Source: Picochlorum sp. SENEW3
Lineage: Eukaryota
Reading direction: 5' to 3'
Length of the DNA: 64,000 nt
NCBI GenBank assembly: GCA_034226945.1
Contig: CP120457.1
Location: 310,001 to 374,000, forward strand
In this document: positions 1-64,000 of the stretch, one piece after another
Numbering within the stretch: position 1 is the stretch's first letter
How the letters are laid out: every line of letters starts with the position of its first letter
Made by a program: the position numbers and the translations under genes
The notes under the pieces: generated by a model
What the model saw: the letters and a program-made list of their open reading frames with translations, nothing else
The model's database searches: none
What the model was told of the DNA's origin: nothing

Positions 1-343
1 AAGCAGACTTCAAGTGTCTGACAACAGCGGAGCCAAAGAAGTCCAGTGCATCAATACCAAGGGCAAAATAGCATCAATTGGTGATATAATCACCTGTTCA
101 GTTAAAAAGGCAGCAGCAAAGGGGAAAGTAGAGCAAGGGCAGGTTGTCAAAGCTGTCATTGTAGAGACCAAGAAGGAAATTCAGAGGGCTGACGGATCTG
201 TGATCAAATTCGATAAGAACTCGTGTGTGTTAGTAAATAACAAAGGATTACCCATCGGGACTCGTGTATTAGGATTTGTGACGCACGAATTGCGTTCTCG
301 TAATATGATGAAGGTCTTGTCCTTGGCATCCAGAGTATTTTGA
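1..343 (+). CDS. rpl14: Ribosomal protein uL14, probably the nuclear-encoded mitochondrial form; 5' end lies outside the window
   Basis: Frame is open from base 2 ([17 protein letters not shown]). Motifs [39 protein letters not shown] and PIGTRVLG match uL14. Confidence 0.9.
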
Positions 344-404
344 AGAAGAAGAAGAAGAATACGGATTATTATTCTTTACAGATTGATTGAATTGAAGTAC
401 ACAG

Positions 405-596
405 ATGCCTCGCGTGGGTGATAGAGCTGCATTAGGCATTTTTATACTGTTATCTGGTTCGACATTCGTCGGATTAGCCATGACAAGCGCTGCGCGGTCC
501 AACAGTAGAATGAAGCAGCAGCAGCAGCAGGAAGAGACCCAATCTGGGCGTGCATCGCCAGATTTTGATGCCAGGCTCAAAGCCCTAGATAAATGA
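405..596 (+). CDS. 63-aa single-pass membrane micro-protein, function unknown
   Basis: ATG-initiated ORF with a hydrophobic stretch (AALGIFILLSGSTFVGLAM) and a charged/poly-Q tail. It fills the gap between rpl14 and the next gene. No family recognised. Confidence 0.5.
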   Translation: MPRVGDRAALGIFILLSGSTFVGLAMTSAARSNSRMKQQQQQEETQSGRASPDFDARLKALDK

Positions 597-598
597 TG

Positions 599-1546
599 CT
601 AAAATGAATCCACCCAATCGGGCCTTGTGCTGTGAGGCATTGCATGCACCATGTCATATCGAGACATTTTACCCAAGAGTGCTCTGCTCTTGACAAAATC
701 TTTGTAATGACGCTTTCTATCGACATCCATCGATGGAGATATATGTAACAGTCTTTGATGTATACACATGTTCTCCTTGGCAATGTGGAGCTCGTGCATG
801 AAGCGCCTCGTCACACCTGTGGCAATCTGCCGTCCTCTTTGGTGCCGACGTGCCCTATTCTTCATCTCAATGACATGCTTCATCGACGCAAGATACGATT
901 GACCTTCAGAAAGTGACTGATTGTCTATCCTTCGACATGGTACTTGGTGTGTGGTGTTGTCAATCACGGATGATGATATCCTCCAAGAATCAGAATCTGA
1001 TTCATGCGTGAAACGATCCACCATGAATTTCTTATACGCATCGAACAGCGCATCGTCATGCTTGTCTGTCTCTTCCGTATCATGTGTATGATGCTCTTTC
1101 GTTGCCTCGACATCACCAGTCACAAGAACAGCAGCCAGTGGAGTATTCTGTGGAACGGGTGCTACATCATCATCATCATCATCATCCTTTTTCTTCTTGG
1201 AGGAGGAGGGGGAGGAGACCTCCTCAATTGCTGTCTTGGTCTCCTGTGCCTCGTACACAGACAACCGTCGAGCTCTCGTCTTCACTTCATCTATATCTTG
1301 ATAGCTATTCCGATCCAAGACGTTCTCGCCCATGGATGAATGGACATTGCCTCGCTTGGTCCCACCTGGTACACTACTACTCTTGTCCATATTGCCATGG
1401 CCATGGCCATCCATGAGAGAGGTTTTTTTCCCGTGTACCATTTTATTTGTAGTAGTAGTATTCACTCTTAATGATGGACTATGATCCACCACCGTGGCTG
1501 TCTGGTGATTGTATTTTTTCACCCCCCTTGAATGCCTCTGACCCAT
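599..1546 (-). CDS. 315-aa protein with a low-complexity N-terminus and a possible CFAP97/KIAA1430-like C-terminal domain
   Basis: Long ORF with poly-S/K/D tracts. IDN motifs and IAKENMCIHQRLLHISPS...KMSRY resemble the IxxENxxIxxRL..P pattern of CFAP97-family proteins, recognised by eye only. Confidence 0.55.
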   Translation of the reverse strand: MGQRHSRGVKKYNHQTATVVDHSPSLRVNTTTTNKMVHGKKTSLMDGHGHGNMDKSSSVPGGTKRGNVHSSMGENVLDRNSYQDIDEVKTRARRLSVYEAQETKTAIEEVSSPSSSKKKKDDDDDDDVAPVPQNTPLAAVLVTGDVEATKEHHTHDTEETDKHDDALFDAYKKFMVDRFTHESDSDSWRISSSVIDNTTHQVPCRRIDNQSLSEGQSYLASMKHVIEMKNRARRHQRGRQIATGVTRRFMHELHIAKENMCIHQRLLHISPSMDVDRKRHYKDFVKSRALLGKMSRYDMVHAMPHSTRPDWVDSF

Positions 1547-1883
1547 TCTAGACTGTCGTGTGTATACTCTCTTCTCCCCCTATATATAGGACTATCTCTC
1601 TGTTGTCAATTCTTGAATCAAATCACCAATCGTCCTGACCCAAGCTGTCTTCGTCTTCTTCTTCTTTGTTGGTTGGCTTCACCCATCATGCCTCTCTCTC
1701 TTCCCCAGACAATGAAGGTACCAGGGCGTGGGACCAGAGGCAGGCAGGCAGGCTGTTCAATCCATGTGGACGAATGTCGCTGATTTCATCCAATCTGCTG
1801 CCCCCATAAGTACATTAAAAACAAAATTATTAATTGCAATATATTGTATATATACATTGTAGACCCAGCAATAACAAACAACC

Positions 1884-2099
1884 ATGGCTGGGAAAAAGCG
1901 TCCGATTATGAAATTATTGCGACAACTCATGTCTCAGCAGTATCCACCAACAAATGTAGCACCATGGGTGAATCCTAATAATAAATTAAAGGCAGTTATT
2001 TCCAAATCGACGAGGGGGAGGTTGGGGCAGGCTGTTCAGGACGCACAGCGAAATGCTTTACAGCAGCACGTGCAGCGGGTATTACGGCAGTCCTCCTAA
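1884..2099 (+). CDS. Small basic protein (71 aa), function unknown
   Basis: Strong start context (aacaaccATGG) after an AT-rich promoter-like stretch. Lys/Arg-rich sequence. Confidence 0.5.
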   Translation: MAGKKRPIMKLLRQLMSQQYPPTNVAPWVNPNNKLKAVISKSTRGRLGQAVQDAQRNALQQHVQRVLRQSS

Positions 2100-2211
2100 G
2101 GAGGATGTATATAGAAATGTTTTCATCCTTTTTACAGATAGCTACCTAGATATGATAGAGAGATGGCCTGAAGAGCATACCATACTGTACTACTACAAGC
2201 CCAGTGTGTAC

Positions 2212-3024
2212 TTACTTTGTATTTGTAACGACTGTTCGTATTGCTCCGGCAGCGGGTGACGTGATGGAATCGTCGCTATCGTATGATGAGGAGACACCGC
2301 CTGTGTTCTGGACATGGCGGACGCCGCAGTGGGCGTGCGTGCTTCCAGAGGAGCCCCGATCATGGCCTGCCATGATGGGGTCTCTCAGCTGAGCTTGTGC
2401 AATGACCTCGTGCTGGATGGGGATATCTACGGTCAATCTCGTGCGCCCTGATGCAGGCACAGTATATCTCTTCGCTTCCTCGTCAGTCGTATCATCGTCG
2501 TCGCGCGTGGGCATGCCGGCATGGTCTCCATCCACGCTCCCTGTATCATCATCAATGTCCTGCCTGGCAGGAAGGTGTTGTCTCTGTTTCCCTGATGCTC
2601 GCACCACCTTTTTATACTGTCGTCCAGTCACTGGTCGACGCTGTGCCGTCTCCTGAACATGTGCTGGGGGGCCATCGTTGTCATCTCCCAAGGTCAACCC
2701 CCCCAGCAGGTCGTCGATATCCCCAACCACCTCTAGTTTGACGGGGACCCGTCTCTCAGTATCTTCTAATTCATCCTCTGCTATCTGAATATCTTTTTCA
2801 TCCTGTTTTGCCTTGTCAAGGAGGCGTTTGACCTCAACCGGGTCTATACATCCTACCGTGGGATCGCTTCTGGAGTCACCGCGGATTCCTTCATACAAGG
2901 CATCTAGTTGTACTATTATTCTTCGAAGTCGTTTCTTCTTCTCATATACGTCTCCCAATGCGTCTATCGTATTCAGTTGGTCGACCAAACAGTCCCAATT
3001 GTTGGAACTGTTGGTTGAGACCAT
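2212..3024 (-). CDS. Hypothetical protein (270 aa), helical/coiled N-terminus and disordered C-terminus
   Basis: Longest ORF in the interval, with natural amino-acid composition. No family recognised. Confidence 0.65.
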   Translation of the reverse strand: MVSTNSSNNWDCLVDQLNTIDALGDVYEKKKRLRRIIVQLDALYEGIRGDSRSDPTVGCIDPVEVKRLLDKAKQDEKDIQIAEDELEDTERRVPVKLEVVGDIDDLLGGLTLGDDNDGPPAHVQETAQRRPVTGRQYKKVVRASGKQRQHLPARQDIDDDTGSVDGDHAGMPTRDDDDTTDEEAKRYTVPASGRTRLTVDIPIQHEVIAQAQLRDPIMAGHDRGSSGSTHAHCGVRHVQNTGGVSSSYDSDDSITSPAAGAIRTVVTNTK

Positions 3025-3136
3025 GTCAGGCGACTCTGTTTTCTTACAACACTGTAATACTACTATTGTGGTATATGATGAATACTGACACTCAAAACAA
3101 TGTGATATGACGCCCCTATTGTCTGCCAGGGTATTA

Positions 3137-6100
3137 TTACCAATATGTGTTTCTAAATACCCATCCCTTTGGATAGTTTCTAATAATCATCTTGCGAATC
3201 TCATCGTATACAAAGATGAACATGGCGTATGGAACACCGATGAACATGTAGAGGACAAACAATGGGCGGGTTGTCCATACGATTCGCAGGAATGGGACAT
3301 AGGAGATGAGGCAGACAAAGAGAATCATGGTGAAGAAACCAGCATTGAGCACTCTGTTTCGCAATCCTTGGGTGAAGAGAGATTCCTTTCTGGTTTTGCA
3401 GATGAGGAGATCGGCAGTACGAGCCACCACGACACCGGCAAAGTATGCTGTTTGACCAGTGAACAAGACACTCTTTTGGGAGTCGAGGTTGGCAAAGTAC
3501 TGCACCTGTCCGTTCCACCAGTAGAAGGAGCCCTGTTGACCGTATTCTCCATCGTTGACCAAACCTCTTCCTGCAAAGCCGTACTGGTCGGCGTTTGGCA
3601 GGTTGCAGTATTGGTCAAACATGTTGGCTTCTGCCCTAGAAAGATACAGGGCGTATGCTGCATCGCCACCATAGTTGAATGGATTGATGGGGTCGACGAC
3701 ACCAGCATTCACTCGTCTGACAAATTCATCGTTTGCAGCAATAAAGCGGTCCTTGAGTTGATCTGATAATCCTGCGTACCAGGAGCATGTGCGTCCGCAT
3801 GTTGCCTGAATGGCCGTATCCTTGTCTCCAAAAGTGGTATCATCATAGGCAATGCCTCTGAAGCCATACTGGGTGAACTCAATGAAGGGATCTGCTGTTC
3901 CGTTGAACGGAATAGGGCACCCATCTTTGCAAAATCTGAATTCATCAGCGGCTTGTCCATACAGAGTAGTCTGTCCTCCAAACGTTTCCCGTGGTTCTTC
4001 ACATCCAAAATGGCAATCTGCTGCCCATAAATTTCCAGAGGCGGCAATTTGGGGCTTGCAGATCAGTGGTCCTCGTTCCCATGAGATTCCACGGCCAATC
4101 ATATTGCCCCATTCATATCCGTAATCGTTGAAGACACTCATGAATGCGAGGAAACCAGCGGATGTTTGAATCAGCCCAATCTGGAAGTATGAGAAGGAAA
4201 TCAATCGCCTGGAGACAAGTCTCTCCACGTCTGGGTTTCTGGGAGGCCTATCCATAATATCAGCCTCCTTTGGTTCGTACGCCAGGGAAATGGCGGGAAG
4301 CATATCGCATCCCAAATCGATGGAGAGAATCAAAATGGTGGAGATGGCTGGTGGGAAGCTGAGCACGACAAACAACAAGAATGGAATCTGTTCTGGGAAT
4401 TTGGATGCAAGCGTGTATGCAATGGACTTTTTGAGATTGTCGAAAATTACTCGACCTTCTTCAACTCCATTGACAATGGATGCAAAATTATCATCCATGA
4501 GGATCATATCTGCAGCTTCCTTGGACACATCCTTTCCAGAAATACCCATGGCAATTCCCGTGTTGGCCTTTTTCAGGGCAGGGGCATCATTCACACCATC
4601 ACCTGTGACGGCGACATTCTCTCCGCGGCGTTGGCAGTTTTCTACAATGAGCAACTTGTGAGCTGGAGAGACACGAGCGAAAACAATCTGCTCGTGATCA
4701 AGAGCCCAGTCCCATTTGTTCTGCCGTTCCACTGGATCAGAAATTTCCATCCACTCTCTGATATCGTCTCCCTTTACAACCAGAGCCTTTCCTGCATCCC
4801 ATTTATCCTGATCAATGATGCCAACCTGTTTTGCAATGGCAAGAGCTGTGATCGGATGATCTCCAGTGACCATGTACACCTTGATGCGGGCACGTTTGCA
4901 TTTTGCCACAGCTTCAGGAACACCCTCTCTTGGTGGATCAATGAGTGACATGAGTCCAACAAATGTAAGGTCCTCAGTTGGGAAATTTGGTTCTGGTTTG
5001 TTTGTAAATGCGTAATCCATAGGAAGATCGAGATTCTTCATGGCAAATCCAAGCACACGCTCTCCCATGGCTCCAAGGTTCTCATAGGCATCCTGATACT
5101 TTTTCCTCCACTCATCCGTCATTGGAATCTCCTCGCCATTGATCAAAATCTTGGTACATCTGTTGATGACTCGTTCTGGGGCACCCTTGAACACCATGAG
5201 AGGATTCTTGGCAGATGGATCCTCTGGCTTGTGGATGGAAAGCTGCCACTTGTTTGTTGAGTTGAACTTGATCTCATGCAACTTGGGGTTGGCGGCATGA
5301 TACTCGGATACATCGCGTATCAACTGCACACACTTGATCAACGCACTCTCGGACGCATCTCCAGTACACGTAAGTCCCAACAAGTTGAAGTCAGGAGACT
5401 GAACTTCCTCAGCGAGATTCAATGCTGGTTTATCCTCATCATCAGCATCTGTCAAAACAAATCGGGAGTTGTTACACAGGGTTGCAACCCTCTGCAACGC
5501 CTGCCACGTTGGTGCCTCTGTATCATACTTTGGTCCTTTGATAACACCTGGCCTCATGGCTGCCTTCAACTGTGGAAGATTCCTTGCTGCAGGAACCGTC
5601 ACCAATTGCCCATCATACCATGCATGCTGAACAGTCATTCTATTCTGCGTCAATGTACCAGTCTTATCCGATGCAATAACTGTGGTTGATCCAAGGTTTT
5701 CAACACTTGGCATACCCTTGACCAACACATTCTTGGCATACATGTGCTTGGCAGACAATGCCAAGGACACAGTCAGCGTGACAAGCAAACCTTCTGGCAC
5801 TGTACCAACAATAATACCAATAGCAAACACAATCATTTCGATTGCTGATGCTCCAGCCACAAAGATACCGATCAAAATAAAGGTAATACCGATCAAAATA
5901 GCAATCACTGAGATAATCTTGATGAAAATATCCACCTCAACCTGGAACTGTGTTGCCTCGTCATTACCAGACTCTGCTGCCAGGCCAGCAATCTGTCCCA
6001 TCACAGTCTTATCCCCTGTTCCAATGACAATACCACGTCCTGATCCACCAACAACAATAGTGGTATAGAACATCAGATTCTGTGCTTCCAAAGGAACAGT

Positions 6101-6943
6101 GACTGGTTTACCATTGGGTCCAATCTGCAAATCAGGCTCTCTATCCTGAGGCTCAGCCTCACCAGTCAATGAAGAATTATCCACTTTGATATCATTTGCA
6201 ATGACAACACGCATATCAGCTGGAACCTGATCTCCATCTCCAAACTCAACCACATCTCCAGGGACCAGTTCCTCTGCCTCAATAATACTAATGTTACCAT
6301 CACGCAACACCTTGCACTTCTTGGGCACCAGCTTTTTGAACCCTTCCATCACAGAATCTGCCTTTGCTTCCGTCAAGTACGAGAATGTGGCAGAGATGAA
6401 CACCACAAGAAACAAGACAACACCCAAGTACAGATTTGTAGGATCTGATTGATCAATTCCATAGGCAACAAAACACAACACGCCACCAAACAAGAGCAGA
6501 ATCATAAACACATTCGCATACTGCTCCAAATACTTGACCCACCAAGGAATCACCACGGGCGGTGTCAAGCGATTCCAACCATACTTTTCCCTGTTCTGCA
6601 ACACCTGAGCAGAACTCAAACCATTCTCAGGAGTCGCTCCATAGTACTCATACACCTTCTCCGCTGGCCATGTATGCTCTGTAAAACCAATTTCCTGTCG
6701 AAGCTTATCCGCTCGAGACGTATCCTTGGAAGACCTGCACCATGACACACACGATCGTTTGAGGGTAGGGCAACACCACACATGGTCGTCGTAGGGTATT
6801 CCAGCAATACAACCCTAGGCGTCCAAGCACCAAACATTCGCGTACTTTTTCCTAGACAGCGCATTTTTCAACTTTGTTGACAAAGATTTTGCCACCTTTT
6901 GCTCATCTGGGACATCTGTCCCGCCATTCTGCCCTTCACTCAT
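3137..6943 (-). CDS. P-type ATPase of the Na+/K+ (P2C) family. Exon 1 6943-6846, intron 6845-6735, exon 2 6734-3137
   Basis: Motifs DKTGTLTQN, VPEGLL, FNSTNKWQLSIH, KGAPE, DPPR, MVTGDH, GDGVNDAPAL, IDLGCDMLPAISLAYE and ICKTR, and C-terminal NTYW. The GTACGC...TGCAG intron links MSEGQNGG...SRK in frame to SSKDTSR. Confidence 0.95.
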
Positions 6944-7684
6944 AACCTCGTAGAAACCCTGCCGTTCACCCTCGACACAGAGAGCCTCCAATCAACACCA
7001 AACCAACTGCATTGATGGCACAGATACACTCATATGAATTTATATGGCAATACAGACATTCTCTACCCATCATCGCAGCCATTCCTTCGACCATGACTGG
7101 AAGTCATGGGTCCTCCATGTATGCTCGTAGCCCTTATTCACCACCTGATGACCACAATGAGGGCGATACAGCATGTTATATTTACAACAGTAGGCAGACA
7201 ACGCACATGCAATCCAATTGATCGCCGTACTACTCTAGGGAAATCGAGGTACACAAATGTCGATTCACGTCGACCAAATAGGGTACTCCGTGCCGAATAC
7301 TTTCCCTATTCTGATACACGAGACCTAGAATAAAAGTACAAAAACGTGTTTATTCTGAATCAAACAGCAACGACAAGAGTCCATGTGACCCCAATGATGG
7401 GTTTTGTTCCTTCTGACTGAAAAATATTCCCCATATTCCCTCTTGTATCGGTCAATGGTCATCTACAATGGGAACAGGCTGTTCAGAAAGATTCCCTACG
7501 AACAGGGCGCCTTCTCCTCCATCGTTCGAGCAGGCTGCAGGCTGCATCGCATCATGTTGTTTAGTTCTCTCCTCAATGCAGTACTTTCTTTTTTTTATAA
7601 TTATTCATACACATGAATATGCATGCATTGATTCATAGATGTATGTATACTACTACGAATGCTAATGCCTGACGGTACAAAGAC

Positions 7685-8254
7685 ATGTTTGTGCTGAAAA
7701 CATTGCAGACAAATGTCTGCCTGGACCCATCCATGCTGGGGCAGGAGACGATAGATGCCGTTGAATCCATCCTAAAGAAGAGATATACTGATAGGGTAAT
7801 GCAGCAGGTGGGGTTGGTGGTGCATGTGTATGATGTGTTGCATATAGGGGAGGGGTCTGTGTACCACTCCAGGGGCAATGTGTATCACGATGTTGAGTTC
7901 CGAGCCATCGTGTTTTGTCCGTTTCAGTCCGAGCTGTTGATTGGTAGAATTACTCAGATGAATGAGAGTGGGATACATGTGAGTCTAGGGTTCTTTGATG
8001 ATGTGTTTGTTCCGCCGGAATTGTTGCAACAGCCAGCTGTGTGGAACAGTGCAGAGCAGGCATGGTGTTGGAAAATGGATGAGGACAGTGATCCGTTGTA
8101 TTATGCTATCGGGGGGAAGATTAGATTTAAAGTGCACGCTGTCAAGTTTATATCGAGTGATGAGGCGGGCAAGGAGGGTGTGCCGTTGTGTAGTGTGATT
8201 GGGCGGGCTGATGGGACTGGGTTGGGCATGTTGGCGTGGGAATGGGGTGAATAG
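7685..8254 (+). CDS. RPC8: RNA polymerase III subunit RPC8/C25 (Rpb7 family)
   Basis: MFVL start, YTDRVMQQVGL, VEFRAIVFCPFQSELLIG, GIHVSLGFFDDVFVP, IRFKV and C-terminal GLGMLAW. Confidence 0.9.
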   Translation: MFVLKTLQTNVCLDPSMLGQETIDAVESILKKRYTDRVMQQVGLVVHVYDVLHIGEGSVYHSRGNVYHDVEFRAIVFCPFQSELLIGRITQMNESGIHVSLGFFDDVFVPPELLQQPAVWNSAEQAWCWKMDEDSDPLYYAIGGKIRFKVHAVKFISSDEAGKEGVPLCSVIGRADGTGLGMLAWEWGE

Positions 8255-8297
8255 CAAGACACAAAGGCCATCCGTCTCATGATATAAATATAGTAAA

Positions 8298-9155
8298 TTA
8301 TGATGATGTGCGTGTTTTCCGCAACACGTTGGCGGCTCTCTTCTCTGCATGTTCCATGTTCCATCGATGCTGGAGCAAATCCATCACTTTGGCTTCATCA
8401 GCAAACTGCTTTTTCGGATCGGCTGCAGCCGGGTTCATCATCATTCCCTTTTGCTGCATCTGTGCTGCCATAGCAGCATCGTTGACGACGTCTTTGAAGA
8501 ACAAGGTGAGAATACCTCGTGATCCAAAGAGAAGCAGCATGTAGTATGACAAAGAGGAGAGGTAGGTCACATCTAATGAGGGGAGATCTATTCCAGACTG
8601 CAGCATGCCACGAAACTTTGGCGAGAGGGAAAAGGGGAGTTTTCCTAGAATAAATCCTCTAAAGAAATAGTTCACAAAGGCTCCCAATGCCAGCTGTGGA
8701 CCTAAACCTCCCAATTGTTGCTTCATCATGCCGCTCATCATATCAGGATTGGTCATCATCATCTCTGCCATATCCTTCTTCTCAATCTCCTCGTGCAACA
8801 CCCCATGCTCTTTATCTGTAAAGTATTGAATCCTCTGTTGGAATCCTAAAGGCGTGATCATGCATGATGATGCCTTCATCGTCTGGCATCGTCCTATAAT
8901 GGCCTTTTGCCTGGCCTCTTTGGCTGCCTCTTCTAATGTCTGTTGAGAAGAAGGGGTCTTACTTTGAGACCCACCACCCAGAAACTGCGCCATAAATCAT
9001 CGTTAAGAATGTATAGAGGAGTACTACTACTGATATGCACGTACCACGGAGGCAAACTGGCGTAATAAGAGAAGCAGAAATACAGACACTGTGAGAGGGA
9101 GTAATACCCAATTTCTGACCTCGCGGTCAATGACTAGATCATGATCTGATGTCAT
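8298..9155 (-). CDS. EMC3: ER membrane complex subunit 3. Exon 1 9155-9045, intron 9044-8985, exon 2 8984-8298
   Basis: Exon 1 gives the conserved N-terminus DLVIDREVRNWVLLPL. Exon 2 carries NYFFRGFILGKLPFSL, FRGMLQSGI and LDVTYLSSLSYY. Phase-0 intron GTACGT...GCGCAG. Confidence 0.93.
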
Positions 9156-9560
9156 GGCGATTGTTTTTTTTTAGTCGTAATTCAGTAATATGGTGATGTG
9201 GTGACAACGAGGAGGAGGAATCTATTGTCTGAAGACACGAATGGCATTCATGGCGATATACCCATCGATCAAATGGATGCTTGGACCGATGCTTTGGAAC
9301 CAGTCAAGAGGTATGTTCCCATGGTCAATATGGAAACACAGAATGCAGTAGGGGATGCCTGATTGGGCGTTCTATTTGCCAAACTATATATTCAAAAATA
9401 CTTTTGGTAGTAGTGCAGGTATCTGAGAGGCCATCGTAGCAGATCGTTTGCATCTCAGAAGGAACACTTCGCTGTGATTGTGAGCGACGAATGCGCTCCT
9501 GATACGGCTCTATCGGACTGCGAAGGATTGTAGATTTACATTATTATTTTATTTAGACTC

Positions 9561-10622
9561 ATGGCCACCGTATCAAGTCGCATGGCGTGTCGATGCAAGG
9601 GGAATCGAGTAGAGGTAGTAGGTCACTCGTTGCAACGAGGCAGCTCGAGGCGGAATGGAATGTTTTCTTTTTATAGAAAGGACCGACAGCATGGTTACAG
9701 GTGCCATGTGGCAGTGGCGGAGGGGTCTACAGGGGAAACATCGCGGTTGGAATGCTACAGTGAGGTGTGGAGGGCTCCAAAGCCGAGTCGGATGATTGCT
9801 GATGGGAGGGCATTTGAAGAAGAGCATCGAGTGCGTGGGTATGAAGTTGGGCCGAATCGTAGGACAACAATGATTACAATTGCGAATTTACTGCAAGAGG
9901 TGGCGTCGAATCACGTCGTGTCAATGTGGGGCAGGAGTGATGAAGGGTTTGCAACTGACCCAGAGATGGCAAAGGAGGGATTGATTTTTGTGATGACTCG
10001 CATGCAGATACAGATGGATTCGTATCCGGCGTGGGGGGATATTGTTCATTTTGAGACGTGGTTCAAGGAATCTGGGAGGATGAGGGCGCAGCGAGATTGG
10101 GTGGTGAGGAATTCTGACGGGGTTGAGATTGGACGGGCGACGAGCACATGGGTCACGATTAGTATGAAGACGAGACGGTTGGTGAAACTTCCGGATCGAA
10201 TTAGAGAGCGGTTTTCACGGTTTCAGTTACCCGATGGGGAGGATGCACTGTCGGAGGACAGATCCAGGCTCAAACTCCCTGATTTGGTGTCTGATGAGGA
10301 GGTGAACGTGCTGCCTCAGATTGCCCGCATGTCTGATATGGATATGAATGGGCATATCAATAATGTCACGTATATTGGGTGGGTATTGGAGACTGTCCCT
10401 GAAGAGTTGCAGAATGAAAGGCAGTTGTATCAGGTTGAGATTGATTACAAGAATGAATGTACCAGTGGTGACGTTGTCCATCCTCTTGCAGAGGAAAGTG
10501 ACACCCCGGATGTCTTCAGAGATGTGGATACTGTGACGTATGTTCACAGCTTGACACGACAGACTGATGCTGGCTCCAAACCAACAGAGTTGGTACGAGC
10601 AAGAACCATGTGGAGAGTGTGA
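9561..10622 (+). CDS. FATA: Plastid acyl-ACP thioesterase (FatA/FAT1-type)
   Basis: Transit-peptide-like N-terminus, then VRGYEVG, IANLLQEVASNH, YPAWGD, RATSTWV, DMDMNGHINNVTYIGWVLE and IDYKNEC. Confidence 0.93.
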   Translation: MATVSSRMACRCKGNRVEVVGHSLQRGSSRRNGMFSFYRKDRQHGYRCHVAVAEGSTGETSRLECYSEVWRAPKPSRMIADGRAFEEEHRVRGYEVGPNRRTTMITIANLLQEVASNHVVSMWGRSDEGFATDPEMAKEGLIFVMTRMQIQMDSYPAWGDIVHFETWFKESGRMRAQRDWVVRNSDGVEIGRATSTWVTISMKTRRLVKLPDRIRERFSRFQLPDGEDALSEDRSRLKLPDLVSDEEVNVLPQIARMSDMDMNGHINNVTYIGWVLETVPEELQNERQLYQVEIDYKNECTSGDVVHPLAEESDTPDVFRDVDTVTYVHSLTRQTDAGSKPTELVRARTMWRV

Positions 10623-10676
10623 TTTCACATTTTGTTGTTTCTTTCTTTCATGTTTCATAATTGTTTATAAAAGAAA

Positions 10677-12938
10677 TTAAAAATCATTCTCACCCGACAT
10701 GATACCATCCCAAAGTGCCTTGACGACTGGAATAATCATGGCCAGGGCGAGCTGTGGATAATCATGAGAGTTGATGCGGGTAGCGATGGTTCCGTTGCCC
10801 TTATTGTTGTAGCTACTATTCGCCGAGACGATTGTATCGCTCTTTCCTCCTCTTCCAGAGAGTTTTGGAAGTCTGAACTCTGTAGCAATGTTGCCGCCAA
10901 TGGTTGTGTCTCGCTTTTGGAACACCGCAGACCCACCAATGAGGAGGCGGGTGCTTGGGTCACCATCAGGGCGCAAGCGCAAGTCTGCTGCAGCGGCTGT
11001 GCCATGATCCATCATACCCGCAGCTTTGCAATACACTCTTCCAATCGAGGTTCTCAATTTGGCATTTGGGGTGATTTTGATACGGTCATCTATCTTCATC
11101 CCGTATGCTATTGTGCTATTCTTGAATGGATGAGAGTAATCCTCTCCCAGCTTGCTCACAATCATTCCGGCAGTGAGTTTGTTTCTTTTACCCGTCTTCA
11201 ATCTCGTTTCGGCTCTGCTGGTATACAGCACATCCCTGCCAATTGTCTGACCATTGACCTCCATGGTACTTGCCCACCCAGATGTGTGGAAGTACGACCC
11301 TTCTACCTGGGACTGGCACGCAAACTGGTCCTTATCTTTAGTCAACTGACAATATGCCAAGCATGGGACACCCCCAAGGTATTGACCACGTGGTCTCAAA
11401 ACTCCCTGCTTTTCAATGTGAATGGTATCCACGCCATCCTGATGATCAATCCCTCCTTCCCCAACAATAGGCCTCACAAGCACTGATGTCGGGTCTTCCA
11501 ACACATTAAAGTGATGGGAAGATACATCAGAATCAAATGTTGGACCAAGCTGTGGCGGTGGAGCCAAAATTGGCACTGCAGCTTCCCCTGATCGTGCCTC
11601 CTCTGCCTTTTGCTTGAGGAAAATCCTCTTTTTCCTCAATGCAGCAGCTTTCTCATCGCCACTCATACGATTGATTTCATCCTGCATTGGGATCTCACGC
11701 TCATCCTCTGGTGCCTTGCGAGGCCCCCGGAAATCCACGAGACGGGACAAGAGCCATCCAATCGGTGGCATTTTCATCCCAGCATAGGGATTCATCATCG
11801 CCTTTTTCTTCTTCTTTCCGACATCTCCAGGCTTGAGAGCTGTATTTGCCTCATTTAACACCATTGTTGTCAAACACAGCATCAACAACTGACGCCTCCA
11901 TGGTGTCCCATTAGGAAGGACAGGTTCCCCATCTTCAGTCTTTGGGCAGTTTGGTGAGTTTTCTACAGGGCAAGATGGATTGATCAGGCGCTGATCACCA
12001 GTCACAAGTCGAATTACCTGCTGCACTTGATTGCTTCTCTGCGTCTCATACGATTCTTGAGGAATTGGCTGCCCATTTGCACCATCAGGTGGTGGAGACC
12101 CTCCATGCGTTAATGTCAACATTGTCGAAAACCAAATATCAGGACCAAACACGTCAGAAATAGACCGCATCACAGCCACATCAGCTTGATCTCGGCGAGT
12201 CACATCCATACGATCCATGTACAGCACAGCATGAGGCTTGTGCTTCTGGAATGCCCTCTTGGCCGCATGCAAAATCTTCAAGTTATCTGCCTGACAAGAA
12301 GGTCCAGGATTCAACCCTGGGGTGTCGATAAAAGTCACTCCAATACCATTCACCTCTCCTCTCAAAATTTGAACGCTGTCAGTTGGGTGATACCCAGATA
12401 AAGGCTCGATACCCAACAAGTTATGGAGAGTCGCCGTCTTTCCCACACCAGCCATACCAAGCACCAACACCTTGCACGAAAAATCCAAAGGCTCCCCCAA
12501 AACTTCCAATCTCTCAGCTTCAGCCTGCGCCCTTCCCTCCACATCGCCTTGCTGCTGCTGAGACTCCAGATGAATCTTCTCTGCCATCCCCAGTCTGAAC
12601 ATGACCTGTTGAATCATGGTACTCCTGGTCGGATACCGCAACCTCAACGCGGCCCTATAAATATCCGTCCTGAAACCTTGCACCTGTTTCCTAATCTTGG
12701 CCACCTTGGGAGACTCCTCCACCGCTCCCTCTTGCTGCTGCTGAGTGTTCTGTGGAACAGCTGCAGTCACAGCCGCATTCCTCGTCTGCGATGCAGGCCT
12801 TGGCCTGGGTGGAAGCTTTGGAAGACCACTACCAGTGGTATTTCTCGCATCCTCAGGGGCATCGTTCACATTCCCCTCGGGAGCATCCCCATACTCGTAA
12901 TCGTCCTCCGTGCGGACTCCTTCTTCGTCACCAGACAT
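10677..12938 (-). CDS. TOC159: Chloroplast outer-envelope import receptor GTPase, Toc159/Toc90/Toc120 family
   Basis: Short acidic N-terminus, G domain (VLGMAGVGKT, IDTPG, YMDRMD, LTHG), PVENSPNC...VLPNG, PTFDSD, DHQDGVD and an M-domain. First ATG at 12938. Confidence 0.9.
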   Translation of the reverse strand: MSGDEEGVRTEDDYEYGDAPEGNVNDAPEDARNTTGSGLPKLPPRPRPASQTRNAAVTAAVPQNTQQQQEGAVEESPKVAKIRKQVQGFRTDIYRAALRLRYPTRSTMIQQVMFRLGMAEKIHLESQQQQGDVEGRAQAEAERLEVLGEPLDFSCKVLVLGMAGVGKTATLHNLLGIEPLSGYHPTDSVQILRGEVNGIGVTFIDTPGLNPGPSCQADNLKILHAAKRAFQKHKPHAVLYMDRMDVTRRDQADVAVMRSISDVFGPDIWFSTMLTLTHGGSPPPDGANGQPIPQESYETQRSNQVQQVIRLVTGDQRLINPSCPVENSPNCPKTEDGEPVLPNGTPWRRQLLMLCLTTMVLNEANTALKPGDVGKKKKKAMMNPYAGMKMPPIGWLLSRLVDFRGPRKAPEDEREIPMQDEINRMSGDEKAAALRKKRIFLKQKAEEARSGEAAVPILAPPPQLGPTFDSDVSSHHFNVLEDPTSVLVRPIVGEGGIDHQDGVDTIHIEKQGVLRPRGQYLGGVPCLAYCQLTKDKDQFACQSQVEGSYFHTSGWASTMEVNGQTIGRDVLYTSRAETRLKTGKRNKLTAGMIVSKLGEDYSHPFKNSTIAYGMKIDDRIKITPNAKLRTSIGRVYCKAAGMMDHGTAAAADLRLRPDGDPSTRLLIGGSAVFQKRDTTIGGNIATEFRLPKLSGRGGKSDTIVSANSSYNNKGNGTIATRINSHDYPQLALAMIIPVVKALWDGIMSGENDF

Positions 12939-13936
12939 CGGATCAGACAGATACACCTCACTACAGCATATAATATCGTTATAATCATATTCATCCAGTC
13001 AAATCAGCATCGCATACTGCAGTGGCGATTTTCACTGGCAGCAGCCAGTGTCGTCGTCTTCATCACTGAATATCCACGTACCTACTGCTATTACTCAATG
13101 AATCACTCATGTAAATACACTAGAATATTGAATCAGTTTTGGTATGGACAGGGCAGCGCATTGTCGCTGGTTTGGAGGCGATTGCCGATACGGAGAGGGA
13201 TTGCCCAGCAGACTGGGATCTCCTCTTGAGGGATCTCTTAAAAGAAGAGAAAAGACAGGCTGGTCCCTGATGATGCATCGTCACGGTGATGATGATCAAT
13301 TCGCGAAGTTTTTTCTTCCTTTGAAAGACGATGCTCATACTTTGTGTGTATATATGATGATCGTACGATACATGGGGCATCGTGGGATCTGTCTGATATT
13401 ATTATTGCTACATGTTGGATTGAGTCTAGAGGGTCTCAATCTGACTGTATGCAGTGACGTTGGGATTATGACGCACCTGGAATGCATACGTGATCGTGCC
13501 GTAGGATGTTTCATTCACATCTCGACAATGACTTGCTGTTTTTGATGGCTCAGAGAATCGCTCAGGTGTGAATCCTGTGTGGAGTCACTTAGTGCAATGT
13601 ACTACATATCCGTGCGAACACTCGACTCGTGATTGCCGCCTTTTCCTCGATGAATTCGATTTCAATAGATGATGGAGAATTCGAGGAATATTTGCCTCAA
13701 ATGGCCGCAACTGTGGTGGCTTTATGCGCATGCAGATTTGAACGCACATCACAATACGTTACAGGCAAAAGCGTGTAACGTAATCGCAAGGAGCTGCTCT
13801 GCAGCGTGATAAAGACGCATACACGAGATGGAAAGCTGAGTTTGCATCCTCTCTCGATCAAAAATATAAGAGACAAGGATATATATTCACTGTAGTGACG
13901 TGTGCTGTCCATTAATACAATATTTATTGTACATGT

Positions 13937-15290
13937 ATGCGCGCGTCTACTCACAGAATACTAAGGAGGCCAAGGCTTCTACATGTCATTATTCTCTTTG
14001 CGGTCTTGGCACAGCATGCTGCAGGAAAATCTAATCATAATACGGCCACAACACATACTTCGGATGTCTTCATTAAAGGACGAGAGTCAACCTTGGGGGG
14101 AATGTGCGTGGAGAGCACCATGTCTGACCAAGACACTCTTCGGACACTTCGAAGACAGTCTGTCAAATTCAACCAGAAGAAGAGGTAGGGGGTGAAAACA
14201 TAGCATGACTTTACTTGTTGATTTGATTTGAGTTCTGATTCCTGATAGAGATCAGATACGTGCTACTCATTATTTATGGTTGATTCATCATTCATGTGTT
14301 GTCATGGTGCAGCATGTACCGAGATGGGGACATCATTGCAGTGTACACCCTGGACAGGCCTGGGCATGGCAGTCTTGCTGGGTGTGCGGATGCGTGCCTT
14401 TTGAACTGGAGACTGACAGACGACGAGACCCAAACACTGGACACAGACTGCTCAGCAGATGGAAACAGCCATTGTCCCATGACGACAGGGTTGATTGTTG
14501 CTGACAGAAAATGCGAGGCCTTCATGTTCAATCGGCTGACTGGTGTGTGTACTTTGCTTTCTGGGGAGGGATCGATGCGGCTTACTGGTAGCAGCAACTT
14601 TTGGTCTGGCAAGCTGATTTGCGACGACATGGGCAGTGTGGACGACTGGGCACAAGGGGTGGTTGGTAGGCGCAGCCCTCCTCCTCCTCCACCACCAAGT
14701 CCACCACCTCCTCCACCACCACCGCCACCAAGTCCACTCCTGACAACATCTGGCTCGTTGAGAGGAGATGCAACATATGTGAGTGAGAATACTGTGCAAT
14801 TGACAAGAGATGTTACATTGCTACAAGGATTAGTATATTGGGAGGGTGTTTTGGGCTACTCTTGGGAGGCATCGTTTGAGTTCAAGGCAGGACCCAAGAC
14901 AACAGACGGGGCTGACGCAGTATGGTTCTTTGCATACCGAGAGACGAATAATTTGCACGATGAAGGCCATGCTACCACGGGATATAATTTCGTTGCCGAT
15001 GAATATCAAAATGAGTACCAATTATTTGCTCCAGGGTTGTCAACTGTTGTCCCACCTCCTAATGGAATAAAACTGGGCGATGATACATGGAGAACTATGG
15101 AAATAACCTTTTCAAGCGATGGCACTACTGATACGATCACCATGACTGTTGACGGGTCTCAGGTTATCACTCAATTACATGATGCAGATATTCCTTTAAA
15201 GTATCTACAGCCAACTTACTATGGTTTGGGAGGACAGGTGGACTGTCAAACAATCATTACGCCAGAAACTTCCAGATAGTCAGAACATGA
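13937..15290 (+). CDS. Secreted PAN/Apple + Pro-rich linker + L-type lectin-like protein, copy 1. Intron 14185-14312. Apparent 4-nt frameshift near 15232
   Basis: Signal-like N-terminus, intron AG|GTAGGG...TGCAG|C, Cys pattern C..AC...CEAFMFN...CTL, SPPPP tract, and lectin-like motifs QLT/GADA/WRTMEI. Relative to copy 2 the homologous frame ends at TGA 15288-15290. Confidence 0.7.
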
Positions 15291-17076
15291 CCTTGCCTTG
15301 TCCAGTCTTTTCTATCAATAAATCGACATTTGAGTATGCAAATTAAAGACACGTGAGTCAGAACAGAGAATAGTGGCCATCAGAGCGATAGGTATATCAT
15401 ATTGAAGCTTTTGTTTGCATCATATGATGAGACATGCATGTCTTGTCAACACCATTGATTGCTCGCTGAAGCGTATTGTCATCTCTCACACCATTTCTAT
15501 GCAGCGACCGCTACAAGTAACAACTATTTGCACTCCTGAAGATCCTTATTCATATGTATGCTCTTTTCATGGAGATTGAGGAGATCTCTCGACCAAGATG
15601 TGCTCTAGAGGAAGCTCCTGCATAAGAGTTTTCCTTCAGACTCACTCTGATTGCTCTCATCCGTAGATTGATAGGTTTAAAATGGGTTTCTCTATGCCTT
15701 GAATAAACTACTAGACTATATATTTGAGCCTTTTGTCTGCACATTTTTCCTCATAGACGAGAATGAAGAGTCACAGGGAGTAGGCTGGGTACTGCTCTGG
15801 CGTTGTGTTCACCGCCCGCCCGTGGGCAGGATTCTGCGATGGATAAATCGGGTTGAATCTTGAAGCTGAAATTCCTGGCAAACGCCGAAAATGACAATCG
15901 CCTGTGTACGGCATGGTTGATACGCCGTATGTTCAAGGAGTGACCTACTACACAAGACGATATGCCCTCTTTAGCTATGTCTTATAACTGCCGCCCGTAT
16001 CCGTATGTATACTCCAGTAGCCATTTGGCGGAGAGTTGTCATTTTTTGTACACACTTGGCGAGTTTGAGACGCGATTTCTCCCCAGGCGGGATGAGCACA
16101 AGTCCCCACTGTGGCGCGTGCATAATACAATTTGTTGGCGTAACGTAATCACAAGCAATGTCTCGAGTAGGGCATGGTACTCGATTGAATCTTGCAATAT
16201 GAGTTTGCGCCATATCTCATTATCTCAATGGAATATAAACCTCCCGAAATCTTGAAAGAGTACTATACTAATAATAATACCAATAATAATAGGTTGCTCT
16301 CGTTGTGACTTGTATGCGCGTCACTACTCTGAGGAGGACGATATGGAGGCCAAGACCTCAGCATTTGTTTGTTCCCGTTCTCTTCACGTTCTTGGCACAG
16401 CATGCTGCAGGAAAATCTAATCATAATACGGCCACAACACATACTTCGGATGTCTTCATTAAAGGACGAGAGTCAACCTTGGGGGGATCGTGCGTGGAGA
16501 GCACCATGTCTGACCAAGACACTCTTCGGACACTTCGAAGACAGTCTGTCAAATTCAACCAGAAGAAGAGGTAGGGGATGAAAACATAGCATGACTTTAC
16601 TTGTTGACTTGATTTGAGTTCTGATTCCTGATAGACATCAGATACGTGCTACTCATTATTTATGGTTGATTCATCATTCATGTGTTGTCATGGTGCAGCA
16701 TGTACCGAGATGGGGACATCATTGCAGTGTACACCCTGGACAGGCCTGGGCATGGCAGTCTTGCTGGGTGTGCGGATGCGTGCCTTTTGAACTGGAGACT
16801 GACAGACGACGAGACCCAAGCACTGGACACAGACTGCTCAGCAGATGGAAACAGTCATTGTCCCATGACGACAGGGTTGATTGTTGCCGATAGAAAATGC
16901 GAGGCCTTCATGTTCAATCGCCTGACTGGTGTGTGTACTTTGCTGTCAGGGGAGGGATCGATGCGGCTTACTGGTAGCAGCAACTTTTGGTCTGGCAAGC
17001 TGATTTGCGACGACATGGGCAGTGTGGACGACTGGGCACAAGGGGTGGTTAGTAGGCGCAGCCCTCCTCCTCCTCC
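14004..17076 (+). repeat. Direct repeat of about 690 bp (14004-~14690 vs 16390-~17076), including the intron; part of the tandem gene duplication
   Basis: Near-identical sequence at constant offset 2386 with only scattered substitutions. Confidence 0.95.
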
Positions 17077-17671
17077 ACCACCGCCACCAAGTCCTCTATT
17101 GACAACGTCTGGGACGTTGTACAAGAATGCCACGTATATTGATGATAATACAGTGCAGTTGACCCAAGATGTTAAGGCAGTGCAAGGTTTAGTGTACTGG
17201 GAGGGTGTTTTGGGCTACTCTTGGGAGGCATCGTTTCAGTTCAAGGCAAATGGATCTCAATTTTACAACGGGGCTGATGCATTATGGTTTTTCGCGTACC
17301 GAGAAACAATAGAGGGTACACCACTTGAAGTGTCTGCCAACACAGGCTACAACTTTGCTGCCATTGAATTTGGCACCGATAGGTACCAATTATTTGCTCG
17401 CGACCTTCCTACGACGAGAACCGATGCGGGAGTCAAACTGGATAATGATACATGGAGGACCATGGAAATAACCTTTTCAAGCGATGGCACTACTGATACG
17501 ATCACCATGACTGTTGACGGGTCTCAGGTAATCACTCAATCACATGTGGCAAACCCTGCTTTGAAGTATCTACAGCCAACCTACTATGGTTTGGGAGGAC
17601 GAACAGGTGGAGTTTCAAACAATCATTACGTCAGAAACTTTGACATATCCAGGACATCTGACCCTGCCTAG
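16314..17671 (+). CDS. Secreted PAN/Apple + Pro-rich linker + L-type lectin-like protein, copy 2 (intact). Intron 16571-16698
   Basis: Same architecture as copy 1 at offset 2386. Complete lectin-like C-terminus YYGLGGRTGGVSNNHYVRNFDI. Confidence 0.75.
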
Positions 17672-18257
17672 CCTGGCGAATAAACTGATGGCATGACCAA
17701 GTATTGATACTGAATTTTGCATCCTGCAGTCGGTATCCCCGATGCTAATTCCACTAGTGGATCCACTTCCAGGGCTCCGGAGCCATGATAAATCAGTGTG
17801 GGTTACCTATATATGCTGCATACATGAATCATGTATCATGATGATGCAGCATGTGTGCCATCTAGACAGATCTCAGATCCGATCTGACAGATCTTTGTCA
17901 CAATAAAAATGTCTGTGTGCTCATCACCACTCTGCATTTATTTTTGATAAATTAAAATAATTAATACTGAGACATATCATACGTCCAAGGTATGAATGGT
18001 ATACGGTGGATGTATCGAACGAGTGATGATGGTGATGAAATGCACGACTGTTTTGTATGACTTGTCACAATGATTACCCGACTATTTCCGATTGCATGCA
18101 TATGTCATTACTTATTAGCTTCAACTTATTAACTTGTGTAGTTACAATCATTTGTTTCTTTGAAGCATCGCAACGGTCGGAAATTACCTTTTTCTTTTGG
18201 GTTCCTGCCTCGTGTTTTTCAAAACATTTGTCTCTCTCGAGGAATACAACGTGGATT

Positions 18258-19886
18258 ATGTTGATGTCTAGAACTCTCTTTGGTGTTATTTTGTTGCTCG
18301 GCAGCATTAGCAGCAACCTTGTCGCAGGTGCTGCATCCCCTGAGCAAACGTATGTTCGTCCATTGAATGAGGATTGCGTGGCCAGGGAGCTGGGAAACTC
18401 CTTGGGTCCAGACGGATCCCTGTTCCCCACGCCTTTTGTGATGGATGGGGATGATTCGACACGAGATGGATTCAAGACAACTGTGAATACTGCTGTTGGG
18501 TTCACTGTGACGTACTACGATACCTACAAGGTTGTGGATAATACCATTTCTGGGCAGACATATGTCTTGTATGTGTGTGGGTCTGATAAACCTTCTGTGG
18601 GTGCACCTGGCGTGTCTGAGGATGCAAAGTTCTTTCAAATTCCTTTGACATCAGTCTCTGTCGCAGAAACTGTTCCATATGCGTTTTTGGAGGCGTTGGG
18701 GGTGGATGATAGAGTGCATGATGTGTCCCCATTTGTGACATCTGCCTGTGGACAGAAGCGTGTGAATGAGTGTGGGAAGAGTGCCCCGGCGTATGTTGAT
18801 TTTGCAAGTAATTCATTGGATCAAACAGTGGTGAAGAACGCAAAGGCGAATGTTGATTCGATCATCGTGTCTTCTGGAGAAGATGACAGTGTGTTCTTGT
18901 CGTTTGATGCCGAGGATGATCCTGGAGTGCTTAATAGGGCCGAGTGGATCAAATATCTGGGTCTTTTCTTTAATAAAGAAAAGTATGCAAGCGATATTTA
19001 TAATGGTATTGTGGAATCGTATGAGGAGACCAAAGCAAAGGCTGCTGCAGAAAAGGGAGAGTCCAAGCCTCGAATTGCATGGGTGTCTCACTTTGTCTAT
19101 GGTGATGATGAGCACTATGATGTTTCATTGGCAGCGTATAAAAAGCAATATATTGGTGATGCAAATGGACAGAATGTAGATATTGACGAGATATTGAAAG
19201 AGTATCCAGGGGCACGTGTGTCTGCCTTCTCACCAACAACGGTGGAGTTTGCATGGGATGGAAATGATTCTTTCGAGACCAAGGAGGAGGCACAGAAGGC
19301 GTTCGTTGAATTCATGTCTTCGTTGGATGGTGTTATTGATGAAACATTTGCGATGGATCCGATGGCGTATGGTGTGGAGGAATTCAAGAAAGAATTTGGG
19401 TTGACCAATGCAGATGCCAAGACATTGTCATGGTTGGAGCCTGGTTTGATCTTCAGACTGGATGGAGAATTGTCAGAGACAAAGGGACTTGATTGGTTTG
19501 AGACTGCATTTACCCGTCCAGATCTTGTGTTGAAGGATGTGGACAGAGTGGTTGATTCCTCAAGACAGGGAAGTGTGCGCGACTCGGACGACGTTGTATG
19601 GATGAGGAGTATTGCTGAGACGCCACGCATCAATACAGCGAACGACTGCACACGTGTTTCCGCGTGCGATGACAAGGCAACCACTATTTGTCCATTTGTT
19701 GCATCGTGTGAGGATGGAGGGACGCGTTTACTCAAGGAGGATTCCTTTGACAGTGGCGTCTGTGAGTACCAAACATGCATTCAACAGGTTGATGAGCCTG
19801 CAGATACTGCACAAATGGCTGCTCCAGCCGTCATCTTGCTCACACTTTTGATTGTCTTTGTGGAAGCATTGATCAATTTTTGCTAA
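18258..19886 (+). CDS. CBA1: CBA1-like cobalamin-acquisition protein (periplasmic-binding-protein fold) with signal peptide and C-terminal hydrophobic anchor
   Basis: Signal peptide from MLMSRTLFG. Motifs FTVTYYDTYKVVDN, YVLYVCG, FFQIPL, RAEWIKYLGLFFNKE and GLDWFETAFTRPDLVLKD match the CBA1/FecB-BtuF-like family. Hydrophobic tail AVILLTLLIVFVEALINFC. Confidence 0.7.
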   Translation: MLMSRTLFGVILLLGSISSNLVAGAASPEQTYVRPLNEDCVARELGNSLGPDGSLFPTPFVMDGDDSTRDGFKTTVNTAVGFTVTYYDTYKVVDNTISGQTYVLYVCGSDKPSVGAPGVSEDAKFFQIPLTSVSVAETVPYAFLEALGVDDRVHDVSPFVTSACGQKRVNECGKSAPAYVDFASNSLDQTVVKNAKANVDSIIVSSGEDDSVFLSFDAEDDPGVLNRAEWIKYLGLFFNKEKYASDIYNGIVESYEETKAKAAAEKGESKPRIAWVSHFVYGDDEHYDVSLAAYKKQYIGDANGQNVDIDEILKEYPGARVSAFSPTTVEFAWDGNDSFETKEEAQKAFVEFMSSLDGVIDETFAMDPMAYGVEEFKKEFGLTNADAKTLSWLEPGLIFRLDGELSETKGLDWFETAFTRPDLVLKDVDRVVDSSRQGSVRDSDDVVWMRSIAETPRINTANDCTRVSACDDKATTICPFVASCEDGGTRLLKEDSFDSGVCEYQTCIQQVDEPADTAQMAAPAVILLTLLIVFVEALINFC

Positions 19887-19980
19887 GTACCCATACCATC
19901 ATCATGAATAATAATCATACGACTAAATATACATTTGAGGGTAGAGAGAGTGTCTTACATTGTTGTTGATTGATGAACAA

Positions 19981-21447
19981 TCATGTAATATGATGTGACA
20001 TATCAAGGGCTTTTTCTTCAGCCCGTACAAGTTCTGTCATCTCCAACGCTGCAGGCTGATTCTTCTGCAACACTCTATACAGTAAAGAAATCTCTTCCGT
20101 CGTGATATTCTTTGTCTGGAAACACTCGCGCGCAAGCTCTTCAAACTTCTTCATTGACATTTGGCCCTTGTGTGCTTTGAACGTCTCTATAATCTGATCC
20201 AAATCATCCATGTGATAAAACAACAAATCCCGCAATGATCGCATATCAGATAAACGCGACGCGTACGTATTCGTCGGACTAAATCTAAAAAAGACGTACA
20301 AAAGGACAGCAGCCGCAGAGCCAAAACCCAAACTTGCAGTCATCATTGGCCATAACAATCCCTCATGATCCTCCAAACCAGAATGAAGATTCATCCCAAA
20401 ATACGCCGCGGGAAGAGTGCTTAAAAATCCACACAATGATGCGATAGACAACATGACGTTGAACCGCAATACTTTATTCCGTTGATGATCCAGCTGCATG
20501 TGCCACACCACCCGGTTTTGATCAAGATTCTCAGACAATTCTTTCAATGCACTCTGAATATTCAAAAACTTAAACTCATACGCTTCTAATATCGCCGATG
20601 CCATCTTCATATGCGGATCCCTCTTCACATGCATCATAGTCCCACTCTTTCTACGCTCCTCTGCAGAGGAGGAGGAGGCCTGCGCATGCTGCTGATCTAT
20701 AGAAATCACGCGACCATCCTCCACCCGTCCAGTTTGACTCCTCCCACGTGCCCTCAACATTGCATCCCTATCTGACACACATAACGCTTTCAACTGATCA
20801 TCATAATCCGCCACAGCAACAATCGCATCCAGCGTCTCTTGCACATCATTCTGCAACTCATTCAGCTTTGACGTAATTGGAATAAACCGAGACAATTCAG
20901 ACGCCGTCTCATGAAAATTCTGATTCACATCATCCATCACCGTATCCGACACCATCATAATCCGTCTATACTTTTTATCAAAATCCCTCGCCGTCTCTGC
21001 CAACAACGACTCCAACACCTTGAGTTCAAACGGCAGCAATGACTTCATACATATCGCCGTCTTTATCGTCTGAGACACGTGTATCGTCTCTTTCAACCCT
21101 CGACAAGGGAACAGCACCGCCTTATCACAATAAATCACGCTACGAACCGTCTCTGTCCTAACCAGAATAGCATCCCCTCTCGATGCAATCATAGCCCGTC
21201 TCCCCATGGTACTATCATTCGTAAACAAATGCACATCTCTCGGATGCAAGCGCAATATATCCGGCGTCTTGTACGTCTCAATCACAGATCCATCCTTTTG
21301 AAACTCAATCACCTCCCAGAAATTCCGAGACTCTGCCGCTGGCATGACAATATTCCCATCATCTTTGAGGTGTTTCACAACCCCCAATGCATACCATCGA
21401 CGATGATGAGAATACGCATGCTGACACACCCGCCTCAAGGACAACAT
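19981..21447 (-). CDS. MRS2: MRS2/CorA-family Mg2+ transporter, probably mitochondrial
   Basis: LHPRD, LPFELKVLE, LDHQRNKVL and the signature YFGMNL followed by a second TM helix. Arg-rich presequence. Confidence 0.9.
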   Translation of the reverse strand: MLSLRRVCQHAYSHHRRWYALGVVKHLKDDGNIVMPAAESRNFWEVIEFQKDGSVIETYKTPDILRLHPRDVHLFTNDSTMGRRAMIASRGDAILVRTETVRSVIYCDKAVLFPCRGLKETIHVSQTIKTAICMKSLLPFELKVLESLLAETARDFDKKYRRIMMVSDTVMDDVNQNFHETASELSRFIPITSKLNELQNDVQETLDAIVAVADYDDQLKALCVSDRDAMLRARGRSQTGRVEDGRVISIDQQHAQASSSSAEERRKSGTMMHVKRDPHMKMASAILEAYEFKFLNIQSALKELSENLDQNRVVWHMQLDHQRNKVLRFNVMLSIASLCGFLSTLPAAYFGMNLHSGLEDHEGLLWPMMTASLGFGSAAAVLLYVFFRFSPTNTYASRLSDMRSLRDLLFYHMDDLDQIIETFKAHKGQMSMKKFEELARECFQTKNITTEEISLLYRVLQKNQPAALEMTELVRAEEKALDMSHHIT

Positions 21448-21668
21448 GGATTCCTACGTATGTGCTTGGTCACTCATCCAACACCTATGCGTCATACTCG
21501 TTGAATTTTGTCTTCTTCTCACCAGCAAGTGAAATTTCAATGAATTCAACAAAACTGTCCTTCTCTCTCAATCCACACCATCATCCAGTTATGTGTCAAT
21601 ATACTTGTTACATGTATGACATACTTGGCTATATAATTATCATGCTATGGTACTAAAAAAAAAGCAGA

Positions 21669-21677
21669 AAACCCTAA
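21669..21677 (+). promoter_or_regulatory. Telo-box (AAACCCTAA) in the divergent MRS2/ClpF promoter, flanked by poly-A and poly-T tracts
   Basis: Exact AAACCCTAA between an A9 run and a T14 run. Confidence 0.35.
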
Positions 21678-21804
21678 CCATTTTTTTTTTTTTTGGTTTC
21701 CAAAATGTTCAATTTACGGACATGATTCCTTGGACGAGCATGCGTGACATCCCCGTGTCATTCAAACCCACCATACAACCCACTAGATACTGCATTGTAA
21801 TATC

Positions 21805-22503
21805 ATGATTCCATTACTGCATGCACCTGTGTCACGAGGTGGGTGTAGACACACCCTAGGTCGCCCTAGTATTACTAGTGATACTAGCAGAAGAAGAAAG
21901 TCCAAGTGTTTCAGGCGTGTACTGAAACAGAATCGAGTCCATGGACGGCTTCATGCCCATGACCAAGGCGATGCATTATCAGTAGGAGATCAGATGCTGA
22001 ACGTGGAGTTCAGGCTGCAACAATTGCAGCTACGATTACAGAGAGCCAAGGCTCGGGAGGACTTTGAAACAGCATCTCTGCTCAGAGATCAGATATCTCA
22101 CACCCAACTACAGCTTCGGAAAATACAAATCGACAGAGAGCATGAAATAATCCGTTATGATATTGGCAATGTGATTGAACATAAACGATATGGATACCGA
22201 GGGATTATTATGGGGTACACAGCAACGTGTGAGGCTAGCCGTTCATGGGTCAGCATGATGAATGTTGCAGCATTGGAAAGGGGTCTGAATCAGCCATTCT
22301 ATCACGTACTTGTCGATTCTCGAGATAGACCAGGTGGTCAGACAACCTATGTGGCAGAGGAGAATATCATGATTCGCCCGTGGTGTGAAATATCTCACCC
22401 TCTGGTCGACAAGTATTTTATTTCGACGACAGAAGGAGAACACCATATGCCAGAGTATAAACCCTCTGCGGAATTGCGAGGTATTTTCTTAAAAGATTTA
22501 TAA
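21805..22503 (+). CDS. CLPF: ClpF-like plastid Clp adaptor (UVR motif + YccV/HspQ domain)
   Basis: Transit-like N-terminus, UVR motif LQRAKAREDFETASLLRDQI, and YccV motifs HKRYGYRGIIMG, QPFYHVLVD and TTYVAEENI. Confidence 0.8.
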   Translation: MIPLLHAPVSRGGCRHTLGRPSITSDTSRRRKSKCFRRVLKQNRVHGRLHAHDQGDALSVGDQMLNVEFRLQQLQLRLQRAKAREDFETASLLRDQISHTQLQLRKIQIDREHEIIRYDIGNVIEHKRYGYRGIIMGYTATCEASRSWVSMMNVAALERGLNQPFYHVLVDSRDRPGGQTTYVAEENIMIRPWCEISHPLVDKYFISTTEGEHHMPEYKPSAELRGIFLKDL

Positions 22504-22524
22504 TAAATGTAATAGTAACGAATA

Positions 22525-23595
22525 ATGGATTGGATCCATCAATCATGGCAGCGAGTAGAGAAGGAATTTGACGCATGTCGGGCTGTGCCAAAGACAGCGG
22601 GGTATTTCCTGAGTTCTGATATATTTCAGGGGAGCATTGTCCGATTACAGATTCCATGTGATATAGCAAGTGAAAATAAAGTACTTGTGGGGATAGCTGC
22701 GCTTCGAGTGGGTCATGAATGGATGCATCATACCAGCAGCGGTCTCTGGGCGACCCCGTTGCTGTCGTCCGTCTTGGGACTGGCTCACCTTGGGGTTCGA
22801 TCGAACGCATTCAGCGTATCGCTGAATCCGTATAGGATAGTAGGGAAGCATGAGTATTATAGAATGCTGACGAGTGTGGTATCGCAGTCGTCAACGACGC
22901 AGTTTTTGAATTCTCTGGCAGATGTGTACAGTGCTGGGTGCCAGATGGAAGCCATGCTGGGGGGTGTGGGCATGGTGGGCGGGATGGGTGTCGTCAGTCT
23001 GCTGGGTCAGGTATTCTATGGTATGTATGAATGGCGGTGATTGATAATTGTATTCTGATGACTCTATATATATATCACTGCAGTGGCGGCAACCTCTCTG
23101 GCCACCATGGTGGCCCCTGCAGTGTCTCTGGCGCAAGAGTATTATAGATTCTCAGTGGGCTTGTCCATCACAGCCATGGGAGCGCAGACGATGGTGGGAT
23201 ATTTGGATGATGCGAGAGAGTCGATGCGCACCAAGAGGATTCAGTGTGTCCACCGATATGACTGGATCACCAAGATGCTTGCATCCGTGTCCCTGGCATC
23301 ACTATCATCTCGATACTTGATGAACACAGGGTCAGAGATGACTGGCATGTTGGAACAGCCATCCGTGTACGGACATGTAGCAGGTGTGATGGCTGGAATA
23401 ATGACTGCGCATCTCATGATACCATCCACATCGTGGTTGGGAGGAAGAATAGGGGGAGACGGGGTGAGTGTCTTGGCCAGGGTGCAGGATGTCGCCATCC
23501 AATGTGGGCTCCTTGTCTTGACTGCTGCAGCTTCTGCGTCTTCCTCTCGATACCTCACGTATTCTCCTTCTTCTTCTTCTTCTTCTTATTTTTGA
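22525..23595 (+). CDS. Divergent rhomboid-like membrane protein (RHBDD1/RBL-type). Intron 23021-23083
   Basis: Phase-1 intron G|GTATGT...TGCAG|TG joins two ORFs in frame. EYYRMLTS (WR-motif position), SVGLS (GxS) and SVYGHVAGVMAG (HxxG), plus several hydrophobic helices. Confidence 0.55.
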
Positions 23596-23842
23596 TGGTC
23601 GTGAGGAGTTGCTGTTGTATGAGGATGAAGAATCATGGAAGAATAATTAAATGGCGTCTTGGATTGATGATGATGCCTGTAGAGGAGGAGGAGCAGGATT
23701 GGGGTGTTGTGGTACTGCGTTCTCATGATTATGGTACTGCGAATGGATGAGATTGAAATCTCATCCTGGTCGGCTGGGGATATGGGGACTCGACATGGCC
23801 TACCTCGTTACTACATTAATTCAATTAATTAATATAATCAAT

Positions 23843-24600
23843 ATGCAGTCCGCAACTATGTTCCAGAAGGTTTCTATTACCAAGCCAACTGCTGCTGTTC
23901 GGTACGTGGACATGACGATGTGATGAAACCGTCCTGTGTCGGTGGTCTCCTTCTGTTCCACGGAGACAGCCTGGGTGGTATCATGGTGACGAATTATATA
24001 TGTATTTTCCGAGGCTAGATGCCCTCGTATGATGGCCATACAAGGGTGAAGAAACGTCTTTTGGGAGATAGGGTTGGATGAGATTGAGTGGGATTGGATG
24101 GATGGAATGAGCCTATCAAGGGTGGGGTTGGATGGGAATGCATTGTCCATCATTGAATGATGGTTGTTGTATTTCTTCCTTCTTCTTCTCCTCACTGAGT
24201 TTTTTTTAATTCGATGTGCAGCCCAGCTCAGCGTAGAGGAAATGCAGTCATCGTGGCATCTGGTGCCAAGAAGGTGGATATCAAGAAGCAGGGTCTCAAC
24301 TCTGTTCAGAACGATGTGGTCAAGAAGAACTTGATGGGAGTGTCTGAGACCATGAAGAAGAGAGACTGGACTGATGCCAATGGACGCAAAGGAAAGGGAT
24401 ATGGAGTGTACAAGTTTGCAGACAAGTACGGAGCTAATGTGGATGGATACTCTCCAATCTACACCCCAGACACCTGGTCAGAGTCTGGTGAGTCATACAA
24501 GCTCGGAAAGGCTGGATTGATTGCCTGGGCTGGATTGATTGTGGTGCTCCTTGGCGTGGGATTGAACTTGATCGTCTCTACATCTGCTATTGGACAGTAA
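23843..24600 (+). CDS. psbR: Photosystem II 10 kDa protein PsbR. Exon 1 23843-23901, intron 23902-24221, exon 2 24222-24600
   Basis: GRKGKGYGVYKFADKYGANVDGYSPIYTPDTWSESG plus C-terminal TM helix. The transit-peptide exon MQSATMFQKVSITKPTAAVR splices in frame. Confidence 0.95.
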
Positions 24601-24802
24601 AGTAAGCGTAATGGTTAGAGAAACGCGTGTATTCTGTTTGTTTGCATGGTGTTTCACACAGTTTGTATGTAAGACACACATTGAGTTTTGTATGGTTGGT
24701 ACACACTGTGGACTGATGTTCGTTACACGATTCAGTCTTTTATATATATATAATGCATGGGAAAAAATAATGCAAATAGTTTCTTGATTGTCTTGATGAT
24801 AG

Positions 24803-27800
24803 TTATCCTGTGCGCTTGAGAAGGTACTCTAGAGCGAGTGCCAGTTTCTCAGCAACATGTTGTCGTCCTTGTCTGCTCATGAGGCATTCTGTATGGCGTT
24901 CATCCACTGTCAGCGATAATGGTCCCTTTGGATCGTCAACGTATGGTGTGGACGCATCGAGGAGGGACTTTCCGACCCTGTCTTTTGGAACGATGATGGC
25001 TGTTGGGCCTTCGTATGTGTCTGTTCCTACATGTGGTTGGATGCCCATGCGTTTTAGTGAAGCTGCTCTGTCCAATGTGGCATACACGGCTGTTTCCCAT
25101 GCAGCGACGGGAACGCTCGGATCTGAAGGTTTGAATGAGGTGATAAACTTCAACTGCTGCGTTGGTGATCCAGCTCCTTGCACGAAATCAACGAATTCTC
25201 CGATACTTGATTGGAGAGATCCAATTTCTTTGAGGAGGTAGAACAGACCATACCATGTCGTATCATGGAGCGGAATATTTGGTGGACTAATGCATCCATC
25301 CAGCAATATCAATCCTGTTTGCTTTCCAGAATTGTGAAGATAGCGTGCCATTGCCTGCGCAATCACACATCCAGTGACGCTGGTTCCTGCCAAGAGATAT
25401 GGACCAGATGGCTGCATCTCAATCATAGCTGCGCAGTATGAAGCTGCCAGTTCTTCTGTATCGGTGCACTCTTCTGCATCTGGTCCCAAAGCAAGACCAT
25501 AACATGGAACTCTGAGCATGGCTGCGAGCTCTTTCTGAGCTCCACTAATGTCACCTCGCTCAGAATGCGTCATCCACAAGGGGATTCGTGCAAGTGGGGC
25601 AGACGCCATTTGTGCTGGGGTGCCCGTTTTTCCAATATGACGCAGAATATACCTTCTCTCTGGACATAATCTATTCAATGGAGAAACAACGCAGACTGTG
25701 CTGAGTGATCCAATATCCTCATCCATGCTATCTGGCTGTGGTGATACATCATGCATTCGTGGTGACATCAATGGAAGTGCGCTTACGCCTGTAGCTCTTT
25801 GCTCGGCATCTTTACGCCTCCAAATGGCCTCAAGTATGTGGCGGGTCAATGTTGATGCTGCATGGTGATCTTTTCGGTTCAAATAGTGGAATGTGACTGG
25901 TTGTACAAGGAACCTGATTGGTTCCCAGACATTATTTGGCCCATTGATGATGTGCGCTGCGTCTTCGTGGTCCATTTCTGATATCTGTGAGATGACTTCA
26001 GAAGATGAGAATACCAGGGATTGTCCAGGGAAGATATCCACTGGAGAGTAGCTATCTGACACTGTCTTGTAGTATCCCAATCTCGATAAGGTGACATCAA
26101 CCTTGACGTCCCATTCAGCTACTGAAAGATTTTCGGGCCTGAATGAAGCCAAGTAATCAAGCTGCTCATCGAATGCAGGCGTTTCTGCGAGACGTATCAC
26201 AATCTCATCCAAAGGTGGAGCCTTTGGACCCATGGTCTCCAAAATCAAGGGATACAGCGCAACTGCTGCTTGGCATGTGTCCACAGCTGCCTCCTCAGAG
26301 AGTAGTTGGGACACTTGCGTATTGTCCTTGATCGTGTATAATCCTTCAAATAATGCCAGTGTACAGACATTGTCGTTGAGGCCATCCAGGTGAAGCGCAA
26401 GCTCATGTGCAAGCAGTCCGCCAAAGCCAACACCGCCAACAACAACAGGCTTGTTCATCGGGATTGTCCTCTGGAGTGCTTTCATTGCAACTGTGGCAAG
26501 TTCGTTCAGGTCGGGAGCTTCCCAGAGAAGGTTGTCTTGAGGCAGGTGAACAGCGAATGCCGGAATGTTGACATTGCTGAATATAGTCTCAAGCCCACCC
26601 AAGGTTCCATTTGCTTCACAGCACACAATCAGGAGAGCCTCGACATCGCCTGGGCCTGTCTGCTCTTGCCACGCCTTTCCAACTCTATTAATTGCAAATA
26701 TCTGATCTTTTGAAGATCCGGTGAATGCACTGCCAACGCCTTCTTCGGTTGCATATGGCATGGCAACCTCCAGTCTTCGTCTGAGACCAGGATCATCCAC
26801 TCCCATCTTCTTCAGATAAGAATCAATGTCTCTAATCTCATTGGCTGAAACGGAGTATTGCGGTTTGTCTTCTCTACTGATTGTTTCAGACCAACCAAAC
26901 GGTCCCAGGACCGTTTTCAGGCCCGTAACAAGAATATTCATGTCTTCCAAGTCTTGTCTCAACAATGAGAAATGGTCTCCAGGCACATCAATGACCCTGA
27001 GATCCAAGCACCTTTCATACCAACAGGCGCCGTGGGGATACGGCACGTTTGGTCCCTTCCGATCATCAAAGTATGTACAGACACCTGGAACGAATGCTCT
27101 GAAGTATACAACAGGAGACAACAGGTGGTGATTCGAGAACTCATGACCTCTGAGGTCAGAAATCTGTGATCCCTGCTTTGTTACTAAAGCCACATATTCA
27201 ATTTGCTCCTTTACCTCTTCAACACTCATGTTGGAGTCTCTCATGACACGCCAAATGGGTGCAAAGAACTCATACTTTTGATCCATTGTCATGCCTTTCC
27301 ACTCATCTGATTCCTTTGGATGGGCGATGGAGGATCCCATGCCCAGAGCGTCCCTTCCAAGGGCACCCAAGATCATCTCCATGAGCTCTAAGCAATCCTC
27401 ATCAGTCGCTTCAGTTGCTTCAGGTTTCTGCTCTCTAATTTGTGATTTCAATGGAGTATCCATGATCAGTACTAGTCCGACCTCTTTTCCCCAACTTTCC
27501 AGCACCATTGCAATCTCCACAGCAACTGCTCCTCCATATGAATGTCCTCCAACCAAATAAGGCCCTTCAGGCTGAATCAAAACCATGTCCTCGGCATTCT
27601 GAAGTGCTAATGCTTTCAGGTCCAAGTCATTGTCTTTGTCAAGCACGTAAATTGGTTGTGTACTCCATTGCAGGAACATGGAGAAGGCGAAATAAGCGGA
27701 TTGTGCATTGGCAACACCTGGTGCAGCCAGGAACAGCGGCCTGGCCTGAGCTGGTGGGCGCAATGTCTTCATAAGTTTTGACACTTGGGGCTGTGGTGCT

Positions 27801-30800
27801 CGCACATCCCTTCGTCCCTTTGCGACATATGCTTCCTCCGAATCCTCATCTGTACCAGGTGACAATGCTTTTTCTTCTGAACTTGTGACCACCCCACTAA
27901 TGTATCCGACAATATCCTCAATTGACTGGTAGTCATACAGAAGCGTCACTGGAAGCTCCAATCCTAAAGATTCAGCAAGGATTCTTCTCAGCTCCATACC
28001 TCCTCTAGAGTCCAGTCCTGCTGTCATTAAAGGCTCTTCTGGATGAATGGCGTGGCCAACAACCTGCTTAACTTCATTCATCACTTGGGATTGTATGTGA
28101 ATCAAACGTTCCTCTTCTGTCATCAACAGCAGAGGATGATCTGCTGGGATTTGATCAATCTCATCCTCCTCGTTCTCTGCAGCTCGAGGTGTCTGCGCTG
28201 AGAGAGGTCCAGGTGATGTAGGAGGCAGATCATGTTCACCGACTATCAGGTTCTTCAGCGTAACAGCACTGTCAGATCCTAAAGCTCTTGCATTCGTGAC
28301 TGCCCAGGAATCTTCCTCAGAGAGATCCATTGATATGCTTTCCATACGCTCGTGAGATCCCAGATTGAATGAGATATGCTCGATTGTCCTGACCCATGTC
28401 AGTGGCGATTGGAGAGGTGCCATGTGACTCGCAGTGAGGGCGACCACAGCTTCAACAACGCATGAATCAACATGATTGTCCATTGACCTCGAATTATAGT
28501 GCAGAGAAGAGACAGAAGACGCTTGTCCCCTTTGAAGCAGTCCAGATAGGAGTGCTGATGGCTTGTGCAGTTTTGGAGCACCAGCCGATTGTCCAGATGG
28601 TACTGACATCCTTGCCGCCATCACTTTTTGTAAGGAGTGGGTCACCTCCAAATGACCGGTCAAAGGCTTGATGAGAATTGACACTGTACTCTCATCTGCA
28701 GTCATTCTCTTACTGGGCCGAGGTAATGGTAGAGGAGCTGGGAACGTCGCTGCTGCCACTCCACTAGCAATCAATGAAGAATCTGAGACAAGCATTTCCA
28801 CCCCTGCCATGGTGCATGTCAACAGTGTAGAAGATAACAGATGTGATCTTCCGTAAATCTGGTTGCATAGATACTCGACATTCTTCGAGGAATTGATTTG
28901 ACTTTCGAAAGTCACTGATCCAGTATTATTCTTTGATCGTCGCCTTACCCAGGCAACATCAAGCAGTTTTGCCACCCTTGGAACGACCCACATTCTCTGG
29001 CACTCCCAATTAACCACGTCGCAATTAGGAGAGATCACGGTTATCCCTCCTATTCCTTTAATAACTGCATGTGCGTTTGTTCCCTGTGCGCCAAATGAAC
29101 TGACTCCCAAGATAGCCTCACCACTTGAGACATCTGATGGAGTACCTATCTTGCTACTCCTTGCTATCAAGACTTTACTGTCTCTGATTGCGCCATATAC
29201 GTGTGGATTCAAGTGACGCAAATGAAGGGCTGGAGCCATGCAATTTCGCGTTGCAACTTGCATTGCTTCACACAGACCGACTGCACCAGCAGCTGACTCC
29301 TGGTGCCCTGTGTATCCTTTGACTGTTGCAAGCATGAATGGCAAATACCTATGACGAGATAACGCTACCGCAGAAATAGCCCCTATTTCGATTGGATCTC
29401 CAAGACTAGTACCGTTAGAATGTAATTGAATTCCGTTGACATCCTCTGGTCTCATAGAGCTGGCATACCAAGCCTCTCTCAACAATTGTTGCTGTGCTGG
29501 ACCATTAGGAGCTGTCAAAGAGCTAGCTCTTCCATTCGTATTGACTGAGCTCCCGCTAATTACCGCGATAACATCTTCTATATCTTTTTGAGGATAGTTG
29601 GGACCGAGAATCAGCGTTCTTACTGCTTCTCCTCTGGCGTACCCATCAGCAGAGGCATCCAGAGTCTTGGAGCGCCCTTCTGGAGAGATCATCTGTGCCC
29701 TTGTTAACATGAGGGTAGATTCAGGGACTAAGCAGAGCAAGACTCCAGCAGAAATAGCAGATTCCATTCGAGATTCCCTAAATGCTGAACAAGCCATATG
29801 TGTGGCGACCAGAGATGCAGAACATGCTGTATCAACGCTCACCGCAGGGCCCTTGGCAGCAAACACATATGCCAGCCGCCCGCTTGAGACGCTTGGGGAG
29901 GCAGATGTGAAGCTAAATGCATTGATTGGCTGCCCGTTTCGATGACTCAAAGATTCATAGTCAGTCGCCGCAATTCCAACAAAGGCACCTGCCTGCTTTC
30001 CAAATACAATCTCAATGCCACCTGCTGAAGTCAGAGCAGATAATGTTTGCATCAATAAAAGTCTCTGCTGTGGGTCCATGCCAACAGCTTCTGATCTCAT
30101 AAGGCCAAATAATTCTGCATCGAATAACTCGACATCTGGAACGAACACACCAAATTGAGATGGAATATTTCCCTCCCCATCAACGAGGAGAGGGGAATTG
30201 ACATCCCATCTCTCAATAGGTACTCTGATCGATGCATCTCCTTGCACCCAATCCTGCAGAATCTCTGTTTGCCCAGACACTCCGAATACATTGATATCGG
30301 ATCCTGAGAAGTTTGCATTGGCTACCAAAGCATCTTCTGCATCGCCAATCGGCCCACCGTCGCCACTCAATGCCTGGCTCAAAAATTCACTCATTGCGTC
30401 AATTGTGGGGTAGTCAAACACAAGTGTCGAGGGCAATTCAATCGAAAGCTCATCTTGAAGCTTTTGCTGCAATTCGGTTGCTCCTAAAGAATCAATTCCA
30501 GCTTCCATTAGAGGCTCGTCAGGCTTTACAGACTCGCCAACAATGGATTCAATTGCCTCTGTGACAATCAAACGAACAGTGTCCGGGTCAATTCCTGCCT
30601 GGACTGGCTTAGAAGCCTCCAAAACTCTATAATCTTGATCGAACACGGATGATGAGTAGTCCTGGGCACTCGGGCTGAGTATGAGAGGCGTGTATGGACT
30701 TCTTGGTGTCAATGCAGTTGAGCCTGGATCGGCCTTTGGTCTTTCAGTCAGCAGCCTTCTTGTCTCGACCTCACTGAGTGAAACTTTGCAAACGCCGCCT

Positions 30801-33800
30801 GCATTCACGGACTGCTCCACGTATCGTTCATCTTTGCTGAGAACACTTGAGGTCCATGCATCACTCAAACTGGTTTCAAGAGGAGAGGTCTCAATCATGC
30901 CAATTTTGGCAGCAACGCGGATAGTAGAATGGCTGAAATTATGCGCTGTGCACACAGTTCCAGACGATTCTGAAATTGCTGGGTGCATTCTGAATCCATT
31001 AGAATCGACTGCCGTTGTTGACACACATGCCAGATTGGATTTGATCTTTGTTCCCTTTTCCATCACCGCACCAATGGTTGAGGACGTGCCTGGCTGATTC
31101 TGCATAGGCTTCTCTTCAATGCTCGCTGCAGATGCATAGAAATGCACTCTGTTTGAATGCGACAAAATCTCCATGGAACTTGTCGAGACATTGATCATCA
31201 AAATTAAGTTCACGCTCTGTAAAGCCTTCTCAATAAATATTGGTGCAGAGAACAAACCATCTTGCAGATACACACTTGATTTCTGGTTGAGAAGTGAAGA
31301 TACTCCAGACGCTGAGCATTCAATCATTGATGAGGCCGATACAATGCAGCGCCCTTGGATCACGTGATCAAACATGAAACTTCCTCTTGACGAGACGAGA
31401 GTACAATTGAACATTGCTTGCTTTCCTCGCCTAGTTTTAAAGACAGATGCTGTGTGAAGAAGTGTGCTAGGGAGTGGTGCCACCCAGATCCTACCATTCT
31501 TCCAAGGAAGGTCCCTCTTGGCCGCAATAGGGCCTGTATAGTTTGCCTTTCTAACAATGGCATGAGCATTGGTTCCTTGGAATGCAAAAGAGCTGATTCC
31601 AGTGTACAATCTGGAACCTTCAGCCATCCCACTGGCACACCTTGGAGCAAGCCAAAATTGCTGCTTTGTCTTCATGGCCTGCATTTCCATCACCGTTTCG
31701 ATGTGACTATTTAGTTTGGATAAATGCGAGATTCCTTGGACAAATACTGCAGAAGCCGCTATACTGGCGTGCACTAATCCAGTTGCTCCAGCTGCTGCCT
31801 CTGTATGACCAATCCAGGCCTTTGCAGTGCTGGCAGAGACAAAGCTACGCCTAGATGAATGATCCACCAGCACAGCATTGGCTGCACCAAGTTCAATTGG
31901 ATCGCCAAGAGGTGTACCAGTTCCATGCATTTGAAGGTTTGAGATCTCTCCAGGGAGAGTCTCGCTGAATCTTAGGCATGCCCTCATCACCTCAGACTGA
32001 CTTGGCCCATTGGGTGCTGTTAGAGAGGCAGAGCTTCCATCCTGGTTGACTGCTGTACCTACCAAGACAGCTACTGCTTCTAACGAAGCATTTGAATCAC
32101 TGACCGCATAGTACAAGACTGCTGCAGATTCACCTCTCACGTATCCGTCGGCAGCACTATCTAGAGTCTTACACCTTCCGTCAGCTGACAGCATTCCTGC
32201 CTTTTGGAACATTGCTGTGGAATCTGGATTCAGTAAGAGTCCGATACCAGCCGTCAAAGCCGCGGATGAGCTTCCTGACCAGATCGCGTTCGCTGCAACA
32301 TGAGATCCGACCAAGGATGAGGAACAAGCTGTATCTACACTCATTGCCTGCCCTTTGAACCCAAACGTGTATGAGATTCTACCACTAGCAACACTCAATG
32401 CACCACCTGTCGCACTGTAGGCACTCACTCCGCTGGTATGCCTTGCGACAACGTAATTATTGTACTCAGCGCTCGCAATTCCGACGGATACAGCCACATT
32501 TGACTGAGCACTGTAGCCTCTAGATTGAGAATCTGAGATGACTTCTTTCGATAGCTGCAAAATAATCCTTTGTTGGGCATCAATCAGGAGAGCTTCTGTG
32601 GAGGAGAAACCAAATGCCTCAATATCAAACTCATCGATATTCGACAAGTATCCACCGAACCGTGCAGGTGAGTAGTCCTTGGAAAGATACTCAACATCCC
32701 ATCTCTCCACCGGAATTGTGGTAATGGCATCGATTGTATTTATGCATGATATTGACATCGGCGTCTTGAATGCCGCAGACATCAAATGCAGTGGTGTATT
32801 GGATGATTTAAGATTGAGTTCCAGTGTTGGCTCAATATCTTTAACTTCCTCTATGTCAGGGATTGAATCTGGAAGCTGAGTCTCAAGGAATGAAACCAAC
32901 GCAGATGGTGTAGGATAGTCAAATACGAGAGTTCCTGGTAGCTGTAGACCCATACGAGACTCCAATGCATTCTTCAATTCAACTGCACCAAGAGAATCTA
33001 GACCAGCATTCATCAGAGATTCATCCATTCCAACAGTTGCTCCTGTGATGGATTGAATGGCATCTAGAACTTCAGTCTGGATTGCTTCCGTGGATTTAAT
33101 CACACTTGTTTGAATACCGGCAGCTTTGCCACTTGAAGATTCTAGCTTCTTTTGAACAAAATTCTTAAAGAACACTGGTGGGCTAGATCCCAGTCGCTTC
33201 ATCATCTTCTCCCAAATGAAGAGATTTGCTGAAGTAACCGGTTCGTTTGCTCTACAAGACACCACACTCTCCAAGACTCGCAGGCCTAAGTTCGGATCAA
33301 GCAGTCCCATACCAGTTCTTTCAACCCTGATTTGCGTAGAGGAATCATTTGCAGCCATACCAGAACCAGCCCAAGCGCCCCACTGGATGCTCTGAGAAGT
33401 CAAGCCACTTGCCTGGAGATGGGCTGACATTGCGTCAATGACTGCGTTTGCAGCACTGTAGTTTGTCTGCCCAGGAGAGCCAAGCAAGGCAGCCACAGAT
33501 GAAAACATAATTTGGAACGAAGTTGGGTGCTCCGTGGAGAACCTATTGATCAGGTTGACGCTCTCAACCTTCGCTCCGAACACCTGGGCAACTGACTTAA
33601 TTGTCTGGGAACCAATGGTGCCATCCCTGAGTACTCCTCCAGCATGAACAATACCCAGAAGTTTACTGCAGTATATCTTCGAGGTATCTGCCCTAGTGGA
33701 TGTGTCACAGGATGTTGAGGTGCACATAGATCCAAAGATACTGTCAGATACACAAGAAAAGTCAATTGGCGAGCCGGTGGTAGGTCGCCCAGTTCTGCCA

Positions 33801-36800
33801 AGCAAGACAATATTCAGCATATTTTGACTGGCAGCCCAATTTGCCACTTGGAACCCAAGTGTACCCATTCCACCAGTGATGACAATAGCATTTTCTGTTC
33901 CTGTATCCTCACGTTGGGACATATGAGAAGCACTGACAACGATCTTTCCAACATGCCTTGCCTGAGACATTTGTCTCAGCGCTGACGACACATTGCTCAT
34001 GCTATGTGATACGAATGGAAGAGGTTTCAGATAACCTTCAGCAGCCCCTGCAGAAACAGACATCAAAGCAGAATGCAGTGCATCCTCCGGCATAAAGTCA
34101 ACTGCCAGAAGAGAATATTGAATATCTGGCCTTTCCTGCGATGATCTGCTGGAGCTCCAAATATCTCGCTTGCTGATTTCAACAAATCTTCCACCCATAT
34201 CTATAGCTGCCAGGGACGCAGCCACCATGCCACTTGAAGTCAAGCTGTTAAGCACAACATTAACTGGTCCACAGAGCATCACATCAGATGCAAATATTGT
34301 ATCTCGAGATCCTAGTGCATCTGAAACTCCTAGGCTACGTACCAAGAAACGCTTGTTTGAGCTTCCGGCAGTAGCAACTGTCCTTGCACCTTTGGATGTG
34401 GCCATTTGAATAGCAGCAAGTCCTACACCCCCTGCAGCTGCATGCATCAATAGAGTCTCTCCTTTTTGAATTGAAGCGATCTTATTCAGGGCTGTATCCA
34501 CAGTTATGAAGACAGTTGGCATTGTAGCAGCTTCTTGGAAAGTGATTCCTTCTGGGATGGGGACCAATGTCTTTTCAGATGCTAAAACATGGCTTCCTAA
34601 GCTTCCAGCTGCCAAACCAAATACCCGTTGCCCAATCGTAAGAATGGATCCATCAGGAGAAACTCTTGTAACAACTCCTGAACAGTCACCGCCAGGATCT
34701 CCAGGATCCCCAGGGTACATGCCCAGAACGTTGAGGACGTCTCTAAAGTTGATTCCAACAGATTGTACCTGTATCTCAACCTTACCAACACCGACTGCAT
34801 CAATTTCCACAGGTTCTGGAACTAGATTACCAAATGCACCTCTTGGTCGAGGCATGAGGTGGTACGCAGGAGGCTTTTGGCGCTGAGTGCTCTCCAACAG
34901 TACAGCTAGATCTGCAGCATTGCCGCTGACAAGGCTTCCATATCCATCAGAGACAGAAGGTTCAGATAGAATGGAAATCTCTGTACCATGTTGCTTTTTC
35001 ATGTTGATATCCGTAAGATAGCCAGTATTTGTCAAGCCTGGCATCTCAGCTGCAAGGGATCGAATCATACCCCAATCTCCCTGAGCTTGTTCTCCAAACT
35101 TGTTATTGCCATGTGTAGAATTGACAGAAACTGCCAACTCCTCTCTGGTGGCAATACATTTCAGAGCTGAAAGCATGTTACCAGCATGCTGCGTTGCATG
35201 ATCCTGATATTTTACCGAGATGAGATTGCCTTGTATCTCAACCCCATGGTGAACATGGTCAACTTGTCTCTGTACAGTGTACGTGATATTTTCATTCACA
35301 ACTCTTCTGGAAACCTGTCGGCCAGAGGATGTCATAGGCTTTGCAAGGAGACCTTGAAGATGCATTATATCCGCACCATCGCTTGTCTGCAGCCGATGAT
35401 CGCGGAGCGTGCCTCCCAGATGCTCACTTGATCTTGCCTTTGACTGGGCCATGATCTGCTCCCTGCTGTGGACTGAATCCACGACAACGAAAGCATCTAT
35501 GGCAGCAGGCACAAATGTCTCATCTTTAGAAACTCCATCCTCTTCGATCACCGCGCCAAGTTGGAATGTATTGTCCAGCACGCTTGGGTGAATTTTGTAT
35601 CCTGTTGTGATATTCGTAGCATCTCCTACCACAATCTGTGAACAGGCATCTGTTCTATTTCCATGGATATTGCGCATTCTCCTAAATGCAGGTCCATACT
35701 GAAGACCTGCTGAGTTCATTTCACTGTATATGTGTCCAGAATCTCTTGGTAGACTGCACTGTGCCCTGACTACTTCCATTGATTTCCTTGAACCAGTTTC
35801 AAGATTCCTGCGGCCATTTCTGTCAATCTGTACTGCTTGATTAAAATGTGCACTCAAGTGACTGATCTCGTTGGACTTACTACGAGATATAATATTAATC
35901 TTGAAGTCATCTAGGCTCAATTGAAGAACGAGGGACACGCCTCCTGGACTGTCAGATGCTATCACTAGTGGTGCACTGATGGATGCATTGGCAACACAAG
36001 CAACAGGCGAAGGTAGCTTCGCCAAAGATGAATTAGACGCCACCGCAAGCTCGAGATATGCTGCTCCTGGCAAAATGGCTGAACCATTAATTTGGTGGTC
36101 CCTCATGTCAGCCAAACAAGGAGAATCAAGCTGACAAGAGAGTTCCACTGAACGACCCATTTTAACACTCTGGAGCAGGAATGGGTGGTAACTCGTTAAA
36201 ACTTCAACATGGGATCTCAAAGTAGAGTGCCATTCAAACTGGTGATCTGTTTCAAATCCATCTAGGCTAGAAATGATGGCATGAGCGTTCACTCCACTCA
36301 TGCCGAATGAACTTGTACCAGAGAATGTTGCATCACTTGGAGAGCTCTGAATCGGCAACCGATGTGCCTTATTCCACCCAGTAAACGAATTCTTGACATA
36401 TTCGTTCATGTTTCTGTAGCGCAGGGGATGTGCATACTGATATGCCAGTTGGACTCTGCAAAGCATGAGGCCTGCCAGTCCGGCTGTTCCTTCCAGGTGT
36501 CCTGTCAAAGTCTTAGATGCCCCAACCGTGAAGGATTCGTTGGATTTGCTGGAGGAAATCGCTTTCCTGAGGGCTCCAGTCTCTATTGGATCACCCAATG
36601 GGGTACCTGTGCCATGCGATGCAACATAGCCCAAATTGTGAACATGTGCCTGTTGCATGGATTGAATGATCAGGTTTTGCTGAGATGGTCCGTGAGGCGC
36701 AGTCAAACCAGCGCTTCGGCCATCTTGGTTCACAGAAGATCCTGCGACTCTAGCCAAAGCATCAGATTTGCACTGATCCAAACGCTGAAGCACAAGAGAA

Positions 36801-39800
36801 ACAAAACCTTCTCCTCTACCATAACCGTCTGCTTCAGCTCCAAATGCTTTACATCTTCCATCTGGTGACAAGGCATGGACTTGGGTCATTGCAGAGCTCG
36901 CTGCTCTGGGGAGAAGCATGGCATTTACTCCTGATGGTGTCGCTTGCAAACAGTCTTCTAAAGCAATGCCTCTTGAAGCTAGATGATAAGCCACGAGGGA
37001 CGAAGAGCAGGCTGTGTTCGTCGGGACACATGGTCCGACCAGACCAAATGTGTACGAGATTCTTCCTGACATAAATGCCAGGCCATTTCCAGTTACCATG
37101 TGTGCTCCTGTGGGAATATTCAACGAAGACAGCAAATCGCCGTACTCAAGCCATATGCAACCAACATAAACGCCAGTTGAACTGCCAGAGAGATTTCGAG
37201 AAGATAAATTTGCAGACTGGAAGGCATTTTGAGTTTCTTCAAGAAGAATACGCTGCTGCGGATCCATTAGCGAAGCTTCACCCACTGGGAGGCCAAACAT
37301 TTGCTCATCAAATTTGAAGAGCGATTCCACATAGGTTCCTATGCGTGTGGACACTCTTCCTGCTCCACCACTTGGATGATACCAAATTTCACTATCCCAT
37401 CTGGATAGCGGGCTTGGCTGATGAAGCTCTGTGCATCCATCAAATGCCTCATGCAGTTCTTTTTCGGAAGTTATTCTCCCAGCAAATCGCATCGACATAC
37501 CACTGATGACAATGTCACCGTGTACTGGTGAGATGAATTCTGGTTCTGCAGCCAGAATCTCCATTGTACTCTCTTGTCCACCTAATGCATCCATAATATA
37601 TTCCGCTATGGCTTCCTGGGTGGGATAGTCAAATGTCAATGTTGATGGCAGCTCCAAGCCAAATTCTTTGCCTAATGCATTCCTGAGCTCTACTGCACCA
37701 AGAGAGTCTAAACCAGCCTCCATCAGAGAGGCAGATGCAGGAACAGAAGTACCAATGACAGCAGCAGTCAAATCAGAAATCTTGCTCATGATCGTATCTT
37801 TATTGATCGAGGGATTCGCTGACTTTCTCGGTGCAGTGTCCACATGCGCAACTTCTGAGCTTTCCTTCAAGGTGGCTTCAAGGTAGTCCACAATGGCCTC
37901 TTGCGTCGGATAATCAAAGGTTAATGTGGCCGGCAACTCTAAGCCAAACTCTTTGCCCAATGAATTCCTGAGCTCCACTGCGCCGAGAGAGTCTAATCCA
38001 GCTTCCATCAGTGAGGCAGATGCAGGGACAGAGGTGCCGATGACTGCAGTGGTGACAGTGGCAACCTTGCTCATAATCGCATCCTTGCTCACCAAGTTTG
38101 ATGGTTGTGGCACCACCGAGGAAGCCCCCCGAGAGGCGCGTAAATTTCGTGCTTCTTGTGGCGTAAAGTTCTCAAACAAGGTTGTTCGAGATCTGAGGCG
38201 CTTGGTGAAGATCGACCAATCGAATGGATTGGCACCTATTATTGGCTTGCTGAATGTAGAGACCACACCTTCCAATACTCTCAACCCTTGGTCTGGCTGG
38301 ACCATTCCCATTCCCATTCTCTTGACTCGCAATTCAGTCTCTTTCGAAGCCATTCCACCGCTTGACCAAGCTCCCCATTGGATACTTACTGCTCTACAGC
38401 CCAATGATTGAAGATTGCTTGCTAATGTGTCCAGGGCAGCATTTGCTCCACTGTAGTTGAGCTGCCCAGGGGCACCCAGGAGAGATGCCACCGAAGAAAA
38501 CATGACTTGATTGCGCAAAGGAAGCTGTGGTGCAACACCTAGTAATTCCTGTGCTGGAATCAATTTGGATCCATATACTGTTCTGAAGCCTCCAAGGGAC
38601 TGCCGACTGATGGTTGCATCTGCAAGTACACCTGCTGCATGAAGCAGCATTGAATGTGGTACTTTGTCTTCTAATGAGAATTCAGTCTCTAATACATTGC
38701 GAAGATCTTCTGTGAGACCCATATCACTCTTGACGATATGAATCTCCACGGTATGATCTTCAGGCATATTGGTAGCACTGAATGCTCCTGTTCTACCAAT
38801 CAGTGTCACTGTTTCAGCTCCTCTTCGAACTGCCCAGCTAGTCGCTATCTGGCCAAGGCTGCCAGTGCCTCCTGTGATTAAAGTATTTCGAATTTGAGTA
38901 TTCAAGTCGACATTTTGATTTTCGACCACGATCTTGCCTACATGTCTCGCCTGAGACATCTGCCGCAGAGCTGCACCAACATGTGTTAGATGGTGGCATG
39001 CCAAAGGCAATGGCTTCAGATCATTCCTTGCGACACCTTCGGCGACCCTGAGCAATGACTTATGCAGGGCATCTTCAGACATGAAGTCAACTGCCACAAG
39101 CGAATAGGAAATATCTGGTCTTTCCTGCAGAATTCTCTGCGCGGGCCAGATATCGCGTTTGCTGATTTCAACCACTCGAGCCCCTAAGTTAGACAATGAC
39201 AAGGTTGCTGCAACAAAGCCTGCTGATGTGAGAGTGTTCAGGGCAATGTCAACAGAGCCAACGCTCTCCATAAATGTTTCAACGAATGATAAATCCCTTG
39301 ATGTAGCCGTATGTCCTACCCCAAGGGTTCGCAATAGATTGCGCTTGCTGGGATTTCCAGCAGTAGCCACTATTGTGGCACCAGCTGCCTTCACTACTTG
39401 CAGTGCAGCCAAACCAACTCCTCCAGCTGCTGCATGGATCAGAACTTTATCATTCGATGCAATCGATGCTGCCCTATGCAAAACTGCATCTACTGTAACA
39501 AATACAGTTGGCATAGTCGCTGCAGATGCAAAGGAAACATTATCTGGTTTGGGGACCAGTGTCTTACTTGAGGCCAACACATGGCTACCCAAGCTGCCAG
39601 CAGCCAGGCCAAACACGTGCTGACCAACTTTCAGATTAGATCCAGCAGGGGATTCTATGATGGTTCCAGCGCAGTCACCTCCTGGAGGGCCAGGATCTCC
39701 TGGATACATCCCGAGAACATTGAGGACATCTCTGAAATTAATGCCGACAGCATGAACTTGGAGAAGAACCTCCCCACTTCTGGGATTCAAGGATTCGAGT

Positions 39801-42800
39801 GCAAATGGCTTCAAATTCTTCAAGCTTCCTCTAGGATCCGGAATAAGTTGGTATGGTCCTTGGATACGATTTAACGTAGCTGTGGCCATCGATGGGGTAA
39901 AATCAACCTTTGAGTAGGAGGAAACTCCATAGCCATCAAATGGCACCTGCTCTGAGCTTTCCTGTGACACCGCTACCAGTGCACATGCGCGATGAGATGT
40001 CTCAATCGGGTCGGTTCTGTGACAAGACACATTTGATACCACAGATTCTTGTGCAAATGTCCTCAGCATTCCAAAGAGCTGTCCCCCTTCGTTGGAGGCT
40101 GCTGGCTTTGGCACAACATGCCCATCATGCACCACAGTGTCAAGTGAAACTCCATTAATCAAATGGGCGTGCTGCAAGATATTTGCCACAGAACTCGAAT
40201 TTTCGACAGTATCATGAGTGTCGACAAATTTGAAAGTCGAGTTGAGGCTCTTAGCCTTGTTAGTCAAAGTAGATGCAGTGGATGCACACCAATCAATTGA
40301 GTATGCCATGTCCTCCTCCACTGTCTTTCTTGTCCTGGAAGCAGCCGAGCTAATCTTGCGAGATTCCAAACAGTTTAGACTACAAATCTCGTTGCCCTCT
40401 GAATCAACCAAAAGCAAATCCCTTGAGATGGTGGTGGTAGACTCTTCCATGCCAGCAGATTTCTTTGCGAGGCCAATAACAGTGATCTCAGTGATTCTGT
40501 CTTTTACGCTCATGGCCTTCAAGGAGGCAGGAATCATTGTTTCCTTAGCTCTGGTTGTCTGTATCAATCCTCCAAGTTGTAAAGTGCAGTCAAGCACAGC
40601 AGGATTCAAGATACATTCTGTCTTATTGTGGCTTTGGTCTTGACGCAACTTTGCTGCAGCTGATTCCTTTCCAGCCTTGACCGATCTCATTAGTCTGAAG
40701 TGTTCACCGTACTCTAAACCGGCACTTGAAAACTTGGAGTAGATGTAATTGGTCGCAATTGGTTCGCATGTTTTCACCATCATCAATTCAGGTGAGGTGA
40801 TTGCTTTGTTCTCGGCGTCTTGGACAAGAGCCCGAGAAACCTGGCCTGCAATATGCTTCGAGGGTGATTGGATACTCATCGTCCCATCTGATAATTCAAT
40901 GACTATCTTGGCATACAGCCTTCTGGAGTGTTCCATGTTCATTAGGAGAGGTGAGGCAAAAACAATGCTGTTGAAGACACTTCCAGGAAGTGCTCCAAGT
41001 ACAGAAACAGCCTCTGCCATAATTTCCATGTAACCGGCTCCAGGGAACACGGAATTGCCCGAAACTACGTGAGACCTGATGTGAGCATGCAACGGTCGGG
41101 ATAAATTTACCTCAAATGACACTTTGCCACCAGTGCATTCTGTCTTTGTCAGGAAAGGCATAGCAACAGGCAATACTGACACGTGTACCATTTCCCAAGG
41201 AACATACAGGTCGCTAACCTCCATCGTTTGTACTCCACCCCGAACAATAGCATGCGCATTTGTACCTTGGAATGCAAATGAACTAATTCCTGCATAGCAT
41301 CCCGTGAGTGATGATTTCGGGTTTCCTGCTGCGATTCTTGGCAGAGCAAACTTCAAGGAGTTTTGTGATAGTGATGCTCTGGCATAGGAATTAGCTTCTG
41401 TCAGGTGCATTATCGGTTGCAGTGCCATGAAATTTGAGGCCGTGTATGCATGAAGGACTCCCAGTAATCCTGCTGATGGTTCTGTATGACCAAATGATGT
41501 CTTTCCTGCCATTAATGACAGGTTTTCATTGTTTCCACTATGGACTGCTGATATAGCTCCGACCTCAATAGGGTCTCCGAGAGGAGTGCCAGTACCGTGC
41601 ATCTGTATAAATGATATCTCTTTGGCGAGTACATTACCAGCCATCAATGCATCTTTCATCACAGTCTGTTGAGCTGGACCATTTGGTGCAGTCAATGCAC
41701 TGGACTTGCCGTCTTGGTTGACTCCAGTGCCGATAATATGGCATTCACATCCCTCTCTCTCTTCCGAGATCTGCTCAACAATGAGAGTTATGCCAGCTTC
41801 TCCTCTTACGTAGCCATTTGCGCCATCATCAAGCGTCTTACACCTGCCATCTGCTGCCAACATACCGGCTCTGTTGAACATTGCCGATGTCTCTGGAGTA
41901 AGTATCAGCTTAATGCCAGAAACAATGCTAGAGTGGTATGGCGAATTCTGCATGGACGAGCATGCCATGTGCATTCCTACCATAGAGGAAGAGCAGGCAG
42001 TGTCAATGCTGACTGCAGGCCCATTAAGATTGTACAAGAAGGCTAATCGACCAGATGCAACACTAAGTGCACTTCCAGTGGCACTATATGTACTGATACT
42101 ACTGTAGACTTTTGCAATATCTGCGAAATCTGGTGTAGAAATACCTACATAGGTCCCTACATTAGAGCCTTTCCAAGCATTTTTTGATCTCAACTGCGAT
42201 ATCGCTTCTTCTACCATTTGAAGAATGAGCCTTTGTTGAGGATCCGTCAACGCAGCTTCTGAAATTGAAGTACCAAAGACCTGGTGATCGAACATGAAGA
42301 CATTCTGCAAGAAAGCTCCAAACCTCACGGACAAATCCTCCGTCAAATGGATCTCCGAGTCCCATCTTGATGTTGGTATCATTGATATATTGTCCTGGTA
42401 GTCTATGATGCCATCTGTGCCTGGCAAACGGCATGCGGAGCTGGTTACCCCAAGTGAAACCTTGGTGAAATTGTTCAGTTGCTGGCTAAATTCTTCCTGT
42501 ATCTCCAGCGTCTCCTCGGGGCGAAGCACACTATCGATATACCCAGAGATTGATGATATTGTAGGATAATCGAACACGAGCGTCGACGGAAGTTCCATTC
42601 CCAAGCGAGACTCCAAGCCATTTCTCAATTCAACTGCCCCCAAAGAATCAAGACCAGCTGCCATGAGCGGTTCTTCAGGACCAACTTCACCACCGATTAT
42701 AGACCATGCAACCTCCTCAACCTCTGCCTGAATTTTCTGCGCATCAATGGCTATTGTCGGACGCGAAATGGAGGCATTAGTCACCCCCAACATGCTATCA

Positions 42801-45800
42801 GTGGTCCACTTCTGCTGCTTGTATAAGTCAAAGAAGAATGGAACCTCATCTTTGGTATTTTCTAGGAATTTTGGCCAATCAATTGGCGATATAGCAATGT
42901 TTGCTTTGGCATGTTCTGGCGTGCTCCACGCAATGCTTTTGAGAACAGCTGATAAACTGGACATCCCAGATTTTGCTGAGAGAGCACCAAGTCCCATGGC
43001 TTCCATTTTCGACGAGGTTTCCGACGCCATTCCTCCAGATTTCCAGGCTCCAAATTGTGCACTCACTGTCATAATTCCCATCAACTGGTCAGCGTCAGCC
43101 AGACTATCCAGCCAAGAATTAGCTGCACTGTAGTTCATCTGCCCTATGGATCCCAGTAGAGATGCCATAGATGAGAAGAAGAAACGCAATTGGAATGGTT
43201 CATAGGCCATGAAAGAATCAATGTTATTTGCTCCTTGAGTTTTAGGAGCAAAAACCTGACGAATGCTTGTCGCAGACTGATTGTATATCGTAGCATCACT
43301 CAGAACTCCACCGGCATGGAAAAGGCTTGAAAAGTGCTGTGATGCCTCACCTCTGAAAGCTTGAACGTCGGCGAAGATGGATGTATCGCTCTTCATGATT
43401 GTCAACAAGTTCCTATGAAGTTTTGCGAATTCCGGTGAAGTCCGGTAGGCCCCAGTTCTGGCTGAGATTGTGACATACCCGCTCTTTTGGTCCATGAGCC
43501 ATTTAGTTACAAGAGATCCCAGGGCTCCTGTGCCACCAGTAACGAGGGATTGGCCGAGCTCGATGCTTGACTGCAGTAACAATGGTCTCACGACGATCTT
43601 CCCGATGTGCCGAGCTTGAGACATCTGTCGAAGAGCATCAATGATTGATGCCATATTATGGCTTATTAGTGGGAGTGGGAACAGCTTGCTCCGTGCTACT
43701 CCATCGGAAACCCTCATCAATGCATTGTGTATTGCTTGAGCGGACATGAAATCAACTGCTAACAGATTATAATCGATGTCCGGCCTTTCTTGCAACATCC
43801 TCTCAGTACACCAGATATCTCTTTTGCTGATCTCCACAAATCCACCTCCACGAGCAAGAGTTGAGAGCGTAGCAGCAACAAACCCGGGAGATGTAAGTGT
43901 ATTGATGACTGATGTAGCACCTTGGGAGCATACAATCATGTCTTCTGCGAAGGATGGAGATCGGGAGTTGACAGTGCAATTAGCTCCAATTCCCCGAAGC
44001 ATTTCTCGCTTTGAGACATTTCCCGCTGTGACGACAGGCACTGCGCCCGCAGCTGCAATTACTTGCATTGCAGCTAGGCCAACACCCCCCGCTGCTCCGT
44101 GAATCAACACCTTATCCTTGGACTTAATGTTCAATGTGCGATTCAGTGCAACATCAACAGTGACAAAGACTGTGGGCATGGTGGATGCTTGTTCAAATGT
44201 GATGTTATCTGGCATTGGTACCAGCGTTTGGCTGGAAGCATATACGTGACTGGCAAGGCATCCTCCGGCCAGACCGAATACTGCATCTCCGGGGCTGGCA
44301 ATGATTTCACCATTATGCTTCAGGTGCCCCTCTAACAGCACTCCTGCACAGTCACCACCTGGATCCCCAGGGTCGCCAGGATACATCCCGAGCACATTCA
44401 AGACATCTCTGAAATTAATTCCAACTGATTTGACCTCAACAAGCACTTGGTCATCCGACAATGGCAAGTCCAAGGTGAGAGGTTGGGGTTTCAGATCAGA
44501 AAGAGCACCTCTGGGCAGAGGCAGCAGCTGATATGTTGAATGCATCTCTGTGGCTTCTGAATCAACCATTTGAGGTCTGTACAGAATACTACCTTCAATA
44601 CTCTCTCCAAATTGATCGACGTTTCCCACCGAATCTTTTCTCATACCAACGGCTTGGTTATGCTGCAAAGTGCTCCGATACCTGATTCCCCAAGAAATCT
44701 GCGGAGCTTCCTGGCCCAAAGTCCTGAAGAATCCCCCCAAGGCTCTTGTAGAAAGATAGTTACTATATAGAGAAGCAGGTCCGGCTGGTGATGCATGAGA
44801 AATGCCAGAGGACAAAGTTTCAAAGAGTAGTCCTTTCCCTGACGTCTGCAGCATGGATGATCTGATGCCTTCCAAAGTCGCTGTTGCTAGGTCTGAGGGA
44901 TTTCGGGACGCCAAGAGTTTCCAGCAGAAGTCCTCATGCATATCTTCACTCCGTTTGGCAGGTTCATAACCGACAAGACCACATGCATAGAGAGTGCGCT
45001 CTAACTTCATAGGCTGCACCAGTTTCTGATGAGATCCCATGCTCTTTGCCTCCAAGCTTTTCACTGAGCAGATTGATTCAAATACTTTCTGCTTCATTGC
45101 ATAGTCACTTTTCATACCATCTTCTGAAGGAAGGGGTACAGTCACTCCCCAAGCAGATTCGTTAGATGTGGTCAGGTCTTTTGCTCCTGATCCAGTAGCG
45201 ATGCAACCAACAGATGCAGGAACGTAAACATCTGAGCCATCTACAAATACCTGCCCAAGCTGAAGGAATGAATCAAATACCGCCGGATCGAGATACATTG
45301 AAGATCTCTCTGTCTTGCTATTCAGGCGACACACAGCAGGTTTGCTGAAAATATCTGTCATTGGCTGTACCAAGGTCCAATACATAGGGTGATTGAGATT
45401 CTCCTGAGTACTTCGAACAAAGCGGCCTAGGCAACCATGCATATGCGTTTGACTTGTGCCATGTTGGTACGATTGTATTGTTGTTGTCCCGCTGCACAGT
45501 TCAACTGCAGTCTCCAGGATTTGAATTTCCTCCGTGTGACTCAGCATCAAGGGTGCAGGGATGGACACTTCTTGGATACTCATCTCTGACATGTTGGCAA
45601 TGCACATAAGTCTTCCGGCAGCAAGTGATGCCTCGAAATATCCTGCTCCAGGGAAGATATTCTTCTCCAGTACTGTATGATCATATAAGTATGCCATTGG
45701 TGGAGAATCTAATCGAGCTTGGAGCCGCGTGGTATCCTTGCTTCCTATTGTTACTGAGTCCAGGAACAGATGAATGAGCGGAACCACATAGTGCAAAGAA

Positions 45801-48800
45801 CGAGAATATGGTATCTGTTCATCTAATACACAATGTGCAGAGTCGCTTCCCGTTAGAACAGCGTGAGCATTTGTTCCTTGGAAGGCAAAAGCACTAACTC
45901 CCATGTTCTGGGAGGCAACAGCTTGGGTTTGTGCAGACTTCTCCCTGGGAAGCAGAACACAATCTTTCTTCGAGAGATTTGACTCGACATACGGATTCAG
46001 ATTTCGCAGGTGAGTCAACTGAATGAGTTTGGAGAATGACAAGCTGGCTGTCGCGAGGAAGAGCCCAGCCATCCCTGCCGCTGGTTCACCATGACCAACC
46101 CATGCTTTGCTTGCCATGAAGGTGAATGGATCACTAGTGTGTTTTCCATAAGCAGCAATTGCTGCCCCAATTTCAATAGGGTCTCCAAGGGATGTCCCTG
46201 TACCGTGCATAGACAAGCCTTGGATATCTGAAGGCACCAAGCCAGCCTGTTGGGTTGCAGCTAGGATCACAGAAGTTTGTGATGGCCCATTTGGTGCTGT
46301 CAATGAGCTTGATCTGCCATCCTGATTCACCGCACTCCCACATATCGTGACATTCAGGGATGTTTTGTCTGGATCAATGCTGTCGTTTGCTTCAAGAGTT
46401 AAGCAAGCACACATCTCTCCCCTCACATACCCATCTGCACTAGCATCCAATGCTTTACACCTTCCAGATGGAGTGAGCATACTGGCCGCCCAAACATATG
46501 ATGTCGAGGTGACAGTGCATTGCACATGGGCTCCTGATGCATATGACAGGGCACTTCTGCCACTAGCAATGTCTCTTGCTGCAATATGGGTGGCAACAAG
46601 AGAAGCTGAGCAAGCAGTGTCAATGCTCAAACTGGGACCTTGGAAGCCAAATGTATACGAAATACGTCCACAGGCCACAGAAAGAGCATTTGAAGTTGCA
46701 TGAAATGCGCCTTTCTCGGCATATGCATGTACGAGGGATCCATAGTCTGAGCTGGCCAAGCCAATGTAGACACCTCTATGCGAGCCTGCCTCAGAAGAAT
46801 GATACGCTATCAAGGAGCGACCAATAAGCTCTAAAAGCAAACGCTGCTGGGGATCAATCAGCGAAGCCTCTGATTGAGAGATCGAGAATGCAGTGGTATC
46901 GAAAAAGCCAATATCTTCCAGGAACGCCCCAAACCTTGCACTTGTAGAACCGTGTTGCTCAATATTCCACCTGTCAAATGGTACTGTGCCGACGACATCT
47001 ACTGATTCATCGAAAAGAAGACCACTATCTGGTGAATTTTCGTTGTAATGAACGATTCCAACACGAGAGTCATACGCTGATGCCTTGACGACCAACTTGT
47101 CTTTCTCTGCTGTGATCACCTCAGGCTCAAACAATGTTTGGATGAACTGAGACATGGATTGTACGGTGGGATAATCGAATACAATAGTGGATGGAAGTTG
47201 TACCTCGAATGCTGTTTCGAGAGCATTACGAAGTTCAACAGCACCCAAGGAGTCCAATCCAGATGCCATGAGTGGCTCCGATAATCCTACAGAAGATCCT
47301 ATGATTCTCTCAACGGATTTCGCGACAACATCGGTAATTTCGGTTGCCTTTCTTTCTGTAAGAGCTGGCCTCATAGTATGCTCCACTTCTTCTACATTCA
47401 CTTCAGCTACAGCAAAGTCCTCGATGAAAGAATGCAGACCATGTGCATCCCCCTTGCCAAACTTATTCCAGTCAAATGGTATGGCACCAACCACAGGTTG
47501 CGACAGATCAAAAATCTTCTCAAACATTCTCAGGCTATTTTCAATCGACAAGACGCCGATACCCATGCGTTCAAGGCGAATACTCGTTGATTTGTCACGT
47601 GTAGCCATTCCTGCTGAGGCCCATGCCCCCCACTGAACACTTTTTGAAGAATATCCCTGATTTTCTAATGAAGCTGCATAGTAATCCAGGGCTGCATTAG
47701 CAGCAGAATAGCTGATTTGTCCTGGAGATCCCATCATTGAGGCGATTGATGAGTACATGACATATGATGACAATCTGCTATTTCTGGTTGCATCAAATAT
47801 TTTGTGGACAGCGACAGATTTGGGGGCAGCTACCAATCTAAAATCTCGAAGAGACTGGTTTGTGATTGTAGAATCTCTCAAAATTCCTCCTGCAATATGT
47901 AGGCAGCCTTCTATGTCTTCAAGCAACACCAAGTCACTGTTGTGCGATGCGTCACACTTGCTTGAAGATAAGGCACCGTCAAATGTTGATAGGCCACGCA
48001 TTGAACCAGGTATACTTCCGGATCGACTTGAAAGGTGAATGGTATTGGCTTGATCAGATAAAAGCCAGCCTACCATTGTTCCGGCAAGAGCCCCAGATCC
48101 GCCTGTAATATGGTGCACCTTGCCCATCGTACTTCTAGACAACGGTTCTGCCTCTTCTTTCTTGCAACGGCATATTTGAGGATTCTTGACAACAGACCCA
48201 TATACAGCTCCACCATATATTCCATATTCTGGATTTGTTCGGTCCATTATCTGCCACCTTGTCTTTTGCAAAGTACTGAATCTCATAGCAATGTGATTCC
48301 CTGGATGCTCCTGAGCATAGGACTTGAGCATTCCATGCAATTGAAGAGGACTTGGATTGTCATGACTTTGGCAGATTGATGTTGCATGATCTGGAAGGAA
48401 GCATCCTGATGCACTGAAGTCCTGATCAAGTTGATCCATTTGCTGCATTGCTGCCAGTGCAGATTCCGGGCTCTGACCCTTAACACACCAGCCAAACTCT
48501 TGGCTTATCTGCTCAGGCTCTGTTGCCCTCCATTCGATGTGATAAATATGTTCATCTTTACTCCTTCCAGAGAATACAGAGGGTATTTGGCTTCTCGACG
48601 TGATCACGCCATCCACTGCCAGCAGATTGTCTGATTCTTGTTTCAAGGAGGTGTCATCAAACGATAAGAAAGAAGGCTCTGTGCGATGTGATTGTCTGCC
48701 TAATGCCATTATATCAAATGAAACAGCGATTCCGGCGATTGATACACAAGATAAGGCTGCATCCAAAGATACAGACGGGTCTCCACCAACATAATGACAG

Positions 48801-51800
48801 ATTTTCCTGCCTGCCTTTCTCTGTCTTGGCAACATCATTCCAGAAGCGGCTCCAGCAGACACCTTCTCTGTTGCAGATTGATGAGACAGATCAGTCCATT
48901 TTAAGGCCCTGAACTCGCAGATTCCAAATCCTGCCTGGCCATCCCTGATTTTCATGATTCCTTCGGGATATATTGCGACAGTCATATGCGGTGGGTAGGA
49001 ACCATAAACAGCACGGAGAACTGCATCTCCTAAACTGCACTCACCAACTGATCTGGACGCAAACATGCTCCTTAGACACTGTTCTGTCATGTAGGAAAGT
49101 ACCCCTAGGGAAACAATTGGCTCGCTATTTACTTTTACACCATCGTTGATGTTTGCAAGCCTGGGTTGTCGAGAATAAACTTCAAACAAGGCAGAGTTTC
49201 CCTTACTCGCTGCAGTGCAAAGTATGTTAGGAATTTCTGGGTGGACCCAGTGGCGAGACTTTTCCCAGTAACCCTGAAGAGGAACTGATGCAGGTACCAC
49301 GCCTACTGCGACACCTTTTGATATGATTGCATGTGCATTGGTGCCTTGGAAGGCAAATGAGCTCACACCCATGTGGGATACTATGTCTTCGCTAATCACA
49401 GATTTTCCATGAGGTGCCACTGACCTGGGAATAAACCAGGCATTTTGTGCAAGGACCGGTATTGTGTGTGAATTTAATGCCTTCAGATGCAAAATAGGCA
49501 GAACTGCTTCATTGGAAACAGCTGCTTGAATATGAGCCAGACCCATCATTCCAGCAGCTGGCTCTGAATGGCCAACAAGTGATTTTCCTGCCGCAAGAAC
49601 CTTGGGAGATGCAACACCTTGCAGAAGAGCACTCAAAGCACCAACCTCAATAGGATCACCTAGTCCAGTACCAGTTCCATGCATTTCAAAGGTATCAATC
49701 TCCCAGGGATGCAACACAGCATCCTTCAGAGCAGATTTAATAACCCTTGTTTGCGCAGGCCCATTTGGCGCAGTCAGAGAACTAGATCGGCCATCTTGGT
49801 TGAGTGCAGTTCCACTTAATATACTGAATACGTCTGGTACTGTTGCTGTTTCTGCTAGCAGTTGCTGGATGTAAAATGCACCCCCAGCTTCTGCTCTGAC
49901 GTATCCATCGGCTGCTGAATCAAGCGTTTTGCATCTTCCATCCTGAGATAGCATCCCTGACTTCGCGAATGCCGCTGGAGTATCGACTGAGAGCATCAGG
50001 TTGGCCCCAGCATTCAGCGCACCCTCGCACTGGCCTAATTTCAGGGAATTGCTTGCGGCATGAAGACTGACAAGGGACGATGAGCATGCTGTATCAACTG
50101 TAAGGGTTGGACCCTTCAGATCAAACGCAAAACTAACTCGACCAGATGCGACACTCAGAGTGTTACCAGTTGCAGTGTATGCCGTGATACCCTTCACATG
50201 CTTTGCCATGACCTTTGCGTAATCAGTGGAAGACAAACCAACAAACATGCCTGTCTCCCTCTCGTAGGCACCATTTTGCTGTGACTTGCAGAAAAGAATT
50301 TCAGCGATCAATTCCATTAGCATCCTCTGTTGTGGGTCCATTAATGCTGCTTCTGCATCAGAGATGCTCATGCAAAGGGGATCAAACATCTCAATGTCTC
50401 CAAGAGTGGGTGCAAACCTTACTGGTAATCCGCTGAACATGTGAGCGTGTGATTCAACATCCCATCTTGACAGAGGAATGATACCAGATGCATCTTTTGC
50501 TTCGATAAATGCCAACGCATTGCAAGGAGACCGTATATTTGCATCTCGAATCACCATGTATCCTCCAGATGTTTTGACCAATTGATCATTCCCAATGGTG
50601 ATTGAAATCTCGCTTTCAGTTTCAACTTCTTCAGAACTGACCAAGGTGCTGATAAACGCAGCAATGCTTGATGATGTTGGATAATCAAAGACCAAAGTTC
50701 CTGGAAGTTCGATACCAAATTTGCTCTCTAAGTCATTCCTGAATTCTACTGCACTAAGAGAGTCAAGCCCAGCAGACATCAATGGCTCATTTGCACTGAT
50801 TTCTCCACCCAGAATCAACGACACAGCTTCTTGTACAGTTGCAAGAACCTCTTTTTCGGCAAATTTGTCTGATGCATTCTTATGCTGCCTCGACTTCACA
50901 TTTCGCTTCTTTTCTTTCGATGCATGTGATGCTGTGGCAAAGTTTGAGAACATCAGAGGTACTTGTGAATCCTTATACTGAGTATTGACGAACACATCCC
51001 AATTGAATGGAATGCACGTGACTGTACTCGATCCTGTAAATTTATTCACCAGGCTCGACATTGCACCAATACCAGTGTTAACATCAACAAGACCTAGGCC
51101 AGTCCTTTCAACTCGTGCCTTTGTAGAGGCATCATTAGCTGCCATACCTGTCCCAGCCCATGCCCCAAACTGTATGCTGACACAAGGAAGTCCTTGCGAT
51201 ACCTGCTTTGCTGACATATCATCCAACGCACTATTTGCTGAACTGTAATTCATTTGCCCTGGCGAGCCCAGCAGAGAGGCTACTGAAGAGAATAGCACAC
51301 TTACTCCTTCTGGGTGTAAGCCAAGGTGTGACGCGAGGTGTTCCATGGCCACAACCTTGGGTGCAAACACCTTTCGGATGCCAGAAATACTCTGGTTCGC
51401 GAGTGTCGCGTCCACCAAAACTCCACTCGCATGGAAAAGGCCGGACAGAGCACGCTCTGAACACAGGCTCGCTCCATCCTCCTGCATCGATGCATCTGCA
51501 GTCACAAGCGTCACTGGATGATTGTTGCCTCCAGCAATGAGATCAGAAAGATCATTCCAAGATCTGAGGCGCCCGGTTCGCCCGGTTGCAACGACGCTTA
51601 CTTGGCCTGATTTCAAGAGCCAGCAAGCAGTCAACGACCCCAGGGTGCCCAGGCCGCCAGTCACAAGCATGGCACCGCTCTTTTCAGGGCAGGGGGGTAC
51701 CTGTGACTCGGGTCTATTCGTCACAATTTTGCCCACGTGGCGAGCCTGAGACATTTGACGCAGGGCAGCCTGCACCTCGTGCAGACGATGGGTGACTTGA

Positions 51801-54800
51801 GGCAGAGGATTCACAACGCCATCCGACAGCAGTCCTCCGAGGCGTACGAGGGCTGCCTGCACAGCCATATCTGGGAGGAAATCTACCGCCACCAGGGTGT
51901 ACCCAACGTCAGGACGCTCCTGGCACACACGGGAGCCACTCCAAATGTCACGCTTGCTGATCTCAATGAAGCGGCCTCCTGGACGAAGCACAGAAAGAGA
52001 TCCAGAAACCATCCCGCTGGACGTCAAGCTGTTCAGAACAATGTCAACGCCCCCGAGCTCTGCCACCTCAGACACAAACTGGGTGTCGCGAGAGCCAAAC
52101 GCGTGGCAAACCCCCATGCCGCGCACCAACGAGCGCTTGTTAGGACCACCAGCAGTCGCCACAACAACACCTCCAAGAGCAGCCACTTGCTGGATGGCAG
52201 CGAGGCCAACTCCTCCCGCAGCACCGTGCACCAGAGCCCGTTCACCAGGCTGGCAGCCCGCAGCCTGGCGGAAGGCCGCGTCTACAGTGATGAACACAGT
52301 TGGGCAAGTCGCAGCTGCCTCAAATGAAAGGTTGGGAGGCATCGGGGCCATGCGCGGGGCGGACACGTGGACGTGCGAACCAAGGCTTCCACCAGCCAGC
52401 CCAAACACGGCATCTCCTGGCTGAAGGGAGTCAACGCCTTGGCCACAGGAAACCACCACACCCGAGCAATCACCTCCAGGGGGGCCAGGGTCTCCAGGAT
52501 ACATCCCCAGAACGTTCAAAACATCACGGAAGTTGATGCCCACGGCGCGCACTTCAACCACCACAGTCCCCTTGGTAGCTGCAGTACTGACAGGCAGGGC
52601 TTTCAAGTTATTCAAAGCACCACGGGGAACAGGCATCAGATGGTAAGAGGGCAATGGTTGAGGAATAGATGAGGCCTGCAATACTGCTCTGAATATTGCT
52701 CCACATGAAATTCCAGATGGGAAATGTGTGGCAGAGCTCATTTCCCCTGACAGAGAAACCCTTCCATTTGAATCTTGCTCATTGTTGAAAACACATGAAA
52801 CCCGCATTTGAGATAGCTCTGCCTTAAGACTCTTCATCATGCCAAATATGCATGATTTTGACCCTTGATCTCTATTCCCTTCGATCATGCTGGTCTGCAT
52901 GAGGGGTGCATCGACATTCATCAAAATTCCAGATTTCTTAAAGGCCGGTGAGTCTTTCAACAGCCCTATAGCATTTGCAATTAAGGAGGTAGACTGACCG
53001 CACAGTGACACACTCCATGAATCGTTCGTGGTTAGACTGATATTAGATACATCATCCACCGACCAAATCTCCTCATACAGTACATCAGTTGCATGGATGG
53101 GTTCCACTCTCGACTCACGTCTCTGCAGTGAGGCTGACGATAAGCTTTCAATTTTCAGGCAACCACCTGATATTGGATTAGATAGCATGTAGTTAGCTGT
53201 GCTTTTGTTAATATATTCACTAGATGCGCTAAGGAAACGTGGGCGACCAAACTGAGCTGAATGGAGGGCGCCAAAGCCAGACGGTACTCTAAGCTCATTC
53301 AAGGTGCAAGCTGCAAGCTGAAGGCAATTATCGAGCGATGCCATGTTCACTTGCTCAGCCGGGTCGTGGTGAGCATTTTGAACAGAAGCTGTCGATTGAT
53401 TGACAAATCGAATACCAAAGTTCAGTATTGGGTGAATCTGTTTCACCTCCTTCGCGATGTCCCTTTCTGACAAGGACCCAACAATACATGAGAAATGGCA
53501 ATCGTTGGCATGTGAGAAGATACTCAGACTATCCTCTTTGACGAAACATGATAGTGTGGAACGCTGACTAGAATCCAAAGCACTCAAGGGCATCGCTGTA
53601 GGAATCGAGCCACCGAGAAGCACTGGTTGCTTTGACCCTCTCTCTGCAAGACAGGAGGCCGCTGAGATTGCCATTTGGAAATACCCAGCTCCTGGAAAGA
53701 TTGGCTTTCCATTGACCTGATGATCCCAAACATAACTGAGTCTTGGAGAAGCACTCAAATCGCATTCGAATCTTCCTTTGGAGGTCATGAAGCGCGTCAA
53801 AAGAAGCTGAGGGTCACACGTAACCCAAAACCTGGTGCGTTTACACAAACTGGAGCCCATCGTGTCATTATAAGACCCTTGCAAACTATCTTGGACCACA
53901 ATTACGTGAGCGTTTGTTCCTTGGAATGCAAATGCACTCACGCCACTCAGCTTGATTGAGTTGGGATCACTGCATGACTGTCGAGGGAGTACCCATGACT
54001 CTGATTCTCCAGCACCAAGGCTAGATACCACATGCTGATTCAAAGCTCTAAGATGCGATATTCCGAGGATCTTTTCATGCCTTAGGCCTCTTGACAGGTG
54101 AAGAAGACCAGTCATGCCCGCAGCAGGTTCTCCGTGCCCAACCCACGATTTGGAAGCAAACAAAGTGACTGGATTCTTTCTTCGTATCCCATCAACAAAA
54201 ACTGCTGATATGGCTCCAATCTCAATCGGATCTCCAAGAGGTGTACCTGTCCCATGCATTTGAATGTTTGACATTGAACTAGGCTTTTCTGATGCGCTGT
54301 GCAAAGCATTCCGGAGGACTTCCTGCTGACTGGGTCCGTTGGGGGCAGTCAGAGTGGCACTCCTTCCAGCCTGATTCACAGCTGTGCCCTTAATCAATCC
54401 AACACTTTCTTGGTGATCACTAGAAAGCAAACACGTGACTACAGCTTCACCTCTCACGTATCCGTCAGCAGATGCATCCAGAGTCTTACATCTTCCATTC
54501 AGTGTTGTCATGCCAGCTCTTTGGAACATGGCAGGTGTTTCGGGGGCAAGTGTGAGATTGACACCACTATTAAAGGCATATAGCGATTGATCGCTGATCA
54601 CACTACTGTAAGCCATATGCATGCTAACCAGTGATGATGAGCATGCAGTATCAACAGTTGCTGCCGGCCCACGCAACCTGAATGAATATGAGACCCTTCC
54701 AGATACAACACTCATAGCTGTACCTGTGGCTGAATATGCTGTAACTCCTTTCAGATGTTTTGAAGAGATCTTCGCGTAATCATTGGACGATACTCCAACA

Positions 54801-57800
54801 AAGACGCCCCAATTTGCCCTATTCTGCTCCTCAGACATCTCCAGAGACCTTTGTGTAGCTATGTCAAAGGCAGTTTCCAAGAGAAGGCGCTGCTGAGGAT
54901 CGATGAGTACAGATTCTGTTTCTGAAAGTCCAAATAGACTATTATCGAACATATCCACGTGATCAAGGAATACTCCGAACGGTACTGGCAATCCTCCACA
55001 CAGGTCCACTTGTTTTTCAAGGTCCCAGCGGCTCAAGGGGACGTGTTCCACACAGTCGGATGGCTCCTCCGTGATGAAATTCCGATGTGTTTTCGAAGAA
55101 AAGCATAAAATTTGTACATCACGTGCACCCCCTGACGGTATCAGAGCGTGTTCAACATCTGCAAGGGACAAGTCATCACCTGACTCAGAGAAATCTGATG
55201 AAATCTGTGTGCTCAAATAATTTGACAGTGCCCCTACGGTTGGATAATCGAACACAAGAGTCGATGGAAGCGATATACCGAATGACGACTCAAGAGCATT
55301 CTTCAGCTCAACAGTTCCCAGGGAGTCCAAACCAGCAGCCATCAATGGTTCCTCAGAGTCGACAGGCTTGCCCAACACTGCCTTCACTGCCTCCTGGACC
55401 TGTGGCTCAAAGTCACCGATTCTTGGTCTCGATGTGGCTTTTACAGATTTTCTCCTTCTTCTTCTATCCATCTTGGATTGGTTTTCTTCTACGGATTCGT
55501 CATCAGATGATAGTTCCTGTTGTTTTCCACCGTGCAGGGAAGCAGTTGTTTCTAGATATTTTGACAGTGCAGCTACAGTTGGATAATCGAACACAAGAGT
55601 CGATGGAAGCGATATACCGAATGACGACTCAAGGGCATTCTTCAGCTCAACAGTTCCCAGGGAGTCCAAACCGGCAGCCATCAATGGTTCCTCAGAGTCG
55701 ACTGGCTTGCCCAACACTGCCTTCACTGCCTCCTGGACCTGTGGCTCAAAGTCAACACCACTTGAATTAGTGATTGCTTTGAAGCCCTTACGGGCCTTAG
55801 GTTTTCGTTCTTTAGGCCTTTGTATCACGTCCTGAGTGGATGAAGATGGAAGGGCACCAGGGCTCCAGAATTCAGCAAAGTTGCCAAACATAGGTGGGAT
55901 TTCACGGAATTGCCTCAGGAAGTTTTCCCAGATGAATGGAACGACAGAAATGACCGATTTAGTCATAGCACCGAACATTAAGGAGCTAAAGGCCGAAATA
56001 CCTTGATTTGGCTTCACCATGCCCATGCCCAGTCTCTCAACTGCAAGGCGAGTCTTTTCGTTAGCCATACCCCCCTCTGCCCAAGCGCCCCATTGGATGC
56101 TCAACGCAGGAGACCCGTGGTTGAGCTGAAGGTCAGCGATCACATCAATGGTGGCGTTTGCTGCGCTGTAGTTTGTCTGACCAGGCGATCCAAGTAGAGA
56201 TGCCACTGAAGAAAAGAGAACAGCATTTGAAAGTGGGTAATTCCGAACACTATTCTTCCAGATCAGAGCACTGCTAGATTTTGGCCCTGATACGGTCCTT
56301 ACGCGAGAAAGATTCTGGTTAGTTGCCATTGCGTCAGACAGAACGCCTCCAGAATGAATTAATCCCTGCGAGCAGAAAAAAGTAGCTTGATTATGAACAC
56401 TTTAATATAGCAGTCAAGTAAGTAACATGACATACCATTACTGGTTTTGATGAACTGAAGAGCGAGACAATGCCTGCAACATTCTCCGAAGACGTTATAT
56501 CACATTTACAGGCGGAGACCTCCGATGTTGTTCCATTATTTGTGATACTTCTCACAGCAGCGTTGTCTCCCCTTCCAGTGCGGCTGAGGAGTACGATGTG
56601 TTCAACATTGTTGGAAGACATCCAGGTTCCCACCAAAGATCCTATCATACCCAAACCACCAGTCACAAACCAAAACCCTGATAGTCCATGCGAGTCTGAC
56701 AATCTCGCTCTTCTTGTCACAATCTTTCCAATGTGTCTGGCCTGTGACATCTGTCGCAAAGCTGCCCGTACAGAGTTCAAGCTATGATTCACAGATGGCA
56801 ACGGTTTCAGGGATCCAACTGAGAGATTACATGCCAGCCTGGTGAGATACCTGTTGACAGCCATATCTGGGAGGAAATCTACCGCCACCAGGGTGTACCC
56901 AACGTCAGGACGCTCCTGGCACACACGGGAGCCACTCCAAATGTCACGCTTGCTGATCTCAATGAAGCGGCCTCCTGGACGAAGCACAGAAAGAGATCCA
57001 GAAACCATCCCGCTGGACGTCAAGCTGTTCAGAACAATGTCAACGCCCCCGAGCTCTGCCACCTCAGACACAAACTGGGTGTCGCGAGAGCCAAACGCGT
57101 GGCAAACCCCCATGCCGCGCACCAACGAGCGCTTGTTAGGACCACCAGCAGTCGCCACAACAACACCTCCAAGAGCAGCCACTTGCTGGATGGCAGCGAG
57201 GCCAACTCCTCCCGCAGCACCGTGCACCAGAGCCCGTTCACCAGGCTGGCAGCCCGCAGCCTGGCGGAAGGCCGCGTCTACAGTGATGAACACAGTTGGG
57301 CAAGTCGCAGCTGCCTCAAATGAAAGGTTGGGAGGCATCGGGGCCATGCGTGGGGCGGACACGTGGACGTGCGAACCAAGGCTTCCACCAGCCAGCCCAA
57401 ACACGGCATCTCCTGGCTGAAGGGAGTCAACGCCTTGGCCACAGGAAACCACCACACCCGAGCAATCACCTCCAGGGGGGCCAGGGTCTCCAGGATACAT
57501 CCCCAGAACGTTCAAAACATCACGGAAGTTGATGCCCACAGACTTGACGTCAATGACAATCTCACTGTCTCGAACCGTAGAAATATCAAGCACCTCTGGC
57601 CGCAGGTTGTTCAAAGCCCCCCTTGGCTGGGGAAGTAACTGATATGCTGTCTTTGATGGCCTCACATATGATTCTACTAGGGTTTGGGAGAGGACGGTTC
57701 TGTTCTGAATGCTGATTGGGTATTGATTGTTGCCCAATTTTGAACCACTGGCCCTCAGTGTTGGATTGAAACTTTGAGATGCCTCAACAGCATATCCAAC

Positions 57801-60800
57801 AGAGGCAAAAGAAACATCTGAGAATTCTTGAGCCATTGATCGCATCATACCTTGAAGGCCTGCTTGTCTTACTACTTGATCAGTCATTCTGTGGATCTCA
57901 GTCGACATATTTGGTGTAAGCGTGGTCAGGGTGACTGCTTTGGAAGCAGAAAGTGCTACTGCTGCAGACAGTCCAGATGCTATGACAATGCTATGGTCAT
58001 TTCCACTGACTTTCAGGGAGAAGTCTTTTGATTCGAGAACTTCGTCTGGAAGGACTTGATCTGCGAGCCACGACTGTTCATACATTGCATCTGATGCACC
58101 TGATGCTGAGGTCTTCGTTGTGCCCCTCGTCTTCCCGATAGATTTGCCGACAAGGTGCTTGATTGAGCCTCTGATCTCTCCATCAAGCTGCATTAAAATG
58201 TCGACCAGTGTTCTATCAGCAGACTTATAAATCGGCGAAGCCACTGCGTGAAGGCTACGTGTAGACTTTCTCGGCAACACCATCGATTCTGAGGCTGCAG
58301 GGATGAATAGAGGATCCCCTGGCTTTCCACCAATGGCACCAAGCTGCAACGTGCAGTCCATGGATGATGGAGATATAACATAAGTAGACTCGTCATGTAC
58401 CGGATCTGCGATATCAGCAAAATAAAGTGTATCTTGTTGCTGCGGCTGCTGGTGGTGGTGGCCAGTCAAGAAAATATGCTGTGAGACTGACCTCCTGTCT
58501 GCCTCCTCTATTTTGCTGAGAGCGATGCCAACTTGTCCCAAGAAATGGGGCTTCGGCAACACATTGTTGATTGATGAACCTATTTCCAATATTCCTGAAT
58601 GTGGAGAGATTGATATGATGAGTTCACTCTGTACCTTCTCTGCTGGGTTCATTACTAAAGCACTTGGAATGGAGGAGTCCAACAGCACAATAGTTGATGA
58701 TTCACCAGTTAAAAGCCTGGCTGCTGAGTTTGACATCTCAAAATATCCAGCACCCGGGAAGATATGCCTTCCTTGAACCATGTGGTCCCACAAGTAAGAG
58801 TTCTGCGAGGCTCTCAAATCCACTGATAGGATTGTAGCCTTTCTCCTACATGTAATTCTTTGCAAAAACCTAAACACAGACGGCACAAGCCACAAGTGCT
58901 TCTTCTGTAACATTAAGTTTCGTTTGTCTCCAACTAATTTGGGCTTAGATTTACTCGCAAATCTATCAGTGGAGGAGAGAATAACATGGGCATTAGTACC
59001 TTGGAATGCAAATGCACTTGTTCCGATGACTGATAGGTTTGTTCCGGCAGACTGCCTTGGTATTGACACGGCTTGTTCTGCACTGTCAAACACTGCTGAC
59101 ACGTAAGGATTCATATGTACCAAGTGCAACATTGGAAGTGACAAATCAGCCCCAGTTGCAGTCTGTGCATGTACCAACCCTGCAAGGCCAGCAGCAGGCT
59201 CAGCATGGCCCATCCAAGACTTTGATGACATCAAGGCCAGTGGCTTCGTCCTTGCAGAACCAGACAGGCTCGTATTTGCAGCACCAATCTCGATAGGGTC
59301 TCCCAGAGCTGTGCCAGTGCCGTGCATTTGCAGTGCAGATATTTCCTCGTACGACATGCCTGCGAGTCCCATGGCAGACTGGATTACAGTGCTCTGTGCA
59401 GGCCCATTTGGTGCCGTCAAGGCACTAGATCTGCCATCTTGATTGACAAAACTTCCGCAGATGAAGCCAGAACAATCCGAAATTTTAATGTCGCCACTAT
59501 GGAGAAGGATAGACCCTATTGCCTCAGCCCTAACATACCCATCAGCTGTGGCATTCAATGTCTTGCATCGGCCATCATATGTCAGCATTCCTGCCTTTTG
59601 AAGAGTTCCTAATGTTGTTGGATGCAGGATAATATTTGCACCCGAACTGGAAGCAGTTTCGCATTGACCCATGTCCAAACAATTGTATGCCATGTGCAAT
59701 CCCACCAGTGATGATGAACATGCTGTATCAATTGTCATTGCTGGCCCCTGAAGTCCGAACGTGAAACTAAGTCTTCCTGACACGACACTGGACGATGTGC
59801 CTGTTCCTGTGTATGCTGTTATCCCTCCAAATGCCAACGACATTTTCAGGTAGTCTTGAGCAGAGCAGCCGACAAAAACACCACATTGCTTGGAGTTTGA
59901 GGGGTAGAATTGAGAAAATGTCTCTGCCACTGTTTCCATAACTAATCGCTGCTGTGGATCCATCATCATCGCTTCTTTATCTGCAAGCCAGAAAGCATCC
60001 GCATCAAAGTGACCTATGTCATCCAACAAACCTGCAAAGCACACTGCTCGATCTCCTGTGAGTTTGTCCTGACACTCTGTGTTCCACCTGCCTTCATAAA
60101 TATTGACGCTGCCGTCAACCGGGTCGAATTTTTTGTTCTGCAAAGCACCCCCTGGAAGCATGGCAGCCATTCCCACGACTGCAATGATGGAGGAGGATTT
60201 TCTCTTCTGACTGATTTCCACACTCATAATGGTTTGATCCGTGGGTTCATCTTCAATGGAAACAGATTGCACAATGTCTAACGGAGTCACCATAAGGTAT
60301 TGAACTAGTTGCTCCGGCGTCGAACACTTGTTTAGCATATCAGGTGGTAACACCACCCCCAGCCTAGCTGCCAAGGCTCTCACGAATCTCTGCTGTGCAG
60401 TCTCATCCGCCGCATCAGCGATCCGGTCAGATGGGGAAAGTTGCCTTCTCAGTACAGAAGATATTGTGGAATATACCACGTCAGATACTAAAGTATGGTC
60501 ATCAGCATCCGATCTTGGGTTCTCACTTTTATCAGGCATAGACAAGCCCACCACAAAGTTGCCAATAGATTCAGCATTGGGATAATCAAAGACAAGTGTA
60601 GATGGCAATTGTACTCCAATCTGGGTTTCTAGAGCATTTTTAAACTCCACAGAAGTCAAGGAATCCATACCGGCTGACATAAGAGGCTCATCTGGCAATA
60701 TGTCTCTTCCAAGGATCGAAGAAGCAATTGAAACAACTTGCTCAACTACTCCAGCCGAATCAACAGATTGGGACTCGGGTGGATTTTCGTCTGACTCTTC

Positions 60801-63800
60801 CTGTTGGGAATTTACGATGTATTCACTGATTGCTTCAATTGTTGGATAATCAAACACCAGTGTTGATGCAAGAGATAATCCCACCCTAGCTTCGGAGCGA
60901 ATTTCGAACTCAACGGATGTCAGAGAGTCCAATCCTGCAGACATCAACGGCTCGTTGGGCTCTACTTCTCTGCCCAAAATAGATTTCACAACACTAGATA
61001 CTATTACCACCATCTGTTCTTGTGATACAGAAGCTTTAGGCCGTGAAGAAGCAACCTTGGACTTCCTCTTCTTCCGCAGCAATGAGGAAACGAGTACTTG
61101 TGAGGATACTTGTGCAGCATCATGTACTTCCTTCCTTGAAACATATTTATCAAACAGTCTCGGTACGTTGGGATGCAATCTCGACACTAATTTATCCCAC
61201 AAGAATGGCACCGCAGCAATATTGCTTGGGAAACTGTTGCCTTGGAGAAGCATTTCAATCAAGGACAGCCCTTCCTCTGGTCTGATCATCCTCATCCCAA
61301 GCCTTTCGACCCTGGTTGCTGTCGAAGTATCTTGGGCAGCCATCCCGGCTCCAAGCCAGGCCCCCCATTGTGTGCTCACACTATAGATGCCTGCTGTCTG
61401 TCCAGAAGATGCTATTGCGTCAAGTAGACTATTCGCAGCACTGTAGTTTGCTTGGCCAGCGGAGCCAATCAGTGATGCAACAGAAGAGAATAATACTTCT
61501 GCAAGGATCCCATTGCCAAACGTTGCGTTTCTTAGCTTATCCCATGAAGCTATCTTTGAAGAAAATACCTTCACTATCTTTTTATGGCTTTGTGTTTGAA
61601 TCAAGCCATCTTGCAAAGCTCCTCCTGCATGAATGACATGCACAAAAGGTCTTAACAAGTCTTTCTCTTCTGTGATTTTAGAATCTTCTGAAACAGAGAA
61701 ATCTGCCATATGCAGGACAACCAATTTTGAACTGTTAAGAATGGAAAGAGATACAGAGCTTTTCACCTTTCCACTTCTACCTGCTAGTCTCACATCATCA
61801 ATCATGCTCGTATTTGTGAGTAAATTTGCTACGAGGGAACCGAGAGAACCTGTACCCCCAGTGATGATGCAAGACGCAGGAATGTTCAACGCAATATTTT
61901 TTCTTTGCTGGAGTTCAGATAAAGAGGCAAACTTCTGAAGATTCGCAGACTCTTTGAACCCATACGTGGTGGATGAATCGTTCTGATGCTTGGATTTCCT
62001 GATGAAATACGTGGTGTTTTTTGTTGGACAATCACGAACAAAGTCAATGGCAGACGGAGCCTCAAGATTTATTGAACGCATTAGGCCCCACAGCAGTGGA
62101 ACTGAGATCATTCTGTTTTGGCATATCTCAAATCCAGAACTGAGTGCGTTGCCTGTAGTCAAAGCTAAACTACATGATCCTATTTGCTGCAACACAGATA
62201 TTGATGTTGAGCACAAATTTGCTGGGAGTCCGTCTTTCAATGTAACTTTCACATCATTGACTTGGTCAGTATGGGCTCCTGGCGATGGTTGGTCAACCAG
62301 CCAATCTATTTGATACTTGAATGATACACTCTGAATGGCTGCCTTTGGAGAGCTTTTTGAAGGCGCAACAAGAGGCTTTGCCAACAGATCCTGAATTGAC
62401 TGACAATTACCCTCTCCTGGGAAGATGTAATAGTCCAGATATGAATGCAGGCGTGACCTGGACTTCTCTAAGCAAGTTCCTGTTACCTGATTTGGGACAC
62501 TTGATCTGCCGGTGAAGCAGCCAACTCCTGTAGGGACCTGCATTCCCATGCCCCGATCACTGCTTGGTATAGCACCCAATTGCAGACAGCAGTCTATCTG
62601 CGCTGGAGACATGTTCACATCAGATGCTTCGTGGAACTTTCCATTTGAGATGTTTCCAATGCAGCTATGGAGTTCGCTATTGGTATCATTACGCATCAAT
62701 ATGCGTGTTGAGGAGTCTTCCCGTTGGTGCATCTCATCAAGACATGGAGAAGTTACCAGGGGTCCAAGGACACCTTGTAAGCAAAGAGTGCCATTCTGAC
62801 CCAGAGAAATCGCTCCATCAGTCCGTTTTAGATAAATGGACAACAAATCCGATCCAGGCTGCTGGGCATCCAGCTGGAATGGCGAAGGTATGATGGCACT
62901 TTGGAGGAGAATGGCTGATGCTCTATCTCTACTTCCCATGTTTCCAACAGCAGCAGCAAGCTCCATGAATGCTGCACCTGGAACCAGAATTCTATTGATC
63001 ACCTTATGGTCCATGAGGTACGCTCCTCTTTTCCCCCGAAGCAAATGCGCTTCGAATCGCAAGGAATCGCTTTCAGAGGAGGCAGAAGAAAGTGACGAAT
63101 GCACAGGTCCTGCTATCCAGCAAATGGAGTGATGCCAAGGAACGTCCGGGTTGACAGGAGAGTCAATCGCACTCCCCTGCTTCACTAGACTGTGAGCGTT
63201 TGTTCCTTGGAATGCAAAAGCACTAATTCCAGCGACACTTGATGTACCTTCCTCAACACTTGGTGACTTCTGTCTTGCTGCTGACCAACACGATCCCGCA
63301 TTTGAAAGGTATTTGTTTAGGTTTCTCAGATGCAATACTTCGATCAGAAGTGATTCTGATACCATGTGAGAGGCATGTTGGAGTCCAACTACACCAGCTC
63401 CTGCTTCTGAATGACCAGCCCATGACTTCGATGCAGTCAGGTTGACTGGCATGGATCTTGCCTGCCCAATTACCCCAGATATAGCCCCAACTTCGATGGG
63501 GTCTCCCAAAGGAGTGCCAGTTCCATGCATTTGCATTATTCCAATATCATCAGGTGACAGAGCATCTTGCTTCAACGCAGCTCGGATAACACTCTGCTGA
63601 GCTGGGCCATTTGGAGCAGTCAAAGATGACGATCTACCATCTTGATTCACCGCAGTACCACAAATCGCCATCGAATATTGTTGTACATCCATTGAGGTAA
63701 TAAACATCATGCCGCAAGAATCTGCTCTGACATAACCATTGGCAGCAGAAGATAAGGTCTTGCATCTGCCATCAGGTGCGAGCATACCTGCCTTCTGGAA

Positions 63801-64000
63801 CATGGCAGTGGTACTTGGTGTGAGTAACATGTTCACACCACCACTCAATGCGTTTGTACACTGCCCAAGATTGATACTGTTCGCAGATGTATGCAGAGCG
63901 ACAAGTGAAGAAGAGCAAGCAGTTTCTACTGGCACTGCAGGACCTTGGAATCCAAATGTGAAGGACACTCTCCCAGCTGCAACACTTATTGATAGTGTTC
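24803..64000 (-). CDS. Giant AT-less modular type I polyketide synthase, 5'-truncated by the window, at least about 13,040 aa. Visible order: KS-DH-KR-ACP-ACP-ACP0 / KS-DH-ER-KR-ACP-ACP / KS-DH-ER-KR-ACP / KS-DH0-KR-ACP / KS-DH-ER-KR-ACP / KS-DH-ER-KR-ACP-ACP / KS-DH-ER-KR-ACP / KS-DH*-ACP / KS*-DH0-ACP / TE-TE0-TE*
   Basis: Nine xTACSxS KS motifs (~63915, 59720, 54640, 50085, 46610, 41995, 37010, 32325, 29820), seven TGGxGxxG/YSxAN KRs, five ERs with (G/A)AAGGVGLA, and twelve G(L/M/I)DS ACPs. No AT GHSxG/HAFH/YASH motif seen. The frame stays open to base 63998. Confidence 0.95.
55221..55754 (-). repeat. Tandem near-identical ACP-coding repeat, about 195 bp (55221-55415 and 55560-55754)
   Basis: Offset 339. 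Both copies encode [59 protein letters not shown]. Confidence 0.93.
56366..56435 (-). other. 70-nt phase-0 spliceosomal intron joining the 2525-aa and 10508-aa PKS ORFs inside a KR domain
   Basis: Minus strand reads ...CCA GTA ATG|GTATGT...TCGCAG|GGA TTA ATT CAT TCT GGA GGC GTT CTG TCT GAC. Splicing restores the KR motif SKPVM-GLIHSGGVLSDAMATNQ. Confidence 0.93.

Follow-up and report, generated by a model that had tools for sequence, protein, structure and literature searches.

A probable PKS1 orthologue in a Picochlorum-type green alga: the 3' 39 kb of a giant AT-less modular polyketide synthase gene and its predicted chain

The closest described systems are the PKS1 enzymes of the core chlorophytes. 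CrePKS1 has the architecture ligase-ACP3-[KS-DH-ER-KR-ACP]x5 (with ACP counts of 1, 2, 1, 2 and 1)-[KS-KR-ACP]-[KS-DH-ER-KR-ACP]x3-[KS-ACP]-[KS-ACP-TE], and VcaPKS1 ends in TE2 (Shelest 2015, Table S2). In the KS motif table of the same work, which classes the PKS1 family as trans-AT by prediction only, HSNGT occurs once, in the terminal CvaPKS1-KS9, and HANGT twice, each time in a terminal KS (Cre, Vca) (Shelest 2015). As related in papers citing the original study, CrePKS1 plays a role in the zygospore wall and in desiccation tolerance (Heimerl 2018). In this work we analyzed a window of 64,000 nucleotides (the whole stretch of DNA under study), and we suggest that it very probably contains the last 39 kb, at the 3' end, of a single nuclear gene of Picochlorum-type trebouxiophyte origin, orthologous to PKS1. 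This gene would encode a modular type I synthase that is highly reducing and AT-less, with a chain predicted module by module.

The ORF scan revealed on the minus strand a frame of 10,508 aa (24803..56329), for which base composition gives a chance of ~1e-242 that 10,508 codons are free of stops, and a second ORF (56391..63998, also on the minus strand) that is still open at the window end. An earlier note on this DNA had read the two as a single spliced protein of more than 13,000 aa, with a 31.5-kb exon and continuing past the window, and this is confirmed: they are one spliced, expressed gene. Within the window the protein amounts to 13,041 aa, 2,521 aa from the upstream exon and 10,520 aa from the last one, and the 5' end of its gene lies outside the window; indeed, the first Pfam tile opens with positions 150-248 of the ketoacyl-synt profile at residues 4-102. 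The length of the intron is not divisible by three, and the intron splits a KR profile, of which, in the Pfam tiles, positions 2-79 close the first exon and positions 84-180 open the second. In the public run X1, which is RNA by a software guess only, a single 162-nt contig with 36 nt on its shorter side carries the joint, matching with zero mismatches 56239-56364 and then 56435-56470 (70 nt skipped, CT..AC, cut displaced by +1), and the depth of the same run is 0 across the bin 56365-56419. A contig of run X5, probably DNA, covers 56394-56811 and retains that part of the intron. The intron falls outside the coverage of two further runs, X12 (oligo-dT RNA, covering only 57178-57400) and X8 (a metatranscriptome covering the gene in part).

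Table 1. Features of the synthase gene, in positions of the window; the reductive outcomes are predictions from the domains.
Feature	Position	Strand	Description
Last exon	24803..56365	-	31,563 nt including the stop codon; 10,520 codons; single terminal stop in-frame; from the second half of the module 1 KR to the stop
Intron	56366..56435	-	70 nt, GT..AG (GTATGT...CAG); inside the module 1 KR
Upstream exon	56436..63998	-	2,521 codons, cut by the window end; begins mid-KS
ER tract repeat	51861..52545 (module 2) vs 56857-57541 (module 1)	-	~680 nt; a scan in 60-nt windows showed a single mismatch
Module 0	60522..63995	-	KS (partial) 63297-63995, DH 62334-63131, KR 61296-61886, two ACP 60786-61037 and 60522-60773; without ER; predicted alkene
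Module 1	55184..60200	-	KS 59091-60200, DH 58113-58901, ER 56682-57614, KR 56436-56693 and 56027-56365, two ACP 55532-55756 and 55184-55414; fully reducing
Module 2	50621..55108	-	KS 54020-55108, DH 53090-53833, ER 51701-52615, KR 51098-51688, ACP 50621-50869; fully reducing
Module 3	47117..50569	-	KS 49457-50569, DH-like remnant and structural KR part 48137-49456, KR 47561-48136, ACP 47117-47347; beta-hydroxyl predicted to be kept
Module 4	42509..47077	-	KS 45977-47077, DH 44999-45790, ER 43556-44503, KR 42992-43570, ACP 42509-42754; fully reducing
Module 5	37565..42469	-	KS 41372-42469, DH 40316-41188, ER 38903-39823, KR 38312-38905, two ACP 37853-38101 and 37565-37813; fully reducing
Module 6	32864..37528	-	KS 36386-37528, DH 35300-36214, ER 33902-34828, KR 33311-33910, ACP 32864-33100; fully reducing
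Module 7	30359..32800	-	KS 31691-32800, DH-like 30599-31690, ACP 30359-30598; without KR or ER; keto predicted to be kept
Module 8	27869..30310	-	terminal KS 29189-30310 (DTACSAS, HSNGT), DH-like remnant 28103-29188, ACP 27869-28102
TE-a	26921..27757	-	thioesterase, GHSYG nucleophile motif and GDH His; PF00975 E=8.5e-16
TE-b	25844..26653	-	TE-like, nucleophile Ser replaced by Gly (GVGFG); PF00975 E=2.7e-5, 24.9 bits (cut-off 26.4)
TE-c	24812..25603	-	TE-like, Ser kept in GTSVT, motif non-canonical; PF00975 E=1.1e-8, 36 bits

The domain map was obtained with Pfam on 62 overlapping 600-aa tiles (E<=1e-5) and agrees with the profiles built in this analysis. The visible protein contains 9 KS (the first one cut by the window end), 12 ACP, 7 KR, 5 in-line ER and 3 C-terminal TE-like domains, in agreement with the at least nine modules with in-line ER that had been claimed; no methyltransferase family was matched in the tiles. 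From module 0 to module 8 the map reads DH-KR, full, full, KR only, full in three successive modules, and twice none. The catalytic residues are well preserved: Cys-His-His in 9/9 KS, with no KS0 (non-elongating KS) among them, the Ser/Tyr/Asn region and LxD in 7/7 KR, GGVG in 5/5 ER, Ser in 12/12 ACP and, according to the alignment, the DH His in modules 0, 1, 2, 4, 5 and 6. Module 0, whose KR likewise shows Ser/Tyr/Asn and LxD, has no space for an ER because only ~150 aa separate its DH from its KR. Modules 3, 7 and 8 had been considered DH-less, and DH-like remnants in all three had been overlooked. The gap of module 3, in which no Pfam domain was found, aligns with DHs, its catalytic His being replaced by Gly, and shares 93% of its residues with the P. 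renovo model, whereas the flanking domains are 99-100% identical. The DH-like domain of module 7 keeps the His and has lost the Pro of HxxxGxxxxP and the Asp of DxxxQ (PKS_DH_N E=2.3e-4, below the cut-off), and in the remnant of module 8 the His has become Asn. The three C-terminal TE-like domains (PF00975) had likewise escaped notice. Judging from the motifs, the gene ends in a canonical TE (TE-a) followed by two degenerate ones. TE-a is 80% identical to the TE start of the homologue P0374; TE-c gave weak matches to animal FAS thioesterase chains in a PDB sequence search, by which the TEs are not typed.

The comparison with the PKS1 enzymes, which for CrePKS1 rests on the published architecture string and on motifs rather than on a residue alignment, revealed that, reading from the C-terminus, Cre modules 4-11 are matched domain for domain, including the ACP counts of 2 and 1 in Cre modules 4 and 5. 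The equivalent of Cre module 3 (module 0) matches but for the absent ER, and the module in this position is likewise ER-less, with ACP2, in CvaPKS1, the enzyme of the same class from Chlorella variabilis (JGI 57723, Trebouxiophyceae). Both CrePKS1 (Cre10.g449750) and VcaPKS1 also lack AT and MT, and they share with Picochlorum the identical C-terminal order (full, full, KR-only, full in three modules, KS-ACP, KS-ACP-TE) and the ACP doubling at the same module. Chlamydomonas PKS1 had been brought in as an analogy; in fact the module order is the same as in CrePKS1, VcaPKS1 and CvaPKS1 (Shelest 2015, Table S2), and the chemical “program” is therefore that of a known family. The last KS (KS8), with its Cys and His kept, carries DTACSAS/HSNGT, identical to the motifs of CvaPKS1-KS9, whereas the terminal KS of CrePKS1 and VcaPKS1 has HANGT, both being alterations of HGTGT. 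The same signature, together with the same KS-DH*-ACP-KS-DH*-ACP-TE ending, occurs in the homologues P0374 and P0277 (Trebouxia), and the terminal-KS signature is present in P0003 up to the end of that sequence. Differences exist as well: Picochlorum has three TE-like domains versus TE in Cre and TE2 in Vca, and one intron in 39 kb, whereas 83 kb is the size quoted for the gene of Chlamydomonas. CvaPKS1, which ends in KS-ACP-KS-ACP-TE, has two full modules before the bare ones instead of three and several uncalled DHs, differences that may be due to limits of the gene model or of detection. Protein searches among entries of <=5,000 aa or <=3,500 aa gave best matches that are 34-49% identical and algal or unnamed. 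In metagenomes, no relative was found for the DH region of module 0, and its KS region gave 30 loci, the best 58% identical and none orthologous, which were set aside.

The genomic context is that of a compact green-algal nuclear genome, as had been supposed: the downstream gaps between ATG-ORFs measure 21-202 nt, the GC content is 45-52% throughout the gene and its neighbours, the synthase gene is flanked by PsbR and TOC159 genes, and a FatA-like neighbour falls in a 90% cluster with proteins of Picochlorum sp. BPE23 and P. renovo. The P. renovo model Picre1/29096 is 96.4% identical to residues 4538-6452 over 1,915 aligned positions. Bathycoccus and Chloropicon, to which the GC content and the compactness had also pointed, were discarded as sources: no type I PKS is listed for B. 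prasinos (Shelest 2015), C. primus has a mean GC of 57.5%, and the FatA cluster indicates Picochlorum. A contig of run X8 is ~94% identical, and the 22 base differences listed in its ER stretch, 19 of which fall in third codon positions, result in one amino-acid change; this supports the idea, already advanced in the earlier note, that selection keeps the gene, which would be of the purifying kind. In the Picochlorum polyketide literature, as far as it was accessible, no description of the architecture of this gene was found.

Under the colinear reading, a malonyl transferase encoded separately would load each ACP, and every module would add C2 once and in order. The chain formula put forward earlier, R-CH=CH-(CH2)4-CH(OH)-(CH2)7-CO-CH2-CO-CH2-CO-S-, follows, as a predicted chain, from the domain map and the intact active-site motifs. 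The last 19 carbons would thus comprise a C18=C19 alkene, methylenes at C14-C17, a hydroxyl at C13, methylenes at C6-C12 and keto groups at C5 and C3; the KR of module 3 is of the B-type, and the C13 hydroxyl is therefore predicted to be D-configured. TE-a might free the chain as a 3,5-diketo acid, but a 6-alkyl-4-hydroxy-2-pyrone is the likelier form for a product of this kind. If CrePKS1 is taken as the model, the part upstream of the window would hold approximately two further modules of the fully reducing type, together with a loading part made of an acyl-AMP ligase and ACP3, and the product, on the same analogy, would be a hydrophobic wall precursor. A module-by-module reading of AT-less algal giants has a precedent in the accessible part of the PKZILLA preprint.

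Different explanations, concerning the integrity of the gene, the loading of its ACPs, the order of the modules and the role of the DH-like domains, have to be weighed against this scenario. The repeated ER tract of modules 1 and 2, which holds a 300-nt exact repeat and whose 60-nt windows show an identity of 0.98-1.00, dropping to 0.47-0.62 at the edges, might mislead an assembler and might suggest that the locus is misassembled, that it is a pseudogene or that two genes are present. This is hardly credible, given the open 31.5-kb frame, the KR that is complete only across the splice, the spliced contig of X1, the contigs that lead into this tract from each of its two surroundings (with loose ends at 56857), the identity of 96% with the P. 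renovo model and the bias toward synonymous differences from the relatives. A more serious question is how the ACPs are charged. AT (PF00698) was found in 0/62 tiles at E<=1e-5 and in 0/5 unassigned stretches at E<=1, and only 55-66 aa separate the KS end from the DH start in the seven modules matched by the in-house DH profile; the visible protein, as had been claimed, is without an AT, and it has no space for one. From this absence we infer the trans-AT status. On the other hand, the housekeeping malonyl-CoA:ACP transacylase that serves fatty-acid synthesis might charge the ACPs, or these might malonylate themselves, with no dedicated trans-AT involved. An AT domain occurs in 0/15 flanking ORFs in the 24.8 kb downstream, and the KS-flanking linker/docking subdomain (~100 aa) appears to be gone, the KS-DH gap being as short as reported above and KAsynt_C_assoc giving only matches of 19-31 residues below the cut-off (E 0.0008-0.0095). 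Against this stands the trans-AT classification of the family, made by prediction only (Shelest 2015). We consider loading without a dedicated enzyme the less probable solution.

As regards the order of the modules, it might be that the enzyme is the same one but does not work colinearly, its modules stuttering or being skipped, or the whole line being reused, so that the product would be unreadable from the gene. Bacterial AT-less PKSs often depart from colinearity. In addition, the identities between the KSs (33-53%) show no clear grouping by predicted substrate, KS6 being the most divergent even though it is due to receive a saturated chain, and no product is known for any member of the PKS1 family according to the accessible part of the PKZILLA preprint. 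However, the elongation triad is kept in 9/9 KS with no KS0, the conservation of the module order from Chlamydomonas to Picochlorum argues that the order matters, and, in the same portion of the preprint, the PKZILLA modules align with prymnesin. We therefore regard a non-colinear enzyme as unlikely. The DH-like domains of modules 7 and 8 may not be inert, which would alter the chemistry of the end: working, for instance, as product-template-like cyclases or as double-bond/enol handlers, they would yield something other than a simple 3,5-diketo acid or pyrone. Such domains are kept in all the homologues with this ending (P0374, P0003, P0277 and P0014), their His is retained in module 7, P0374_a and P0014_a, Glu stands for the Asp of DxxxQ in 6/6 readable sequences (module 7, module 8, P0374_a, P0374_b, P0003_a and P0014_a), and their identity between species, 26-34% versus 30% for active DHs, resembles that of working domains. 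Nevertheless, the His is missing in module 8, P0003_a and P0374_b, the Pfam scores are sub-threshold or absent, and modules 7 and 8 have no KR to make a DH substrate, all of which renders a catalytic role rather improbable. The preferred reading remains that of a colinear PKS1-type enzyme with an unreduced end.

Other systems share single traits with this enzyme. The bacterial trans-AT PKSs and the haptophyte PKZILLAs are also without integrated AT and have tandem ACPs, whereas the Picochlorum modules follow the canonical FAS-like loop, with their ER in line, and they lack KS0, split modules or bimodules, MT and the KS-flanking subdomain; moreover, neither trans-ER nor beta-branching was found in the visible protein. 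In the PDB comparison of KS1-DH1, the highest summed score belongs, via two stretches, to 7zma, a “putative polyketide synthase”, which we take to be a trans-AT bimodule; the single-stretch matches, whose scores lie close together, are a mixture of cis-AT enzymes (CurL, DEBS), MAS, FAS and AT-less KSs and leave the KS clade unplaced. A PUFA synthase or an animal-type FAS was discarded as a candidate, the protein having no AT, DHs of the PKS_DH_N/PS-DH type, at most two ACPs per module and nine successive modules. The Mamiellales giants (OluPKS3, OtaPKS1 and MicPKS2) are likewise AT-less, occur in streamlined green picoalgae and have tracts copied between modules (Shelest 2015; accessible part of bioRxiv 2025.04.21.649811, in which the type I giants of M. 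tinhauana reach 20,889 aa). Their last KS, however, is a KS0 with DCASAS/SGLGE, and their genes occupy low-GC outlier regions, whereas the terminal KS of Picochlorum is elongation-competent and a GC content of 45-52% is common to the gene and its neighbours.

As to the fate of the released chain, it is possible, although we put this forward as a doubtful proposal, that the PKS1 ending (three saturating modules, two bare KS-ACP and a TE) yields a triketide with a very long alkyl chain hydroxylated in its middle, which lactonises to a 4-hydroxy-6-alkyl-2-pyrone, the compound class of the LAP5/6 sporopollenin precursors of land plants. This would be a convergent type I route to a sporopollenin- or algaenan-like monomer, expressed in Picochlorum in cultured cells for the ordinary wall and not for a resting stage, with the DH-like domains of modules 7 and 8 forming a ring or handling an enol. 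The plant type III PKSs LAP5/LAP6 (sporopollenin), the Azotobacter ArsABCD system and the venemycin PKS are known alkyl-pyrone/alkyl-resorcinol routes. The likeness to these routes is limited to the chemical logic, in which a long, part-hydroxylated acyl chain and two unreduced malonyl extensions lead to a triketide, an alpha-pyrone and resistant walls; they rely on type III PKSs or on cis-AT modules of small size, whereas in Picochlorum the task would fall to the two final modules of a giant type I enzyme, and no sequence relation is claimed. In the literature examined, accessible in part, no zygospore was found described for Picochlorum. Derenne is said to have reported algaenan in Nanochlorum/Picochlorum in 1992; our literature search on algaenan in these algae gave no paper.

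On the basis of its architecture and motifs, the Picochlorum PKS is assigned to the known PKS1 family and is no new class of system. In the public Picochlorum annotation the gene is fragmented, with one model, 1,898 aa long, spanning residues 4538-6452, and the expression published for “pks1, pks15, ppsA, ppsC”, in the part of that literature accessible to us, may refer to parts of a single giant gene or of a few such genes. What the locus offers is a near intron-free, expressed copy of a PKS1-type gene in a small, fast-growing and transformable alga; P. renovo has been engineered, as stated in the accessible part of PMC6811619. Compared with the 83-kb gene of Chlamydomonas, Picochlorum would therefore offer much simpler access to the PKS1 product and its role in resistant algal walls.

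The two long minus-strand ORFs can be joined by splicing into one protein, as the earlier note had proposed. The downstream one (10,508 aa) has a chance of about 1e-242, from base composition, of running that long without a stop; the other lies 61 nt upstream of it and is still open at the window end. The frame change between them is explained by an intron of 70 nt. The KR profile is interrupted here (Pfam tiles 11 and 12): positions 2-79 match the residues that end at the donor and positions 84-180 those that begin at the acceptor, and therefore a whole KR domain exists only across the splice. Moreover, a 162-nt contig of public sequencing run X1 (RNA by software guess only) lies without mismatches on 56239-56364 and then on 56435-56470 (skips 70, CT..AC, cut +1); this joint consists of one contig with a shorter side of 36 nt, and the skipped gap is the predicted minus-strand GT..AG intron. 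The same run shows zero depth in bin 56365-56419, while a contig of run X5 (flagged as probably DNA) covers 56394-56811 and retains that part of the intron. The size announced previously (more than 13,000 aa visible, a 31.5-kb exon, continuation past the window) was also recovered: the visible joined protein has 13,041 aa, the last exon 31,563 nt, and the frame is open at the window end.

Domains were searched with Pfam on 62 overlapping 600-aa tiles, and profiles made from domains of the gene itself gave an identical map, that is, at least nine modules (m0-m8, from the window end towards the C-terminus) with nine KS, five in-line ER and no AT. The AT family matched 0 of the 62 tiles of the visible protein at E<=1e-5, and none of the five unassigned stretches even at E<=1. 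The end of the KS profile and the start of the DH profile are only 55-66 residues apart, too short a distance to hold an AT or the linker domain usual between KS and AT. In m0, a third ACP-like stretch devoid of the phosphopantetheine Ser was seen by eye in the translation after the two ACPs; Pfam reports two PP-binding stretches only in that region.

Features of the PKS gene and of its surroundings
Feature	Coordinates	Strand	Description
ORF	24803-56329	-	10,508 aa
second ORF	56391-63998	-	open at window end
intron	56366-56435	-	GTATGT...CAG, 70 nt
m0		-	KS(partial)-DH-KR-ACP-ACP
m1		-	KS-DH-ER-KR-ACP-ACP
m2		-	KS-DH-ER-KR-ACP
m3		-	KS-[gap]-KR-ACP
m4		-	KS-DH-ER-KR-ACP
m5		-	KS-DH-ER-KR-ACP-ACP
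m6		-	KS-DH-ER-KR-ACP
m7		-	KS-[gap]-ACP
m8		-	KS-[gap]-ACP-TE-TE-TE
TE-a		-	PF00975 E=8.5e-16; canonical GHSYG + GDH, alone among the three TEs
TE-b		-	PF00975 E=2.7e-5; Gly replaces Ser
TE-c		-	PF00975 E=1.1e-8; GTSVT
near-identical ER tract, m2/m1	51861-52545 and 56857-57541		~680 nt, one mismatch in the 60-nt windows scanned
third ACP-like stretch, m0	60249-60506	-	no phosphopantetheine Ser
tandem ACPs, m1	55217-55415 / 55556-55754		96% identical (DNA)
tandem ACPs, m5	37599-37801 / 37884-38086		80% identical (DNA)
FatA/B-type acyl-ACP thioesterase gene	9561-10622	+	14 kb from PKS 3' end
lectin-like ORFs	14314-15279 and 16700-17671	+	321 and 323 aa, adjacent

The earlier note labelled this gene a "trans-AT PKS". 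In the absence of a cis AT, malonyl must be loaded in trans. Placement in the bacterial trans-AT family lacks support: neither Pfam nor our own profiles detected the flanking subdomain after the KS, the visible protein harbors no KS0, split modules, MT or trans-ER, and the PDB sequence matches of the KS are a mixture of cis-AT, MAS, FAS and AT-less KSs with similar scores. A more fitting description is a line of FAS-like reducing modules that lost AT and linker by excision, as proposed for algae by Shelest et al. 2015 (PMC4661987).

Concerning the active sites, the Cys and both His are present in all nine KS, the last of which (m8) has HSNGT in place of HGTGT, and the DH His in m0, m1, m2, m4, m5 and m6. 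GGVG is found in 5/5 ER, the Ser in 12/12 ACP, and the Ser/Tyr/Asn region and the LxD motif, which we take to be a B-type mark by the Caffrey/Keatinge-Clay rules, in 7/7 KR. The "gaps" of m3, m7 and m8 are not empty, being alignable to DH domains. The catalytic His is replaced by Gly in m3 and by Asn in m8; it is retained in m7, where HxxxGxxxxP has lost its Pro and DxxxQ its Asp and where the sole Pfam trace of a DH is a DH_N match below threshold (E=2.3e-4).

If the chain is read by colinearity, each module defining the state of the carbon that came in with its predecessor, and counted from the thioester, it would bear keto groups at C3 and C5, methylenes at C6-C12, a hydroxyl at C13, methylenes at C14-C17 and a double bond at C18=C19. 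This pattern from the domain map coincides with the formula of the earlier note, in which the chain was left on the ACP, although TE-a would be expected to release it. Typically, such a 3,5-diketo thioester would lactonise to a 4-hydroxy-2-pyrone.

The sequence appears to be under purifying selection: in a ~94% identical contig from the metatranscriptome run X8, the ER stretch shows 22 listed differences (19 at third positions) that lead to one amino-acid change and the KR-ACP linker 9 that lead to three, with four further differences outside these counts. The ER tract shared by m1 and m2 has sharp edges, the remainder of both modules being distant (KS1 and KS2 are 45% identical), and looks like the outcome of gene conversion between modules, as described for Ostreococcus PKS modules. 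Contigs from three runs enter this tract from the other of its two contexts at 56857-56860. The tandem ACP pairs of m1 and m5 are, judging from their similarity, domain duplications, either recent or homogenised.

The flank encodes PsbR, a TOC159-type translocon GTPase, a FatA/B-type acyl-ACP thioesterase, a P-type ATPase, Rpc25, EMC3 and an MRS2-like protein, a set which identifies the DNA as green-lineage nuclear; gaps between its ATG-ORFs are 21-202 nt. The FatA/B-type protein, probably a housekeeping one for plastid fatty-acid synthesis, falls in the same 90%-identity cluster as proteins of Picochlorum sp. BPE23 and P. renovo, and the annotation of P. renovo seems to split its gene into two short models of 98 aa and 129 aa. 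The two lectin-like ORFs, each with weak legume-lectin-like Pfam matches, may be tandem paralogues. Five flank ATG-ORFs of 162-609 aa (599-1546, 2212-3024, 18057-19886, 22525-23040 and 23107-23595) match no Pfam family at E<=0.001. As for the PKS, the P. renovo annotation carries it in pieces: residues 4538-6452 agree with the model Picre1/29096 (1,898 aa) at 96.4% identity, the catalytic domains reaching 99-100% and the m3 gap only 93%. These matches place the window in a Picochlorum near P. renovo.

PKSs have also been reported in other green algae: giant ones of 4,794-20,889 aa in Mamiellales (bioRxiv 2025.04.21.649811), the 12 PKS genes of Chloropicon, the expanded PKS family of P. costavermella and the salt-responsive "pks" fragments of P. 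renovo (PMC6811619). Among the protein matches, unnamed products assigned to Bathycoccus prasinos (P0269, P0270 and P0281) contain KS, ACP, KR and ER domains; Shelest 2015 (PMC4661987) lists no type I PKS for this species, yet such enzymes seem to be present in newer assemblies or strains.

Shelest 2015 also catalogues chlorophyte PKSs of MDa size that lack AT. In Table S2 of that paper (PMC4661987), Chlamydomonas CrePKS1 is given as ligase-ACP3-[KS-DH-ER-KR-ACP]x5-[KS-KR-ACP]-[KS-DH-ER-KR-ACP]x3-[KS-ACP]-[KS-ACP-TE], Volvox VcaPKS1 as similar but with TE2 at the end, and the end of Chlorella CvaPKS1 as KS-KR-ACP, two full modules, KS-ACP and KS-ACP-TE. Compared from the C-terminus, the Picochlorum gene is the same line as Cre modules 3 to 11, the paired ACPs of Cre module 4 included, with a single difference, the lack of an ER in m0; an ER is likewise unlisted at the equivalent place of CvaPKS1. 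The KS motif table (PMC4661987) has a single HSNGT, in CvaPKS1-KS9 together with DTACSAS, and two HANGT, in CrePKS1-KS11 and in VcaPKS1-KS11, all three of them terminal KS. The terminal KS of Picochlorum shares DTACSAS and HSNGT with CvaPKS1-KS9. Both motifs, together with the ending KS-DH*-ACP-KS-DH*-ACP-TE (DH*, DH-like domain), are also found in the homologous proteins P0374 and P0277 (Trebouxia), and the terminal-KS signature in P0003 as far as this protein extends. Since module order, terminal-KS motifs and ending all match, we read the gene, on architecture and motifs rather than residue alignment, as the putative Picochlorum orthologue of PKS1, and the earlier interpretation held wherever checked. 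To our knowledge, no resting zygote has been described for Picochlorum. CrePKS1 is reported to be needed by Chlamydomonas to form the zygospore wall and to tolerate desiccation. The "program" of the Picochlorum gene is that of the published PKS1 family.

Follow-up and report, generated by a model that had tools for sequence, protein, structure and literature searches.

Giant proteins such as the PKS1 of Chlamydomonas reinhardtii are about 21,000 aa long, and to our knowledge the sole genetic evidence ties this PKS1 to the resistant zygospore wall. The PKS1-type megasynthase of chlorophytes is a trans-AT polyketide synthase (PKS) with an N-terminal adenylation domain and 10-11 modules (PMC7073580, section 2.2.1). 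Its thioesterase (TE) and unassigned '?' domains are named solely in a figure legend of that paper, the text of which describes neither three TEs nor a serine-less TE. The products of giant green-algal PKSs are reported as not known (PMC7073580, section 2.2.1; likewise the relevant part of the PKZILLA preprint).

Termination by more than one TE has been described in bacterial nonribosomal peptide synthetases (NRPSs). LybB (lysobactin) and Txo2 (teixobactin) each carry two TEs fused behind the last carrier domain, both with Ser, according to the portion of PMC10510592 that treats them, and in LybB the two divide their tasks, the first cyclizing and the second hydrolyzing or proof-reading (section 5.4.1 of the same source). 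The enduracidin 'tri-TE architecture' also has three TEs per assembly line and a proposed division of labor, but there one integrated type I TE is accompanied by two free-standing type II TEs that a bacterial NRPS cluster encodes in genes of their own (PMC13320435, as excerpted).

The synthase analyzed here, from Picochlorum sp. SENEW3, resembles LybB and Txo2 in having more than one TE fused behind its last carrier domain, but it is a eukaryotic AT-less PKS with three TE folds; unlike the pair in those bacterial systems, as far as the cited portion describes them, its flanking TEs are of different lineages and its middle TE is an invariant Gly-elbow pseudo-enzyme. It differs likewise from the enduracidin system, whose TEs are unfused and, in the excerpted text, include no pseudo-enzyme. 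The TE1-psiTE2-TE3 ending is a further form of tandem-TE termination that we did not find described in the literature searched; the search, which covered text, returned no fused triple TE or serine-less TE in an algal PKS, and Figure 2 of an algal PKS paper may draw them.

An AT-less polyketide synthase gene in Picochlorum

The stretch of 64,000 nucleotides that was analyzed (the window) carries on its minus strand, as it does all features described below, an uninterrupted ORF of 10,508 aa (24803..56329), which is the 3' exon of a PKS gene. A 70-nt intron predicted from the sequence (56366..56435; GT..AG, phase 0, reading GTATGT...CGCAG) divides a KR domain between this ORF and another exon upstream, which runs from 56436 past 63998 and also encodes PKS sequence, and the predicted spliced product reads ...SSKPVM immediately followed by GLIHSGGVLSDA... 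at the junction inside the KR domain. The 5' end of the gene falls outside the window, and the upstream exon and the ORF together account for more than 13,000 aa. The product of a neighboring gene shows 100% identity to a protein of Picochlorum sp. SENEW3.

Pfam searches of three ORF pieces and phmmer searches with the protein's own domain segments placed seven KS-containing modules, without AT, in the part of the ORF upstream of the TE region (28097..56329). With its own segments as queries, nine KS domains (two in the upstream exon and seven in the ORF) and at least 14 ACPs are visible in the window, and AT families are absent among Pfam matches with E <= 0.01 in the three ORF pieces and the upstream exon. 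KS-DH-like-ACP and, behind it, KS-ACP make up the final two modules; neither Pfam nor phmmer detected a KR or ER after aa 7654, and the domain order closes ...KS-DH-like-ACP-KS-ACP-TE, with no Pfam match in the 322 aa that separate the last KS from its ACP. This last ACP (aa 9412-9477, 27899..28096), identified by the PP-binding Pfam family, by a phmmer search using an ACP segment of the same protein and by the motif LDSRGG at aa 9439, is the predicted carrier feeding the TE cassette.

The absence of AT, the highly reducing modules, the terminal TE, the occurrence in a green alga and the two final modules without reducing domains are all shared with the PKS1-type megasynthase exemplified by C. 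reinhardtii PKS1 (PMC7073580), and we infer that the Picochlorum PKS belongs to this type, common to green algae. A partial protein from Haematococcus lacustris (P0015) ends within a TE1 of 69% sequence identity.

Three thioesterase domains follow the last carrier domain

The final 984 residues of the ORF, beyond the last ACP, consist of three TE domains in the order TE1-TE2-TE3. All three share the uninterrupted reading frame of the PKS, unlike type II (free-standing, editing) TEs, which are discrete proteins. Searched as a whole, the C-terminal piece matched the Pfam family PF00975 (Thioesterase) in three stretches with a total of 107.8 bits; scanned separately against a gathering score of 26.4 bits, TE1 reached 59.4 bits (E 7.7e-16), TE3 35.8 bits (E 1.3e-8) and TE2 24.8 bits (E 3e-5), slightly below the gathering score. 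The initial annotation of this region had proposed that three tandem TE-fold domains close the PKS, and the Pfam matches in each segment together with fold models of TE2 and TE3 bear this out; the motifs that it quoted are all present at the C-terminus of the ORF, 1-4 nt from the coordinates it gave. Catalytic residues were surveyed in 185 retrieved proteins, from which 8 of NRPS type were dropped, and the counts given below are over the homologues covering each position.

TE1 (aa 9527-9812, 26894..27751), assigned from Pfam and PDB sequence matches only, has a canonical triad. Ser9597 lies in GHSYG within the nucleophile elbow region (GPYLVGGHSYGG, aa 9589-9600, 27530-27565), Asp9624 follows at Ser+27, and His9786 lies in PGDHF within DVPGDHFSLL (aa 9781-9790, 26960-26989). 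The Ser and the His, correctly described earlier as intact, are kept in 77 of 77 and 48 of 48 homologues, and the Asp in 57 of 64. TE1 adjoins the ACP and is the slowest-evolving of the three TEs, with 91% identity to its counterpart in homologue P0183.

TE2 (aa 9897-10180, 25790..26641) has the elbow motif PVVVGGVGFGG (aa 9961-9971, 26417-26449), in which G9966-V-G9968-F-G9970 places Gly9968 at the nucleophile position, and Glu9995 occupies the acid position. The replacement of Ser by Gly had been recognized before; what had been overlooked is that it is, across the homologues compared, an ancient and invariant feature of the family and not a local loss, with Gly in all 49 homologues that cover the position. 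The acid position holds Glu in 34, Asp in 11 and Val in one of 46 homologues, and no conserved His was found in TE2 among the aligned homologues. His10148, in the motif FHYL, was considered as the catalytic His and rejected, since the model puts it inside a beta-strand and homologues do not share it. With Gly invariably in place of the nucleophile among the homologues and no conserved His, TE2 should be unable to form an acyl-enzyme; it is a predicted pseudo-thioesterase, a conserved dead copy. Its AF2 model (pLDDT 88.6, pTM 0.87) nevertheless has the alpha/beta-hydrolase fold, with a helical lid set behind the acid-bearing strand, matching a solved PKS TE (7r0x; VIA Z 17.9, 244 residues aligned, rmsd 3.7), the human FAS TE (Z 16.4) and the Pks13 TE (Z 16.0). 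Identity to P0183 is 61%, the lowest of the three TEs and no better than that of the two connectors described below, a level compatible with a relaxed structural role but also with slow decay.

TE3 (aa 10245-10508, 24806..25597, followed by the stop codon at 24803-24805) contains the elbow region GPYLLAGTSVTG (aa 10309-10320, 25370-25405) and the His region VDERHTECL (aa 10475-10483, 24881-24907). The Ser motif and late His noted previously are thus present, as Ser10317 and His10479, and with Asp10344, at Ser+27 as in TE1, they form a triad. Among homologues, 33 of 41 have retained the Ser, 41 of 43 the Asp and 39 of 39 the His; where the Ser is replaced, Gly (5) or Thr (3) is found, so that catalysis appears dispensable in some lineages. 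The elbow itself is atypical, G-T-S-V-T (GxSxT, not GxSxG), with Val, Ala or Ile at Ser+2 in homologues, and the Thr at this position could impair catalysis. In the AF2 model (pLDDT 91.2, pTM 0.89), also an alpha/beta-hydrolase with such a lid, Ser10317 sits between strand 87-91 and helix 94-109, the strand-turn-helix arrangement of a nucleophile elbow. The structural matches of the TE3 model include 3tjm (human FAS TE; VIA Z 21.6, 242 aligned, rmsd 5.1), 4zxh (Z 21.5, 249 aligned, rmsd 3.3), the Pks13 TE (Z 19.2) and the type II TEs RifR (3flb, Z 18.7) and RedJ, and its profile matches include 2px6 (human FAS TE, E 2.4e-18) and the TE of Mycobacterium tuberculosis Pks13 (5v3w, E 4.3e-9), which is an acyltransferase. 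Among TEs of solved structure, those of FAS and Pks13 stand closest to TE3 and are good matches to TE2, but at 14-22% sequence identity; they are single terminal domains, whereas TE2 is without Ser and His and TE3 has Thr for Gly at Ser+2. TE3 is likely to be catalytically active, as judged from its residues and model, and 72% of its residues are identical to those of P0183.

These results depart from the initial annotation in one respect. It had regarded only one of the three domains as clearly catalytic, while the conservation of the TE3 triad means that two, TE1 and TE3, look catalytic. It had also considered that the second and third segments might not model as alpha/beta-hydrolases, or might be unconserved and dispensable; the models and the counts for the TE2 Gly and the TE3 Ser speak against both. 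The chemistry that it suggested for the three domains (cyclizing, transacylating or oligomerizing chains, or scaffolding the transfer of product) is speculative.

The domains are joined by two connectors. L12, between TE1 and TE2 (aa 9813-9896, 26642..26893), has no Pfam match within aa 9816-9879 but is recognized by phmmer in homologues (for example P0002, 7.7e-29, and P0003, 8e-17), and its identity to P0183 is 70%, while the linker between the ACP and TE1 reaches 45%. L23, between TE2 and TE3 (aa 10181-10244, 25598..25789), is also 70% identical to P0183; no Pfam match was found within aa 10181-10224, and the portion of L23 included in the TE3 model is of low confidence (pLDDT 48 across the first 20 residues of that model).

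Distribution and paralogy of the cassette

The order TE1-L12-TE2-TE3 recurs at the C-terminus of green algal proteins, of proteins from the haptophyte Pavlova and of many unnamed metagenome proteins. Full-length matches were obtained with P0183 (73% identity, 100% coverage), P0002 (71%, 100%) and P0003 (50%, 100%), and the same order was seen in Pavlova lutheri (P0005-P0008), in Pedinophyceae (P0011 and P0036) and in many fragments; within the protein size range of 5,500-17,500 aa there were four matches, two of them relevant (P0183 and P0184). On this sequence evidence the cassette is conserved in its entirety among algae and is not a local accident, a point missing from the initial annotation, as was the paralogy described next.

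Profile comparison with hhalign relates TE2 to TE3 (E 1.7e-35) more closely than TE1 to either (TE1-TE2, 1.6e-12; TE1-TE3, 3.7e-15), and a quick tree recovers a TE1 clade (support 100) and a TE3 clade (99). Judged by these comparisons, TE2 and TE3 are paralogues and TE1 comes from a separate TE lineage. Four proteins (P0012-14 and P0028) carry TE1 and a Gly-elbow TE2-like domain with no detectable TE3, and because they pair these two domains in this way, TE1 and the pseudo-thioesterase look like the core pair. The lid residues Q, P, W and Y-x-G/P are conserved in both TE2 and TE3.

Proposed roles of the three domains

We propose, with moderate confidence and from sequence and models, that ACP-TE1-psiTE2-TE3 is the off-loading cassette of a highly reducing modular PKS without AT, with TE1 as the releasing enzyme, TE2 as a scaffold or a binding module and TE3 in an auxiliary part. 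Ser9597 of TE1 would accept the completed chain from the last ACP, and TE1 would then release it by hydrolysis or by lactone or pyrone formation, the latter options being proposed along with hydrolysis because the last two modules leave beta-keto groups unreduced. TE2 would act as a non-catalytic structural or chain-binding module and constant partner of TE1. TE3, of the FAS-TE/Pks13-TE type, would assist as a second serine hydrolase or acyltransferase, working beside or after TE1, and might provide a second route of release or transfer or clear stalled carriers. The three domains would then divide their labor much as tandem TEs do in some NRPSs.

The auxiliary part given to TE3 could be narrower. 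If TE3 were purely a proof-reading enzyme in cis, similar to type II TEs and stripping mis-primed or stalled ACPs, TE1 alone would make the product and TE2 would be a spacer. The second TE of LybB acts in this manner, as described in the cited portion of PMC10510592, editing would benefit a synthase of which the window alone shows at least 14 ACPs, the absence of the Ser from 8 of 41 homologues agrees with an accessory role that is not essential, and RifR and RedJ are among the structural matches. The best matches, however, are integrated releasing or transferring TEs (the FAS TE in both profile and structure searches, and the Pks13 TE) and not type II TEs, and a far-C-terminal TE behind another TE is probably badly sited for ACPs 10,000 residues away, depending on the quaternary structure. 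We consider exclusive editing by TE3 unlikely.

Another possibility is that TE1 is the only functional domain and that TE2 and TE3 are non-catalytic relics of an ancient duplication, retained as structural bulk or as a dimerization element. The deviation of the TE3 elbow from GxSxG (Thr at Ser+2, Val or Ile in relatives), the replacement of its Ser in a minority of homologues and the much faster evolution of TE2 and TE3 relative to TE1 would agree with this. What makes it quite unlikely is that the TE3 residues persist (His in every homologue, Asp in all but two, Ser in 33 of 41) among sequences that are otherwise 30-70% identical, and that Ser10317 occupies the nucleophile elbow of the model; as the His is invariant in TE3 while none is conserved in TE2, the TE3 triad is arguably under selection.

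Finally, the cassette might build esters, with TE1 and TE3 as acyl-enzymes and the serine-less pocket of TE2 holding a hydroxylated acceptor, such that chains would be joined by ester bonds to one another or to an acceptor in the wall (Pks13-like transfer or oligomerization) and not hydrolyzed. In TE2 the lid motifs and the geometry of the elbow are still those of its putatively active paralogue, the Gly is present in every homologue and an acidic residue in 45 of 46, which suggests a preserved pocket, and the Pks13 TE recurs among the matches of both TE2 and TE3; aliphatic polymers of the Chlamydomonas zygospore wall and a proposed role of PKS1 are also described in the excerpted text of PMC9832785. 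We regard this as very unlikely, given that fold similarity does not reveal the reaction and that no family member has a known product (PMC7073580; PKZILLA preprint, in the part cited). There is an equally slim chance that the 'acceptor pocket' of TE2 offers the TE1 and/or TE3 acyl-enzymes a wall acceptor or a hydroxylated chain and that the megasynthase itself cross-links its long aliphatic products into the resistant algaenan-like polymers of green-algal walls.

Implications for giant algal synthases

The termination cassette decides in what form the product leaves the synthase, as a free acid, a pyrone or lactone, or an ester. A conserved triple ending that combines two probably active TE lineages with an invariant dead one suggests that release is not simple hydrolysis, and an expressible fragment of about 1,100 aa offers a handle on the chemistry of a protein of more than 13,000 aa. 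TE2 provides a clean natural case of a pseudo-enzyme domain that green algae and a haptophyte have retained next to a putatively active paralogue. If it does present an acceptor to its neighbors, it would be the first pseudo-thioesterase in any PKS to which a defined role in presenting substrate could be assigned.

Extent and domain order of the megasynthase

The minus strand of the window carries a single uninterrupted ORF (24803..56329) of 10,508 aa, in which Pfam, applied to the protein as three pieces, recognized the KS, DH, ER, KR, ACP and Thioesterase families, with no acyltransferase family among the matches. The upstream ORF (56391..63998) also encodes a PKS and extends past the window edge. 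A KR domain is split between the two, its first part ending the upstream ORF and its remainder opening the 10,508-aa ORF, and inside it lies a 70-nt, phase 0 intron (56366..56435, minus strand, GTATGT...CGCAG, GT..AG), the removal of which yields ...SSKPVM/GLIHSGGVLSDA... Since the upstream PKS exon is joined via this intron, the protein exceeds 13,000 aa and has its N-terminus beyond the window.

Domain order was derived with phmmer, using the protein's own domains as queries. The ORF begins [KR]-ACP-ACP / KS-DH-ER-KR-ACP / KS-KR-ACP / KS-DH-ER-KR-ACP, and continues KS-DH-ER-KR-ACP-ACP / KS-DH-ER-KR-ACP / KS-DH-like-ACP / KS-ACP-TE...; the two last modules are therefore without KR or ER. Tandem ACP doublets were seen by phmmer in three modules (aa 191-374, aa 6090-6245, and aa 1000-1148 of the upstream exon). 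The last KS (about 29100..30240, minus strand, aa 8697-9090) retains its Cys and both His residues and has HSNGT in place of the HGTGT of the remaining six KS domains. No Pfam match was obtained in the 322 aa separating it from the last ACP (28097..29062, minus strand, aa 9090-9411); by eye, the start of this stretch resembles a degenerate DH N-terminus.

The genes near the PKS are eukaryotic and plastid-related, and include a TOC159-type translocase, Rpc25, EMC3, a FatA/B-type acyl-ACP thioesterase and a P-type ATPase. The TOC159-like ORF matches 'Translocase of chloroplast 120 [Picochlorum sp. SENEW3]' with 100% identity from end to end, which places the window in Picochlorum, a green alga of the trebouxiophyte group whose genome is compact. 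The acyl-ACP thioesterase (9561..10622, plus strand), a plant-type enzyme with Acyl-ACP_TE domains of the FatA/B hot-dog fold, is located about 14 kb from the 3' end of the PKS and probably reflects coincidental plastid fatty-acid metabolism. Two further ORFs (14296..15279 and 16682..17671, plus strand, 327 and 329 aa) have weak legume-lectin-like Pfam matches (E 3.9e-4 and 1.1e-5) and may be a tandem gene pair.

Fold and catalytic residues of the three domains

Three thioesterase-fold segments, TE1 (aa 9527-9812), TE2 (aa 9897-10180) and TE3 (aa 10245-10508), follow the last ACP and together with their connectors L12 and L23 form a C-terminal cassette. The five motifs quoted in the initial annotation were all found, 1-4 nt or less from where it had placed them, all on the minus strand: GPYLVGGHSYGG (aa 9589-9600) and DVPGDHFSLL (aa 9781-9790) in TE1, PVVVGGVGFGG (aa 9961-9971) in TE2, and GPYLLAGTSVTG (aa 10309-10320) and VDERHTECL (aa 10475-10483) in TE3. 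The initial observation holds up, as do the domain assignments.

Scanned alone against PF00975, TE1 scored 59.4 bits (E 7.7e-16), TE3 35.8 bits (E 1.3e-8) and TE2 24.8 bits (E 3e-5), the last slightly below the 26.4-bit gathering score. AlphaFold2 models built from alignments of natural homologues show a strand-helix core with a helical lid for both TE2 (aa 9880-10200, pLDDT 88.6, pTM 0.87) and TE3 (aa 10225-10508, pLDDT 91.2, pTM 0.89), and the top Foldseek matches of both in the PDB are TE domains only (for TE2, 4zxh at 1.5e-7, human FAS TE, RedJ and Pks13 TE; for TE3, 4zxh at 6.4e-13, 7crn and human FAS TE). With VIA-align, TE2 superposed on the oocydin branching TE 7r0x (Z 17.9, 244 aligned, rmsd 3.7) and human FAS TE (Z 16.4), and TE3 on human FAS TE 3tjm (Z 21.6, 242 aligned, rmsd 5.1) and 4zxh (Z 21.5, 249 aligned, rmsd 3.3). 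Models and structure matches thus bear out the reading of segments 2 and 3 as alpha/beta-hydrolases.

The triad of TE1 reads as fully canonical: the Ser and His reported as intact are Ser9597 in GHSYG and His9786 in PGDHF, accompanied by Asp9624 at Ser+27. The proposed loss of the nucleophile in TE2 is likewise upheld, as Gly9968 occupies the elbow (G9966-V-G9968-F-G9970), which in the model comes after strand 83-88 and before helix 91-106, and Glu9995 follows the next strand, in the place expected for Asp. The His of FHYL was considered as a catalytic His for TE2 and rejected, because it is not conserved and lies within a strand of the model. In TE3, Ser10317 comes after strand 87-91 of the model and before helix 94-109, with Asp10344 at Ser+27 and His10479; its elbow is G-T-S-V-T, in which Thr replaces the second small residue of GxSxG. 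These residues make a complete triad, and the initial view that only one of the three domains is clearly catalytic was therefore too pessimistic. We conclude from sequence and model that TE3 is probably active and that TE2 is a predicted pseudo-thioesterase, conserved in the family.

Conservation of the cassette among homologues

A word-indexed search of longer proteins gave 23 matches at E <= 1e-5 (7,998 candidates scored), and HMMER, run exhaustively against 1.84 billion representatives, gave 2,833 at E <= 0.001, of which 301 reached <= 1e-10 and 70 reached <= 1e-30. A search of 5,500-17,500-aa proteins gave four, among them P0183 (7,398 aa, 73% identity, cassette coverage 100%; handles of this form denote retrieved homologues). 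By Pfam, the 13 best long matches contain three PF00975 stretches in six cases, two in six and one in one. When the segments were mapped onto all matches, the order TE1-L12-TE2-TE3 recurred at the C-terminus, which speaks against the possibility that segments 2 and 3 are unconserved. It is present in P0002, P0003 and P0025, in many fragments (P0027, P0029-32, P0037, P0040, P0045, P0061, P0072), in four Pavlova lutheri-type proteins (P0005-P0008) and in two from Pedinophyceae sp. YPF-701 (P0011, P0036); the order is only partial in the trebouxiophyte models P0004, P0009 and P0010, which appear truncated. P0012-14 and P0028 have TE1 and a single Gly-elbow TE2-like domain, with TE3 undetectable in the 150-170 residues beyond it. 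We regard the cassette as a trait shared by the family of algal AT-less PKSs, seen here in named green algae and the haptophyte Pavlova.

We used HMMs for the three domain classes to assign every TE domain in 185 retrieved proteins, excluding eight NRPS-type proteins with unrelated TEs (P0019-24, P0185, P0186), one of which was the source of the sole 'Ser' in the TE2 class. Counting in each column only the sequences that reach it, and bearing in mind that the counts are not all independent (P0171-P0182 are a dozen near-identical cluster members), the TE1 class (143 domains) has Ser as nucleophile in 77/77, Asp as acid in 57/64 and His in 48/48. The TE2 class (63 domains) has Gly at the nucleophile position in 49/49, flanked by retained Gly residues (50/52 and 45/49), an acid position with 34 Glu, 11 Asp and one Val (n=46), and no conserved His. 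The Ser-to-Gly replacement is an invariant character of the family, not a lesion of this gene. In the TE3 class (49 domains) the triad is mostly, not always, retained: Ser in 33/41, with five Gly and three Thr, Asp in 41/43 and His in 39/39. The five with Gly (P0011, P0010, P0141, P0155, P0092) all have Asp or Asn at the acid position, and the two that cover the His position (P0010, P0011) have His; they may represent a second, independent conversion towards a pseudo-thioesterase.

Origin and divergence of the three domains

Profile-profile comparison relates TE2 to TE3 (E 1.7e-35, 201 columns) far more closely than TE1 to either (1.6e-12 for TE2, 3.7e-15 for TE3). A quick tree inferred by maximum likelihood from 62 domains united the TE1 sequences (support 100, with a long branch) and, separately, those of TE3 (99), and placed the TE2 sequences between these clades. 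By sequence, TE3 is closest to animal FAS TE (2px6, profile E 2.4e-18) and then Pks13 TE (4.3e-9), and the nearest solved relatives of TE1 are NRPS TEs and fungal PksA TE (4zxh 8.4e-6, NocB 2.8e-5, 3ils 4.8e-5). Conserved lid residues are common to TE2 (Q10056/P10065/W10073/Y10094) and TE3 (Q10392/P10401/W10411/Y10439). Taken together, this evidence indicates that TE2 and TE3 are an old duplicate pair, one copy of which has lost its Ser and His, and that TE1 belongs to a different TE lineage.

Identity to P0183 is 95% for the ACP, 45% for the ACP-TE1 linker, 91% for TE1, 70% for L12, 61% for TE2, 70% for L23 and 72% for TE3; the corresponding values for the more distant P0003 are 71/37/79/54/44/46/51%. 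Among the three TE domains, constraint judged from these sequences is strongest on TE1 and weakest on TE2. Even so, TE2 exceeds the ACP-TE1 linker in conservation, its fold is still predicted with confidence, and the L12 connector is itself conserved.

Comparison with known systems and proposed working of the cassette

Tandem TEs have precedents in two NRPSs (PMC10510592): LybB divides the tasks, with cyclisation by its first TE and hydrolysis and proof-reading by its second, and the two TEs of Txo2 are redundant. The enduracidin 'tri-TE' differs in that only one of its TEs is fused, the other two being free-standing and of type II (PMC13320435). Within the text available to us, the catalogue of algal PKSs by Shelest et al. 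2015 (PMC4661987) mentions TE in a legend only, and O'Neill 2020 (PMC7073580) describes a conserved chlorophyte trans-AT megasynthase, with TE and unassigned '?' domains in a figure legend, and notes that two TEs in a haptophyte PKS had unclear roles. Excerpts of other sources link C. reinhardtii PKS1 to the zygospore wall (PMC9832785; PKZILLA preprint), its product being stated in the preprint to be unknown, and report that PKS transcripts of Picochlorum renovo respond to salt (PMC6811619). Nothing in the literature text searched describes a PKS that ends in a fused TE-psiTE-TE (psiTE, a thioesterase fold without catalytic Ser); a version that is drawn in a published figure and not discussed may exist.

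The working of the cassette is inferred from sequence, models and analogy. TE1 would be the primary off-loading enzyme, because it is canonical, slowest-evolving and adjoins the ACP. Since the beta-keto groups of the last two modules are unreduced, its substrate is probably a 3,5-dioxoacyl-ACP, and release may occur by hydrolysis or by lactone/pyrone formation; a hydroxy-pyrone has been proposed for the chlorophyte megasynthase (PMC7073580, section 2.2.1). TE2, predicted to be incapable of acyl-enzyme formation, would act as a non-catalytic scaffold or chain-binding partner beside TE1, because its Gly is invariant, its acid and lid motifs are kept, and it is present even without TE3. TE3 probably plays an auxiliary part, as a further active serine hydrolase or acyltransferase. 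Its atypical elbow and the loss of its Ser in 8/41 homologues count against this mechanism. Judged against the literature text searched, the TE1-psiTE2-TE3 ending itself is a previously undescribed form of tandem-TE termination.

Follow-up and report, generated by a model that had tools for sequence, protein, structure and literature searches.

The region of interest, positions 27890-32795, forms part of a minus-strand open frame of 10,508 codons (24803..56329) in the window, that is, in the whole 64,000-nucleotide stretch of DNA that was analyzed. It corresponds to residues 7845-9480 of that frame, and no plus-strand ORF of at least 150 amino acids in the ORF list of the window overlaps it. 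A 70-nt intron joins this frame to a second long ORF upstream: in the Pfam scans, the N-terminal part of a ketoreductase (KR) domain closes the upstream ORF and the C-terminal part opens the downstream one, so that the two ORFs are read as one polyketide synthase (PKS) gene. The contigs of four runs over 52000-60000 are short and of low depth; none spans the intron, nor was any joint reported. The gene ends with a stop codon at 24803-24805, after the last thioesterase (TE) domain, whereas its 5' end lies beyond window position 64000. The module numbers 8 and 9 used here count the nine ketosynthases (KSs) visible within the window, and the true numbers may be higher because the gene runs off the window. 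The features are as follows.

24830..25582, minus strand: TE3, with a GTSVT motif and the Ser, Asp, and His positions present (PF00975, 58 bits)
25850..26662, minus strand: pseudo-TE2, nucleophile Ser replaced by Gly (GVGFG; PF00975, 35 bits)
26930..27739, minus strand: TE1, intact GHSYG/Asp/GDHF triad (PF00975)
27899..28084, minus strand: ACP of the last module, GLDSRG (PF00550 and sequence)
28085..29029, minus strand: last-module pseudo-DH (Foldseek on an AlphaFold model), catalytic His and Asp absent
29219..30247, minus strand: terminal KS (KS9; Pfam), with Cys, Lys, and second His kept and HSNGT in place of HGTGT
30380..30559, minus strand: ACP of the penultimate module, GIDSLG (PF00550 and sequence)
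30560..31549, minus strand: penultimate-module pseudo-DH (weak PKS_DH_N match, hhalign), DxxxQ aspartate lost
31757..32731, minus strand: penultimate-module KS (KS8; PF00109/PF02801), with DTACSS, HGTGT, and K..GHTEAAAG
32885..63998, minus strand: upstream part of the PKS gene, seven further modules (ORFs and Pfam)
56366..56435, minus strand: GT..AG intron of phase 0 that interrupts a KR domain (read from the sequence, KR halves on the flanking ORFs)

The neighbors of the PKS gene are PsbR and TOC159; an NCBI Picochlorum protein matches the TOC159-like ORF at 100% identity. Together with the GT..AG intron, these neighbors and this identity indicate that the gene is nuclear and green algal, which bears out the view of an earlier, sequence-only reading of this DNA that the host is an alga.

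The domain content was determined by Pfam scans of 35 overlapping 600-residue scan windows and of larger pieces of the translated gene. In the last two modules, KSs were found at residues 7867-8191 (E values of 4.6e-52 and 3.3e-26) and 8695-9037 (1.1e-49 and 1.1e-25), and ACPs at residues 8591-8650 and 9416-9477, both with the serine of the DS motif. The second ACP is followed by three PF00975 matches, and about 380 residues between the terminal KS and this ACP are without a Pfam match. The last two modules read as KS-(dead DH-like)-ACP twice over, with three thioesterase-like domains after them. No KR, adh_short, or ADH_zinc (ER) match was obtained at E <= 0.001 in the nine scan windows over residues 7801-10508, whereas KR is present in 7/7 and ER in 5/7 of the upstream modules within the window; the claim of the sequence-only reading that modules 8 and 9 lack KR and ER is thereby confirmed. 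Likewise, no AT domain (PF00698) was detected by Pfam across the ~13,000 residues that hold the nine KSs, and the megasynthase is a multimodular type I PKS that carries no AT of its own.

Both modules had also been labeled DH-like, and this label fares differently in the two. In module 8 it is weakly visible by sequence: pseudo-DH8 matches PKS_DH_N at residues 8298-8380, with a score (20.7 bits) that is under the 27-bit cut-off, and aligns with the gene's own DHs over 99 columns of the N-terminal half only (hhalign probability 89%, E = 2.1e-6). Its structure model is unusable (mean pLDDT 31.8), and the underlying alignment of very long relatives is probably poor. In module 9, comparison with the gene's own DHs gave an hhalign probability of 4% (E = 0.01), so that a DH nature is invisible by sequence alone and the label rests on the predicted fold. 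The best Foldseek matches of the AlphaFold model of pseudo-DH9 (mean pLDDT 57, core blocks 65-87) are PKS dehydratases, namely, GphF DH1 (E = 1.2e-8), CurJ, and AlnB; the TM scores against PKS DHs, normalized to the target, are 0.55-0.58 for a model of this mean pLDDT, and the pyran synthase 6b2v and the enoyl-isomerase 4u3v are also among the fold matches. Pseudo-DH9 is accordingly predicted, tentatively and from this model, to adopt a double-hotdog fold.

An active DH carries the His of HxxxGxxxxP and the Asp of DxxxQ/H, a pair that is incomplete in both domains. At the His position, pseudo-DH8 has H in the Picochlorum copy and H, N, T, and F in four relatives, and pseudo-DH9 has N in the Picochlorum copy and Y, Y, L, Y, and A in relatives; the Asp is absent from both. 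The pseudo-DHs are the least conserved parts of the ending: their identity is 16-31%, whereas that of the KSs is 45-71% and that of TE1 57-84%. A product-template role was considered for the DH-fold domains, given product-template structures at Foldseek ranks 20 and 26, and was set aside because the catalytic His is missing.

The Cys, first His, Lys, and second His are retained in KS8 and KS9 and in five aligned relatives, where the KS is covered; neither KS has lost the HGTGT histidine or the active-site Cys, the hallmark of KS0 domains, in which, according to Shelest 2015, the histidine is lost and the cysteine shifted. The terminal KS is nevertheless unusual in that its HGTGT motif is changed to HSNGT (positions 29408-29422, residues 8970-8974). 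H(S/A)NGT was found in 22/22 relatives whose KS precedes ACP9-like and TE1-like parts; among the 1023 KS motifs of 269 background PKS proteins it occurs five times, each time in this terminal KS. The terminal H(S/A)NGT KSs (n = 15) form one clade (SH-aLRT 99) that includes several chlorophyte lineages. The conserved Thr-to-Asn change beside the catalytic His could alter or abolish decarboxylative condensation.

The order TE1-pseudoTE2-TE3 is kept in all 11 tails examined. TE1 has the Ser of GxSxG, the Asp, and the His of an active type I TE, and its motifs are present in 11/11 tails; TE2 lacks the nucleophile, with Gly at this position in every tail. In TE3, the Ser is found in 10 of the 11 tails and the Asp and His columns in all of them, although the motif here is GTSVT. 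The remote PDB relatives of TE1 are type I TEs, and the matches of TE1 and TE3, with E values of ~1e-6 to 1e-3, include the Pks13 TE as well as hydrolytic FAS and NRPS TEs. The Pks13 TE acts as an acyltransferase, moving its chain to an acceptor.

This ending is not new, contrary to the statement in the sequence-only reading that it was not aware of a description. Table S2 of Shelest 2015 gives the ending ..KS-ACP-KS-ACP-TE for CrePKS1, which has 11 KSs, and for CvaPKS1. Compared with that table, the end of CrePKS1 (Cre10.g449750, Chlamydomonas reinhardtii) is the same as that of the Picochlorum gene: KS-KR-ACP, three KS-DH-ER-KR-ACP modules, KS-ACP, KS-ACP, and TE. CrePKS1, VcaPKS1, and CvaPKS1 are also AT-less with integrated DH-ER-KR, and the odd motif HANGT is noted by Shelest 2015 for CrePKS1-KS11 and VcaPKS1-KS11, where the Picochlorum copy has HSNGT. 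Judged by published domain order and terminal-KS motif, the end of the Picochlorum gene appears to be an orthologue of the chlorophyte PKS1 AT-less megasynthases (CrePKS1, CvaPKS1, VcaPKS1). The protein search for relatives, which covered sequences of up to 5000 residues and thus not full-length giants such as CrePKS1, returned Pedinophyceae sp. YPF-701 and Picocystis salinarum as named relatives with the same ending. Several differences set the Picochlorum copy apart. It is nearly intron-free, with one 70-nt intron seen, and lies in a Picochlorum-type alga, whereas CrePKS1 is described as a predicted 83-kb gene that is zygote-induced; furthermore, three TE-like domains are resolved compared to one TE in the published tables. 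The N-terminal AMP-dependent ligase and ACP loading region of the PKS1 type would have its Picochlorum counterpart beyond the window.

The pyrone idea is likewise in print, where it was reached independently. O'Neill 2020 states that the two final modules without reducing domains suggest a triketide-like molecule that could cyclize to a hydroxy pyrone, proposes a structural role for this pyrone in the zygote wall, and says that the product of PKS1 family members had never been isolated; no newer report of an isolated product was found in the literature searched. In Sasso et al. 2018, the product's destination is a "cell wall lipid polymer," and Heimerl 2018 (Plant J 95:268), as cited in later papers, tied CrePKS1 to the zygospore wall. 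Hence, the pyrone/wall hypothesis for this PKS ending is already in the literature, and what is contributed here is a further host and added detail on the anatomy, not a new idea. The additions are modest: the H(S/A)NGT clade across chlorophyte lineages, the conservation of TE1-pseudoTE2-TE3, and the predicted fold of the pseudo-DH.

We give about even chances to the reading that the gene end is the Picochlorum-type orthologue of chlorophyte PKS1 and makes a 3,5-dioxoacyl chain that is released by TE1, probably as a 4-hydroxy-2-pyrone. The reducing modules would act first, followed by two KS-dead DH-ACP modules, each of which would extend the chain by one malonyl unit supplied by a trans-AT, with no beta-processing. 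Provided that KS8 and KS9 both elongate and that nothing reduces in trans, as we infer, two extensions without beta-processing would therefore leave a 3,5-dioxoacyl thioester on the last ACP. By colinearity, this chain would be 13-hydroxy-3,5-dioxo, given that the fifth-last module combines a KR with a dead DH. Release would then fall to TE1, the only thioesterase of canonical make-up, most likely through attack of the C5 enol on the thioester. The product would be a 4-hydroxy-6-(hydroxyalkyl)-2-pyrone, the open dioxo acid coming close behind as an alternative, and it may serve in a resistant wall. A 3,5-dioxoacyl end that may lactonize to a 4-hydroxy-2-pyrone is a reasonable reading of the colinear sequence because the KS residues are kept, the DHs are dead, and the TE1 triad is intact. 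Thus, of the pyrone interpretation put forward earlier, the chemistry is consistent with these residues and with the lack of KR and ER, and the claim of novelty is wrong.

Release could take another form, in which TE1 and/or TE3 hands the 3,5-dioxoacyl chain to a hydroxyl acceptor, whether on a sugar, on some component of the wall, or at mid-chain in a second monomer, and so directly feeds an ester-linked aliphatic polymer. We consider this unlikely, although it is consistent with the conserved three-domain tail, in which TE3 keeps a possible triad, with the acyltransferase Pks13 among the nearest solved TEs, and with the wall lipid polymer of Sasso et al. 2018. Those PDB matches are remote and equally include hydrolytic enzymes, and the TE3 motif in Picochlorum departs from GxSxG. 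Moreover, 3,5-dioxo thioesters lactonize easily, an established reaction that favors the pyrone.

The chance is smaller still that a free-standing ketoreductase acts on one or both keto groups at ACP8 or ACP9, so that a long-chain acid of the 3,5-dihydroxy or 3-hydroxy type results instead of a pyrone. There is precedent in the plant tetraketide alpha-pyrone reductases or in trans-acting KRs, plant sporopollenin chemistry employs a separate reductase after PKSA/B, and a PKS without PF00698 in ~13,000 residues already relies on one trans enzyme, the AT. However, all other reductions in this PKS fall to integrated KRs, present in every upstream module, and no candidate ketoreductase gene was found among the 16 flanking ORFs scanned. 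Finally, it is highly improbable that the terminal KS is non-condensing and serves solely to hand on the chain or to control its release, which would limit the unreduced extensions to one and leave a beta-keto acid that loses CO2 to give a methyl ketone: the HGTGT motif is changed in every relative, and terminal non-elongating KSs occur in other chlorophyte PKSs (Shelest 2015), but the residues that KS0 domains lose are kept here and in five relatives, and the last module carries its own ACP with its serine.

The preferred reading, lactonization of a 3,5-dioxoacyl chain, invites comparison with other systems. Venemycin synthase, in which two KR-less modules and a TE off-load a triketide pyrone, shares the logic of two unreduced extensions plus a TE leading to a 4-hydroxy-2-pyrone; systems of this type are small, cis-AT, and bacterial, with an aromatic starter. 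The land plant type III enzymes PKSA/PKSB (LAP6/LAP5) resemble the Picochlorum prediction in combining a long hydroxyalkyl chain with a triketide-derived 4-hydroxy-2-pyrone and have the same proposed destination, a resistant wall polymer. They are, however, small homodimeric KSs that act on acyl-CoA, whereas the Picochlorum domains are of the modular type I ketoacyl-synt/PP-binding kind (PF00109/PF02801/PF00550), with no type III (chalcone-synthase-like) fold; the likeness is one of inferred chemistry and predicted product only. Bacterial trans-AT modules with a KS0 or a DH-like isomerase or pyran synthase have the AT-less KS-DH-fold-ACP layout in common with the Picochlorum PKS. The bacterial KS0 lacks the histidine that KS8 and KS9 keep, and the isomerases and pyran synthases use a catalytic His that the DH-fold domains of modules 8 and 9 are judged to lack. 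The Picochlorum PKS also has integrated ER domains, which are unusual in bacterial trans-AT systems.

Relatives of the Picochlorum type, pedinophytes, and Picocystis share with Chlamydomonas the off-loading block KS(HGTGT)-pseudoDH-ACP-KS(H[S/A]NGT)-pseudoDH-ACP-TE1-pseudoTE2-TE3. We advance, as a long shot, that this conserved block is dedicated to producing a hydroxyalkyl 3,5-dioxo/pyrone monomer, which the second TE would graft, and that the monomer is the building block of the algaenan-type trilaminar outer wall, formed in the vegetative cells of coccoid algae like Picochlorum and not in zygospores alone. To our knowledge, no sexual cycle has been described for the Picochlorum-type host. 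A Picochlorum species was formerly named "Nanochlorum." The title of one paper reports a non-hydrolysable wall polymer in "Nanochlorum," and a related species has a trilaminar wall of roughly 70 nm; no polyketide link to algaenan was found in the PKS literature searched or in one cell-wall paper. If the proposal is true, it would identify the long-sought monomer of algaenan-type trilaminar walls. Being compact and nearly free of introns, and residing in a fast-growing Picochlorum-type host, the copy described here could offer far easier access to the PKS1 product than the 83-kb Chlamydomonas gene.

The last two modules of the giant type I PKS lie at 27890-32795 on the minus strand of the window, that is, at residues 7845-9480 of the long frame, to which all residue numbers refer. 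This frame was scanned against Pfam in 35 overlapping windows of 600 residues, plus larger pieces, and the features were as follows.

24803..56329, minus strand: long open frame of the PKS, 10,508 codons (ORF call)
Upstream, running off the window, minus strand: second PKS frame, >2,535 codons (ORF call)
56366-56435, minus strand: 70-nt intron, GTATGT...CAG, GT..AG, phase 0, in phase with both frames (read from the sequence)
Residues 7867-8191, minus strand: KS8, ketosynthase of the first of the two modules (Pfam)
Residues 8298-8380, minus strand: sub-threshold PKS_DH_N match (Pfam, 20.7 bits against a cut-off of 27)
Residues 8591-8650, minus strand: ACP8 (Pfam)
Residues 8695-9037, minus strand: KS9, the terminal ketosynthase (Pfam)
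Residues 9416-9477, minus strand: ACP9 (Pfam)
24830-27739, minus strand: three thioesterase-like domains (three PF00975 matches)

The sequence-only reading had described both modules as KS-DH-like-ACP only, and this is correct: Pfam identified a KS and an ACP in each, and no KR, SDR, or ER family was matched in the nine windows spanning residues 7801-10508. The numbers 8 and 9 stand as a count inside the window, not as absolute module numbers. The ∼380 residues between KS9 and ACP9 had no Pfam match, and no AT domain was detected by Pfam anywhere in the PKS frames of the window. Tandem ACP doublets, reported for other chlorophyte PKS1-type enzymes, are present in two modules (residues 197-372 and 6084-6245; about 55214-55741 and 37595-38080, minus strand).

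The DH-like regions, pseudo-DH8 and pseudo-DH9, were aligned with the real DHs of the gene. In the former, the HxxxGxxxxP motif retains its histidine but not its proline, and the aspartate of DxxxQ is missing; in the latter, neither His nor Asp remains. When relatives are compared, the residues in the histidine column are H,H,N,T,F for pseudo-DH8 and N,Y,Y,L,Y,A for pseudo-DH9. These regions are the least conserved of the terminal block (16-31% identity to five relatives; the KSs reach 45-71%, the ACPs 44-77%, and TE1 57-84%). Profile comparison matched pseudo-DH8 to the N-terminal half of the gene's own DHs (probability 89%, E 2.1e-6, 99 columns) and did not recognize pseudo-DH9 as a DH. The predicted structure of pseudo-DH8 was unusable (pLDDT 32); for pseudo-DH9 (core pLDDT 65-87), Foldseek retrieved PKS dehydratases, namely, GphF DH1 (E 1.2e-8), then CurJ, AlnB, and others, at TM 0.55-0.58, normalized to the target, for a model of mean pLDDT 57. 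We read both regions as decayed DH domains retained as scaffolds. A decayed DH-like stretch with the His replaced also precedes the KR of the KS-KR-ACP module at residues 2300-2740 (about 48110-49430, minus strand), where Pfam found no DH match; dead DH remnants thus occur outside the last two modules as well.

Chlorophyte relatives share this ending: the terminal block was found in Pedinophyceae sp. YPF-701 and Picocystis salinarum, and Table S2 of Shelest 2015 lists the end of both CrePKS1, the AT-less megasynthase of Chlamydomonas reinhardtii, and its counterpart CvaPKS1 as ...KS-DH-ER-KR-ACP-KS-ACP-KS-ACP-TE. The same source places a KS-KR-ACP module four before the first KS-ACP of CrePKS1, the order also seen in the Picochlorum gene. 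Compared with CrePKS1 by published domain order and motif, the Picochlorum gene is very probably a PKS1 orthologue. Two EukProt entries labeled 'Pavlova lutheri', a haptophyte (P0282 and P0284), also bear the chlorophyte block, and P0282 lies ∼0.1 substitutions per site or less from Picocystis salinarum sequences in a KS tree that sets it against P0281 and P0324, so the label may reflect contamination.

O'Neill 2020 describes the CrePKS1-type enzyme as a trans-AT PKS with 11 modules, conserved among chlorophytes, puts '?' on domains whose function is unknown, and states that the two final modules without reducing domains suggest a triketide-like molecule that could spontaneously cyclize to a hydroxy pyrone; by that account, the product was never isolated. 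With the ending in Shelest 2015, the pyrone proposal, for which the sequence-only reading knew of no earlier description, was therefore already in print for the orthologue. Read by colinearity, C3 and C5 would stay as keto groups after the last two modules, C7, C9, and C11 would become CH2 through the three preceding modules, and the KS-(dead DH)-KR-ACP module before those would set a hydroxyl at C13. The last ACP would then carry a 13-hydroxy-3,5-dioxoacyl thioester, lactonization of which would yield a 4-hydroxy-6-(8'-hydroxyalkyl)-2-pyrone, with starter and chain length set by the 5' part beyond the window. The odds that the full line of inference, ending in a dioxo or pyrone product, is correct are about even.

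Release could instead occur by chain transfer to an acceptor, which we consider unlikely. TE1 has GHSYG, Asp, and GDHF; TE2 reads GVGFG and has no serine; TE3 reads GTSVT, with Asp and His candidates. Eleven tails were aligned, one from the window and ten from relatives, of which two fall in the same 90% cluster as another row. Among these tails, the TE1 triad is invariant, the TE2 nucleophile position is always Gly, and the TE3 serine is present in 10, its Asp and His columns in all 11; in the Picocystis-like group, TE3 carries a canonical GHSFG. Among solved structures, TE1 and TE3 are remotely related to the type I TEs of FAS, NRPS, PksA, and Pks13. TE3 may itself be active, as a second hydrolase or as an acyltransferase. 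The tables of Shelest 2015 give one TE each for CrePKS1 and CvaPKS1, whose annotation may thus miss parts of a three-part tail.

Reduction in trans, in a gene whose upstream modules within the window possess their own KR in seven of seven cases and an ER in five of seven, appears quite unlikely.

That the terminal KS is non-condensing is the least probable alternative. All 9 KSs of the gene in the window were aligned with one another and with five relatives. KS8 has DTACSS, HGTGT, and K...GHTEAAAG; KS9 has DTACSA and K...GHQESAAG, with HSNGT replacing HGTGT. Both thus retain the full set of cysteine, lysine, and two histidines, whereas the KS0 (non-elongating) domains of other chlorophyte PKSs are marked, according to Shelest et al. 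2015, by loss of the HGTGT histidine. The Thr-to-Asn change of KS9 is no peculiarity of the Picochlorum copy. Among 36 proteins examined, H[S/A]NGT was found in all 22 relatives with ACP9-like and TE1-like parts after the KS, as well as in 5 more that are truncated; two proteins with a KS only 39-41% identical to KS9 and no TE have HGTGT. In 269 PKS proteins, 993 of 1,023 KS motifs were HGTGT and only 5 were H(S/A)NGT, each in the terminal KS of the terminal block. A quick maximum-likelihood tree of 35 KS domains places the 15 H(S/A)NGT KSs in a single clade (SH-aLRT 99), and Shelest 2015 reports HANGT in CrePKS1-KS11 and VcaPKS1-KS11.

'Nanochlorum eucaryotum' is now placed in Picochlorum. 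By its title, a 1992 paper concerns non-hydrolysable wall polymers of this alga, and a trilaminar wall of roughly 70 nm is reported for the related P. costavermella; a wall-polymer role in vegetative cells is therefore worth testing, with the PKS product as a candidate component. Later papers cite Heimerl 2018 for a role of CrePKS1 in forming the zygospore wall and in tolerance of desiccation.

The two PKS frames are one gene, because the intron is in phase with both and a KR domain recognized by Pfam is split across it, its start ending the upstream frame and its remainder opening the downstream one. ORF-based annotation would break the gene in two at 56366-56435; otherwise, this gene of >39 kb is uninterrupted. 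Around the PKS lie ORFs for PsbR, a TOC159-family GTPase, a plant-type acyl-ACP thioesterase, Rpc25, and EMC3, indicating that the DNA is nuclear and green algal; an NCBI protein of Picochlorum sp. SENEW3 matches the TOC159-like ORF at 100% identity, followed among named relatives by Auxenochlorella and Prototheca (45-50%). The PsbR ORF (24214-24600, plus strand) is convergent to the PKS, with ∼200 bp from its end to the PKS stop codon, illustrating the compactness of the genome. The FatA/FatB-like thioesterase (PF01643 and PF20791; 9561-10622, plus strand), ∼14 kb past the PKS 3' end, may be PKS linked or simply the plastid FAS thioesterase. Finally, two ORFs of 327 and 329 aa (14296-15279 and 16682-17671, plus strand), each with a weak legume-lectin-like Pfam match, may be a tandem pair encoding secreted or ER lectin-like proteins.
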